From contig NC_057759.1 in the NCBI RefSeq assembly GCF_004010195.1, positions 1,223,212 to 1,287,211 of the forward strand: 64,000 nt of DNA, in the 5' to 3' direction. The notes under the pieces are model-generated. The model was not told where the DNA came from. It did no database searches and saw nothing but the letters and a program-made list of their open reading frames with translations. Origin of the DNA: Chiloscyllium plagiosum (lineage: Eukaryota). Shown one piece after another: positions 1 through 64,000 of the stretch. The first letter of the stretch is position 1; every line of letters starts with the position of its first letter. The position numbers were made by a program, and so were the translations under genes.

Positions 1-1258
1 CCGAGCAAATCTTTTCTGAACCTTTTCCAGCTCAATAGTATACTTTTGATAACAGGGTGACCAGAACTTGATATGGTAATCCAGAAGAGGACTCATCAAC
101 ATCCTTAACAACCTCAATACAACCTTACAACTCCTGTACTCCAAGGTCTGAGCAATGAAGGCAAGCATGCTAGATGTTTTTTTCACCACATTGTCTACAT
201 GTGAAGCAAACTTCAAAAATATGCAGCTGGCCAACTAGGTGTCTCTGTTCAGCAGCACTACCCAAGGCCCTACTTGTAATTGTATAAGTCCTACCCTTTG
301 TTTTGTAAATATACAATGCCTCAATAACTCCATCTGCCATTCCTCACGTCATTGACTGATTTAATCAAGATTTGTTTCTAATCTGAGATAGAATTCACTG
401 TCCACTATCCCACCAATTTTGATGACATCTGGAAAATTACTAACCACACCTTCTGTATTCTCATCTAAATCATTTACATAAAAAACAAACAAAAGTGGAC
501 CCAGCACCGATTGGGGTGGAACATCATTGGTAACTTGCATCCAGTCTAATAAGCAACTGTTCACCTCCTCTCCATCTCCTGCTGTTATGCCAATTTTATA
601 TTCAATTGGCACACTCAACCTGAATCCCATGTAATCTAACCTTGCTATTTAGTCTACTATGCAGAAACTTGTAAAAGGCTTTACCAAACTTCAAGTCAAT
701 AATGTTTACCAATGTGCCCTCAATCTTCTCGGATACTCCCTCAACAATCTCAATCAACTTTGGGAAACATAATTTCCTTCTGCAACACAATCCTGACAAT
801 TCCTAATTATTCCTTGCCCTCTCCTACCACTCCTCACCAAACCGTACATTTGAATCCTATCTTTCGGAATTACCTCTAATAATGTACCCATCACACAAGT
901 CAGACTCATGGGTCTATACTTCCCAGGCTTCTCCTTACATCCCTTCTTAAAGTAACGGCAAAATATTACCCAACATCCGATCATCCAGCACCTCACCATA
1001 GTTACAGATGATACAAATATTTCTGCAAGGGGCACCACAATATCCTCCTTAACTTCCCACAATGTCCTGGGATACACGAGATCAGGTGTCTGAGATTATC
1101 CAACTTTGTGTTCAAAGACCTCCAGCATTTCCTCTTCTGTAACGTGAACTCTTTTCAAAACATCAATATTCATTTTCCTGAGTTTGCCTTCTTCCCAGTA
1201 AAAAACTGATGTGAAAATTCATTTTCTGCCTCTCGCATCTTCTGAAATTCAAACAAAA
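1..1258 (-). mobile_element. Degenerate CR1-clade LINE ORF2 (reverse transcriptase region)
   Basis: Broken ORFs with CR1 RT motifs (VPPQSVLGPLLFVFYVNDLD, YPRTLWEVKEDIVVPLAEIF, PGKYRPMSLT). Confidence 0.9.
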
Positions 1259-1259
1259 C

Positions 1260-2084
1260 TGCAGAGGTGAACTGGATCTGCTGGTAACAAAATGGCCCAT
1301 GTCTGCTCCCACAAAATGGATGACAAATGTCTATTCTTAGTACATTGTCATGAATGGCTGTGAGTAATCTATTTTGTCCAGGGCAAATGAGGGTACTTCT
1401 GAAAACTTACTAACTTTCGCACATAGGCATAAACATTTTGGTTCCATGTATCTATGCTGGAAGTCTTTGAAAACAGACCTAAACCTAACTAACCAGAACA
1501 GAAAGCATTCTTACAAATCTTATAGCAACTAAATGTCTTTGGTATTTTTAACACACATAATTAGAACAATGGGAAATATGAGAAGAAAAACAGAATTTCA
1601 TAAAGGAAGTACATGAGATACAATGAATAACAGAACTCAAACTGACTCACAGATAAAGCCAACCCGAGAGGCCTGAAGGAGTCTCGCAATTAACTTTGGA
1701 ATGTGAATGAGGAGGACACATAGAAAGATGGCAAGGATGAGTGATTAAAGTGTCTGTTCAATGCCATGAGGTCATGGGAAGCTGAGGCCTGTTAAAGGAA
1801 TGCCTGTCATTGATTCGGTGTTTTATAAGATTGGGATTCCGAAATATGAGGGAGGATCAAAGTGACCACGTTGTATGCGATTGTTATCAGCAAATTTATG
1901 AAAGTACTGCTTTATGTTATAAATTCAGAGTGTGTCATGATCTCTCTTTCAGGACTGGTCTCTGGAGAGAATCCTTTGTCCCTGCTTTAACTGGGTTTTG
2001 CATGAATAAACCTTCATTTGCCTGAGTTCTGCCTGCCTCCTGAGTTTGCATTCCTTTTCAGGGGAAAAGGCTCCAACAACAACA
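1260..2084 (+). mobile_element. Solo-LTR-like insertion interrupting the CR1
   Basis: About 825 bp non-CR1 block; begins TG, ends AACA, AATAAA at 2005-2010; CR1 ORF2 is collinear on both sides; target duplication imperfect. Confidence 0.55.
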
Positions 2085-2085
2085 T

Positions 2086-2330
2086 CAACTACCTCTTTGA
2101 TCTTTAAGGTATCCTACTCTCTTTCTCTCCTTCATGGTTAACTTGCTTTGAATGAACTTGTAGAATTTCTTTGAATTATGCTTAACCTTATCTGCCAAGA
2201 CTATCTCATATCCCCCTCTTTGATTTCCTAATCTCCCTCTCAAGAATGCCCTTACTATTTGCATACTGTTCATGAGATGCATTTCACCCCAGTTGTCTAT
2301 GTCTAATATATGATTTATTTGTACTTGCAA
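2086..2330 (-). mobile_element. CR1 ORF2 remnant, upstream continuation of 1-1258
   Basis: GYEIVLADKVKHNSKKFYKFIQSK...YLKDQRG matches the CR1 linker seen at 56413-56823. Confidence 0.85.
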
Positions 2331-2499
2331 ATAAAACATTGACTTTGCTGCTCCTCTGATGCTGTGCTTTTCCAGTTTCATTTTTATCAACTCTGACTGT
2401 GCTTACTAAAAACCTTACATTTATCCATGTTATATTGCTTTTGCCCATTGACTTCTCCTCAACACAATCACAATGCATCTTCTTTCACAGCTCACCATA

Positions 2500-2725
2500 G
2501 GGCAGCACGTTCGCTCAGTGGTTAGCACTGGTGCCTCACAGCACCAGGGTCCGAGGTTCAATCCCATCCTTGGGCAACTGTCTGTGCTCTGGGTTCCTCC
2601 CATGTTCCAAAGATGTGCAGGTCAGGTGCATTGGACATGGTAAATTGCCCATAGTGCATTAGTCAGAGGGAAACTGATCTGGATGGGTTACTCTTCAGAG
2701 GGTCAGTGTGGACTGGTTGGGCTGA
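2500..2725 (+). mobile_element. HE1-type tRNA-derived SINE (internally deleted)
   Basis: A-box-like GCTCAGTGGTTAGCA and B-box-like GGTTCAATCCC head; same head at 22204 and 51612. Confidence 0.8.
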
Positions 2726-2744
2726 ACTCCAGCTGATTTACAAG

Positions 2745-3420
2745 CTGAGAACATAGAACATTATGACACAGGAACAGGCATTTCGAATCCATGCTGACTT
2801 TGTTTGGACCCAATCTTTTTTTTTCGCAGACACTCTGCAAGTTTTTTTTTCTTGCAAGCTGAGTGGCCTATAATACCCAGAGTATCTCTAACTTGCTTTT
2901 CAAATAGATTGGTTACATTAGCTAACCCACAATCTGTGGAAATATTGCAATGTCTCTGGTATCTTGGAACATGACCATTTACTATTTCTGTGACCACTAT
3001 GTTAAGTACTCTGGGATGTGAATGACCAGACCCTGCTGTTTCTCAGCTTCAATAATATCCATTGTCCCAACACAATTTTCCAAACAATACTGATTTGTTT
3101 CAGTTTTTCCCTCTCACTGAACTCTTTGTTCCCCAAACTTCCTGGTGCATCATCAGTGTCATCCTTTGTGATCAGAGAACAACAGTTACGTATTTGGGTG
3201 AATAGCCATTTTTGCTCCAGATTATGGATTGCCTCTTTTTGATCGTAAGTGACCCATCTTTGTGTTCACCAACCCATGTTTTCTTCCATTTCCTCATTAC
3301 ACATTTATCAATACTTTAACAGTTAGTTTCTTTTTCAAAACTGCAATCTTACTCCTGTCCTCATTTTCTCTTTCTTAATCAATGCCCTTTATCGCATCGT
3401 TTGCTGAATTTTAAATTGTG
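2745..3420 (-). mobile_element. Highly degenerate CR1 fragments
   Basis: Residual motifs (LANVTNLFEK, QSQHGF) in minus-strand ORF. Confidence 0.55.
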
Positions 3421-3422
3421 GC

Positions 3423-3925
3423 AAAAGTGAGGACTGCAGATGGTGGAGATCTGAGTCAAGATTAGAGTGGTGCTGGAAAAGCACAGCAGGTCAGGCAGCA
3501 TCTGAGAAACAGGAAAATCAACGTTTTGGGCAAAAGCCCTTCATCAGGAATGAGGCTGGGAGCCTCCATGGTGGAGAGATAAATGGGAGCGAGGTGGGGC
3601 TGGGGAGAAGGTAGCTAAGAGTGTAATAGGTGGACGGAGGTGGGGATGAAGGTGATAAGTCAGAGAAGAGGGTGGAGCGGATAGATGTGAAGGAAGATTG
3701 GCAGGTAGGACAGGTCATGAGGATGCTGCTGTCAGGTTGGAACTGGTGTAAGGTGGGGGGAGGGGAATGAGGAAGCATGTGAAGTCTACAAAGTTGATTT
3801 TAACCTTACTGCGAATCCTATTGTAAGGATGCCTACCTTGAAGAAGTTCTCCTCCTTTCTCCACAAAGATCTCAGTGAGTTCCTCTCACTGCAACCCCCA
3901 GGTCATCTCCTCTACCCTGAATTCT
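3423..3925 (-). mobile_element. Penelope-like element terminal fragment with degenerate hammerhead core (3520-3548)
   Basis: Minus strand reads CTGATGA-agggc-tttt-gccc-aAAAC-GTT; same terminal repeat recurs at 19741, 21537, 22540, 29747, 31370, 34972. Confidence 0.75.
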
Positions 3926-4147
3926 GAACTATTCCCAGGCTTTAGGTCTGTCTGTTTATTTTCTTCCCAATTTGTATGCCTGTTCTTGGCATCAAATAAT
4001 ATCTCACAGAACCCTAAAGTTTTGTTAAGTTTACAAAGTTTTGTAAATTGTTTACCTTTCCAAACTCAGGGCAACCTCCATCTGAAAAGTTAAATGCAGT
4101 TGATGTAGGGAGACATCAGCTTGACAGGGCAAGTTTCTCTCTGAGCC

Positions 4148-4342
4148 ACACACCATAATAACTTGGAAATATATCCCCTTTCCTTCACTGTCGCTGGATC
4201 AAGGTGCTGGAATCCCCTTTTCGTGGCATTGTGGGCAAGACATGGACAAAAGCTGTTCCAGAAGGTGGATCACTACCACCTTCTCAAAGGGGAATAAATG
4301 CTAGGCTTAGCCAGCGACGTCCACATCCCCAGAGTGAATAAG
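4148..4342 (+). mobile_element. 3' end of a second LINE family (clade not assigned)
   Basis: Reverse complement matches 57460-57680 and 62420-62630. Confidence 0.65.
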
Positions 4343-4699
4343 CAAAAGCATACAATACATCACAAGGTTTCTGTCTGCAGCGTACCTCACACAGACATCT
4401 GTTGTCCACTATACACTCAATGGAGGCTCAGAGACGTTATTGCACACCCCTGCTCCAGGTCTGATTTTTGCACACGCCTCCTGAACCAGAAACAGGGACT
4501 AACACTGTGATGCAAGACTCTCTCCAACAGTTACATTCTGCCTTAGTAAGAGTGTTCCACTTATTTCATTTGTGTTACTATTTTCCAGTTATGTTACTTT
4601 CTTAAAGGAATTAACATTTGTGGATGAGGGTCAGCAGGATTACATACCACAGTTAACATAAGATCAGACGTGATGTTATCAAATGGGGGAAGCACAGGG

Positions 4700-5030
4700 G
4701 ATGGGCCGAGTGGCCGCCAGTTTCTCCGCCCCCTGATCAGATTGTGAGAGAGCCGGAGGGAGGAGTTATTAACATGACCCGAGAATGAGCTCCATTAGAG
4801 CTTCATAAAGGGACAATGTCCCAGCTTGAAATCTTCTCTGCCCTTTCCCCCACAGCCCCAATTCCTTTGGTCAAACTGGGAGAGAAGGGAATTGGGGAAA
4901 TGACCAATTGGTGTTTGTTTCTGTGAAGCATTGGGAAAAGCAACGCATGCGCAATGTAGTCCCTCCGCCAATGCTGATTGATCCTGCCGAGAGGAGCGCA
5001 TGCGTGAGGCCCTCCCCCAGCGCTGCCATT
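4700..5030 (+). promoter_or_regulatory. CpG-enriched promoter, copy 1
   Basis: NRF1-type palindromes ACGCATGCGCA (4943-4953) and GCGCATGCGT (4996-5005), GC box near 4725, CCAAT at 4968, YY1-like GCCATT at 5025; directly upstream of a GTGAGT donor. Confidence 0.7.
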
Positions 5031-5168
5031 GAGGAGCATTTACTCAGTGAGTGCAAGAGGTTTGTTTGAAACAGACCGCAATGGAGGGAACAGCAGGCTC
5101 CTTCCAGCAGCTCATCGGGATGGGAGCCTGGGATACAGAGGGGGCTCCGAGACCGGGATTGATTCGGG
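5020..5168 (+). other. Putative first exon, copy 1 (start approximate; ATG at 5081)
   Basis: Ends CGGG|GTGAGT; gcaATGG Kozak context; homologous to 7290-7418 and 23450-23620. Confidence 0.6.
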
Positions 5169-5775
5169 GTGAGTTCAGGGAGAACCGGGGGCTGTTTGTA
5201 AGAGGCCGAGCGGAGCAGGTACTGGTCCCGGAACTTGGAGTGAGCGGGCTGGGGGGACGAGAGAGGCCTTTCTCGGGCTGTGTGTGGGCCTGCTGAGGGA
5301 GGCAGAGCGGGAAGAAGCTGCTGTGGGACATTCTTGGGGTTTACAATCCTCTGAACTCTGTTGAGATATCATTGTTTCCCATTGTTTTTTGAGATTGTGC
5401 AGTCAATATCGGAATCGCAGACCGACCATAGGAATGGGATACTCCTGTAAAAGGAGTGGGTCTTGGGAAAAAAAGATATAGCACCGTTTATTCTCTCTCC
5501 AACAGGTAGTTTATTGGGAGTTGCATATTGAACTGTGTGAGCATTCCGGTGGTGAGTAGTCCCATTCACGGAGTTGGGCAGTTGTTGCTCAGTTTCTCCA
5601 TCTCACTCAATTGGTATTGAAACATATGAAAAACAAACACAATCTCCAGACAGAGGTTCAGCGCAACAATGGAATCAGATCCGTGGTTCTGGTTAAGTTG
5701 CTGGCTTATCCTAATGAATATGCAATGGGACTAGCTTCACATTGATTAACGGGTGGTGTCTCTATCTTCCTCCAG

Positions 5776-5857
5776 ACAAATACCTGAGAGACTAAGACAC
5801 TGTGATACTTCCTCGGTTCAAAGGGAAGTGTGACCAGCTGCCTCGAGCAAACAGCAG
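5776..5857 (+). other. Repeated 82-nt internal exon, copy 1 (type a)
   Basis: tcttcctccAG acceptor and CAGCAG|GTATGT donor, shared by six paralogs. Confidence 0.7.
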
Positions 5858-6134
5858 GTATGTCGCCCATTGACATTTACACCAGTTTTGAAGATAGATA
5901 AACTGAATCCTCATCCAAAGTAGACACTCAGGAACAGCATTAAAATCTGCATTTTAATAACATTTTTTACAATGTAGATAAACAAATAGATCATTCTGTT
6001 ACATAGTCTCAACAACCATCCATGAGGTAGCTACTAAGTACAGAGATGGAGGGAAACTGCTCATCAACAGTTTCTCTCTCTCCATTCTCAGTGCATGTCA
6101 CCCCATTTCCAATAAGTGTCATTATTCACAGCCA

Positions 6135-6430
6135 TCAAGTCACAGAGATGTACAGCATGGAAAAAGACCCTTCGGTCCAAATTGTCCATGCCAGTCAGAT
6201 ATTCTAAACTAAATTTAGTCCCATTTGCCAGCACATGGCCCATATCCCTCTAAACCCTTCCTATTCACATACCCATTCAGGTGCCTTTTAAATATTGTAA
6301 TTGTACCAGCCTCCACCACTTATCCATGCCATTCATGATTTTATGAGCCTCGATAAAGGTCCCTCTCCAGGGAAAACAGCTCCAGCCTATTCAGCCTCTA
6401 CCGCTAACTTAAAACCTCCAACCCAGATGA
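6135..6430 (-). mobile_element. CR1 3' tail fragment
   Basis: Matches CR1 3' ends at 38955-39400 and 24435-24640. Confidence 0.8.
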
Positions 6431-6544
6431 AGCACATTTACATGGAGTTTATCTGTGACTGAGAAGGACAGCATTAATCTTTTACTGAATAGTCATCACA
6501 GACAGAGATGACAATTAAATAATGTGATTTCCAAACAATGTCTG

Positions 6545-7150
6545 CAAAAGTATGAGTTTTTCTTACACCTAAATGACCTCCTAGTGGTCGCCCATGCGCT
6601 ACTCACAACACCTCCCTTCTATAACCAACTGGCAATACAACTTCATACAGTTCTGCCCATTTCTCATCCTGAATGTGTGATGGTCTCCATTTCCTCATTA
6701 AGACATCATTATTAAGATAATAATATGCAGGGATATATTCAGATTCTTTTTCTGTGTTGGCTTTTTGGTACAATTGCTTTAAATTTTCATCTTTCTTCTG
6801 TAACTTGGTTAATTTATCTCAGCTAAAGATGTCTGCTTTGTTATCTATCTCTTCCCGGTTTGTCTCAACCATCTGATCAAACAAGGTCTCTGCTAATTTC
6901 ACTTCAACTTTCTTATCAGTACTCTTTGATCTCTCCTGCTTCAGCTGGTGACTTTGTCACCACACAGTCAGGAAAATTCCCAGGATATATGTCCAGCAAT
7001 AATTCAGTTGCCTGAATTTTCACTGGCTTTTCAACCACAGTAGGCAGCACTCCTACCGGTGAATCAACAATATCATTAGCAAGGACACATTGTATTCCCG
7101 GAGCTGAGAGTTTGTCCAATACTCCTACCACAACTTCTCCACTCTTCACT
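6545..7150 (-). mobile_element. Gypsy (Gmr1-like) pol fragment
   Basis: GVLDKLSAPGIQCVLANDI followed by integrase zinc-binding motif VLPVGYRREVL*VAHGRPLGGHLGVRKT; paralog of 33315-33880. Confidence 0.85.
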
Positions 7151-7156
7151 GGAAAC

Positions 7157-7418
7157 TGAGTGACAGAGCAGGGAAATGGCTTTGATCATCCAGCTCACTC
7201 CAGCCCCAACTGTATCTGGCACTGAACTTTTTCTCCCCAAAGCTGACTGTTCCTGTCCAGAGGAGCGCATGCGTGAGGCCCTCCCCCAGCGCTGCCATTG
7301 AGGAGCATTTACTTAGTGAGTGTAAGAGGTTTGTTTGAAACAGCAGGCTCCTTCCAGCAGCACATCGGGATGTGAGCCTGGGATACAGAGGGGGCTCTGA
7401 CACTGGGATTGATTCGGG
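7157..7418 (+). promoter_or_regulatory. Promoter plus first exon, copy 2 (ATG segment deleted)
   Basis: GCGCATGCGT at 7265-7274, donor CGGG|GTGAGT at 7418/7419; near-identical to copies 1 and 3. Confidence 0.7.
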
Positions 7419-7999
7419 GTGAGTTTAGGGAGAACCGGGGGCTGTTTGTAAGAGGCCGAGCGGAGCAGGAACTGGGCCCAGAACTTGGAGTGAGCGGGCT
7501 GGGGGGAAAAGAGAGACCTTTCTCGGGCTGTGTGTGGGCCTGCTGAGGGGGGCAGAGCGGGAAGAAGCTGCTGTGGGACATTCTTGTGGTTTTTAATCCC
7601 CTAAACACTGATGGGAAGTCTTTGTTTGGCTTCTATTTCCTGCTGTTTGTTGCGAATAGACATTGAAATGTTGGGAAGTAAAGGGCAGTGATCTAAATGT
7701 GATAAAAGTGCCCGTTGTTCTTCCTTCAACAGTTAGTGTTTTTTTTGGGAGCTGAATATTGAACCGTGCAATCATTCTATTTTTGGAGCTGTGCATATGT
7801 TGGTTAGTTTTCTTTCATCTGAGTAAATTGTTTCAGAATTTTGCAAACAGAAAAAGACTGGGAGGAGCTCAGTGTTGCTTTGTAACCAGACCTTGCTCTG
7901 TTTAAAAACAGAAGTATCATTATCATGATCTGAATGTTGCATTGATCGGTTGATGTCTTTCTACTCAGAAATGATGATATCTCTCTTTTCTTCCTCCAG

Positions 8000-8081
8000 G
8001 CAAATGTTTGATGGACCAAGATAATGTAATATTTCCTCAGTACAAAGCCAAGTGTGACCAGCTGCTTCTACCAACCAGCAG
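8000..8081 (+). other. Repeated 82-nt internal exon, copy 2 (type b)
   Basis: tcttcctccAG / CAGCAG|GTATGT; phase-1 frame open (GKCLMDQDNVIFPQYKAKCDQLLLPTSR). Confidence 0.7.
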
Positions 8082-10506
8082 GTATGTTACAGTTGTCAGA
8101 TTGGAGAACATCCTTTCCACAGTCACAGAATGGATTGAGTCAGATACATATTGAGCTCAATTTCCAGAAGGATGCATTCAATCCAAGAGTCAGACACTGA
8201 CGAAATATTTTTTTAAAATTTCTCTTTATACTCAATGTACAACAGCTCAGTTCCACTAACTTCCATTATGCATAGCGAGTTATCATTTGCAACCTCAGAG
8301 GGTTAGACTGTATCCTCATATGAAATATACATTCAGGAATTACATTAATCCACATGTAGTAAAGGCAATTTTAAAGTTGCAATCAAGGTGAACAAACAAG
8401 TCATGCTGTTAGATTGTTACAACAAGGATATATGAAGAAGATATTGGGTGCAGATGCAGAAGGAAACTTTGATATTTTCAGTAACTGAGAAAGTCAAAAT
8501 TACATTTTTGATAAATCATTGTCCTGGAAAAGACACAACAATTAAACTATGTAAATTCCAAATGAATCTCTGGGCCAAAGACTGATGTTGAGAGAGTGCT
8601 CATAGAGTGTGTACACATGCACAACCACCATCTCCATCCCACCCCAATCTGCGTGCTTGCGCGCATACACCATTCTATCTCACACAAAGCTACTGACTGA
8701 TTTACAATAGTTGCAAATTGGTACACCATCCTGAAATACACATTACAACATCTAACAGTGATGAAGATCCATATACACCGCAACTAGCAGAAAATATTTC
8801 ATCAAACTGATTTCTACTCTCAGATCTCAAGTCAAAGAGATTGACAGCACAGAATATGTCTGTTCAAATTATTAAGTCTGCACTGATCAAAAACTGTCTA
8901 TAACAATACAGTTGATTGAAAGGGATTAGAATTGTTAACTCAATGAGTATTCCATTTCCATAGATTTATTCATGGCAGCAGAGAAGTTGTCATCCCCATC
9001 TGTGTCACAACGCCATCCTCCATTTCACCATTTTGTCGGAGTTTTTTTTCAGTCCAGGAAGAAAGTTTTTCTTATTATTCTGTGTGTCTTTCAAAATTTG
9101 TTTCAAAAAATCTATGAAGAACCCTGCATTCATCTTGACTATCTCTTCATTAAACTACAAAATAAAATCAAAGAATCCGGATATAGTTTGGTCAAGGACT
9201 CAATGGAATCAGATCATTACTATTTAAAGCAGTGCAGAAAGAAAGAGAAAGCTAAAGTTGATAGGTTTGTCAAGCTGCTCCTTTCTTTTAACCAACAAGA
9301 GTTGATTGTTCAATAAGTTGAATTTGACTGTTTAAATATTCTTCACTACCAATTGAAAATAAAAGAACTTTTGTTTCCTCCCCCCCCTCCCCCCACCAGA
9401 GAGCAACACAAGAATACTGCTAATGGTTTGCACCAGATCCTGCCCAGATTGGTAAATAAAATAGAATTGGCCAATTCTCTTTTCTGCACAAGGAGCATTG
9501 TCTTCAGTCAGCTGCGATGCAGTTGAAGTGTTCACTTAGTTGCAAATTGATTCTGTTAATACACCATTAATTCATTGGTTAAAGTATGTCACAATGCAAA
9601 AATTGATAGCATCCTGAAAACCAGACCTTGATATCTCCATTGTTCCTGGTTAGACTCTGCACTATAGGACTTAAAAAATTCTCTTGCTTTTCTCCCCTTG
9701 CTTTTCTGCTGTAATGTGTTGCATGTTCACCTGTCCATGGACTTTACGGGCTCTAGAACTAAAGAATGTAGGCTGTGGACATTATTTAACTACATGTAGG
9801 AGGCCAAAGATTAGCATATATAGAAACACATCCACTTTCGCTGATGGGAGCTGATTCCAGTGGCAATGGATACAACCTCATTCATGTCAAGTAGCAGAAG
9901 TTTAAACAATTAATTGTGCTTGCAGTTACTAAAAGTGACATGTTTCAACTTAGACGACACTGAACCACTGTGAAATACAATAACCAAGATTAAGGACCAC
10001 ATTGGTATCAAGTATCAGAGGTTGATCTATTGAATTCAGTTCTCACTCTTGGCCTGGTGCTGATACAAAGACACTTTATCTACACTCACATTCTGGTTGA
10101 GGGCCTGAGTAATGCAGAAACATTTCTATACATTTTAATGAATGAAACACTGATTTATAAGGAATTAAACCTTCCTCAGTGTATCAGATCATGACATGCA
10201 GAACTGGAAACATGAGGAGATAGACAGACAGAAACTGTCAGTGTGGTATAGGCCAGTACCGCTCCTTCAAAGTGATTCAGATTGGCAGCACAACAGAAAA
10301 CTCACTCTCTCAGACAGTTAATGGAGAAAGAGAAAAAAGAATGAAATTTAGGCCCAGGTATTTCCAAATATGCACAGTTATAAATTGACTCACCAAACCA
10401 TTGATCGCTTCAGTTAGTGTTAGATATTACATTTTACAGTGTCCAGCAGCAACTGATAAAGACTCCTACATACACACAATGTTTTAAAAAAAAAGTCTGA
10501 AAACAA

Positions 10507-10705
10507 TAACATTCAGATTCATGGCAAAAGTAAACATTGAACCAACATTAATCCCTCGCTTACCAAGTGTTAGTGAATATTGATCAAGTTTATCCAACAC
10601 TCAGACCAAACAAATACAACTCATGCTGTAAGGAGAAAGAGATTTCCACCAGATGCTGTTGCATACAAAACCAAACTGGCACTATAGTTATTCAATGGCA
10701 GAATA
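10507..10705. repeat. Left arm of ~200-bp inverted duplication
   Basis: Reverse complement of 13119-13324 with a few substitutions and one 7-nt indel. Confidence 0.95.
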
Positions 10706-10964
10706 CTGCAGAACTAATCTCACGTTAGCATTTACCTTGAGATACTGGCAGTGAGTGGATGAAGTTCAGACGCCCAACAGTGAGTTGAAATTAGTATGGA
10801 GAACAGATGAACAACAGCCCAGTGCAGACACAATGGGCTGACTAGCTGTATCAATTCTGTGACTCTGTCATAAATCACAAAATGCAGAAGAGTTTAAGGC
10901 CCAATCACAACACCTTTAAAAACTACTATCACAGAATGAATCTCAGTCACAGAGAATTATTTTT

Positions 10965-11170
10965 CCTAAATTCATTCATGGGATGAGGGCATCACTGGTT
11001 AGGCCAGTATTTATTGCCCATCCCTAACTGCTCAGGGGGTAGTTATGAGTCAACCACATTACTGCGGGTCTGGAGACACAAGGATGGCAGTTTCCTTACA
11101 GGACATTAGTGAACTAGATGGGTTTTCCTGAAAATCAACCATAGGTTCCTGGTGATGATTGGACTCTCAG
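10965..11170. mobile_element. SINE/LINE-tail composite repeat
   Basis: First part matches the LINE tail at 57460/62420; second part resembles 50610-50640 plus 50880-50930. Confidence 0.5.
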
Positions 11171-11239
11171 AATATTATTGGCTGCCAGAGATTTAAGCAA
11201 CTTTCATACATAAAAGAGTTGAAAGTAGTTGGTACTGAT

Positions 11240-11745
11240 TGAGTACTTGACTCTCTCAGTCACACAGCAGAAACTGTCAAGTGTAGATCAATTCCAAAAC
11301 ACTCCTACGGGCATAACAGAAACTGACAGGTGTAATTGATAGCTGCTCTCTCATATTCATTCTGCAGAAACTGAAAGGGAGAGAATGATACATAAATATA
11401 CACGCGCACACACACACACAGGCAACTAAACTAACACATTCACTGAGCAAACACTGGCAGCTACAGTCTGGTTAATGCATTTGCACATTTATAAATAAGA
11501 TGCTGACAGATACAGATTCATAACTCCATCCTGAGATACCCAGAGCAGAATATAACAGGGACAGATTGGTCAATCGTACACATGTGCACATGGCAGGACA
11601 TTTCAGAGGAAGACTGATAACTACATTCTCATCACCAAAACTTATTGGAACAGATTATTAACACTCTCTGTTTCAAATTGCATAAATTGACATGTACAGT
11701 TTGATAATGACACTCATGTTTACAGCACAGAAACTGACAGGTAGA
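11240..11745 (+). repeat. Degenerate ~48-bp satellite
   Basis: Recurrent CAGAAACTGACAGGTACAGATTGATAACTACACTCACACATTCACATAG-like monomers. Confidence 0.8.
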
Positions 11746-11749
11746 AATT

Positions 11750-12495
11750 AATAACAAAAATTGCTGGAAAATCCACAGGTTTGGCAGCTTTGGTGGCGGG
11801 AAATCAGACTTAACATTTGAGGTCTAGTGACCCCTCCTCAGAACTGATTGTGTGCATTTTCCTAGCTACCATTTGGTCTTCTCTATGCTGGGGAAACTTG
11901 AGAGTAGATTTGGGTGTCCACTGTGCAGAACACTTACATTTTGTCCAGAAAAAATGTCCCTGAGCTTCTAGTAGCGTGCCACTTCAACACACCACCCTGT
12001 ACCCTGGCCAACATCTGTGTCTCAGGCTTGCTGCAATGCTCCAGCAAAGTTCATTGCAATCTGGAAGAACAGCACCTCATTTTCTGCTTGAGAACTCACA
12101 GCCTTTTGGACTCAATATTGAATTCTACAACTTTAGAACTAGAGCTCTCCCATATCATTACCCAAAACCTCACTCACCACACAGTGTTATCACAGGGTCT
12201 TCTATTGTACACCAAAACTCGCTAACAATCTCTATTAATAGCTATTACCATCCTCGTCTGACTGTGATCCACTAGTTTGTCTGTCCAAATGTTCTTCCCT
12301 CTCTTTGGATTCTATATCCATCCACCATTTACTCCCTTACCCTTCAACACACCCTATCTTCTGCAGAAAATCTAATATTTTTCTGGCTACCATCTCTTCA
12401 CAGGAAGGTTTACTGGACTGGAAATTTTAACTCTGATTTCTGTCCTCAGACTCTGTCAAACCTGCCGAGCTTTTCCAGCAATTTGTTTTAGTTTC
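11750..12495 (+). mobile_element. Penelope-like element: GIY-YIG C-terminus with inverted 5' terminal repeat
   Basis: PELLVACHFNTPPCTLANICVSGLLQCSS...LEEQHLIFCL and QPFGLNIEFYNFR; 11750-11845 is the inverted copy of 12395-12490. Confidence 0.85.
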
Positions 12496-12502
12496 TGTTT
12501 TA

Positions 12503-13060
12503 GTTGGAATATTGCATGCAATTTTGGTCTCCTTCCTTTAGGAATGATATTGTGAATCTTGAAAGGGTTCAGAAAAGATTTACAAGGATGTTGCCAGGTT
12601 TGGAGGATTTGAGCTATCGGTAGAGGTTGAATAAGCTAGGGCTGTTTTCCCAGGAGCATCGGAGGCCGAAGGGTGACATTATAGAGGTTTATAAAATCAT
12701 GAGGGGCAGGAATAGGATAAATAGACAAAGTCTTTTCCCTGGGGTGAGGGAGTCCAGAACTAGAGGGCATAGGTTTAGGGTGAGAGGGGAAAGATATAAA
12801 AGAGACCTAAGGGGCATGTTTTCATGCAGAGTGTGGTACTTGTATGGAATGGCCTGTCAGGAGGAAGTGGTGGAGGCTGGTACAATTGCAGCATTTAAAA
12901 GGCATTGAGATGGGTATATGAATAGGAAGTATTTGGCGAGATATGGGCCGGATGCTGGCAGGTGGGACTGGATTGGGTTGCGATATCTAGTTGGCATCGA
13001 CAAGTTGGACTGAAGGGTCTGTTTCCGTGCTGTACATCTCTATGACAATGACTCTATGAT
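12503..13060 (+). mobile_element. CR1 3' end
   Basis: LGLFSQEHRRPKGDIIEVYKIMRG...SRTRGHRF and (CTATGA)-type tail. Confidence 0.92.
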
Positions 13061-13064
13061 ATTC

Positions 13065-13815
13065 ACCAAGCAGACTTCCTCAGATGGCTAAGGGAATTCA
13101 GCATGTCCATAAAGACTCTATTCTGCCATTGAATAACTATAGTGCCAGTTTGGTTTTGTATGCAACAGCATCTGGTGGAGTGTGTAAATCTCATTCTCCT
13201 TACAGCATGAGTTGTATTTGTTTGGTCTGAGTGTTGGATAATCTTGATCAATATTCACTAACACTTTGTAAGCGAGGGATTAATGTTGGTTCAATGTTTA
13301 CTTTTGCCATGAATCTGAATGTTATAGATGCATCACAGAAAGCATCCTATTTGGAGGTGTCACAGCGTAGTATGGCTTCTGTTCTGCCCAAGACCACAAG
13401 AAACTACAAAGAGTTGTGATTCAGCCAAGCCCATCACTGAAAGCAGCCTTCCATCCAAAGGCTCAATTTCCACTTCCCCCTGTCTCGGGAAAGCAACGAA
13501 CAACATGAAAAACCCATCCGACCCCTGTTATACGCTCCTCCACCCAGTTCTGTCAGGTGGAAAATACAGAAGTTTGAATACACCATCGAACAGATTCAAG
13601 AACAGCTTCTCCGCTATTATTCGACTTTTGAACGGACCTCTAAATTTTGATGCTAATCTCTGTCTGCACATTCTCTGCAGCTTTAACACTGTATTCCGGA
13701 TTCTGTTCTAATTACCTTGATGAACTTTGAATGAGATGATCTCCCTGTAAGGTGCACAAAACAATACTTTTCAATTTATCTCAGGACATGTGATAACAAT
13801 GATCAAATTAAATGA
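13065..13815 (+). mobile_element. Rex1/Babar-type LINE 3' end, interrupted at 13119-13324
   Basis: FLRWLREFSMSIKTL before the insert; RCITESILFGGVTA*YGFCSAQDHKKLQRVV and SGGKYRSLNTPSNRFKNSF after it. Confidence 0.8.
13119..13324. repeat. Right arm of ~200-bp inverted duplication
   Basis: Reverse complement of 10507-10705. Confidence 0.95.
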
Positions 13816-15055
13816 ATAACTGCAGTCTTATGTTCATATAGCAGAATCTGAGGGATACAGGCTGATAACTACAGTCACACAAACTGATAGGAAAAGATGA
13901 ATAAATCCACTCAAAACACTGGAATTACAGAGCCTGACAGGGTAATATTGATAACTAAACTCTCACATTCACAAAGCAGGAGCTGATAGCAACAGATGAA
14001 AACTCAGCTCACACATTCACATAGCAGGGATAGATTGACAATTATGTATACATATTCACCAAGCAGAAACTGACAGCTACAGATTGATAACTATATTTTT
14101 GTATTCACACAGCAGAGTCTGAAAGGTACAGATTGAGTTACACTCACTTTGACAAAGAAGAAATTGACAGGTAGCGAATGATAACTGTACTCCCACATTC
14201 ACATCGCTGAAATTGACCACTACACTTTGATTAATACACCCATATTCACAGCAGAATCTGATGGGTACTGATCAATAACTGTATTCACATATTGACAGGA
14301 AATAAACTGACAGGGACAGATTGGTATTGACTCTCTCAAATTGATGTAGTAGAAACAGATTGACAATGACACTCTGGTGTCAAATAGCAAAACCTGACAG
14401 GTACTGTTTGATAATTGCATTCACACATTGGTATAGCTAAAGCAGACAAATAGAGATCAATATCTACATTCACATAGAAGAAACTGATGGGTACAATTTG
14501 ATGATTGCATTTAATATTCATACAGCAGAAACTGACGGGTAGATACTGATAATGACACTCGCGTTCTCATAGCTGAAACTGACAGGTTCAGGTTGATAAC
14601 TACACTCTCAGATACACAATAGAAACTGTTCAGGACAGATTGGTATGTAAACTCACATTCACAGGGCAAAAACTGACAGGTACATATTGATGACTAAACT
14701 CTCACATCCCCATCAGTGAAACACACAGGGACTGATCTTATTTATATAAAATGTATTTAACAACAGTCCCTGCAAATTTATTCTGTGTGGATATATGAGT
14801 TTAGTTCTCAATCTATACCTGTCAGTTTATGCTATGTGAATGTGTGAGTGTATTTATTAATCTGTCTCTGTCAGTCTCTGCAATGCCAAACTGTAAATAT
14901 TTTACCAGAGTGCAACAGGGACAGATTGATAAAACATTCACTCACACATTTGCACAGCTTATATTAACAGGGACAGTTTGACAGCTGTACTCCCACATTC
15001 ACCTCGCAGGAACTGACAGGTATGGATTGATAAGGAAACTCTCAGATCCAGAAAC
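13815..15055 (+). repeat. Degenerate ~48-bp satellite with an inverted stretch near 14785-14885
   Basis: About 20 recognisable AACTGACAGG...TTGATAAC monomers. Confidence 0.88.
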
Positions 15056-15322
15056 GCACTTGTATTGGGTAGCCCTATTGTGGAGCTGTTGAGGTGTTGG
15101 TTAGTATCTGGTTCTCAGTGAATTGGTATAGATATTTTTATTACAATCACCAGACAAAGAGCAGCTCAGGCCAAGAATAGAATCAGACCTGTAGTTCTGT
15201 TGGACTTGCCGGTTTGAAAGAAAAACAGCCTAATGATTATTAAATGAATGTTACATTCAAAGGTTTGATACTGTCAAACTTAATGTTGATTTACAGGAGA
15301 TGTCTCTTCTGTCTTCCTCCAG

Positions 15323-15398
15323 ACAAATACTTGAAGGACCAAGACACATTCCCTCGGGGCGAAGCAAAGTGTGATCAGTTCCTTCTAACAAACAGCAG
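15323..15398 (+). other. Repeated internal exon, copy 3 (76 nt, 6-nt deletion)
   Basis: Same splice sites; phase-1 frame open (DKYLKDQDTFPRGEAKCDQFLLTNSR). Confidence 0.7.
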
Positions 15399-15594
15399 GT
15401 ATGTTTCCGTTGTCAGACTAAAGAACGTCCTTTCCACAGTCACAGAGCAGTTTGAATTAGACTCACATTGAGCTCAATTTCCAGAAGGAACGTTTCAAAG
15501 AAAGAGTCAAATACCACCAAGGAATTACAATTTTTTATCTCTCTCTATTCTCCATGCACATCTCCCCATTTCCAATAAATGTTATTATTCACAG

Positions 15595-16505
15595 TCATAT
15601 AGTGATAGGTTTATACAGCACTGAAACAGACACTTCGGCTGGACTCATCCATGCCAACCAGATATCCTGAAGTAATCCAGTCTCATTTGCCAGCAAATGG
15701 TCCATATCCCTCTACACCCTTCCTGTTCTTGTATCCTTTTAAATGGTGTAATTGTACCAGTCTCCACCAATTTCTCTGGCAGCTCATTCTATACACACAC
15801 TACGTCACATAGAAAAAATTGCCCTCCAGATCCCTTTTAAATCTTCCCCTCTAACCTTAAGCCTATGTCCTCTTGCTCTGGACTCCCATACCCCAGGGAA
15901 TAAATGTTGTTCATTTATCCTATCCATAGCTCTCATGATTTTATAAACCTCTATTAGGTTCCCCCTCTGAAAACAGCCTTAAGCGTATTCAACCTCTCCC
16001 GATACCTCAAATACTCCAACCCTGGCAACATCCTTATATTTCTTTTCTGAACCCCTTCAAGTTTCACAATATCTTTCCTATAGGTAGGAGACCAGAATTG
16101 CATGCAATATTCCAACAGTGGCCTAACCAATGTCCTGTACAGCTGCAACATGATTTCTCAACTCCTATAATCAATTCACTGACCAATAAAGGAAAGCATA
16201 CCAAACGCCGCCTTCACTATCCTATCCACCTGCAACTCCACTTTCAAGGAGTTATGAACCTGCACTCCAAGGTCTCTTTGTTCAGCAACACTCCCTAGGA
16301 TCTTATCATTAAGTGTATAAGTCTTGCTAAGATTTGCTTTCCTAAAATGCAGTAACTCACGTTTATCTAAATTAAACTCCATCTGCCACTTTTCAGCCCA
16401 CTGGCCCATCTGATCAAGATCCTGTTGTAATTTGAGGTAATCTTCTTCGCTGTCCATTACACCTCCTATTTTGGTGTCATGTGCACACTTACTAACTATA
16501 CCTCT
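15595..16505 (-). mobile_element. CR1 3' part
   Basis: HDTKIGG...LQQDLDQMGQWAEKWQMEFN; LYRTLVRPLLEYCMQFWSP. Confidence 0.92.
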
Positions 16506-16509
16506 TGTC

Positions 16510-17060
16510 AGGTGGGTCAGTGGGCTGAGGAGTGGCAATTGTAGTTTAGTTTACATACATTTTGAGAAGGCAAACCAAGACACGAATTCCACGCTTAATG
16601 GTAGGGCACTGGGGAGTGTTGCTGAACGAAGAAACCTCAGTGTGCCGGTGAAGATTTCCTTGAATATACTTCAACAGGTTTATTTGGAAGCACTAGCTTT
16701 CAAAACATTATTCCTTCTTCAACCACCTGATGAAGGTACAGTGCTTCAAAAGCTAGTGTTTCCAAATAAACCTGTTGGACGAAGACCTGGTGTTGTGTCA
16801 TTTTTCACTTTGTCCACCCGAGTTCAACACTGGCACCTCCAAGTCCATGAAAGTAGTTGCACATCGGCAGGATGGTGAAAAAGACATTTGACATGCTTGC
16901 CTTTATTGTTCAGAATACTGAGTGTAGGAGTTGGGAGGTCATCTGGTGGCTGTGCTGGACATTGGTGAATCCAAGTTTTGGGAGATTGTGTACAATTTTC
17001 ACCAACCTGCTACAGGAAGGATGTTGTTAAATTTGAGGTGGTACAGTAAAGATTTACAAG
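16510..17060 (+). mobile_element. Degenerate CR1 carrying a Penelope terminal-repeat insertion (16672-16850)
   Basis: LNGRALGSVAE motif; insert has CTGATGA core and a long inverted repeat. Confidence 0.75.
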
Positions 17061-17064
17061 GACG

Positions 17065-18180
17065 TTATAGAGATATAGAGTTGTACAGCATAGAAACAGA
17101 CCCTTTGGCCCACCATGTCCATGATGTTCAACAAGCACCAAACTGTATTCGTCCCATTTACCTGCACTTGGCCCACAGCTGACTCTACCCTGGATTTTTA
17201 AAGGCACGTCCAGATGCTGCTTAAATGCTGTACAAATACCCAACCACCCTCTCAGGCAGAACGTTCCAAATTTTACCCATCCTCTGGGTCAAAATATTTT
17301 TTTCACATTTCCTCTAAGCTGTTTTCTCCTCAACTTCAACTTGTGCCCTCTGGACTTAGACACATCGGCCACGGAGAGAAAGATTCTCTCAACCTACTCT
17401 GCCTACATTTCTGGTAATCTGGTATTCTTCAGTCAGATCCTCCCTCAGCCTCCTCTGCTCCAAGGAAACAAAACTCAGCCTATCCAGTCTTGCCTCATAA
17501 CGGAGACTTTCCAACCCACTGCACCTTCTCCAGTATAATCACATCCTTCTGATAGGGTGGCAGCCTGACCTGCACACAGTATTCCATCTGTGGCCTAATC
17601 AATGTTCTATAAAGTTGCCGTAAGAGTGCCTTGCTTTTCAATTGTATAGCTCAGGTAATAAAGACCAGCATTGTGTATGCCTTCTTCAGCAGCCTGTCTG
17701 CCTGTGCTGTTTCCTTCTGGGATCTATAGACTTGTATACCAAGGTCCCTTTGTTCCTCAGTACTCCCTCGGGACTTACCCTTCACTTTGTAATTCTTTCC
17801 CTTGTTAGACCTCCTAAAATGCATTATCTCACACTTATCACAAATATCAGAGCCATTGTTCTGCCGTGGTACTCATACTGTAGTCTGAGACCATCCCCCT
17901 CACTGTCAGCAGTGCTGCCAATTTTCATGTCGAAGAAGAAAGAACAGTACAGCACAGTCACATGCCCTTTGTCCTCCAAGCCTGCACCAACACATTTTGC
18001 ACTTCCACACTAAAATCTCATCCAGAAACATAGTAATTGTACCTTCTACATTCACATCCAAGTCGTTAATGTACATAACAGCAAGTGTCCCAGCACTGAT
18101 CCCTGTGGGACACCGCTGGTCACAGGCTTCCAATCACAAATACAACCCATCACAATCACACTTTGTATCCTGTCTGCAAC
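17065..18180 (-). mobile_element. Degenerate CR1 fragments
   Basis: CR1 tail at 17065; VPQGSVLG-like sequence near 18085-18115; YINDLDV. Confidence 0.8.
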
Positions 18181-18184
18181 TAAT

Positions 18185-18335
18185 TTCATTGATTAGGTGT
18201 CTCCAAGGACAGGGTATACAAAGTAAGAGGGAGGAACATATTAATCACATTGTATGTGATTGTTCACAGAAAGTGTACAAAAGATACTTTTTTTATTGTA
18301 AAATCAGAGTGTGCCATGGATCTCTCCTCCCAGGC
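18185..18335 (+). mobile_element. Fragment related to the LTR-like element at 1260-2084
   Basis: Visible similarity to 1806-1952 (TCATTGATT.GGTGT...TTGTATG.GATTGTT...TCAGAGTGTG.CATG). Confidence 0.6.
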
Positions 18336-18354
18336 ACTTTTCCCATCAGTATAT

Positions 18355-18817
18355 TTCGTTGCCAGGACAAGAGGATTTGAGTTATGGGAAAAGGCCAAAT
18401 AGGCTGTTGTTTTTTTCCCCCTGGACTGTCTGAGGCTGAGGTATGACCTTATTGAGGTTAATAAAATCATGAGTGACATTGAGAGAGTGAATACGCAAGG
18501 TCTTTTTTCTAATGTTGGGGAGACCAAAAATAGTGGGCATAGGTTTAAGGTGAGAGGGAAAAGATTTAAAAAGCACTTGTGGGGTTACTTTATCATTGCA
18601 GAGGTTAGTGCTTGTAGGGAATGAGCTACCAGAGGAAGTGGAGGTGGTGGGTACAATTACAACCTTATGTAGGCACCTGGATCAGTACATGAATAGGAAG
18701 AGTTTAGAGGGAGACAGACCAAATGCTGGCAAATGGGACTTGGTCAGATTAGGATCTTTGGTCAGCACTAACAACTTTGACCAAAGGACCTGTTTCTGTG
18801 CTGTACAACTGTATGAC
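18355..18817 (+). mobile_element. CR1 3' end
   Basis: NELPEEVEVVGTITT...HLDQYMNRK. Confidence 0.88.
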
Positions 18818-18821
18818 ACTC

Positions 18822-19037
18822 TGGCTGGGAGACAGGTACAGCGGGCTGGGAGACGGTACACCGGGCTGGGAGAGAGGTACACCGGGCTGGGAGAGAGGTA
18901 CACCGGGCTGGGAGAGAGGTACACCAGGCTGGGAGAGAGGTACACCGGGCTGGGAGAGAGGTACACCGGGCTGGGAGAGAGGTACACCGGCTGGGAGACA
19001 GATATACCAGGTTGGGAGACAGGTACACCAGGCTGGT
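18822..19037 (+). repeat. 21-bp minisatellite (GGGCTGGGAGAGAGGTACACC), about 10 units
   Basis: Direct tandem repeats, homogeneous centre, degenerate edges. Confidence 0.97.
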
Positions 19038-19740
19038 AGATATCACTACTCCCAGTTAGATTCCGCACTATGAGAATTGCAAAAGTCCATTGCTTTTCCC
19101 ACCTTGACTTTTACGATCAGCACAGACTTGTTTCTGTGGCAATGTGTTACAGTTTTACTTGTTTGTGAATCCTACAGATACAAACAATTACAGAAAATAA
19201 GATCTTTCCCATTCACTTCAGGAAACATGAACTGAGAACTCTCTCCTGTCCCACTCTACTAACTGGCTGTCCACTTTACAGCAAACATTTAAACTGTTCA
19301 GTAACACAATGCAGGAAGACTGAAGTAGGGTCAAGTGAGTATGGGCATCCTCCCTGTGTCATAACTGTTCCTTTCAAAACTCTTTTTTTATATATAAAAC
19401 CTGTGTAAACACACAATGGAGAACAGTCTGAGTAGTCAACATTAAATTTTAGTTTCTAAGTTCTTTACGAGACAACGTGGCTCTACTCTGTGGCGGCCTG
19501 TCACATCTGAGCAGAGTTTTGAAGGACCAGTCCCATTGAATAGCACAGACTGACAGGTAGATAGTAATTCCCAAGTACACAAGCCGTACAAGTGAATGGA
19601 AGGGCAGAGCAAACAGTTACTGACTGTGCCAGTTATTGTCCTTATTCATGTAATGAAGGGTGTGAAGGAAACTGATTTCTGGACTCAACAAAGAATGATA
19701 TAGTACCAATGCACATTGGGTATAGAATAACTTGCAAAGC

Positions 19741-19835
19741 CATTCCTGATGAAGGGCTTTTGCCTGAAATGTCGATTTCGCTGCACTTTGGTTGCTGCCT
19801 GAACTGCTGTGCTCTTCCAGCACCACTGATCCAGA
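19741..19835 (+). mobile_element. Penelope terminal-repeat fragment with minimal hammerhead core (19746-19773)
   Basis: CTGATGA-a-gggc-tttt-gcct-GAAA-t-GTC. Confidence 0.78.
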
Positions 19836-20624
19836 AGCACATAAATCCTGTCAGGTTAGTTGGTCCACCGGCAAAAATAGAAAAATCATGCCCACAAGGA
19901 TCACATGGTTGGGAGAGCAAGCATTTCATTAATGAAGTTAAATAGGACAGAGTAAGAGTGAAATATGTCAATCCCAGTGTACAAATGAACTTCCAATTGA
20001 ATTTAAATGCAATGCGTCACATTGGTCAAAAAGTAAACTCCACTTGTTTATTCAGAAATACTGAACACCCTATTGCATGTTCACAATATATTCCAGTTAA
20101 ATGGGGAAAGAAGTAAATAAACATTTAGGTTAATTATTCCTCCAGTTATCTCACCATGGTTTAAACTTGCCGTCTGACTCTGACTGTATGTAATTCATGT
20201 ATCAATTCTGTTTGTCCAAACTGGAGTAATTAGATAGCAGACCAAGTGTCAGATTGAAACAGATATTGCAATTTAATTCATTTCCACAAAGTGAAAACAG
20301 AACACATCTCTTACAAAATGACTGAATAAATACTTTGTTCGTTTTCAAGTGGTCCAAAGGAAAATCAAATATTGACATGAAAAGGTACACATTCAGACAG
20401 ATTCCCAGAGGTTATTGGACACAGATGAAAAAGCTCTTATAAAGTGTTCTTGTTATAAACATGTGAACAATAAATTCAAAATGCACATTCAGAATATAAC
20501 TTACAATCATAAACCATACCATAGAATAAAAGTTGTGGAAATTGTCTAAACTGCTCTAGACTGTCAGAGACTGACAATGGTACTAAAAAGTCTCACTTTC
20601 ATTTACATAATTTCTCCAGTGCAG

Positions 20625-20940
20625 ATATAGGTCATTTGGCCCATCCCTCTACAACAACTCTCCAAAGCGGATCCCACCCAATGTAGACCCCACCCAATCC
20701 CCATAACTCCACGTTTACCATAGTTAACTCACTGACACTGCACATCCTTGAAGACTACGGGACAATTTACCACGGCTAATCCAGCAAACCTGTACATGTT
20801 TGGACCATGCAGAAAAACAAGAGCACCCAGAGGAAACCCATGGAGACACGGGCAGAACGTGCAAACTGCACAGAGATAATGAAGCATGGTTGGAATTAAA
20901 TCTGTTTCCCTGGTGCCACTGTGCCAACATGCCATCCTGA
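20625..20940 (-). mobile_element. Degenerate HE1-type SINE (paralog 28790-29120)
   Basis: Similar to 51340-51612. Confidence 0.7.
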
Positions 20941-21039
20941 GATGGATGGCAATCGATGAAATCTTATTCATGTTGAGCAACAGAGATTTGAAGTAAATAG
21001 AACTCCTGCAGTTTTGGCAAGTGTCATGTTAAATAGAGA

Positions 21040-22140
21040 CAAGTGTGTCAGTACACTCACTTATTCACAGAATACAAACTGACAGGTCCAGATACTTTCA
21101 GGTACAGATGCACTCATCCATTCATATGGTTGAAGCTGTCAGGGATAGACTGATGATTGCACAAACACATTCACATTGCAGAAACAGACTGGTACATTTT
21201 GATAATATACTCACACATTCCCAAAGAAAAATCTGACAGGTATATATTGATAACTACATTTTTACATTCACCTAGAACCGAATGAGGCAGATTGATAACT
21301 AACATCACATTGACATAGCAAAAGCTGACAGGTAGAGACTGATAATGACACTCATATTCACGTAGCAGAATCTGACATGGGTAGATAGATTATTGGACCG
21401 TCATCTTCACATCGTAGAAACTGACAGAGAGAGATAGATAACTAGACAGTCATATTCAAGTTGGAGAAACTGATGGACAGATCAATAACTACACTTCCAT
21501 ATTCACAGATCAGAAACTGACGGGTACAGATGGATAGGTGAAAGTGAGGACCGCAGATGCTGGAGATTAGAGTCAGGAGTGTGGTGCTGGAAAAGCACAG
21601 CAGGTCAGGAAGCATCCAAGGAGCAGAAGAATTGAGGTTTGGGCTAAAAGCCCTTCATCAGTACAGATGGATAACTAAACCATACATTGACATAGCAGAA
21701 ACTGACCGGGAACGATTGACAACCACACTCATGCATTCATGCCGCAGAAAGCAAAAGGTGCATTTCAATACAGACCCCCACATGTTTACTTGGCAGAAGA
21801 TGGCAGGTAGATATTGATAACAATGTTCAAATTTTAACAATGCAGAAACTGACATGGACAGATTGATAATTAAACAATCACATTCACAGAGCAAAAACTG
21901 TCATATTCACATAGCAGAAACCAACAGGTATGGGGTGATAACTTCACTCAAGTATGCATATACGAGAATCTTATTGGGAGAGAGTAATACCTCTACTCGT
22001 ATATTCAGTGAGTGGAAATCCACAGGTACAGGCAGATAACTTCACTCAAGAATGCACATTGCAGAAACTGACAGGGAGAGTGTGACAACTGTACTCACAT
22101 ATTCACGTGTCAGAATCTGCAAGTTGCAGATTGATATATA
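21040..22140 (+). repeat. Degenerate ~48-bp satellite
   Basis: Same monomer as 13815-15055. Confidence 0.88.
21537..21660 (-). mobile_element. Penelope terminal-repeat insertion with 13-bp target duplication
   Basis: GTACAGATGGATA at 21524-21536 and 21661-21673; also present in paralog 29747-29870. Confidence 0.85.
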
Positions 22141-22203
22141 GGCTCTCATTGTAAGTATAAAATGGTTGAGCATATTCTTACTGGAGATCCCACCCCTGCT
22201 ATT

Positions 22204-22295
22204 GGGGCAGCACAGTGGCTCAGTGGTTAGCACTGCTGCCTCACAGCAACAGGGTCCCAGGTTCGATTCCAGCCTTGGGTGACTCTCTGTGTGCA
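22204..22295 (+). mobile_element. HE1-type SINE head
   Basis: GGGGCAGCACAGTGGCTCAGTGGTTAGCA...GGTTCGATTCC (A and B boxes). Confidence 0.82.
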
Positions 22296-23304
22296 GAAGT
22301 TGATATTCATAGGGTATGGGAGTGGAGCATAGTGAGTCTTACCTGAGTCTGTCCAAAGTGGTATCTGGTACATTCAAACTTGTAGGTACTACATGAAACA
22401 CATTCTTATGTCAATGGATGACACCTACAGAGTAAAACAAATTACACTTCAGAAGGTTTGAGTTACAGTCCAGTAACATACTGACATGTAAAGATTGTGA
22501 AATAGGATTTACAAAAATGCTTTTCATCCCAGAAACAGACAGCGCAGATTGGTGTTGAGAGTGTGGTGCTGGAAAAGCACAGCAGGTCAGGCAGCATCCG
22601 AGGAGCAGGAGAATCAATGTATCGGGCATAAGAGCCCATCATCTCGACATTTCAGGCATAAGCCCTCTGATCCTCAGCATCTGCAGAACTCACCTTTCCT
22701 CGGGGCACAGATTGCAGGAATATTTCTAAGAGGCTGGCAAATAGTGTAACGTTTTACTGCTTAGATCAGTGCTTGATGGATACAGAATAGTGTATTGAAG
22801 TAACACTAATTGACTATTACACAAAGGAACAAAGTCTGAATGAACAGTTGTTGAGTTAATGCCAAATGTGTAAATAAGGACAAGACAGATACAAAGTTAA
22901 AGTGACACATATATAGCATTGTCACAGTTGCTTGTTAACAGGCATTCGCATAACACTGAGAAATGCTATAAATCCCTATATGAAGCTGCACGATACCTAA
23001 GCAGTTATTGATAGGTCTCTGGGCCCACAGTTATCAATCAAGTTCTCAGAAATATATTAATCCCACACTCAAGACGTGATTCAACTCTTGACTCAAGAAA
23101 AGTATGACATAGAAACTTCTTCTTTCCATTTCTCTTTAACTCTGTCCAATTGAGAATGAGTTGCCTCAACCCCAAGCGTAGAAAACACTCACGGTCAGGT
23201 TCCAGCGGATTGTGTAACTTGATGACGAATGTAACCACAATTTCAAATGGATGAGTTTTTTTTCACACAGTGATAAATTCTGTGTTAATTCAGAATTCAG
23301 AGGA

Positions 23305-23620
23305 ATTGACAGACAGAGCAGGGCAATGTCTTTGATCATCCAGCTCCGCCTCCAGCTCACTCCAGCCCCAACTGTATCTGGGACTGAACTTTTTCTCCCC
23401 AAAGCTGACAGTTCCTGAGTAGAGGAGCGCATGCGTGAGGCCCTCTCCCAGCGCTGCCATTGAGGAGCATTTACTCAGTGAGTGCCAGAGGTTTGTTTGA
23501 AACAGACCGCAATGGAGAGATCAGCGCCCAGGGAAGCTAGGGAACAGCAGGCTCCTTCCAGCAGCACATCGGGATGGGAGCCTGGGACACAGGGGGCTCC
23601 GAGATCGGGATTGATTCGGG
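23305..23620 (+). promoter_or_regulatory. Promoter plus first exon, copy 3 (ATG at 23512)
   Basis: GCGCATGCGT at 23427-23436; donor CGGG|GTGAGT at 23620/23621. Confidence 0.7.
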
Positions 23621-24068
23621 GTGAGTTCAGAGAATTCAGAGTTTCCCCCTGTTTGTTGAGATTGTGCAGTCAATATCGGAATCGCAGACCGACTGTAGGA
23701 ATGTGGTACTCCTGTTAAAGTGTGTCTTGGGAAAAAAAGATATAGCGCCGTTTTTTTCTCTCTCCAACAGGTAGTGTATTGGGAGTTGCATATTGAACTG
23801 TGTGAGCATTCCGGTGGTGAGTAGTCCCATTCACGGAGGTGTGCAGTTGTTGCTCAGTTTCTCCATCTCACTCAATTGGTATTGAAACATATGAAAAACA
23901 AACACAATCTCCAGGCAAAAGCAGCTCATGCAGCAATGGAATCCGATCCGTGGTTCTGTTTAAGTTGCTGGCTTATCCTAACGAATATGCAATGAATGTG
24001 ACATTGATCAATATTACCAGACTCTCCTCATGTTGGTTAACAGGGGGTGTCTCTCTATCTTCCTCCAG

Positions 24069-24150
24069 ACAAATACCTGAGGGACTAAGACACTGTGATA
24101 CTTCCTCGGTTCAAAGGGAAGTGTGACCAGCTGCCTCAAGCAAACAGCAG
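24069..24150 (+). other. Repeated 82-nt internal exon, copy 4 (type a)
   Basis: Same splice sites; nearly identical to 5776-5857. Confidence 0.7.
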
Positions 24151-24644
24151 GTATGTAGCCCATTGACATTTACACCAGTTTTGAAGATAGATAAACTGAA
24201 TCCTTATCCCAAATAGACACTCAGGAATAAGATTAAAATCTGAATTTAATAAGAACATTTTCTACAATGTAGATAAATAAATAGATCATACTGTTACATA
24301 ATTTCAACAACCATCCGTGAGGTAGCTGCTAAATACAGAGATAGAGGGAAACTGTGCTCATCAACAGTTTCTCTCTCTCTTTTCTCAGTGCACATCACCC
24401 CATTTCCAATGAGTGTTATTATTCACAACCATCGAGTCATAGAGATGTACAGCACAGAAACAGACCCTTCGGTCCATGCCGATCAGATATCCCAAACTAA
24501 TCTAGTCCCATTTGCCAGCAGATGGCCCATATCCCTCTAAACCCTACCTATTCACATACCCATTCAGGTGCCTTTTAAATATTGTAATTGTGCCAGCCTC
24601 CACCACTTATCCATGCTGCTCATGATTTTATGAACCTCGATAAA

Positions 24645-25395
24645 GGGTTGTGAAGAAGGCACGTGGAATGCTCTCCTTCATGGGCAGAGGGATAGAATTC
24701 AAAAGTAGGGATATAACAATGAAACCGTATAAGGCACTGGTGAGATTACAACTGGAGTATTGTGTGCAGTCAGGTCACCACATCACAGGAAGGACATCAT
24801 TGCTGTGGAGAGAGTGCAGAGGAGATTTACTGGAATGTTGCCAGTACTGGTGAATTGTAGCTATCGGGAGAGATTGGAGAGGTTGGGGTTATATTCTTTG
24901 GAACAGAGGTGCCATGATTAAGGAATATTAAATAGTGAATACTAAATAGTGAGCTACGAATGAAGGAGCAGAACTCCGAAAGCTCGTGCTTCCAAATATG
25001 CCTGTTAAATTATAACCTGGTGTGTGTGATTTTTCACAAAATAGTCAGAGGGAGAGATTAGAGTACACAGGAGGAACCTGTTTCCTTTGGCAGAGAGTTC
25101 AAACACCAGGGATCATTGATTCAAACGAAGTGGTGTCGGATTACAAGATATGTGAGGAAAATGTTTTTTATGCATAGAGTCGTGGGTATCTGGAATTCAT
25201 TGCCTGATTTGGTGGTGTAGGCAGAGACTCTAAACTCTTTTAAACAAAAATCCCTGGAACTGCCCCTCAAGTTCCATTAACTGCAAGGCTATGGGCTACG
25301 GCGAGAAGATGGGATGAGAAAGGGCCTCTGCGGGTCTTTGGATTGGCATGGACAAGATGGGCTGAATAGCTCCCTCTGTGCTGTATTATTTTTAT
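24645..25395 (+). mobile_element. CR1 3' part with Penelope fragment (about 24950-25037)
   Basis: YKALVRLQLEYCVQ; paralog of 37060-38010. Confidence 0.85.
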
Positions 25396-25819
25396 GAATT
25401 AGTAGTTATCCATTGGACCCTGCCAGACTTTGCAGAATGAATATGTAAATATATTGACCATATAATGAATGTTACAGTTTGATAACTACACTCACACATT
25501 CACCAAGCAGGAACTGACAGGTATAGATCAATAACTAAACTCACATATCCAAATACCCACTTGCATCAGGTAGGCCCCATTTATGGAGCTGTATGGGTGT
25601 TGTTTCATTTCTGGAACTCATTCCTTTGGGCTTAGAATTTTAAGAAAAATTGGACAAGGAACAGCTCAGGGCAGGAGTGGAATCAGACCCGTGGTTCTGT
25701 TTAAATTGCTGGCTTTAAATTTAAAAAAACCTGAATGATGAGGAACTGAATGTTACATTGATGTTGCCAATCACAATTGATGTTGATTTACAGGAGGTAT
25801 CCCTTCTGTCTTCCTCCAG

Positions 25820-25901
25820 GCAAGTACTCAAAGGACAAAGACAATGTAATATTCCCTCGGTACAGAGCCAAGTGGGACCAGCTGCTTTGAACAAACAGCA
25901 G
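25820..25901 (+). other. Repeated 82-nt internal exon, copy 5 (type b)
   Basis: Same splice sites; TGA where copy 6 has CGA. Confidence 0.7.
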
Positions 25902-26377
25902 GTATGTTACCGCTATCAGAGTGAAGAACATCCTTTCCACAGTCACAGAGTGGATGGAGTCAGGATCACATTGAGCTCCATTCCTAGAGAGATGTGTTCA
26001 AAACAAGAGTCAAACACCACCGAGGAAACGGAAGTTTATATTTTTAAAACTATATTCTAAATGCATCCTACCCAGTTTCAATCAACTTGAATGAATTCTC
26101 ATCCAAAATATACACTGCATTAAAATCTGTACATCGAACAGTACAGGACAGAAATGGGTCCTCCAGCCCACCATGTTGTGTCGAACATGCCGCCAAAATG
26201 CAATTAATCTCTCCTGCCTGGCCTTGGTCCATGACCCTCCATTTTTTACATATTCATTTGCTTACCTAAAAGTCCTTTCTATACTCTTATTGTAACTTCC
26301 TCCATCTCCACCCCAGGCAGTGTGTTTCACTGCTACCACTCTCTTTGTTTAAAAATAAAACTGCCCCTTATATCTCA

Positions 26378-28525
26378 GAGTCATAGAGATATACAGCATG
26401 GAAACAGACCCTTTGCTCCAACCAGTTCATGCCGACCAGCTATCCCAATCCAATCTAGTCCCACCTGCCAGCACCCGGCCCATATCCCTCCAAACCCTTC
26501 CTAATCATATACCCATCCAAACACCTCTTAAATATTCCAATTGTACCAGCCTCCACCACTTCCTCTGGCAGCTCATTCCATACCCGTACCACCCTCTGTG
26601 TGAAAAAGGTGTCCCTTAGGTCTCTTTTAAATCTTTCCCTCTTAAGTATACTCATACTTCCTTTATACTCTAAGGATTCACTCAATCTATCCTGTCTATA
26701 CCTGACATATGGTTCCTTCTTTTTCTTAACCATACACTCAATTTCTTTCGTCATCCAGCATTCCCTATGCCTACCAGCCTTTCCTTTCACCCTGACAGAA
26801 ATGTACTCTCTCTGGATTCTTGTTATCTCAGTTCTGAAGGCTTCCCATTTTCCAGCCGGCCCTTTACCTGCGAACATCTGCCTCCAATCAGCTTTCGAAA
26901 GTTCTTACCCAATACCATCAAAATTGGTCTTTCTCCAATTTAGAACTTCAACTTTTAGATCTCGTCTATCCTTTTCCATCACTATTTTAAATTGAATAGA
27001 ATTATGGTCGCTAGCCCAAAGTGCTCCTCCACTGACACCTCAGTCAGCTGCCCTGCCTTATTTGCCAAGAGTAGGTCAAGTTTTGCACCTTCTCTAGTAG
27101 GTACATTCACATACTGAAACAGAAAATTGTCTTGTAAGCACTCAACAACTTGCTCTCCATCTAAACCCTTAACACTATGGCAGTCCCAGTCGATGTTTGA
27201 AAAGTTAAAATCCCCTACCATAACCACCCTATTATTCTTACAGATAGCTGAGATCTCCTTACATGTTTGTTTCTCAATTTCCCTCTGACTATTCGGGGGT
27301 CTATAATACAATCACAATAAACACCACTATAAACACTGGAGGAAACATCAAAAAAGTGCTTCGCAGGAGGCTCCCAAGCACTGATGATGTCGCCTAGCCA
27401 GGGGACGAAACGTTTGCAACAAAAACTTCCAGCTCGGCGAACAGAACCACAGCAACAATCACAATAAGGTGATTATCCCTTTCTTATTTCTCAGTTCCAC
27501 CCAAATAACTTCCCTGGATGTATTTTCAGGAATATCCTCCCTCAGCACCACTGTAATGCTATCCCTTATCATAAATGCCACTACCCCTCCTCTCTTGCCG
27601 ATCTTTCTATCCTTCCTGTAGCATTTGTATCCTGGAACATTAAGCTGCCAGTCCTGCCCATCCCTGAGCCATGTTTCAATAATTGCTATGATATCCCAGT
27701 CCCATGTTCCTAACCATGCTCTAATTTCATCTGCTTTCCCTGTTAGGCCCCTTGCTTTGAAGTAAATGCAGTTTAATTTATTAGTCCTAATTTGTCCCTG
27801 CTTGCCCTAAGTGTTTGACTCGCTTCTGTTCTCAACTGTACCAGTCTCAGACTTATCTCTTTCCTCACTACTTCCATGGTTCCCACCCCCCATTTTCTCC
27901 CCCCCCCCCGCCCATTTTACTAATTTAAATCCTCCCGAGCAGTTCTAGGAAATTTCCCTGCCAGTAAAGTAGTCCCCTTCCAATTTAGGTGTAATCCGAT
28001 CTTCTTGTACAGGTCACTTCTACCCCAAAAGAGATTCCAATTATCCAAAAATGTGAATCCTTCCCCATACACCAGCTCCTCAGCCATGCATTCATCTGCT
28101 CTATCCTCCTATTCCTGCCCTCACTAGCTTGTAGCACTGGGAGTAACCTCCTTTCTAAATTTCTGCCTAACTCTCTGTAATTTCCCTTCAGAATCTCAAC
28201 CTTTTCCCTTCCTATGTCGTTGGTTCCAATGTGGACAATGACCTCTTGCTGTCTCCTTTTCCCCTGTGAGAACATTCTGCACCCTCTCTGAGACATCCTT
28301 GATCCTGGCACCAGGGAACCAACACACCATTCTGCTTTATCGCTGCTGGCCACAGAAACGTCTGTCTGTACCTCGGACTACAGAATCCCCTCACACAATT
28401 GATCTCTGGAAGCCGATATACCCCTCGTTGCATTAGAGCCAGTCTCAGTATCAGAAACTTGGATTCTCAGGGGAACGTAGCATGAACAGCCATCACCCCC
28501 CTACACTTTCCAAAACATCATACCT
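26378..28525 (-). mobile_element. CR1 with ORF1 SGNH-esterase and APE endonuclease remnants, RT deleted internally (junction about 26640)
   Basis: VIVHIGTNDIG (ORF1); YYRPPNS...VMVGDFNFSNIDW (endonuclease); abrupt fusion SILKR|ERFKRDLR to 3' end. Confidence 0.9.
27321..27454 (+). mobile_element. 134-bp Penelope-type insertion with intact minimal hammerhead core (27378-27417)
   Basis: 13-bp direct repeat ACAATCACAATAA (27308-27320, 27455-27467); gca-CTGATGA-t-gtcgcct-agcc-aggggac-GAAAC-GTT-tgc. Confidence 0.88.
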
Positions 28526-29224
28526 GTCCAAAGGGAAATCAATGTGTACATGAAGAGGTACACATTCAGACAGATACCCAGAGGTTATTGGACACAGAGT
28601 GAGAAAGCTCTTATAAAGTGGTCTGGTTATAAACATGTGAACAATAAATTCAAAATACAGATGCAGAATATAACTTCCAATCAAAAACTATACCATTGAA
28701 TAAATGTTGTGGAAATTAACCAAATTGCTTTCTATTATCGAGACTGACAATGGTAGAAAGAGTCTCACTTTCATTTTCAAGATATAGAATTTCTCCAGTG
28801 CAGAGAGAGGTAATTTGGCCCATCCTCCTGCAACAACTCTCCAAAGCGGATCCCACGCAGATGTAGACCCCACCCTATCCCCATAACTCCATATTTACCA
28901 CAGTTAACCCACTAACACTGCACATCCTTGAAGACTACAGGACAATTTACAATGGCTAATCCAGCAACCCTGCACATCTTTGGACCATGCAAAGAAACTA
29001 GAAGACTCAGAGGAAACTCATGGAGACACGGGCGGAATGTGCAAACTGCACACAGATAATGAACCAAGGCTGGAATTGAATCTGTGACCCTAGCACCACT
29101 GTGTTACCATGCCGCCCTGACATGGATGGCAATAGATAAAATCTTATTCATGTTGAGCAACAGAGATTTGAAGTAAATAGAGCTCCTGCAGTTTCTGCAA
29201 GTGTCATGTTTAACAGAGACAAAT

Positions 29225-30235
29225 GTGTAAGTACACTCACTTATTCACAGAACACAAACTGACAGGTACAGATACTTTCAGGTACAAATGCACTCATCCA
29301 TACATATAGTTGAAGCTGTCAGGGATAGACTGATGGTTGCAGAAACTGTCAGGTACAGATTGAAATCTGCACTCAAACATTCACATTGCAGAAACTGACA
29401 GGTACATTTTGATAACACACCCACATTCCCAGAGCAGAATCTCACAGGTATATATTGATAACTATATTTTTACATTCACCTAGAACCTAATGAGGCAGAT
29501 TGATAACTAAAATCACATTGACATAGCAAAAGCTGACAGGTAGAGACTGGTAATGACATTCTCATATTCACATAGCAGAATCTGACAGGGGCAGACAGAT
29601 AATTGGACTGTCATCTTCACATCACAGAAACTGACAGGGAGAGATAGATAACTAGACAGTCATATTCAAATTACAGAAACTGATGGACAGATCAATAACT
29701 ACACTTCCATATTCACAGATCAGAAACTGACAGGTACAAATGGATAGTCAAAGATGAGGACTGCAAATGCTGGAGATTAGAGTCGGGAGTGTGGTGCTGG
29801 AAAAGCGCAGCAGGTCAGGAAGCATCCAAGGAGCTGGAGAATCGATTTTTTCTTTAAAAGCCCTTCATCAGTACAGATGGATAACTACACCAATACATTC
29901 ACATCGAAGAAACTGACAGGAAAAGAATGATAACTAAACTCATGTATTCCTGTCGCTGAAAGCAACAGGTACATTTCAATATGGACCCCCACATGTTCAC
30001 TTCGCAGAAGATGGCAGGTTGACATTGATAACTACATTCACATTTTAACAATGCAGAAACTGACAGAGACGATTGATTAAGCTATCCCATTTACAGACTA
30101 GAAACTGTCATATTCACACAGTAGAAACCAACAGGTATAGGGTGAAAACTTCACACAAGTATGCACATAGCAGAATCTCACTGGGAGAGGGTGATACCTG
30201 TACTCACATATTCAAATAGCTACAGATTGATACAT
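29225..30235 (+). repeat. Degenerate ~48-bp satellite
   Basis: Paralog of 21040-22140. Confidence 0.88.
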
Positions 30236-31576
30236 AGGCTCTTATTGTACGTATAAAATGGTTGGGTATATTCTCAGTGGAGTTTTGAAGAACAATGTAT
30301 CACCTTTAGAGCAAAAATAAAAGATCTGAAGGGAGTTGACAGAGTTGATGCTGAGAGTATGTCACTGCTCATGAGAGAATCCCGAGTAAGGGACACAGTT
30401 TTGAACAGGAAGCCTTCTGTCTAAGAAAGCAATGCAGAACATTGTCCCCTTATTCTGTTCCACAGAAAGCAGTTAGCGTTGAGTTATCAGCTTAATTTAT
30501 GCTAATGTAGCCATATATCTTTTTTTGATACATAAGGGAGTCTTTGGTTATGGGCACTAAACATCAAAATGAGATGAAGACCATAATTAAAGCCTTGGTG
30601 ATCTGTTCTCAGGACAGAGTACACACAGACAGATAGAAATGTCACAGAATTCTCATGCTTCTTATGGTCTTCTGCTTTGAGATATTTAAAGTGACACAAG
30701 ATTGAAATAAATTAATAACTACAGCATATACACTGTATCTGCAGCATCATTCACCATACATTTTATCTTTAACTTACTGGTATGTGTGTGCTCACAGATC
30801 ACATACTGATCGATTCAGTTATACGTTACCCTGATGTATCAGGAATGGAGTGAAAAAAAAATTAACCATCCATTTCATCAGAAACTTTGAGATGTTGAGA
30901 TATTTGCTCTCTGTCATACCAGTAATTGACAAACTGAGTAAATACAAGATTAGAAACAATAAACTGGCAGTCACAGAATAAAATACTGAGTCACTTGCAA
31001 TAAATCGTTAGGATATAGTACAACTATTCATTAGCTGGAAACTGGCATAAACAATGTAACATCCGCAGTGACATTGCAGATATTGTCAGTAACAATGTAC
31101 AAAGTATTATCCTTTATCAAAATGCTGCAGTTATAAATACAAACCCAACTTCAGTTTGCAGAAGCTGATATTCATAGGGTTTGGGAGTGGAAGGTAGTGA
31201 GTCCTACCTGAGTCTGTCCAAAGATGTACCTGGTACTTTCAAAATTGACACCAACAGAGTAAAGCAACAAGGTACACTTCAGAAGGTTTGAGTTACAGTC
31301 CAGTAACATACTGACATGTTAAGACTGTGAAATAGAGTTTACAAAAATACATCCCAGAAACAGATGGACACAGATTGGAGTCGACAGTGTGGCGCTGGAA
31401 AAGCACAGCAGGTCAGGCAGCATCCGAGGAGCAAGATAATCGATGTTTCAAGCATAAGCCCTTCATCTCGACGTTTTGGGCATAAGCCTCTGATCCCCAG
31501 TATTTGCATTTCTCACTTTCTCCTGGGGGCACAAATTGGAGGAATATTTCTAAGTGGCTGGCAAATAGTGTAACGT

Positions 31577-32110
31577 TTTGGTCCCCACACCTCAGGAAGG
31601 ACATACTGGCACTGGAACGTGTCCAGCGGAGATTCACACGGATGATTCCTGGAATGGTTGGTCTAACATACGAGGAATGGCTCAGGATCCTGGGATTGCA
31701 CTCATTGGAGTTTCGAAGATTGAGGGGAGACTTAATAGAAACTTACAAGATAATACATGGCTTGGAAAGGGTGGACGCTAGGAAATTGTTTCCATTAGGC
31801 GAGGAGACTTGGACCCGTGGACACAGCGTTAGAATTAGAGGGGGTCAATTCAGAACAGAAATGCGGAGACATTTCTTCAGCCAGAGAGTGGTGGGCCTGT
31901 GGAATTCATTGCCACAGAGTGCAGTGGAGGCCAGGACGCTAAATGTCTTCAAGGCAGAGATTGATAGGTTCTTGATGTCACAAGGAATTAAGGGCTACGG
32001 GGAGAATGCTGGTAAGTGGAGTTGAAATGCCCATCAGCCATGATTGAATGGCGGAGTGGACTCGATGGGCCGAATGGCCTTACTTCCACTCCTATGTCTT
32101 ATGGTCTTAT
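31577..32110 (+). mobile_element. Young 5'-truncated CR1, absent from block A
   Basis: Uninterrupted FWSPHLRKDILALERVQRRFTRMIPG...GYGENAGKWS; (TCTTATG) tail. Confidence 0.93.
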
Positions 32111-33314
32111 CGCTCACATCAGTGTTTGATGGTTACAGAATAAAACCGGTCTTGAAATAACATTGACTATTAGATGGAGGACCAAAGCCTCAGTGGACAG
32201 ATATTGAGTTAATGCAAAATGTGTAAATTAGGACATGACAGATATAAAGTTAAAGTGACGCATATATATATATATAGCATGCTAACAGTTGCTGGTTAAC
32301 AGGCATTCGCGTAAGACTGAGAAATGTTATAAATCCTTGCATGAAACTGCAAAACGCCTAATTGAAAAGTGCAGCAATGTGGTTCAGTTACACTGCACGT
32401 ACTTTCAAAGCACACAGTTATCGATACGTCTCTGGGCCCACAGTTATCAGTCAAGGTCTCAGAAATATATTCATCCCACAGTCAAGACGTGACTCAACTC
32501 GTGATTCAAGAAAACTTTTTTCTTATCATTTCTCTTCAACTTCGTGCAATTGAGAACGAGTTGCATCAACCCCAAGTGTAGAAAACATTCACAGTCAGGT
32601 TCCAGTGGTTTGTGTAACTTGAAACAATTGTAATCGCAGTTTCGAATGGATGAGAGCTTTTTTTTTCTACATAGTGACAAGTTTTGTGTTAATTCCAGCC
32701 TATACAGGGGAACAGAAACAGACATGCGGAGCGAGAAACACATAATCACAACAATGAGCAAAAGGAAACTGAGGCCGAAACATCATTTTATTGCTCCTCG
32801 GATGCTGTCTGAACTGCTGTGCTTTTCCAGCACCACTAATCCAGAAATGTTCTTAATTGCTTTAGAGCATCCTGTTATCACTTGGTGAGAACAAATGTTT
32901 TTTATCTTCTGCACATCCTAGGTTCCCCCTTTTGTGGCTTGATGCCTCCCTGCCTGCCTTGTTTATTTTCTTGAGTTCTATAATTCAACATTACATTTAG
33001 TCTAAGTATTTAAGGACAAGTTTTAAGGCTTTCTCATTATACACACGCCCTTTAAATGTTATAATTGTACCAGGCTCCACCACTTCTCCATGTGCCTTAT
33101 GATTTTATAAATTTCTATAAGGTCACTCTCCAGGGAAAACAGTTCCAGCCTGTTCAGCCTCTGCCTGCAGCTCAAATTCTCCAACCGGGATGAAGCACAT
33201 TTACACGGAGTTTATGTGTGACTGAGAAGGACATCATTAATCCTTTACTGAATATTTAATTGTCATCTCGATATGTGACAACTAATGTGAATTTCAAACG
33301 GACAATCTATACAG

Positions 33315-35885
33315 GTAGCTCATGTGCTAATCTCGCAACATGTCCTTTCTATAACCCACAGGCAATACAACTCGATAAACTTCTGCCCATTTCTCATCTG
33401 CCTGAGTGTGATGTTTTCCATTTCCTCATTAAGACATCATTTTTAAGATAATAACAATTAGGGATACATTTGGATTCATTTGTGTATGCCTTTTGATACA
33501 ATTGCTTTAAATTTTCATCTTTTTGCTGTAACTCAGTTAATTTACCTGAGCTACAGATGTCTGCTTTGTCATCTCTGTTCCTGGTTTGTCTCAACTATCT
33601 GATCAAACAGGGTCTCTGCTAATTTCCCTTCAACTTCCTTATCTGTACTCTTTGATCTTTCCTGTTTCAACTGGTGACTTTGTGACCTCGTTACCACACA
33701 GTCAGGAAACATCCCAGGATGTGTGTCCTGCAATAGTTCAGTTGCCTGAATTTCCATTGGCTCTTCAACCACAATCGGCACTCCCACCAGTGAATCAACA
33801 ACATCATTAGCAAGGACAAATTGTATTCCTGGAGCTGAAAGTTTGTCCAGTACTCCTACCATGACTTCTCCCCTCTTCACGAGACACTGTAACCTCACTT
33901 CTTACAATTGAGCATTTCTTATTTCAATGAGAATTCCTGTCACTCATGCCTTTTCTGGCAATAGTCCTTTAGAGGTACATATATCCTCATCTTTTAGCAT
34001 CACAGATTGAGAGGATCCTTATATCTCTGAATATTGTTCCCTCTTTACCTGCTGCTCCTGGCCTATGTGAGTAAACTTTACCTTCACGGTGTATGGTTTA
34101 AGAAGATCTGGCACTTCCTCCATAAACAACCTCCAACCAGCTTGTACATTCTGGTGCACCTTTCTAGTCTCCACAGTGCTCTCTGTTACCACTCCAACAA
34201 AATTCACTGGCTTATCCTGTTTTCCTACATCTGGTTTCTCAGTGCTTTTCCTAACCAGCTAATACTGATTCCATGGCCTACTTTATTAAAAACACCACAG
34301 CTTTTTCACATGTCTTTCCCCTTCAAGGGTTTCCTTTTTACCCTGTGGTAAATTATCCTTGTGATCTTCACAGAGATCTAATTTTTACTTTCCATGTGAG
34401 AATTTCTCTTATCCACAATTATTATCCCTCGTGGATTGATATTGATTTTGGCAGCCCAATTTTGATTGATTGATCAACTCAATCATCAGCCATTTCTGAT
34501 GTCAGTCTTACTGTTTTAACTCTCTGCTCTTACATGTGAGTTCTCATTACTTCAGGAAGTGAATTTTTGAATTCCTGTCGAAGCGTCAATTACCAAAGTT
34601 CAAACTCCCTCTTTATTCCTTTCCTCTCTCTCCTTTTCTCTCTTCTCCCTCTCTTCTACTTTTAATCATAATTCAAACTGTTTCGATTCTGTTGCCCTTT
34701 CCTTGACTTCTGCCTCTAACTCGAGTTGTTTCATTATCAATTAAATGTTAGCCATCCCTAAAGATTCTGATGGCATTTCCAGCAAATTTAAATGGTGAGC
34801 TATGACTGTAATTATCCCCCTTTTCCTCATGGAAGGAGGCAGTTGAGCTCCAGCTTGTCTGTTAATTCCAGCAGCTTGGTATTAATCACTTTCTGCAAAA
34901 ATCTGAAGCCACTTCTTCCACCCCAGAAAACTCTTGATGACTCAAAGAGCCATTGCTATCCCAAACACTGTTTCCTGATGAAGGGCTGATGCCCAAAACA
35001 TGATTCTCCTACTCCCCAGATGCTGCCTGATCTGCTTGGTTTTCCAGTAACACACACTCATCACTGATCTCCAGCATCTGTAGTCCTCACTTTCTCCAAG
35101 CGCTGTTTAAACCAATCGAATTCCAACACCCGGAACAAAAGATGCTAAGACTTACCACTTGCTGCCTTCGAATCCAACAAATCAAATCCCAAATCAGAAC
35201 TACAAAATAAATTCTGCAAACAGCCCCCAATCTGTTATGGAAAAGGCCAGATCCCCTCCAAACATTTCAAGAAAGTAACCCAGACCCTAACTTTGCTAAT
35301 TGTTTTAAACGGATGTAACAAAGATATTCCAGGAGGGGTGCAGCTGGTCAAACCAGTAGTTTTAAACAAAACAGTTTGATTTACACATTTACAGAATGAT
35401 ACACAAACAAAAGAGAGCAGAATACTAAATAACTTAAAAATCTGAAAACTCAACAGATTATACCAACTTTATGATGGTGTTCCCAACATTTACAACAATC
35501 CCCATAAATACCCCTTGGCACAAAAGGTAAAGTCAAACGCAGGGTCTTACAGGAGAGATGTCAGAGAGAGAGTACCATCATGGACCTGCTTCTTTGGGTT
35601 CAGCAACCTTTTCAACTGCCTGACTGCTTTCAGTCAATAGCCAGACAGCCAAAAACCAAATCAAGCTAGAGAAAAGCTGAACTGGGAAAACTGGGCCACT
35701 CCCCTCTCATTGTACAAGTTCTTCTCAAAAATGTGGAAGCCTTTTGACTGAGGCATTACCTGTTAGCTATAATCAAAATGGCCCTAAAACCCATCCACTC
35801 CGACTTTTCGGTACTTGTGTCTTTTACAAGCTTGTTAAAGGAGCAGCAGCAGCATCAGCATCAGCATCACAGCAGACTGCTCCAA
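33315..35885 (-). mobile_element. Gmr1-like Gypsy LTR retrotransposon remnant (LTR, PBS, gag/SCAN-like, protease, integrase start)
   Basis: LTR ends ...TAACA at 35233, then TGGGGGCT (tRNA-Pro-like PBS); EFKNSLPEVMRTH...EMADD near 34480-34575; protease-like RD.GSSQS near 34000-34030; YYLKNDVLMRKW. Confidence 0.85.
34972..35098 (+). mobile_element. Penelope terminal repeat nested in the Gypsy element
   Basis: CTGATGA-a-gggc-tgat-gccc-aAAAC (degenerate core) plus family tail. Confidence 0.8.
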
Positions 35886-35889
35886 GAAG

Positions 35890-36608
35890 ATGATACGAAA
35901 GTCGGAGGAGTTGTTGACAGTGAGGAAGCATGTGGCAGGTTACAGCAGGATATAGAGAAGCTGCAGAGCTGGGCAGAAAGGTGGCAGATGGAATTCAATG
36001 TAGCTAAGTGCGAGGTGATTCACTTTGGGAAGAATAACAAAAAGATGGGGTACTGGGCTAATGGTCGGATACTTGGTAGTGTGGATGAGCAGAGGGATCT
36101 TGGTGTCCATGTACACAGATCTCTGAAAGTTGCCACCCAGGTAAATAGTGCGGTGAGGAAGGCATATGGCGTACTGGCTTTTATTGGTAGAGGAATTGAG
36201 TTCCGGAGTCCTGAGGTCATGATGCAGTTGTATAAGACTCTGGTACGACCGCATCTGGAATATTGTGTGCAGTTTTGGTCGCCATACTATAGGAAGGATG
36301 TGGAGGCATTGGAACGGGTGCAGAGGAGGTTTACCAGGATGTTGCCTGGTATGGAAGAAAAATCGTATGAGGAAAGACTGAGGCACTTGGGGCTGTTTTC
36401 ACTAGAGAAAAGAAGGTTTACGGGTGACTTGATTGAGGTGTACAAGATGATTAGCGGGTTAGATAGGGTTGACAGTGTGAACCTTTTCCCCCCGTATGGA
36501 GTCGGGTATTGGTTAGTGTAGTTTAGGTGGGCTTGGATCGGCGCAACATCGAGGGCCCTAGGGCCTGTACTGCGCTGTATTCTTCTATGTTCTATGTTCT
36601 ATGTTCTA
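35890..36608 (+). mobile_element. Young CR1 3' part
   Basis: Open DDTKVGG...LYKTLVRPHLEYCVQFWSP; (TTCTATG)n tail. Confidence 0.93.
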
Positions 36609-36614
36609 AGTAAT

Positions 36615-38010
36615 ATCCCAAGGGATACAGGGTCATGTGTTGAATTGGATCCAAAGTTGGCTCAGTCACAGGAAAGAAAGGATAATGGTCAATGGTGGCC
36701 CTTGTGAACGGAAAGCTGTTACAAGTGGTGCTCTGCATAGCTCAGTGTTGGGCCCTCTGCTGTTTGTTTTATCCATTAATGATTTGGAGTTGCGTATGTT
36801 GGGCAAATTTGTGAAATTTGCAGATGACACAAAAATTGGCCATGTCGTGGACAGTGTGGAGGATAGCTGTAAGCTCCAAAACTATACAGATGTTTTGGTG
36901 GAGTGGGCAGGATGGAGTTCAGCTCTGATAAGTGTCAGGGAATGCATTTTGGGAAGTCAGACGGTAGGTGGGAATCGACAATAAATTGGAATATACTGAG
37001 GGGGACAGGTGAAGTGAGAGATCTTAGTGTGCAAATGCTCAGGTCCCTAAAGATAGAAGGGGCTGTAAAGAAGGCACATGGAATGCTCTCCTTTATTGGC
37101 AGAGGGTTGAATACAAAAATAAGAAAATAACAATGAAACTGTGTGAGGCACTGGTGGCTACAACAGGAATATTGTGTGCAGTCGGATCACCACATTACAG
37201 GAAGGATGTCATTGTGTGGAGAGTGCAGAGGAGATTTACGAGAATGTTGCCGGGGCTGGTGAATTGTAGCTATCAGGAGAGATTGGAGAGATTAGGGTTG
37301 TATTCCTTGGAACAGTGGTGCCATGATTAAGGAATACAGGGCGACATTCATATCCGTGGGTCCAGTTATCGTGGTTTCACTTAACCGTGGTTTACAATGG
37401 TCAGAGTATATAAAAGGGAATGTTTCAGAACCAGGGGAACAGGAGACTGCCGTGAAGGTGTATTTCCCATTTAAATTAATGGTTTTGCACCTATTTGCAG
37501 TTTTGTGTTTCTGCTGTAGGTCCTGGAAGATATACCCCATGGGTACTGGGGTCTACAGTACTAAATAGTCAGCTACCTGATGAAGAAGCAGCAGTCTGAA
37601 ATTGTGCACTTCCATATAAACCTGTTGAACTATAACCTGGTGTTGTGTGATTTTTAACTAACTAGTGAGAGGGAGACATTAGACAGGAGGAACCTGTTTC
37701 CTTTAGCAGAGAGTTCAAAAACCAGGGATCACAGATTCAAATTAAGTGGCTGTAGGATTGAATTTATGAGGAAAAATGTTTTTTTTATGCAGAGAGTGGT
37801 GGGTATCTGGAATTCGCTGCCTGATTTAGTGGTGCAGGCAGGGACCTTACATATTTTTAGACAAAAATTCCCTGGAACTGCACCTCAAGTGTTGTAAACT
37901 GCAAGTTTACAGGCTCTGGCAGGAAGGTGGGATGAGAAAGGGCATGTAGGCATGGACAAGATGGGCTGAATGCCGCACCCCCCCCCACCTGTATTATTTT
38001 TATGATTCTC
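36615..38010 (+). mobile_element. Older CR1 with nested MITE and Penelope fragment (about 37570-37660)
   Basis: SVLGPLLFVLSINDL...KFADDTKIG. Confidence 0.87.
37337..37558. mobile_element. Tigger/pogo-like MITE
   Basis: TA on both flanks; imperfect inverted ends (CAGGGCGAC..TATCCGTGGG / CCCATGGGTAC..GTCTACAG); absent from paralog at 24925. Confidence 0.65.
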
Positions 38011-38416
38011 CAGTTATCAATGAGACCAGACCAGTCAATGCTGTGTGAATATGTAAATAGATTTACCATATACCAAAAGTTACAGTTTGATAACTACACC
38101 CACACATTCACCAAGCAGGAACAGACAGGTATAGATCAATAAGTAAACTCACATACTAACTTGCATCAGGTGGCCCCATTCATGGAGCTGTATGGGTGTT
38201 GTTTAGTTTCGGAATCTCACTCATCTGGTATTAGAATTTTAAGAACAAATGGACAAGGAGCAGCTCAGAGCAGGAGTGGAATCAGACCCGTGGTTCTGTT
38301 TAAATTGCTGGTTTTAAACAAAAAAATCCTCGTGGTGATTAACTAAATGTTACATTGATGTTGCCAGTCACAACTGATGTTGATTTACAGGAGGTATCTC
38401 TTCTGTCTTCCTCCAG

Positions 38417-38498
38417 GCAAGTACTCAAAGGACCAAGACAATGTAATATTCCCTCGGTACAGAGCCAAATGTGAACAGCTGCTTCGAACAAACAGCAG
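38417..38498 (+). other. Repeated 82-nt internal exon, copy 6 (type b)
   Basis: Same splice sites; phase-1 frame open (GKYSKDQDNVIFPRYRAKCEQLLRTNSR). Confidence 0.7.
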
Positions 38499-38535
38499 GT
38501 ATGTTACTGCTGTCAGAGCGAAGAACATCCTTTCA

Positions 38536-41500
38536 ATAGACAATAGGTGCAGGAGTAGGCCATTCTGCCCTTCGAGCCAGCACCACGATTCATTATGATC
38601 ATGGCTGGTCATCCTCAATCAGTATCCTGTTCCTGCCTTATCCCCATAACCCATGATTCCACTATCCTTAAGAGCTCTATCCAACTCTTTCTTGAAAGTA
38701 TCCAGAGACTTGGCCTCCACAGCCTTCTGGGGCAGAGGATTCCATACACCCACCACTCTCTGGGTGAAGAAGTTTCTCCTCAACTCTGTTCTAAGTGGAC
38801 TACCCCTTATTTTTATACTGTGTCCTCTGGTTCGGGACTCACCCATCAGCGGAAACATGCTCCCTGCCTCCAGTGGGACCAATCCTTTAATAATCTTATA
38901 CGTTTCGATCAGATCCCCTCTCAGTCTTCTAAACTCAAGTGTATACAAGCCCAGTCATATAGTTATAGAGATGTACAGCATGGAAACAGACCCATCGGTC
39001 CAATCCGTCCATGCCAACCAGATATCCCAACCCAATCTAGTCCCACCTGCCAGCATCTGGCCCATATCCCTCCAAACCCTTCCTATTCATATACCCATCC
39101 AAATGCCTCTTAAATGTTGCAATTGTACTAGCCTCCACCACTTCCTCTGGCAGCTCATTCCATACCCGTACCACCATCTGCGTGAAAAAGTTGCCCCTTA
39201 GGTCTCTTTTATATCTTTTCCCTCTCACCCTAAACCTATGCCCTCTAGTTCTGGACTCCCAGACCCCAGGGAAAATACTTTGCCTATTTATCCTATCCAT
39301 GCCCCTCATAATTTTGTAAACCTCTATAAGATCACCCCTCAGCCTCCGACGCTCTAGGGAAAACAGCCCCAGCCTGTTCAGCCTCTCCCTATAACACAGA
39401 TCCTCCAACCCTGACAACATCCTTGTAAATCTTTTCTGAACCCTTTCAAGTTTCACAGCATTTTTCCGATAGGAGGAAGACCAGAATTGCATGCAATATT
39501 CCAACAGTGGCCTAACCAATGTCCTGTACAGCCGCAACATGACCTCCCAACTCCTGTATACAATACTCTGACCAATAAAGAAAAGCATACCAAACGCCTT
39601 CTTCACTATCCTATCTACCTGCAACTCCACTTTCAGGAGCTATGAACCTGCACTCCATGGTCACTTTGTTCAGCAACACGCCCTAGGACCTTACCATTAA
39701 GTGTATAAGTCTGCTAAGATTTGCTTTCCCAAAATGCAGCACCTTGCATTTATCTGAATTAAACTCCATCTGCCACTTCTCAGCCCATTGGCCCATCTGG
39801 TCCAGATCCTGTTGTAATCTGAGGTAACCCTCTTCGCTGTCCATTACACCTCCAATTTTGGTGTCATTTGCAAACTTGCTAACTGTATCTCTTATGCTCA
39901 CATCCAAATCATTTATGTAAATGACAAAAGGTAGAGGGCCCAGCACCGATCCTTGTGGCACTCCACTGGTCACAGGCCTCCAGTCTGAAAACCAACCCTC
40001 CACCACCACCCTCTGTCTTCTACCTTTGAGCCAGTTCTGTATCCAAATGGCTAGTTCTCCCTGTATTCCACGAGATCTAACCTTGCTAAGCAGTCCTCAT
40101 GGGGAACCTTGTAAAACGCCTTACTGAAGTCCATATAAATCACATCTACTGCTCTGCCCTCATCGCTCCAATCTTTCAGCGTAAGATAGTCTAGCCATTC
40201 CAGGAATTGACCTTGTGAACCTACGCTGCATTCCCTCAATAGCCAGAATGTCTTTTCTTCAAAGTTGGAGACCAAAATTGCACACAATATTCCAGGTGCG
40301 GTCTCACCAGGGCCCTGTACAGGTGCAGAAGGACCTCTTTGCTTCTGTACTCTATTCTTCTTGTTATGAAGGCCAGCATGCTATTAGCAATCTTCACTGC
40401 CTGCTGTAACTGCATGCTTGCTTTCATTGACTGATGTACAAGAACATCTAGATCTCGTTGTACTGCCCCTTTCCCTAACTTGACTCCATTTAGGTAGTAA
40501 TCTCCCTTCCTGTTCTTGCCACCAAAGTGGATAACCACACATTTATCCACATTAAACTGCATCGGCCATGCATCCGTCCACTCACCTAGCCTGTCCAGGT
40601 CACCCTGAATTCTCCTAACATCTTCTTCACATTTCACCCTGCCACCCAGCTTTGTGTCATCAGCAAATTTGCTAATATTACTTTTAATACCTTCATCTAT
40701 ATCATTAATGTACATTGAAAAAGCTGCGGTTCCAGCACTGATCCCTTCGGCACACCACTGGTCACCGCCTGCCATTCTGAAAGGGAGCCGTTTATCACTA
40801 CTCTTGGTTTCCTGTCAGCCAACCAATTTTCAATCCATGTCAGTATTTTGCCCCTAATACCATGTGCCCTAATTTTGCTCATTAACCTCCTATGTGGGAC
40901 TTCATCAAAGGCTTTCTGAAAGTCCAGGTATACTACAGCCACTGGATCTCCCTTGTCCATCTTCAGAGTTACATCCTCAAAAAATTCCATAAGATTATTC
41001 AAGCAAGATTTCCCCTTCATAAATCCAGGCTGACTCTGACCTATCCTGTCACTGTGTCATAATTTCGTCCTTTATAATTGACTCCAGCATTTTTCCCACC
41101 ACTGAGGTCAGACTAACTGGTCTATAATTCTCTGTTTTCTCTCTCCCTCCTTTCTTAAAAAGTGGGACAACATTAGCCACCCTCCAATCCACAGGAACTC
41201 ATCCTGAATCTATAGAACATTGGAAAATGATCACCAATCCCTCCACGATTTCCAGAGCCTTCTCCTTCAGTATCCTGGGATGCAGACCATCAGGTCCCGG
41301 GGACTTATCAGCCTTCAGACCTAACAGTCTCTCCAACACCATTTCCTGCCTAATATAAATTCCCTTCAGTTCAGGTGCTTCATCCACTATTACATCTGGG
41401 AGATTGCTTGTGTTTTCCCCAGTGAAGACAGATCTAAAGTACCAATTCAACTCTTCTGCCATTTCTTTGTTCCCTATAATAAATACACCTGTTTCTGTCT

Positions 41501-43080
41501 TCAAGGGCCCAATTTTAGTCTTAACCAATTGTTTTCTTTTCACATACCTAGAAAAGCCTTTACTATCCTCCTTTATATTTTTGGCCAGTTTACCTTCGTA
41601 CCTTATTTTTTCTTTGAGAATTACCTTTTTAGTTATCCTCTGTTGTTCTTTAAAAGCTTCCCAGTCCTTCAATTTCCCACTCAGCTTTGCTATGTTATAC
41701 TTTTTCCCTTTTGTCTTTACATGGTCCTTAACTTCCCTCGTCAGCCACGGCCACCCCTGCCTCCACTTCGGATCTTTCTTCCTTTTTGGAATGAACTGAT
41801 CCTGCACCTTCTGCATTATACTCAGAAATATCTGACATTGTTGTTCCACTGCCGTCCTTGCTAGGGTATTGCACCATTGAACTTTGGCCAGCTCCTCCCT
41901 CATAGCTCCATAGTTCCCCTTATTCAACTGAAATATTGTCACTTCCGATTCTACCCTCTCCCTTTCAAACTGCAGATTAAAGCTTATTGTATTGTGGTCA
42001 CTACCTCCTAATGGCTCCTTTACTTCGAGGTCCCTAATCAAATCCAGTTCATTGCACAACAGCAGATCTAGAATTGCTTTCTCCCTGCTAGGCTCCAGCA
42101 CAAGTTGTTCTAAGAATCCATCTTGGAGGCACTCCACAAACTCCCTTTCTTGGAGTCCAGTACCATCCTGATTCTCCCAGTCTACCTGCATGTTGAAATC
42201 CCCCATAACAACTGTAGTGATATCTTTGCGACAAGCTAATTTCAGCTCCTTATTCAACTTACACACTACATCCAGGCTACTGTTTGGGGGCCTGTAGATA
42301 ATTCGCATTAGGGTCTTTCTACCCTTAGAATTTCTCAGCTCTATCTATACTGACTCTATATCCCCTGATTCTAGGTCCCCCGCGCAAGGGACTGAACAGG
42401 GCCACACCACCACCTCTGCCAGTCAGTCTCTCCTTACGATAGCACGTATAGCCTTGAATATTCATTTCCCAGGCACCTGACCCACGTCTCAGTTATCCCC
42501 ACAACATCGGAACTGCCAATTTCCAAATGAGCCTCAAGCTCATCCATCTTATTTTTAATGCTTCGTGCATTCATATATAATATTTTTAATTTGTTACTCC
42601 CCTCACCCTTCCTATCAATCCTATTTCACTTGACCTTACGGCATGATCCTTTTCTGAGTTTTCTGCTCCATTGATTCCGTTGTCTTTCTTGACTTCTCTT
42701 GTTCTAACTTTTCCTTTAACTTCCTTCTTAAACTTTCAGTTTGTCCCCTCCCCCCGCTATTTAGTTTAAATGCAGCTGTGTTGCAGTGGCAAACCTACCT
42801 GCCAGAATGCTGGTCCCCCACCTATTAAGGTTCAACCTGTCCCTCTCGTATAATTTATCCTTACCGCTAAACATACCCCAGTGATCCAAGAATTTAAATC
42901 CTTATCCTTGCTTCCTGCACCAGTTCCCCAGCCACACATTCAAATCCATTATCTCCCTGTTCCTGTCCCCTCCAGCCCGAGGAACTGGAAGCAAACCGGA
43001 GATAACCACCCTGGATGTCCTGCTTTTCAGCCTTCTTCCGAGTTCTCCGAAGTCCTGCTGTAGAATGTCTCTCCTCTTCT
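38536..43080 (-). mobile_element. Near-full-length CR1 (ORF1 tail, endonuclease, RT) with a second CR1 nested at about 38956-40163
   Basis: 369-aa endonuclease ORF 41199-42308; YLDFQKAFD, KFADDTKLGG; host sequence of paralog 25920-25950 resumes at about 43080. Confidence 0.95.
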
Positions 43081-43632
43081 TTCCAGTCACAGAGTGGATT
43101 GAGTCAGGTTCATATTGAGCTCCATTTCCAGGGAGATATGTTCAAACCAAGAGTCAAACAACACCACCAAGGAAATAGAAGTTTATATTTTTTTTTATCT
43201 ATATTCTCAATGCATGCTACCCAGTTCCAATCAACATGAGTGAATCCTCATCCGAAATATACATTGCATTAAATCTGAACATAGAACGGTACAGCACAGG
43301 AATGGGTCCTTCAGCCCACGATGTTGTGCCGAACATGGCGCCGAATGAAATTTAATCCCTTCTGCCTGCCCATGGTCCATATCCCTCCATTTCTTGCATA
43401 TTAATTTGCTTTTTTAAAAGTCCCTTCAATACCTTTATCGTGGCTGACTCCATCATCACCCCTTGCAGTGCATGCCACTCCTACCATTCACTACATTAAA
43501 AAAAAACTACACCTTAGGTCTCCTTTGAACTTTCCCCCTTATATGCATGCCTTTTAGTTTTAGACATTTCAACTCTTGGAAAAAGATTCTGACCATCAGC
43601 TTTAACCATGCATCTTATAATTTTATAGACTT

Positions 43633-44165
43633 CTGGATATAGGTTTGCTCGCTGAGCTGGAAGGTTTGTTTTCAGACATTTTGTCACCATACTAGGTAAC
43701 ATCATCAGTGAGCCTCAGGATGAAGCACTGGTGGTAGTTATGTGTTTAGATTTCCTTGGGTTGGTGATGTCATTTAGTGTCTGTTTTCTCTGGGGTGGTA
43801 AATGGAATTCAAGTCAACGTGTTTGTTTTTAGAGTTCCGTTTGGAATACCATGCTTCTCTGTTTGGCCTTTCTTAGGATGGATGTGTTGTCCTAATTGAA
43901 GTGGTGTCCTTCTTCATCTGTATAAGGATACTAGTGAGAGTGGATCATGTCATTTTGTGGCTAGTTGATGTTAATGTATCCCAGTGCCTACTTTTCTGCC
44001 TGTTTGTCCAAATAGAAAGCGGGCCATTACCACCAGTGCTTCATCTGGACGTTCACTGACGATGGTATCTAGTATGGTGACAAAACATCTGAAAAAGAAC
44101 CATCCAGCTCAGCGAGCAAAGCTAGATCTAGAACCTCAACCTGAGCTACAACTCTTCTCAAAATG
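43633..44165 (-). mobile_element. Penelope-like element (GIY-YIG remnant, inverted terminal repeats) inside a CR1 tail
   Basis: GQTGRK..GI H.HQLATK.HDPLSLVS and EAWYSKRNSKNKHVDL on minus strand; direct repeat TTATAGACTT 43623-43632 and 44166-44175. Confidence 0.88.
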
Positions 44166-44336
44166 TTATAGACTTTTATTAAGTCTGCCCTCAGTCTCTG
44201 CTGCTCAGAAGAAAACTATTTGGGTTTTTCTAGCTTCTCTTTATAGCTCATACCAGCTAGACAACATTCTGGCAAACTTCTTCTGCACCCTCTCTAAATC
44301 CTCCACGTCCTTCCTGTAATGTGCTGACCACAACTG

Positions 44337-45050
44337 AAAAATCACGCAACACCAGATTATAGTCCAGCAGGTTCATTTGGAAGTACTAGCTTTCAGATCG
44401 CTGCTCCTTCATCAGGTAGCCGTGAAACAGGATCATGAGACATAGAATCTATCATAAAAGATTATAGTGTCATGCAACTGAAATGATATTTTGAAGAAAC
44501 CTAGATTGCTGTTCAGTGTTTCATCTTTTAGAATGGGTTGCAGGTTTCGGTTCATTAATATGTACATCCCAAAACTTCTTTTAAGTCACATTCCAAAGAT
44601 GACTTCAGATTTTATTTAAAAAAGGGTGACATCTCAACTCAAACAATGTATTAAAGGTGTGAGGTTAGAGTCTGTCTGTATCCCAATCTTGAGTCAGACT
44701 GGTTCTATTGCCAAAGTAGGAATATATAAAATATTACATGGATTGACTGCCTGCAGATTGTGCTCTTTTTGAGCAACATAGAATGTATCCGCAAATATAA
44801 TTCTGCAAATGCAAATTCACCCCAGAGACTTGCATATGTGTGTGCGTGCGTAAGAGAGAGGGAGCAGAGTATATGCTTGGTAAAGTGTGTGTATGAGTGT
44901 GATAGAGTATAAGCCTGTGAGAGGGTGTGTGCATGGGGATGTGCATGTATGAGGGAAAGCATGTGGATGAGAGAGGGTCTGCATGAGTGTGAGTGTGTAG
45001 TGTGACAGGAACCCAAGGTCCCGATTGAGGTTGTCCTCACAGGTTTTGAA
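44337..45050 (-). mobile_element. Penelope-like element 3' part with hammerhead core (44383-44419)
   Basis: FKTCEDNLNRDLGFLSHY C-terminus; tac-CTGATGA-a-ggagc-agc-gatct-GAAAG-CTA-gta. Confidence 0.83.
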
Positions 45051-46202
45051 TTTTAGTCAGGATACTTTTAACGTAACAATCGAGGTGAACAAATAGATGA
45101 TGCTGTTAGTTTGTAGTTATATGTGAGGTAGATAGTGAGCACATTGAAGGAAACATTTCATCTATCAGTAACTGAGAAGGACAGAATTAATCTTTTGACA
45201 CAAAACTCTAATTATGGCCCAAGGAAAGTCAACCAATAAGGCAAGCACGCCATACGCTGCCTTCTAGATACCACCCTATCTACTTGCATGGCCACTTTCA
45301 GGGAGCTATAGACTTGAACCCCAATGTTGTTCAGAGTACAGCCATTAACTGTATACCTTTCCTTAACAATTGATCTCCCAAAGTCCAGCATCTTACACCT
45401 GCTGAATTAAACTCAATCTGTCATTTCTCCACCCATATCTGAAAGTGATCTATATCCTGCTGTATCCTTTGACAAACTTCTACCCTCCCCACAAGTTCAC
45501 CAATCTTTATATTGTCTGCATTTAGTAACGATAATTTTAATGTTACAATCAAGGTGAATAAATAGCTGATGCAATTACTTTGAGCAACCATATGTAAAGT
45601 ACATATTGAGCCCAAATTGAATTGAAGGATACATTTCAGCTATCAGTAATTGTGAAGGACAATTAATCTTTTGTCACTTACATAGACACAGCAATCAAAT
45701 AATATGAATTCCAAATGCATAATCTGTGTCAAAGTCTAACATAGAATGATTAATGTGTAGGTACGTAACCAAATGTTTTCCCCCACCCCCCTCCCCAAAC
45801 CACACACACACACAATCTCTCTGACTCTCTCTCTGACTTACGATGAGTTTCAAAAACATACACCATCCTGATACACAGTACAATATCTAACAGCCGTACA
45901 GTTCCATTGACATTGCAAGTAACACAAAATGTTATGTTCAAAATGATTTCTACCCACAGATCCTTTGTCAGAGAGGCCTATGGCACAGAATCAGGCCCTT
46001 TGAAACTTTTGAGTCTTCACTGATCAGAAACAACCACCTAACAATTTTCATCCTGATCAGCCAGCATCTATTTGCATAAATGGATCATGGTAGCAGAGGA
46101 GCTTATCATCCCCATCTTTCTCACAACATCATTCTGCATTTCTTCATATTGCAGTAGAAGACTTTGTTTTGTCTGTTTCAGTCCATCCAGAAACTTTTTT
46201 TT

Positions 46203-46473
46203 NNNNNNNNNNNNNNNNNNNNNNNNNNNNNNNNNNNNNNNNNNNNNNNNNNNNNNNNNNNNNNNNNNNNNNNNNNNNNNNNNNNNNNNNNNNNNNNNNN
46301 NNNNNNNNNNNNNNNNNNNNNNNNNNNNNNNNNNNNNNNNNNNNNNNNNNNNNNNNNNNNNNNNNNNNNNNNNNNNNNNNNNNNNNNNNNNNNNNNNNNN
46401 NNNNNNNNNNNNNNNNNNNNNNNNNNNNNNNNNNNNNNNNNNNNNNNNNNNNNNNNNNNNNNNNNNNNNNNNN
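46203..46473. other. Assembly gap (271 N)
   Basis: Run of N. Confidence 1.
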
Positions 46474-47739
46474 GCTGCAATTTTCACAATATATCAGTGG
46501 AATCTAATAACCACCCTTCCAAGCAGTGGAGAAAAGGGGGGAAAAAATGCCAAATTTGTTAGGCTTGTAGAATTGTGCATTTTATTTTCAAGCAGAGTTA
46601 AACAGTGTTGATTATTCCATGAATTGAATTTGACAGTTTACATATTCTGCACTGCATGACAAAAAAAAAGTCCTTTTCCTTTCCTCCTCCTTACTATCGA
46701 GCAACATATGACTACTGCTAATGGTGCATCATCACACTACAGAGCAGGGTAATGTTCTGTCTACATCAGAAAATAGAAGTAAATTAGCCAATTGTCTTTT
46801 CCGTACAAGGTCAGTCAGCTCCAATGCAGTTGAATTGTTTGTCACTTAGTTGCAAATGGATTCAGTTTACACTGATTTTTAGTTCACCAGTATTCATAAA
46901 AGAACATCACTATGCACTGAAACAAAAACTGGTGGCTTTCTGGAGACCAACATTTTATATCAATACTGTGTATTAGATTCCGCACTATACAAGATACAAA
47001 AGGTCCATTGTGTTTCCTACCTTGACTCTTAAGAACAGCACAGAAAGTGTTACATTTCACTTGCACGTAATTCCTACAGGCACTAACAATTAAAGAACTT
47101 CGGCTGTTTCCCATTCACCACAGGAGACATGAACGGAGAAACAAAGTGGCAGCACAAGAGCACACTCCCTCTCACTCAGCCGCTGGATGCTGAAAGGAAA
47201 AGAATAAAATTTGGCCTCAATTATTGCCAGATATGAATTGACTCTCAACATCACATATCACAGCTGAGGGCCTCACACAATGTAAAAATAAACAGACTGA
47301 AATGCAATATAATTAAGCATCATTGAAGAGTTTATTTACAGAGTTTCTGCTACACTCAGACAAAACCACAACTGAACATAGATGAATGAGATCCAGTAAA
47401 TCTCCAATGACCCCTCTCCAGAGCTTGAGGATCATTCCTTAAATAAGTTGCCCAGAACTGAACACAAACGTGATCTGACCAACAAAGGACGACAGTTATT
47501 AAAAGTCAGCTGTCTACAGAACTGATGTCAAATTGTTCTTTCCATATGGACACTGACAATGTGTGGACGAAGTTCACATTCCCAACAATTATTGCAGAAC
47601 TGATGCATAGGAGAATGTCCTAGTACAGGCACAATGGGCTGAATGGTCTGCTTCTGTGCTGTACCATATCAGTGATTCTGATTTTGGTGAGAAAGGAGAT
47701 GACATCCTGTTGTGTTGCATATTGGTATAAAAAATATCA

Positions 47740-48000
47740 TTCACATATTGACACAGGAGAAAATGACAAATACAGATTAATATCGACATTCTCAAATCAC
47801 AGTAGGGACAGACCAATAAATACACTCACACATTCACACAGGAAACGGACAAATACAGGTCAACATTGACAGTCTCAATTCACAGAGCAGGAACAGACTG
47901 GTAAATACATTCACATATTCACATAGGAGAAAACGGACAGGTAGAATTGATAGTTACATGCACATAGAAGAAACTGACACGTACACATTGATAACTACAT
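47740..48000 (+). repeat. Degenerate ~48-bp satellite
   Basis: Same monomer family. Confidence 0.8.
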
Positions 48001-48004
48001 GGTT

Positions 48005-48870
48005 CTATAAATGATTCGGACTTGGGTGTTGAGGACATAATCTCTAAATTCGCAGTTGACACTAACCCAGGGAGAGGAGTGAATTGTGAGGATGATGCTG
48101 AGTGACTTCACAGGGAGATTGACAAGTTGGCCAAATGGGTAGAAATTTGGCAGATGAATTCAAATGCAGAGAAATAAAATGAAATGCATTTTGCTAACAG
48201 AAACACACGGCAACAATGCAGGATCAAAGGTACATCTTTGAGGGGAGCACTGGAGCAAAGGGACCTCTGGGTTCACGTATATCATTCTCTGAAGGTGGCC
48301 AGGCAGGTTGAAACTGTTGTGAAGAAGGTTTATAGGATCCTTATGGTTATAAATAAAGGCATTGAGTATAAAACTGAGGAAGTGATGCGATACCTCTACA
48401 AGTCATTGGTCAGGCCACATTTGTGTTCAGTTCTATTTAAGGAAGGATCTTCAAGCTCTGGAGAGGGTCCACTGGAGATTTACGAGAATGAGAGCAGGAA
48501 TGAAGGATTTTACATACAAGGAAGGATTAGTGACACCAGGCTTCTTCTCCTTGAAGCAGAGAAGATTAAGAGGAGGAATTTATGAGGTATTCAAAAATAT
48601 GAAGAATTTTGACAGTGGAAAGAAGAACATTTTGTTACCATTACTTGGTATGTTGGTAACTAAGGGTCACAATTTCAACACTGTCAGCAAGAGAGTTAGG
48701 TGTGAGATGAAGAGAAATGTCTTTACTCAGAGTTGTTAGGATTTGGATTGTGCACTTGGGATAGTGGTGGAGGTGGAATCCATTTGAGGTATGAAAATAA
48801 AGCTGGATGTGTATATAAAGTGAAGTTGGAGGGCAACGAAGATAGGGCTGGCGAATGATCCTGTCTTGAA
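48005..48870 (+). mobile_element. Degenerate CR1 3' part
   Basis: EQRDLWVHV...LYKSLVRPHL; FSLKQRRLRG. Confidence 0.88.
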
Positions 48871-49307
48871 TTATTTCCAGCTCACTACAAAATCAATAAA
48901 TGATGCACAGAGTACATTCAATTCATTGTCTAGTCTGCCTCAACCCATTCCCCAGGAAATCAGTTGGATGCTCAAGTTAGGGAAAGACACCATAAAATCT
49001 CAAATCTTGTCCATCAACAGATAGATCATGCTACAGAGGTATAAATTGACCCACCGAGAGTTCTGGGAGAGACCATATTTCAGATGATTTCTCAAAACAA
49101 ATCCATCTTTCGAACTGATATCTTGTTGAGTGAATTGAGACAAAACTTAGCCAAGTCGCAGAAACGTGACAGTGCGACGCCTTCTCTTCCTTGTCCTCCT
49201 TATTTGCTGGAAGATAGATTTGCTGTTGATCGATTTGTGAAGGTTCACAGGCTTTCTTCTGCACTGTCTCACAATGTCTATGGAAGGCTAACATAAACGT
49301 TTCCCTC

Positions 49308-49400
49308 TTAGTCTTGACCTGGTTCCTCATCCCCTCCTGTATCTGTGTGCCTCAGGGTGGCGTATGTGATGCAGGGTGGTTGCTGTTCCGCTTGGTCAAC
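49308..49400 (-). CDS. Putative terminal coding exon with ITIM-like motif (VDQAEQQPPCITYATLRHTDTGGDEEPGQD*)
   Basis: Acceptor ttcttgttgatctgttttcAG at 49402-49401; phase-0 frame open to TAA; ITYATL fits (I/V/L/S)xYxx(L/V); non-repetitive sequence follows. Confidence 0.5.
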   Translation of the reverse strand, partial: VDQAEQQPPCITYATLRHTDTGGDEEPGQD

Positions 49401-49436
49401 CTGAAAACAGATCAACAAGAAATGTAGTAGGAGCAG

Positions 49437-50310
49437 GACCAAAATTTGTGGCATTTTGGACAGAGGAGAAGGTTATCTAAGAGGACAATGGAAATTTGAT
49501 CAACTGGGCCAGTGGATCAGGGAATGGCAGATGAAGTTTAATTTAGATAAATGCGAGGTGTTGCATTTTGGTAAGGCAAACAAGGGCAGAACCTATACTG
49601 TTAATAGTACAAGTCTGGGGAGTGTTTCGAACAAACAGACCTAGGGGTGCAGGAAGACAGTTCCTTAAATTTGGCACTGCAGCAAGACACTGTGAAGTAA
49701 GCGTTTGGCTTGCTTCCCTTCACTGGTCAGAGCATTGACGACAGGAGTTGGGGCATCATGTTGCAGCTGTACAGGATATTGGTGAGGCCACTTTTAGAAT
49801 ACAGTGTACAGTTCTGGTCAACCTGCTGTAGAAAGGATGTTGTTAAGCTGGAAAGGTTACAAAGACATTACCAAGATTGCAGGGTTTGTGTTATAAGGGA
49901 ATGCTTCTTAAGCTGGGAGCTTTTCTCCCCTGTAGCGTTGGAGGCTGAGGGGTGACCTTACAGAGGTTATAAAATCATGAGGGGCACAGAAAAGGGTATG
50001 GTCTTTAACCCAGGGTAGGGGTGTATAAAACTAGTGAGCATAGGATGAAGGTGAGAAGGGAAAGATTAAAACAGGACCTGAGAGACAAATTTATCACACA
50101 GAAGGCAGTAAGCACATGGAATGAGCTGCAAGAGGAAGTGGTAGAGGCAGGTACAATTACAACATTTCAAAGACATTTGGAAAGGTACATGGATAAGAAA
50201 GGTTTAGAGCGATATGGGCCAAATGCAGATAAATGGGACTAGTTGAGTTTGGGAAACCTTGTCAGCATGGGTGAGTTGGGCTGAAGGGCCTGTTTCCGTG
50301 CTGTATGACT
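49437..50310 (+). mobile_element. CR1 3' part
   Basis: WQMKFNLDKCEVLHFG; WNELQEEVVEAGTITTF. Confidence 0.9.
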
Positions 50311-51339
50311 TGGTGAACTCGGATGAGAATAACAGACTTTGCCTGAAAGACAATCAGAATGTACAGGAGGAGCTGTGAATATGTGGGGTCATTATACAGA
50401 CCAATTTCTCTTGGCAAAGCACATGATTGGGACAAGCCTAAAACTGACCCTGACAAATGTTATTTCTCTGTCCTCTGAACAGGATGTGGTCATCTCTGTC
50501 AAGGTGGAAAGTGGATGCGATTCCGAAATGACCTTGAACCAATCGACTTGCTCAGCCAGAAGGCAGTGAATAGTTTGCAAAGGGTTAGGAGTCAAGTGCA
50601 GAACAGAGAGGGTAAGGAGGGCAGGTTTCATTCCCTTAAGGACCATCACAGACAGGAACAGGAGAAGGCCATTCGACCCCTCAAGCCTGCTCAGCTATTC
50701 AATCACACAGTGGCTGATGCCCCATTCCTCTGTAACCCTCAATTCCCCGACTGATCAGGAACCTACCTACTCCAGCCTTAAACATATTCCCTGTCCCCCC
50801 ACACAGCTATCTGTGGCAAGGAGTTCCAAAGACACTCAACCCTCAGAAGAAACTCCTCCTCACCTCAGTCTTCAATTCTGAACCAGATGGTTGTTTGTTC
50901 CTGACAACAGTCATCATTAGAGTCTTAACTCCAGATCTGTTTTGTTTAAAATTTAATTCCAAACTCACCACCTGCTACAGCAAGATTCAAATTCACATCT
51001 GCAGGGCATTCCCTGGGAAGCTGAAAACAGGTTTTTGCTTCCCCATTATTTCAGAAACTGAAAGTGAATCTCCTCAAAATTGATGATCAGAATAAATTGC
51101 TACACACCATTGAGCTAAACATTGATGTCCCCAGAATCCATACAGTGTGGAAAGAGACCATTCAGTCTGTCCCATACCAGTGAAGAGGATCCCACCCAGA
51201 CCCCAACCCTACCTCTACCCCGCATTAACCATGGCCAATCCCCCGAACCTGCACATCATAGAATCCTACAGCGTGGAAGCAGACCTTTCAGTCCATCGGG
51301 TCCATATATTGACCCTCTGAATAGCTTCCAACCCCAGCC

Positions 51340-51612
51340 CAACACCCTCTCTAATCCCTGTAACCTAGCATTTCCCATGGCTAATCCTCCTAGCTTGCAT
51401 AACTCTCACACTATGGGCAACTTAGTATAACCAATCCATCTAAACTCCAAATCTTTGGACTGTGGGGGGGAACTGGAGCACCCGGAGAAAACTCAAGCAG
51501 AGAAGGGGAGAATGTGCAAACTCCCAATAGAAAGTCACCCGAGGCTGGAATTGTTCCTGGGTCCCTGGCGCTTTGAGGCAGCAATGCTAACCACTGAGCC
51601 ACTGTGCCACCC
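51340..51612 (-). mobile_element. HE1-type SINE
   Basis: Minus strand starts GGGTGGCACAGTGGCTCAGTGGTTAGCA. Confidence 0.85.
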
Positions 51613-51635
51613 ATTGATTTTACCACTGGCCATGT

Positions 51636-51850
51636 AGGGGTTGGTTAGCTCAGTTGATTCTGTAGTTGGCTTACAATATATAGTCACGCTGACAGCATGC
51701 AGTTCAATTGCTGCTCTGGTTGAGATTGTTGTGAGTGATCATTCCCTGTGCCTTAGATGTGGTGACCCTCAAGTTAAACCATAAAACAGTTGTTGCTTTT
51801 TCTCCCCCACAATTCTTTCTCCGTCTTTCTAATGAGACAATGGTGAACTT
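51636..51850 (+). mobile_element. Second tRNA-headed SINE family (other copy 60500-60690)
   Basis: GGTTAGCTCAGTTG head and shared TGGTGACCCTCA.GTTAAACC segment. Confidence 0.6.
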
Positions 51851-51999
51851 ACATTAACGGCCTGCTAAAAACATAACTTTGCTGATTAAAAATTAACTGC
51901 CCTCTTTTTCACTGCAAAATAACTTGCGTGTTTCCTTCCTGCTGCACCATGAGAGTGACCTGTAAATGAAAGAAAAGACATTTTACCAATGGCACGAAT

Positions 52000-53070
52000 A
52001 GAACATAGAAAAGTACAGCACAGAACAGGCCCTTTGGCCCACGTTGTTGTGCCGGGATTTAAACCTAATGTAAAATATAATATGTTAACCTACGCACCCT
52101 TAACTCACAGCTATCCATGTGCATGTCCAGCAGTCAATTAAATGTCCCTAATGATTCTGCTTCCACCACCACAGCTGGCAACGCATTCCATGCATTCACA
52201 ACTCTCTGCGTAAAGAACCTACCTCTGACGTCTCCTTTATACCTTCCACCTAATATCTTCAAACTATGACTTCTCATACCAGTCATTCCTGCCCTGGGGA
52301 AAAGTCTCTGAATATTGACTCTATCTATTCCTCTCATTATTTTGTACACCTCGATCAGGTCTCCTCTCTTCCTCCTTCTCTCCAGAGAGAAAAGTCCAAG
52401 CTTATTCAATCTTTCTTCAGAAGGCAAGCGGTCCAGTCCAGGCAGCATCCTGGTAAACCTTCTTTGCACCCTCTCCAAAGCCTCTGTATCTTTCCGATAG
52501 TAGGGTCACCAGAACTGGACACAATATTTCAAGTGTGGGCTCACCAGGGACTTGTGGAGCTGCAGGAAAACCTCGTGGCTCTTAAAATCGATCCCTCTGT
52601 TAATGAAAGCCAAAACACCATATGCTTTCTTGACAACCCTATCTATTGGGTGACAACTTTGAGAGATCTATGCACTTGCACACCCAGATCCCTCTGTTCC
52701 TCCACACTGCCAAGAATCCTGTCTTTAATCCTATATTCAGCATTCAAGTTTGACCTTCCAAAATGCATCACTTCGCATTTATCCAGGTTGAACTCCATCT
52801 GCCATTTCTCAGCACAGGTTTGCATCCTGTCTATGTCGCGCTGCAGCCTGCATTAGCCCTCTATACTATCAATGACACCTCCAACCTTTGTGTCATCTGC
52901 AAATTTACTAACCCACCCCTCAACCTCCTCATCAAAGTCATTTATAAAAACTACAAAGAGCAGAAGTTATCCCAATGGTCTAGGTATCTGAAGCCCTCCC
53001 TCCTGCACCAGCCTCACAGCCACGTGTTAAGCTGCATTCGTTGACTGTTCCTCATCTCACTATCGCGTGG
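52000..53070 (-). mobile_element. CR1 3' part plus short ORF1 fragment
   Basis: ERVQRRFTRMLPGL...RGDLIEVYKIMRG. Confidence 0.92.
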
Positions 53071-53084
53071 AATCTAAATGAATT

Positions 53085-54095
53085 GTGAGAGGATGCACAA
53101 GGAGATTTACCAGCATATTGCCTTGGGGGCTGGAGAGTTTCAATGATTGAGAGAGGTTGGACAGAATAGTATTGTTGTCTTTACAGCAGAGTGGATTGAA
53201 AGAGAGAGATATATAAAATGATGAGGGGTGAAGATAGGGGAGGCAGGAAGAAATTTTCCCCCCTTGACGGAGGTGGGGCGAGGGGTATATATTGAAGGTA
53301 AGGGCCAGGAGATTGAGGGGATATGAGGAAGATCTTGTTCACCCAGAGGGTAGTGGTGAATCTGGAAGTCACAGCCTGTAAGGGTGGGAGAGGCAGAAAC
53401 CGTCATCAGGTGGATTTAGATTTGCACTCGTGGCGCCAAGGCTATGGGGCCAAGTACTGAGGAAAAGGGATTAGAAAATAGTGAGGTGGTTGTTTCTGAC
53501 CAGCACAGACTCGATCTGCCTTTTTTCTGGGCTGCAGACCTCTCGGAAACTATGACTAACTCACTTTGAGAAGTGCATTCTACATTCAAGATACTATCTA
53601 ACGTGATTTTGTACATTTTGTGTTCAGAGGTGAGGGATTTGTCTTCAAAGAGAGATTGAGCAGTTAAGGCCAATATGCTCTGCAGTTTAGAGGAATGAGG
53701 GGAGTTCCAACGAGGGATGTAGGGTGGTTAAAGGGGGTGGGATTGACAAAGGAGACAGAAAGAGGATGTTTCCTCACGTGTGACAATTTAGAACGAGAGG
53801 GTCATTGTTTCACAAGAAGGGGGTGGGACAGACTGAAAAGTGAGATGTTGAGAAATGGCTTCTCTCAAATGGAGAGGAGGTGGGAATATCTGGGAATTCA
53901 TCAATGTGTGTTTGGCGAGGGTGGGGGCATGTCGGGACACTAATAAATTGAAGGAAGGGACAAACAGATTGTCAATCGGTGTGTGGTTAAAAGGAGTGGG
54001 AGCAGGAAATTGTATTTGAGGCTGGGATGAGATCAGTCACAGCCACAAAGAAAGAGGGAAGCTGGCTCCCAAGGGCTCTGAGCCCGTATGTTCTA
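53085..54095 (+). mobile_element. Two old CR1 3' fragments
   Basis: Degenerate CR1 C-terminal motifs. Confidence 0.65.
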
Positions 54096-54219
54096 TTGGT
54101 CGTCCAGCTGCCTGCACACCTTTTAGTGTGGGTGGCTCATAGCACATGCTCAGAAAGCTCTGAATCTGAGGGCCAAAACTGTGTGATGCATCACAAGCCA
54201 TTAGTCGCTTAGTAGCCAA

Positions 54220-56970
54220 GACCATAGGATAAAGCAGCCATTCAGCCCATCAAGTCTGTTCCGCCATTCTGTCATGGCTGATATGTTTGTTAACACTATT
54301 CTCCTGCCTTCTCTCTATACCGGTTGATCCTCCTCCTGATCAAGAACCTATCCATCTCTGTCTTAAGACATAAAGACATAATGACAGCCATCTGCAGTAA
54401 TGAGTTCCACAGATTCCCCACTGTCTGGCTGAAGAAATTCCTGTTCATCTGAGTTTTAAAGGGAGTTCCCTTCGCTCTGACTCTGTGCCTTTGGGTCCTA
54501 GTCTCTGCTACTCATGGAAACATCTTCTCCATGTCCACTCTATCCGGGCCTGTCAGAATTCTCCAAATTTCAATCAGGTTCTCCATCACCCTTCTAAACT
54601 CCATCGAGTCGAGACTCAGAGACCTCAACCTCTCCTCATATGATAAGTTCTTCATCCCTGGGATCTTTCTTGTAAACCCCCTCTGGAAACCTTCCAAGTT
54701 CAGTACATCCGTCCTTAGATAGGGGGCCCAAAATTGCTCAGAATGTTCCAAATGTGGTCTGATCAGAGCCTTATACAGCCTCAGCATTACGTCCCTGCTC
54801 TTGTATTCTACACCTTCTAAAATGAATGCTAACATTACATTTGCCTTCCTAACTGCCAACTGAACCTGCCTGTTAACCTGAAGCGAATCTTGAACTCGGA
54901 CTCCCAAGTCCCTTCCTGCCTCTGATTTCCGAAACCTTTCCCATTTAGGAAACAGTCTCTGTTCTTCCTACTAAAGTACATAACTTCCCACTTTCCCACA
55001 TTGTCTTCCATCTACCATTTTGTTGTCCACTCCACACTTCCTCAACACTACCTGTCCTTCCACCTATCTTTGGGTCATCAAAGAAACACTCAGGGCAATG
55101 AAATAGCAATGCTCTTTATGCGAATGATGCTAGACCCAGAGCGAATGTCTCATTGCCCCAATGATGAAGGCCAGAAGGGGCCACTCTCAGACATTAAGCT
55201 CTTGAATCGGTCTATTTATCCTATCCATGCCCCTCATCATTTTATAAACCTCTATCAGGTCACCCCTCAGCCTCCAACGCTCCAGAGAAAACAGCCCAAC
55301 CCAATCAAACTCTTCCTATAGCTCAAATCCTCCAACCCTGGCAAAATCCTTGAAAAATCTTTTCTAAACCCTTTCAAGTTTTACAACATCTTTCCGATAG
55401 GAAGGAGATCAGAATTGCACGCAATAGTCCAAAAGTGGCCTGTACAGCCGCAACATGACATCCCAACTCCTGTACTCAATTTTCTGACCAGGAAAAGAAA
55501 GTATATCAAACAACTTTTCCACTATCCTATCGACCTGCGACTCCACTTTCAAGGAGCTATAAACCTGCACTCCAAGGTCTCTTTGTTCAGCAACACTCCC
55601 AAGGACCTTATACACTTACTGGTAAGTCTTGCTAAGATTTGCTTTCCCAAAACGCAACACCTCACATTTATCTTTCTCAGCCCATTGGTCCATCTGATTA
55701 AGATCCCGTTGTCGTCAGAGGTAACCTTCTTCGCTGTCCACCTTCATTTCCATTATATAAATGATGAAAAGTCGTGTACCTAGCACCAATCGTTGTGGCA
55801 CTCCACTAGTCACAGGCCTCCAGTCTGAAAAACAACCCTCCACCACCACCCTATGTCTTCCACCTTTGAGCCAGGTCTGTGTCCAAATGGCTAGTTCTCC
55901 CTGCACTCCATTGCTAATCAGTCCCCCATGGGGGAACCTTGTTGAATGCCTGACTGAAGTCCATATAGATCACATCTGCCGCTCTGCCCTCATCAATCCT
56001 CTTTGTTACTTCTTCAAAAAACTCAATCAAGTTTGTGAGACATGATTTCTCACGCACAAAGCCATGTTGACTATCCCTAATCAGTCCTTGCCTTTCCAAA
56101 TACATGTACATCCTATCCCTCAGGATTCCCTCCAACAACTTGCCCACCATCGATGTCAGGCTCACTGGTCTATTATTACCTCGCTTGTCCTTAACACCCT
56201 TCTTAAATAGTGGCACCACCTTAGCCAACCTCCAGTCTTCCGGCACCTCATCTGTGACTATCAATGATCAAATATTTCAGCAAGAGACCCAGCAATCACT
56301 TCTCTAGCTTCCCACAGAGTTCTTGGGTACACCTGATCAGGTCCTGGGGATTTATCCACTTTTATGCATTTCAAGACATCCAGAACTTCCTTCTCTGTAA
56401 TATGGACATTTTTCAGGATGTCACCATCTGTTTCCCTATATTCAATACCTTCCATGTCCTTTTCCATAGTAAATACTGATGCAAAATCCTCGTTTGGTAT
56501 TTCCCCATCTCTTGCGGCTCCACACAAAGGCCACCTTGCTGAACTTTGAGGGGCCCTATTCTCTCCCGAGTTACCCTTTTGCCCTTAATGTATTTGTAAA
56601 AATCCTTCGGATTCTCCTTAACTCTATTTGCCAAAGCTATCTCATGTCCCCTTTTTGCCCTCCTGATTCCTCTCAAGTGTATTCCTACTGTTTTTATACT
56701 CCCGAACGATTCACTTGATCTCTCCTGTCTATACCTGACATATGCTTCCTTCTTTTTCTTAAGCGAAATCTCAATTTCTTTAGTCATCCAGCATTCCCTG
56801 CACCTACCAGCCTTTCCTTTCACCCTAACAGGAATATACTTTCTCTGGACTCTCGTTATCTCATTTCTAAAGGCTTTCTATTTTCCAGCCGTCCCTTTAC
56901 CTGCGAACATCTGCGCCCAGTCACCTTTTCAAAGTTCTTGCCTAATACCGTCAAAATTGGCCTTTCTCAC
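54220..56970 (-). mobile_element. Two CR1 elements (54220-55080, 55210-56970)
   Basis: LYKALIRPHLE; VPEDWRLAKVVPLFKKG...QHGFVREKSCLTNLIEFFE. Confidence 0.92.
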
Positions 56971-57459
56971 TAGCGATGTTTAAAAGTGGCTGGGCTTTAG
57001 AGGGTTAAGATAAACTAGAGAAAATCTCCACTTTCACTGAACCAAAAATGTTAGGAAAGTATATATATAAAATATATCTACACACTGTATCTTTTACCAG
57101 CATTTCTTATTTTTGAAATGGTGAAAACTGAGTACACCAAACTGCTATCTGTTTTGGAGTCATCTATAATCAAGAAACAATAATGCAAAGTGAACCGAAA
57201 GGTTAGAGATCAGAATGTTAAACCAACAGCAAACAATGCCTCAAACTGATAATTAAGGTCACAACCCCAACTCAGCAGGAATATAAACTAAAGCTCTTGG
57301 CGATATATCGACCTTTCCAAAGCAGTTCACAAACCAGGTGACTCAATAACATCGAATGTGTGTTTTGCATCAACATTCACTACAAAGTTTGTGCCTACCC
57401 TCCCAGAACAAGCTCACATAGGAAGGTAGAGGCCCTGGGGTCATTTACAATTTTTTTTG

Positions 57460-57980
57460 TTACTATTATTCGCTCATGGCACGTGGGCATCACCTACTGG
57501 GCCCAGCAATTATTGCCCAACGCATCCCTAGTTGCCCCCTTGAGAAGGTAGGCATGAGCTACTTTCTTGAACTGCTGCAGTCCATGTTCTGTAGATAGAC
57601 ACACATTGCCCTGAGGGAGGGAATTCCAGGATTTTGAAACAATGACACTGAAGGAACAGTGTTATATTTCCATGTCAGGACACTGAGGGTATAGAGGGTG
57701 GGTGTTCCCATGAATCTGCTGTACTTCTCCTTCGAGATGGAAGTGGTTGTGAGTTTTGAAGGTGCTGCCTAAGGATCTTTGGTGTACTTCTGCAGTACAT
57801 CTTGTAGATGGTACACACTGCTGCTACTGAGCATGGGTAGTAGAAGAAGTGGATGCTTGTGGATGTGGTTCCAGCCAAGTGGAGCTGCTTTGTCCCTCGA
57901 TGATGTCTAGCTTCTCGAGTGTTGTTGGAGCTGCGACTATTCAGGCAAGGGGGGAGCATTCTATCACACTCCTGACTGGA
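57460..57980 (-). mobile_element. 3' end of second LINE family (other copy 62420-62865)
   Basis: SVAAVCTIYKMYCRSTPKILRQHL; tail matches 4148-4342. Confidence 0.75.
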
Positions 57981-58434
57981 GACTGAGATTGTTGGAATGG
58001 CTCAATCAGGGAAGAGTCTAATCATATATATCCCTCTGAGGAACAAAGGAATGAAATCACGACGAATCAATATTGTTCTGTCTTCCTCAGATGGATCCCA
58101 GGGTCTACCCTACAAATTCCAAATTGAGTCATACCCACACAGCCTCCCTCAGATATACAGAAAGCCTTTGATTTTCCGCCATTTAATAATAATTCTCAGA
58201 GTACACCCCCTTGTTCGAGAATCTCAAGGTTTGTAAACAAAATGAATAGTTGCCATTGTATGCCTGTGTTCTTTACTGAACAGTACACAGCTCCAGCAAA
58301 AATAAAGGATCAGAAGGAAAGTTGAAAAGTTGTCTTACAGTAAACAGTGAGTCCCCAGGTGGCAAATAATATCTGTCCCTGCTGAGTTTCTCCAACAGCT
58401 TCTGTGTTTCCTTTTATTTCTGTCATTCATTTCC

Positions 58435-59410
58435 TGAAAAAAGCTAATTGTATGATGGCCGTTATATTGAGAAATCTGGTGTACAGGGATGCAGAAGGGA
58501 TGCTGCAGTTATACAAAACCCTGGTCCGACACCACTTGGAGCAGATCTGGGCACCACACCTGAGGAAGGCTGGATTGGCCTGGGAGGGAGTACAGCGTGA
58601 GTTTAGAAGAATGATACCTGGACTTCAGGGGTTAAGTTACGAGGAGAGATTACATAAATTAAGCCAGAATTTACACGTTTATGGATGATCTGATCAAAGA
58701 GATTAACAGGAAAAGACAGGGTATGGAAATTGGAAGTGTTTCCACTGGTCGGGGATCCTAGAACTAGGGAGGGCATGGCCAGAGAATTAGGGACAGACTG
58801 TTCAGGAGAGATGCTAGGAAATACTACTACGCACAAAAGCTGGGAGAGATTTGGAACTCTCTTCCACAAACAGCAGGCATTACTGGATCAGTTGTTAGTT
58901 TTAAATCTGAGAGATAATGTTTTTGTTCAGCAAAGTTATTAAGGGGAATAGAGGCCAAAGGCAGGTCTATGGAGTCACTGAATAGTGGAGCACGCTGAAT
59001 GGGTTGAATGATCTCCTCCTGCTCCTTTACATGAATATTCCACATTAATTAATCATGGAACTCCCTGCAGTTACAAAGTGGCATTTCCACACACTGGAGC
59101 AATTAGTGATTTCAAATAGAAACTGAAAGTCCAGATATTTTATTTTCACACATTCCAGATCCCCACCATCCTCTGGGTGAAACAATCCTCAAATCCATCT
59201 CTAAACCTCTTACTCTTCAGTTTAAAAAATATAAAGGTAAATGTTCTAAACACCTTCTCAAACACCCTGTCTACATGTGACACAACCTTCAAAGAATTAT
59301 GCACCTGAAACCCTCGGGCTCTCTGCTCTACAACACTACCAATCTTACACTGTGCTAACAAGTCCCCCTCACCTATCAACCTTCTCTTTTGTAAAGGAAA
59401 CAACTCAAAC
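58435..59410. mobile_element. Old CR1 fragments (58435-59030 plus, 59145-59410 minus)
   Basis: LYKTLVRHHLEQIWAPHLRK; VHNSLKV. Confidence 0.8.
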
Positions 59411-59535
59411 TTCCCTCCCCAACACTTCCAGGAAGAGATTTGTTTTTGTGGATCTTTCCAATCAGATGAATACCAGCATGAATGCTGACTAATACGTAAC
59501 GGTGTAGGATCAGCAGCTCACAGATTCATACTCAC

Positions 59536-59790
59536 CGTTCAATCAACTTGACTCGATCTCTGCATGTTCGAAATTTCTTGCAGGTGTGTCCTCACTCGTG
59601 CCCTCAGCTCGATTTCCCATTGTCTCCCCTGGAATGAAATATTTCCAGACCGTTACCCAACTGACTTCCAATCCCACTTGTGACAACAATTTGCTGCTGT
59701 GCGTGTACGAAAACTCCTGGCAACAAGGACACTGAGCCGAAGTCCCATGGAATGTCCTCCTGGAATTGTCCGAAACGGGGCTGAGAACTT
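59536..59790 (-). pseudogene. Exon-like 255-nt segment (phase 1-1, one late stop)
   Basis: AG at 59792-59791, donor ACG|GTGAGT, CpG-enriched unique sequence; no confident homology. Confidence 0.25.
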
Positions 59791-59799
59791 CTATGTTCA

Positions 59800-61890
59800 G
59801 AGAATCATAAAGTTTTACTCTATGGAAGGAGGCCATTTGAGATCCTGAATGAGCTACCCAGGTAGTCCCACTCTCCAGCCCTATCTCTGTAGCCCTCTAA
59901 CATCATCCCTTCCAAATTTATATCCAGCTCTCTTTTCAAACCTCCTATGAAGTCTGCCTCCACCACTCCCCAAAGCAGCACATTCAAAACCCAACAATCC
60001 AAATAAGTTTCTCCTCATCTCACTCTCTGACAATCTTGAAATTCTACCAGCCAGTTACTAATAGACCAATGAGTGGGAAACAAGAATTTACTTTCCCGTC
60101 AGAATTGTTCAAACTTTCAACACCTCAATAAGGTCACCACTTCATCTTCTCTGCTCGAAAGAGAATAAGCTCAATCTCCTGAACTTTTCCCTGCATCTAA
60201 ATTCCCTCATCATTGGTATCATTCTCGTAAATCTCCCTCACATTGTCTCCAGGGTTTGAACATCCTTCCTTTAGTAAGGTGTCCAGAACAGAACAAAACC
60301 AGCCTGGATAATAGAAGGCCAACTTCCTTTGTCAAATGTATTTCTAAATTCAGCTTCTGTTGCCTGTGAAGGTAAGGTGTTACACACATACAAAGAAATA
60401 TCCAACAGATCAAAGGTGCATCTCCAACATGATCTAATATTCTCCATTCAATACTTGTGCTGTCACCTGAATTAATTTCTTTTCTGCCCTCTGCTTTGTG
60501 TTGGGTTAGCTCGGTTGGCTGGATGGCTGGTTTGAAATACGGAATAACATCGACTGCATGGGTTTGCATCTCTCACTGACTGAGGTTACCATGAAGGACT
60601 GTCCTTCTCCATCTCTCCCCTTGTGTGAGGCATGGTAACCCTCAGGTTAAACCTCCACCTACCAGTTATCACTCTCTCCCTCTCTCTAACACTCCAGCTG
60701 AGGTCCACCAGTGTCTTTTATAACTTCAACATCACCTCCTTGTTCTCGGACTCTATGCCCTTATTAATAAAACCAAGAATGCTGTGTGTTTTATTAAATG
60801 CCCTCTCCCTGTTATGCCGCCTTCACTGATCTGTGGACATATACTCCCAGCTCCCTCTGCTCCAAACCTGCTCTAGTTTTTTTTTTACCCCCCTAAATGT
60901 ATTGTCTTTCCATTTCTTTCAACCAACGCCCTTCACCAAATTTGTGATGAATCATGTTTGTCTTTATTTTCGAATGCTCACGAATTAAAACCTTTTTTGT
61001 TAACTCAAACTTAATTTTCTCCCTCCTAGCAGTTTTGCTATTAACTAACAATATAACTCCACAAGAACATCCAGGCTGGCATCAGGTCGAGTCCACTTGG
61101 CCCCTCAGGAACCTGCTCTGCTATTCCATACGATCGCAGCTGATCCCATCTCAGCCTCAACTTCACTTTCCAGCAAACACTCCCTTTGACCCATCACTGA
61201 TTAACAATCTGTCTGTCTCCTCCTCTAATTTATGCAGTGGTGGGGGGTGATGTTCCCACAGATGTACAACCCCCTCATCATTTGAGAGAATTCAATGCTC
61301 CTTACCTCTGTTTTCAGTCTGCCCAGCCCCTTATCATGAAATGATAACCTTTTATTCTAGATTCTCCCATGTGAGCAAACATCCTCTCTCCAACTCCTTT
61401 GTCAATATGCCCTTTCGCATCTTATAACCTTCAGTTAGATCTCCTCTCTTCCAAGCTCCAGAGAAACTGCTCAATCTCTCGTCTAAGACAAACCCTTCAT
61501 CTCTGGAAATGATTGAGTGAATCTCCTCTGAACTACTTCCAGTATAAACTGCATCTGTCCTCAAGTACAGAGATCAAAATTGTACCAGTCTCTTCTCATA
61601 AGACTAAACTTTCATCTGGGCAATTAATTCGGTGATCTCCTTTGAACTCCCTCCAATTCAATTACATCCCTCCTCAAGGAATGGGACCAAATCTGTCTGC
61701 AGTAATCCAGATGTGGAAACCCCAATCCCTTGTACAGTTGCAGTAACAATTACCTACTTCCAAACTCCATTCCGTTTGCAATAAATGTCTTCCTTGTGAC
61801 CTGCTGTAGCCTTTGCACTGATGTTTTGAACTTTTTCTCCTATTCAGATGATAAGTTGCCTTTTTCAATTCTTCCAACTGCAATGGATAA
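59800..61890 (-). mobile_element. Several old CR1 fragments (59800-60300, 60700-60920, 61075-61890)
   Basis: GVVEADFIGGLKRELD; RGDLTEGYKM. Confidence 0.7.
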
Positions 61891-62125
61891 CCTCACCACT
61901 AATGGGACTGACCAACCCTCAGTTCACTAGCTAACGGAAATTGAATGTGTCCTCGATTTGAACTGCTGTGCTTTAGATTTGCAAACAAGTCAGACACAAC
62001 GGGTCATTTGCTCCAATTTGTCTAACTGACGTAAAATTGCTGGGTTTGCACCCCAGAGTGATTTTCAGACCATTTGGACAGTGTTTGAATGTTGTTCAAA
62101 GTTGCTAACCACCTCACTAATTTAC

Positions 62126-62157
62126 CTGTGTTGCCGGGAACATGCGGGAAGAAACAG
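62126..62157 (-). other. Putative 32-nt exon (xVSSRMFPATQ)
   Basis: Long pyrimidine tract ttctttctcttattttctccAG and donor CAG|GTAAAT. Confidence 0.4.
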
Positions 62158-63037
62158 CTGGAGAAAATAAGAGAAAGAACATAGGAAAGTTTTACTGTAA
62201 ATATTCAGCTTCTCCTGCTAGTAAATGAATCTGGATTATTTGACTGATGCGCAAGCAACGATTATTCCAATTTTAACCTTTAGTTTATATCTGTGCTGAC
62301 CATTCCTCTGAACACAGCACATTTCTTTATATGTCTCCCCAAGTAATTTCGTCTGCCACTTGTTCAGCCTGCCCACATCCTCATAATGCACATTCCCAAA
62401 TAGTGCTTTATTTCTTTTTTAATTCACTGGTGGGTTGTGAAAATCACTGGCTGGGCCGAGAATTTATTATCCAAGCCTAGTTGGTCCCTTGAGAAGAAGG
62501 TAATGAGCTGCCTTCTTGAACCACTGCAGTCCCTGTGCTGTAGGTAGACCCACGACACCATTAGAGAAGGAACTACAGGATTTTGACCCAGCGACACTAA
62601 ATGAATGCTGATATATTTCCAAGTTGGGATGGTGAGTGGCTCTGAGGGAAACTTGCAGGAGGTGGTATTCTCACGTACCTGCTGTGCATGTCCTTCTCGA
62701 TGGACGTCTTTGTGGGTTTGGAAGGTGCTGCCTGAGGATCTTTGGTGAATTTCTGAAGGGCATCTCGTAGCTACTACTGAGCACAGGTGGTAGAGAGAAT
62801 GGATGTGGTGTCAATTAAGCAGGGGCTGTGTTGTCCCTGAATGGTGTTCGGCTTCTCAAGTGTGGTCTACAAGGTGCACTGCAGAAGTGACTGAGTGAGT
62901 GCACACGTGAAAGTATGTGTAAGTGTCAATGAGAATGTGTGTGTGTGTCTCTCTCTCTCACAGACATGCACACTTTCACACTCTCACTCAAACGCACTCA
63001 TACACATACTCTCTCATACGCACACATTCATATACTA

Positions 63038-63135
63038 TGTGAGCAACGTCAGTTTGAAACCCACATCGAGTGCCAACTGGAGAATGATCGCCAGGGTCTA
63101 CCTGCTGGAGTGTCTCACCCATCTTGTCTTCAATT
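63038..63135 (-). pseudogene. Broken transmembrane-like exon (ELKTRWVRHSSR*TLAIILQLALDVGFKLTLLT*)
   Basis: Strong acceptor ttctctcctcatatttcttcccattaaactccAG; hydrophobic run with internal Lys; stops on both sides. Confidence 0.3.
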
Positions 63136-63569
63136 CTGGAGTTTAATGGGAAGAAATATGAGGAGAGAAAGGATCAGAAACAGGGTACAATGAGTACTGC
63201 CATCTCAGTGCTGTTTGCCTGTGCTGGATTCAGAGAGGGATTTCCTGTCAATGACACCATCCCTTCAGCAAACACCAACCCCAGTGTTTCCTGTTCCCTG
63301 TTGCCCTGACCCTCTGCCAACACTCGTGTCTGTAAAATTCTCTCCAAACCCTCACCGTTGCATTAACATCATTGTTTCTGTGCAGCCTCTCTTCTTAACA
63401 ATATCCCACCGATCCAACCCAAACTATTCCATGCTAAACTCAAAAGATCGCTCTGCACCAATTCTCTCTAAATTGTCAACTAGAAATTACTGTCCCTCAT
63501 TTTCACGGCCTGCATATATCGAGGCAAAACTTCCCTTGTCCTCCACCTGTCAGTGGCAACTGGGCCATT

Positions 63570-64000
63570 CACAGAGAAACATCAAACATATCATCGGGGT
63601 AAGGCCATTCAGCTCCTCTAGCCTGCTCCTCCCATTCAAAGGGATCATGGCTGATCACCCAAGGCTGGTCCCTTGTCTCCCGCACTCTCTCTTTACCTCC
63701 TAAGAACTCAATCCAACTCCTTCCTGAACAACATTCAGTATTCTGGCCCTGATGCTTTCTGTGGCAGAGAATTCTACAGGCTCCCCACTCTCTGGATGAA
63801 GACATTTCTCCCCATCTCAGACCCACTCCATTTCTTTTTGACCATGACCCCATGGTTCTGGACTCTCCGCCCAGTCACCGGGAACACCCTCCCCGTATTT
63901 ACTCTGTTTCGTCCTTGTTCAAATTTATAGGTTTCTATGAGATTCCCCCTTAATTCTTCTAAACTCCAGTGAATATCATCCTAACCATTCCAGTCTCTCT
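63570..64000 (-). mobile_element. CR1 3' end (runs off window)
   Basis: Similar to 38536-38955 and 54220-54600. Confidence 0.85.

What the first reader, a model, noticed from the sequence alone, without database searches (positions are those of the whole stretch)
4700..38498. Tandemly amplified promoter/exon cassette: unannotated multi-copy spliced transcript family
Seen: three copies of an NRF1-palindrome promoter with a first exon ending CGGG|GTGAGT (5168, 7418, 23620), and six copies of a 76-82 nt exon (5776, 8000, 15323, 24069, 25820, 38417). Type a and type b exon bodies differ at many positions and their introns are heavily rearranged, yet all six keep tcttcctccAG and CAGCAG|GTATGT. No main CDS is visible downstream. 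Known: repeated non-coding exon arrays typify small-RNA host genes, piRNA precursors and 5'UTRs of expanding gene clusters. Inference: this is a lineage-specific, birth-and-death lncRNA or leader-exon family under splicing constraint.
Basis: partly seen in the sequence, partly recalled or inferred. Interest (0 to 1): 0.72.

Follow-up and report, generated by a model that had tools for sequence, protein, structure and literature searches.

The report
Shark multi-copy spliced leader exons
A shark genome holds repeated copies of a promoter and short, probably non-coding exons that related sharks do splice into RNA; some database gene models join them to histone genes, but no function is shown.

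Summary
In detail: three NRF1-type promoter/first-exon copies and six 76-82-nt exons lie at the stated coordinates, inside kilobase segmental duplications of a carpet-shark genome. Splice sites are far better kept than the flanking intron (25/28 vs 88/218 invariant columns). An intron-only profile finds the same six copies and no others. The exon 1 to exon 2 joint (5168|8000, GT..AG) appears in 4 of 4 laid runs from three organisms. Those reads are mostly 85-95% alike, so they show the family is spliced, not this locus. Coding is not supported (P=0.30; start codon and frame vary; later exons are often repeat-derived), and no intronic small RNA was found. The family is not unannotated: 17 named gene models from four carpet-shark species carry it. 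Three of these touch histone H2B, and two enter H2B at a shared point upstream of its coding sequence. There is no histone gene in this window. Best reading: a carpet-shark multi-copy spliced non-coding/leader transcript family in histone-gene neighbourhoods, turning over by duplication. A 5'-leader route to spliced H2B mRNA is possible but unproven.

The parts
4650..4962 (+). Upstream promoter region, present only at copy 1: four CCAAT boxes (a fifth at 4968), an NRF1-like site at 4944 and a ZNF143-like half site at 4955; no TATA box
   Evidence: Motif scan (motif consensuses recalled); 4687-4810 is 87% alike to the start of C. punctatum model P0015; no second copy in the window
4963..5168 (+). 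Promoter/first exon, copy 1: NRF1-like site 4996, ATGs at 5081 and 5120, donor at 5168, alternative donor at 5239; start of transcription not mapped
   Evidence: Depth peak in bin 5064-5427 in 4 of 4 runs; joints from 5168 and 5239
5776..5857 (+). Exon 2, lineage a (TAA in the frame that is open in other copies)
   Evidence: no joint into it among those displayed
7233..7418 (+). Promoter/first exon, copy 2: a 19-nt deletion removes the first ATG, and the second ATG is followed at once by TGA
   Evidence: the start of C. plagiosum H2B model P0006 matches 7236-7283 best (88%)
8000..8081 (+). Exon 2, lineage c; acceptor of the best-supported joint
   Evidence: Joint 5168|8000 in 4 of 4 runs and a depth peak in bin 7976-8339; best window match of the exon in P0001, P0005 and P0006
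13820..15060 (+). Degenerate ~47-49-bp minisatellite array upstream of exon 2; other arrays at about 11.2-11.8, 21.05-22.15, 29.2-30.24 and 47.7-48.0 kb; remnants upstream of the lineage-b exons
   Evidence: part of it is modelled as an exon in Rhincodon model P0004
15297..15398 (+). Exon 2, lineage d (15323-15398), with an alternative acceptor 26 nt upstream (15297)
   Evidence: the X2 joint decodes as 5168|15297 (table 5c; my decoding); same acceptor used in RefSeq model P0001
23395..23620 (+). Promoter/first exon, copy 3 (23-nt insertion and 2-nt deletion relative to copy 1; ATG at 23512)
   Evidence: outside the stretch laid with reads
24069..24150 (+). Exon 2, lineage a, second copy (same TAA as 5776)
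25820..25901 (+). Exon 2, lineage b (TGA in the otherwise open frame)
32699..32870 (+). Probable terminal exon (acceptor TTCCAG|CC), running into a short interspersed repeat; 3' end not mapped
   Evidence: The last 12 residues of RefSeq model P0001 match here; acceptor shown; repeat match
38417..38498 (+). Exon 2, lineage b, second copy; the downstream intron is split by about 4.5 kb of CR1 insertions and resumes at 43079
50483..50611 (+). Further family exon ('exon 3', 129 nt, AG/GT bounded)
   Evidence: Follows exon 2 in C. punctatum models P0007 and P0017, in two different frames
20352..33889 (.). Segmental duplication blocks that carry the cassettes: 20352-22007~28526-30214 (86%), 22286-23291~31151-32695 (73-79%), 6283-7158~33047-33889 (79%); also 5363-6359~23630-24646 (88%), 24940-25945~37559-38542 (82%), 8353-9564~45519-46872 (66-69%, in pieces)
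   Evidence: Self-BLAST

Best explanation
This is part of a carpet-shark (Orectolobiform) multi-copy family of spliced, mainly non-coding transcripts that lies among histone H2B genes and turns over by segmental duplication. A TATA-less, CpG-enriched promoter with NRF1 and CCAAT sites drives a short first exon. That exon is spliced, with alternative donors and acceptors, to one or more copies of the 82-nt exon 2, and then to whatever acceptor follows: exon 3, repeat-derived exons, or in some copies a point upstream of an H2B coding sequence. Selection keeps the splice signals, not a peptide or an RNA fold. Most likely what matters is spliced transcription from these promoters: it supplies 5' leaders to neighbouring genes where one is in reach, and yields short-ORF, probably unstable RNA elsewhere, as in this window. 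Shown: the repeats, splice-site conservation, splicing of the family in related organisms, its presence in four species. From database models only: the H2B link and the downstream exons. Inferred: promoter factors, non-coding status, function.
For: Splice windows (-20..-1 and -3..+6) 25/28 columns invariant across four lineages vs 88/218 in the upstream intron, P=8e-7. The intron-only HMM returns exactly the same 6 copies, so copies were not picked by motif. Joint 5168|8000 GT..AG in 4 of 4 runs: X1 1 contig, X2 1 contig, X6 2 contigs, X12 5 raw reads from 4 starts; depth peaks on exon bins; three more exon-2 joints from other donors or acceptors. Stops in 6/6, 5/6 and 3/6 copies in the three + frames. 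pN/pS 0.47 in the best frame is not significant (P=0.30 best of three). The first ATG is in frame with that frame in window copies 1 and 3, absent in copy 2, and out of frame in models P0003 and P0013. Models continue into CR1 antisense, minisatellite, short repeats, exon 3 in two frames, or H2B. 3 of 19 family models contain H2B sequence.
Against: No laid run is shown to be the window's own species: the best DNA holders have 0.26-0.31 of words, and only 44 of 3845 laid raw reads are 99% or more alike. Transcription of this locus itself is therefore unproven. X1, X2 and X6 are only guessed to be RNA, and no DNA control run was laid. No joint into a lineage-a exon was displayed. There is a weak coding hint: one indel (6 nt) in 82 exon columns vs 14 in 242 intron columns, and single-frame P=0.11. 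No histone gene lies in the window, so the H2B link rests on three automated models whose DNA I could not see. Intron identity may be deflated by misalignment; well-aligned intron patches reach 0.75-0.82, like the exon body.
Confidence: 0.6

Rival explanations
1. The exons are dedicated 5' leaders of histone H2B genes. A distal NRF1 promoter splices past the H2B proximal promoter to make a spliced, polyadenylated, replication-independent H2B mRNA; the copies in this window are orphaned or serve an H2B gene beyond the window's end.
For: Rhincodon P0004 and C. plagiosum P0006 both run exon 2 into a canonical-type H2B core and enter at the same point of a shared ~30-residue stretch before the H2B tail. 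That stretch looks like translated H2B promoter with a TATA-like codon run (my inference from back-translation). P0006's leader matches this window's copy 2 and exon 8000 best. P0007 has an H2B N-terminus beside the exon. H2B genes with an ordinary 5' UTR would be invisible to protein searches.
Against: Only 2 of 19 models end in H2B. Both lack a Met at the position where P0007's H2B starts, so a predictor may have borrowed upstream exons to rescue start-less H2B copies. P0004 has several changes in otherwise conserved core positions. A search with P0006 residues 1-82 found only itself among 3 candidates. No histone sequence or stem-loop in the 25 kb downstream of the last listed exon.
Confidence: 0.2
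2. Exons 1 and 2 are the first coding exons of a fast-evolving small-protein family (or its decayed remnant): the strong-context ATG of exon 1 is read in phase 1 into the open frame of exon 2, and several copies are pseudogenes.
For: The frame is open in 3 of 6 copies and has a single stop in the others. It is in phase with an exon-1 ATG in copies 1 and 3 despite compensating indels. It has the lowest dN/dS of six frames (0.39). The only exon indel is 6 nt. The upstream acceptor makes a symmetric 102-nt exon, used in RefSeq model P0001.
Against: Column-shuffle P=0.11 for that frame and 0.30 for best of three. Variable sites by codon position are 7/25, 12/26 and 9/25, with no third-position excess. 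No common C-terminus among models; Pfam found nothing in the 5 non-histone models of 7 scanned. Models found by a protein search are selected for an open frame.
Confidence: 0.12
3. Small-RNA host or precursor: the exons only serve to release snoRNA/miRNA from the repeated intron segment or the 48-bp arrays, or the transcripts are piRNA precursors against the CR1 copies they read through.
For: The intron segment upstream of the acceptor is retained in 6 of 6 copies. Short-ORF multi-exon transcripts are typical of host genes (established knowledge). Models include antisense CR1.
Against: No Rfam hit at gathering score in 64 kb; best E=0.14 in 4500-39000, far below threshold. The consensus fold is weak (-4.2 kcal/mol) with 0 of 12 pairs compensatory. 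Folding z-scores are between -1.2 and +1.3 in 18 of 18 windows. The minisatellite has TGATAA 24 times vs the C-box TGATGA 3 times.
Confidence: 0.05
4. The unit is a non-autonomous mobile element or a neutral repeat, and its splice motifs persist by recent copying.
For: Many copies genome-wide are implied by summed contig depth and by models on at least seven draft scaffolds. No transposon library could be searched.
Against: Homology blocks have ragged, differing ends of 0.2-3 kb. No terminal inverted repeats around the two cassette regions tested. Copies are all on one strand, and lineages are only 54-73% alike in the intron while the splice sites are invariant.
Confidence: 0.03

Closest known systems
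Multi-exon lncRNAs with constraint limited to promoters, splice sites and exons (as reviewed in PMC5558704; I read 7 passages)
   Same: TATA-less promoter, short exons, conserved splice sites, weak exon-body constraint, narrow phylogenetic range, no coding signal
   Different: Here the promoter and exon are themselves multiplied in tandem and across loci, with one exon type used several times per transcript
Spliced, polyadenylated mRNAs of replication-dependent histone genes (human HIST1H2BC/BD/BK, HIST1H2AC; PMC5100578, 12 passages read; PMC3661734, search listing only)
   Same: A clustered canonical-type H2B gene would yield a spliced transcript
   Different: In the passages read, the mammalian splice donor lies 3' of the stop codon, and the word 'upstream' does not occur in that paper's text. 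The shark models add 5' exons from a separate promoter. Only database models support this, and no H2B is in the window
Public 'uncharacterized' gene models XP_072422816.1 (C. punctatum), LOC122544534/LOC122544537 and XP_043539670.1 (C. plagiosum), LOC125488123 (Rhincodon), LOC132206964/6966/7171 (Stegostoma)
   Same: Same exon 2; XP_072422816.1 has first exon, exon 8000 type, exon 15297 type and the 32699 exon in the window's order
   Different: They are annotated one by one as proteins in differing downstream frames, not as one family; none is identical to the window
snoRNA/miRNA host genes with repeated exons (SNHG14/SNORD116 type; recalled, not looked up)
   Same: Repeated short non-coding exons with a repeated intron segment
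   Different: No structured or Rfam-matching RNA in the repeated intron

Membership tests
Multi-exon lncRNA family | Transcribed and spliced | tested here: met
   Joint 5168|8000 GT..AG in 4 of 4 runs, including one raw polyA run; met for the family, not shown for this locus
Multi-exon lncRNA family | No conserved, translated ORF | tested here: inconclusive
   No significant coding signal (P=0.30); spliced ORFs of 35-153 codons depending on the chain assumed; weak hints remain; no ribosome data
Multi-exon lncRNA family | Constraint concentrated on splice sites | tested here: met
   25/28 vs 88/218 invariant columns; 6 of 6 copies intact
Multi-exon lncRNA family | Mature transcript over 200 nt with mapped 5' and 3' ends | tested here: inconclusive
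   No start or end pile-ups were found (table 6)
5' leader of spliced H2B mRNA | H2B coding sequence downstream in the same transcript | tested here: inconclusive
   Not met in the window; met in 2 of 19 database models; no read evidence
5' leader of spliced H2B mRNA | Intact H2B with its own start codon; polyadenylated, S-phase-independent mRNA | not testable with these tools
   No shark genome or mRNA records available; both models lack the native Met
snoRNA/miRNA host gene | Intronic C/D or H/ACA snoRNA or pre-miRNA hairpin, conserved among copies | tested here: not met
piRNA cluster precursor | Phased 26-32-nt 1U reads in gonad | not testable with these tools
   No small-RNA reads could be laid
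Protein-coding multigene family | dN/dS below 1 in one frame with a shared full-length product | tested here: not met
   Not significant; no shared C-terminus or Pfam family; the test has low power (about 23 codons, 4 lineages)
Transposable element | Fixed ends with terminal repeats | tested here: not met
   Ragged duplication blocks; no terminal inverted repeats in two regions
Transposable element | Match to a curated consensus (Dfam/Repbase) | not testable with these tools

The most novel reading that the evidence does not exclude
Carpet sharks have an amplified, mobile-by-duplication 5' leader module (NRF1 promoter plus non-coding exons) seeded through their histone clusters. It splices into a conserved acceptor upstream of H2B genes, bypasses the S-phase promoter and gives a replication-independent H2B mRNA from the 5' side, the mirror image of the 3' splicing route described in mammals.
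Probability: 0.2. Interest if true: 0.65.

Novelty: new member of a known kind. Interest (0 to 1): 0.37.

Why it matters
At the least, it shows that about 19 scattered 'uncharacterized proteins' in four shark annotations are one spliced, probably non-coding family. It is also a clean natural case where selection holds splice sites fixed across paralogs whose introns have drifted to about 60% identity. If the H2B link is real, it would be a new way for a vertebrate to make histone mRNA outside S phase, testable at once with long-read cDNA.

Tried and rejected
No whole genome was held, so copy number and neighbours beyond the window could not be read. Rfam, tRNA and zinc-finger scans: nothing. 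A degenerate exon/donor pattern in metagenome contigs: 0 matches. Earlier findings by place, sequence and relatives: none overlapping; word look-ups listed only unrelated loci of the same genome. The read lay was crowded by CR1/SINE reads at 85% likeness, so 561 joints and 3599 loose ends were not displayed and the exon after 8081 could not be read from it. ESM Atlas: no usable hit, which is no evidence either way. The exon-1 peptide profile found only 2 of 61 candidates, both already known. Two of 17 hits (P0014, P0018) are unrelated repeat proteins and were dropped. P0009 and P0011 were not looked up for source. The intronic hairpin near -140 was rejected for lack of covariation. A C/D-box reading of the minisatellite was rejected. 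Literature: searches listed no paper on this family. I saw listings and abstract starts only, plus passages of PMC13100897 (3 passages, none on histones), PMC5100578 and PMC5558704. Subscription papers and supplements were not searched, so absence from print is not established.
Full report
Setting. The window is 42% GC, dense in broken LINE and SINE pieces, with one 271-base gap. Its closest protein matches are from Chiloscyllium, Rhincodon and Stegostoma, none identical. I read it as a carpet shark, probably a bamboo/epaulette shark; that is an inference. No genome was held. The window has no Rfam gene, tRNA, zinc-finger array or histone.

Observation. The acceptor-to-donor pattern occurs 6 times, all on +, and never in 100 shuffles. 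The six exons fall into four lineages: 5776/24069 (97% alike), 25820/38417 (93%), 8000, and 15323; bodies are 74-80% alike between lineages. They sit in overlapping duplication blocks of 0.2-3 kb at 66-88% identity with differing ends, later split by CR1 insertions. This is the pattern of unequal crossing-over, not of a transposon; no terminal inverted repeats were found in the two cassette regions tested. A transposon library could not be searched.

Constraint. I used one copy per lineage. Standard splice windows have 25 of 28 gap-free columns invariant, the exon body 42 of 70, and the upstream intron 88 of 218 (splice vs intron P=8e-7; body vs intron P=0.006). The longest invariant run in the intron is 6, against 11 at the acceptor and 12 at the donor. 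A profile built from the intron alone returns the same six copies and no seventh, so the result is not an effect of finding copies by their motif. Caveat: well-aligned intron patches reach 75-82% identity, like the exon body, so the firm signal is at the splice sites.

Splicing. I laid four runs from three coded organisms on 4700-15600 at 85% likeness. The top joint is 5168|8000 with GT..AG ends, in 4 of 4 runs: 1, 1 and 2 contigs, and 5 raw polyA reads from 4 starts. Depth peaks on the first-exon bin (571, 14.9, 2031, 637), the 8000 bin (206, 22.3, 421, 476) and the 15323 bin (159, 3.4, 133, 138). The neighbouring intron bins 5428-5791 and 7612-7975 have 16, 0.4, 7, 7 and 6, 4.1, 4, 4. Values are in the order X1, X12, X2, X6; for X12 they are the first-mate-minus column. 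Rows of table 5c decode letter for letter as 5239|8000 (alternative donor), 5168|15297 (alternative acceptor) and a repeat-derived donor at 13556 into an exon-2 start (my decoding). Limits: the best DNA holders share only 0.26-0.31 of words, and 44 of 3845 laid raw reads are 99% or more alike. These are therefore paralogs or orthologs, and the locus itself is not shown to be transcribed. Three runs are only guessed to be RNA, and no DNA control was laid. Joints 5168-5776 and 7418-8000 were not among the 15 shown (561 hidden). Copy 3 and the later exons were outside the stretch.

Coding or not. One frame of exon 2 is open in 3 of 6 copies and is in phase with an exon-1 ATG in copies 1 and 3. 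It has the lowest dN/dS of six frames (0.39), and the exon has one 6-nt indel against 14 indels in 242 intron columns. Against this, column shuffling gives P=0.11 for that frame and 0.30 for the best of three, and third positions are not more variable (9/25 vs 7/25 and 12/26). The first ATG is missing in copy 2 and out of frame in models P0003 and P0013. An 82-nt exon used twice in a row shifts into a frame with a stop in 5 of 6 copies. I judge it mainly non-coding, with low power.

Relatives. A profile of that frame, with a few flanking intron codons, found 7 of 53 candidates in the longer-protein search and 17 hits among 1.84 billion representatives, 2 of them unrelated and dropped. With cluster members this gives 19 family models; 17 were looked up and all come from four carpet sharks. 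RefSeq model XP_072422816.1 strings together copy-1-type exon 1, the 8000-type exon, the 15297-type exon and a further exon at 32699, in the window's order. Two models continue into an exon at 50483-50611, in different frames. Others continue into antisense CR1, the 48-bp minisatellite or intron. So the family is already in annotations, piecemeal, and has no common product.

The histone link. Three of 19 models contain H2B. XP_048476956.1 (Rhincodon) and XP_043539670.1 (C. plagiosum) end in a canonical-type H2B core. Both enter through the same ~30-residue stretch before the tail, which I infer is translated H2B promoter behind a shared acceptor. GCC20456.1 begins with an H2B tail. The C. plagiosum leader matches this window's copy 2 and exon 8000 best. 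Against over-reading: both long models lack the native H2B Met, so a predictor may have borrowed exons to give start-less H2B copies a start; the Rhincodon core has several substitutions; a search with the leader part found only itself; and the window has no histone. Physical neighbourhood to H2B in three species is likely; a true leader function is open.

Small-RNA host. No Rfam match, no covariation (0 of 12 pairs), and folding z-scores between -1.2 and +1.3 in 18 of 18 windows. The minisatellite lacks a proper C box. piRNA production could not be tested.

How it most likely works. A TATA-less promoter with NRF1-like and CCAAT sites (CpG observed/expected 0.37-0.55 vs 0.27 for the window; motifs, consensuses recalled) starts a short first exon. 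This is spliced to one or more copies of exon 2 and on to the next available acceptor. Duplication multiplies promoters and exons, CR1 insertions stretch the introns, and selection keeps each exon spliceable. Where a gene such as H2B follows, the module can act as a 5' leader; elsewhere it gives short-ORF RNA that is probably degraded. The first three steps are shown for the family; the function is inferred.

Comparison and novelty. It works like a multi-exon lncRNA with constraint on promoter and splice sites (PMC5558704, passages). It meets the splicing and constraint tests, while non-coding status and transcript ends are inconclusive. It fails the small-RNA-host and fixed-end transposon tests. 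Spliced H2B mRNAs are known in mammals, with the donor after the stop codon (PMC5100578, passages); a 5' leader route would differ. Eight literature searches listed nothing on this family, within a library that lacks most subscription papers. Verdict: real, a new member of a known kind, interest 0.37; the H2B-leader reading has probability about 0.2 and would merit 0.65.

Noticed in passing
window 4649-4960, minus strand: The first promoter may be bidirectional. A strong minus-strand donor (GTG|GTATGT) lies near 4649, and contigs of X1, X2 and X6 cover 4861-4924; one 781-nt X6 contig lies on 4700-5047.
   Followed up: no
window 49082-49834, minus strand: A CR1 piece plus unique sequence matches the 3' part of C. 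plagiosum model P0005 (74-79%), but in the orientation opposite to the window's exon-2 copies. This hints at an inversion or at an oppositely oriented cassette beyond the window.
   Followed up: partly
window 11200-11760, 13820-15060, 21050-22150, 29200-30240, 47700-48010: Degenerate 47-49-bp minisatellite whose unit carries CAG and AG|GTA splice-like words. All main arrays are on the + strand; one short inverted block is at about 14748-14885 (weak Rfam mir-8517 hit, E 0.14, far below threshold).
   Followed up: partly
window 5507-5553 and the homologous spot near 23771-23817: Lineage-a introns contain a pyrimidine tract with CAG followed about 47 nt later by G|GTGAGT: a possible optional exon. 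No read evidence was seen.
   Followed up: no
window 18823-19040: Young 21-bp tandem repeat, 10.5 copies, 91% matches, at the end of a CR1 piece.
   Followed up: no
window 10506-10705 and 13119-13325: A 200-bp inverted duplication at 95% identity, much younger than the surrounding blocks.
   Followed up: no
window 41199-42344, minus strand: Longest open frame of the window (381 codons), an endonuclease-side piece of a CR1-type LINE by its sequence (family label from recall).
   Followed up: no
window 46203-46473: Assembly gap of 271 N inside a block homologous to 8353-9564; too short as written to hide a histone gene, but its true length is unknown.
   Followed up: no
run X6, joint 5172->8002: An abundant contig joins exon 1 to 18 letters resembling the intron upstream of the alternative acceptor and then jumps into exon 2; probably a paralog with a small deletion between two CAGG words.
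   Followed up: no
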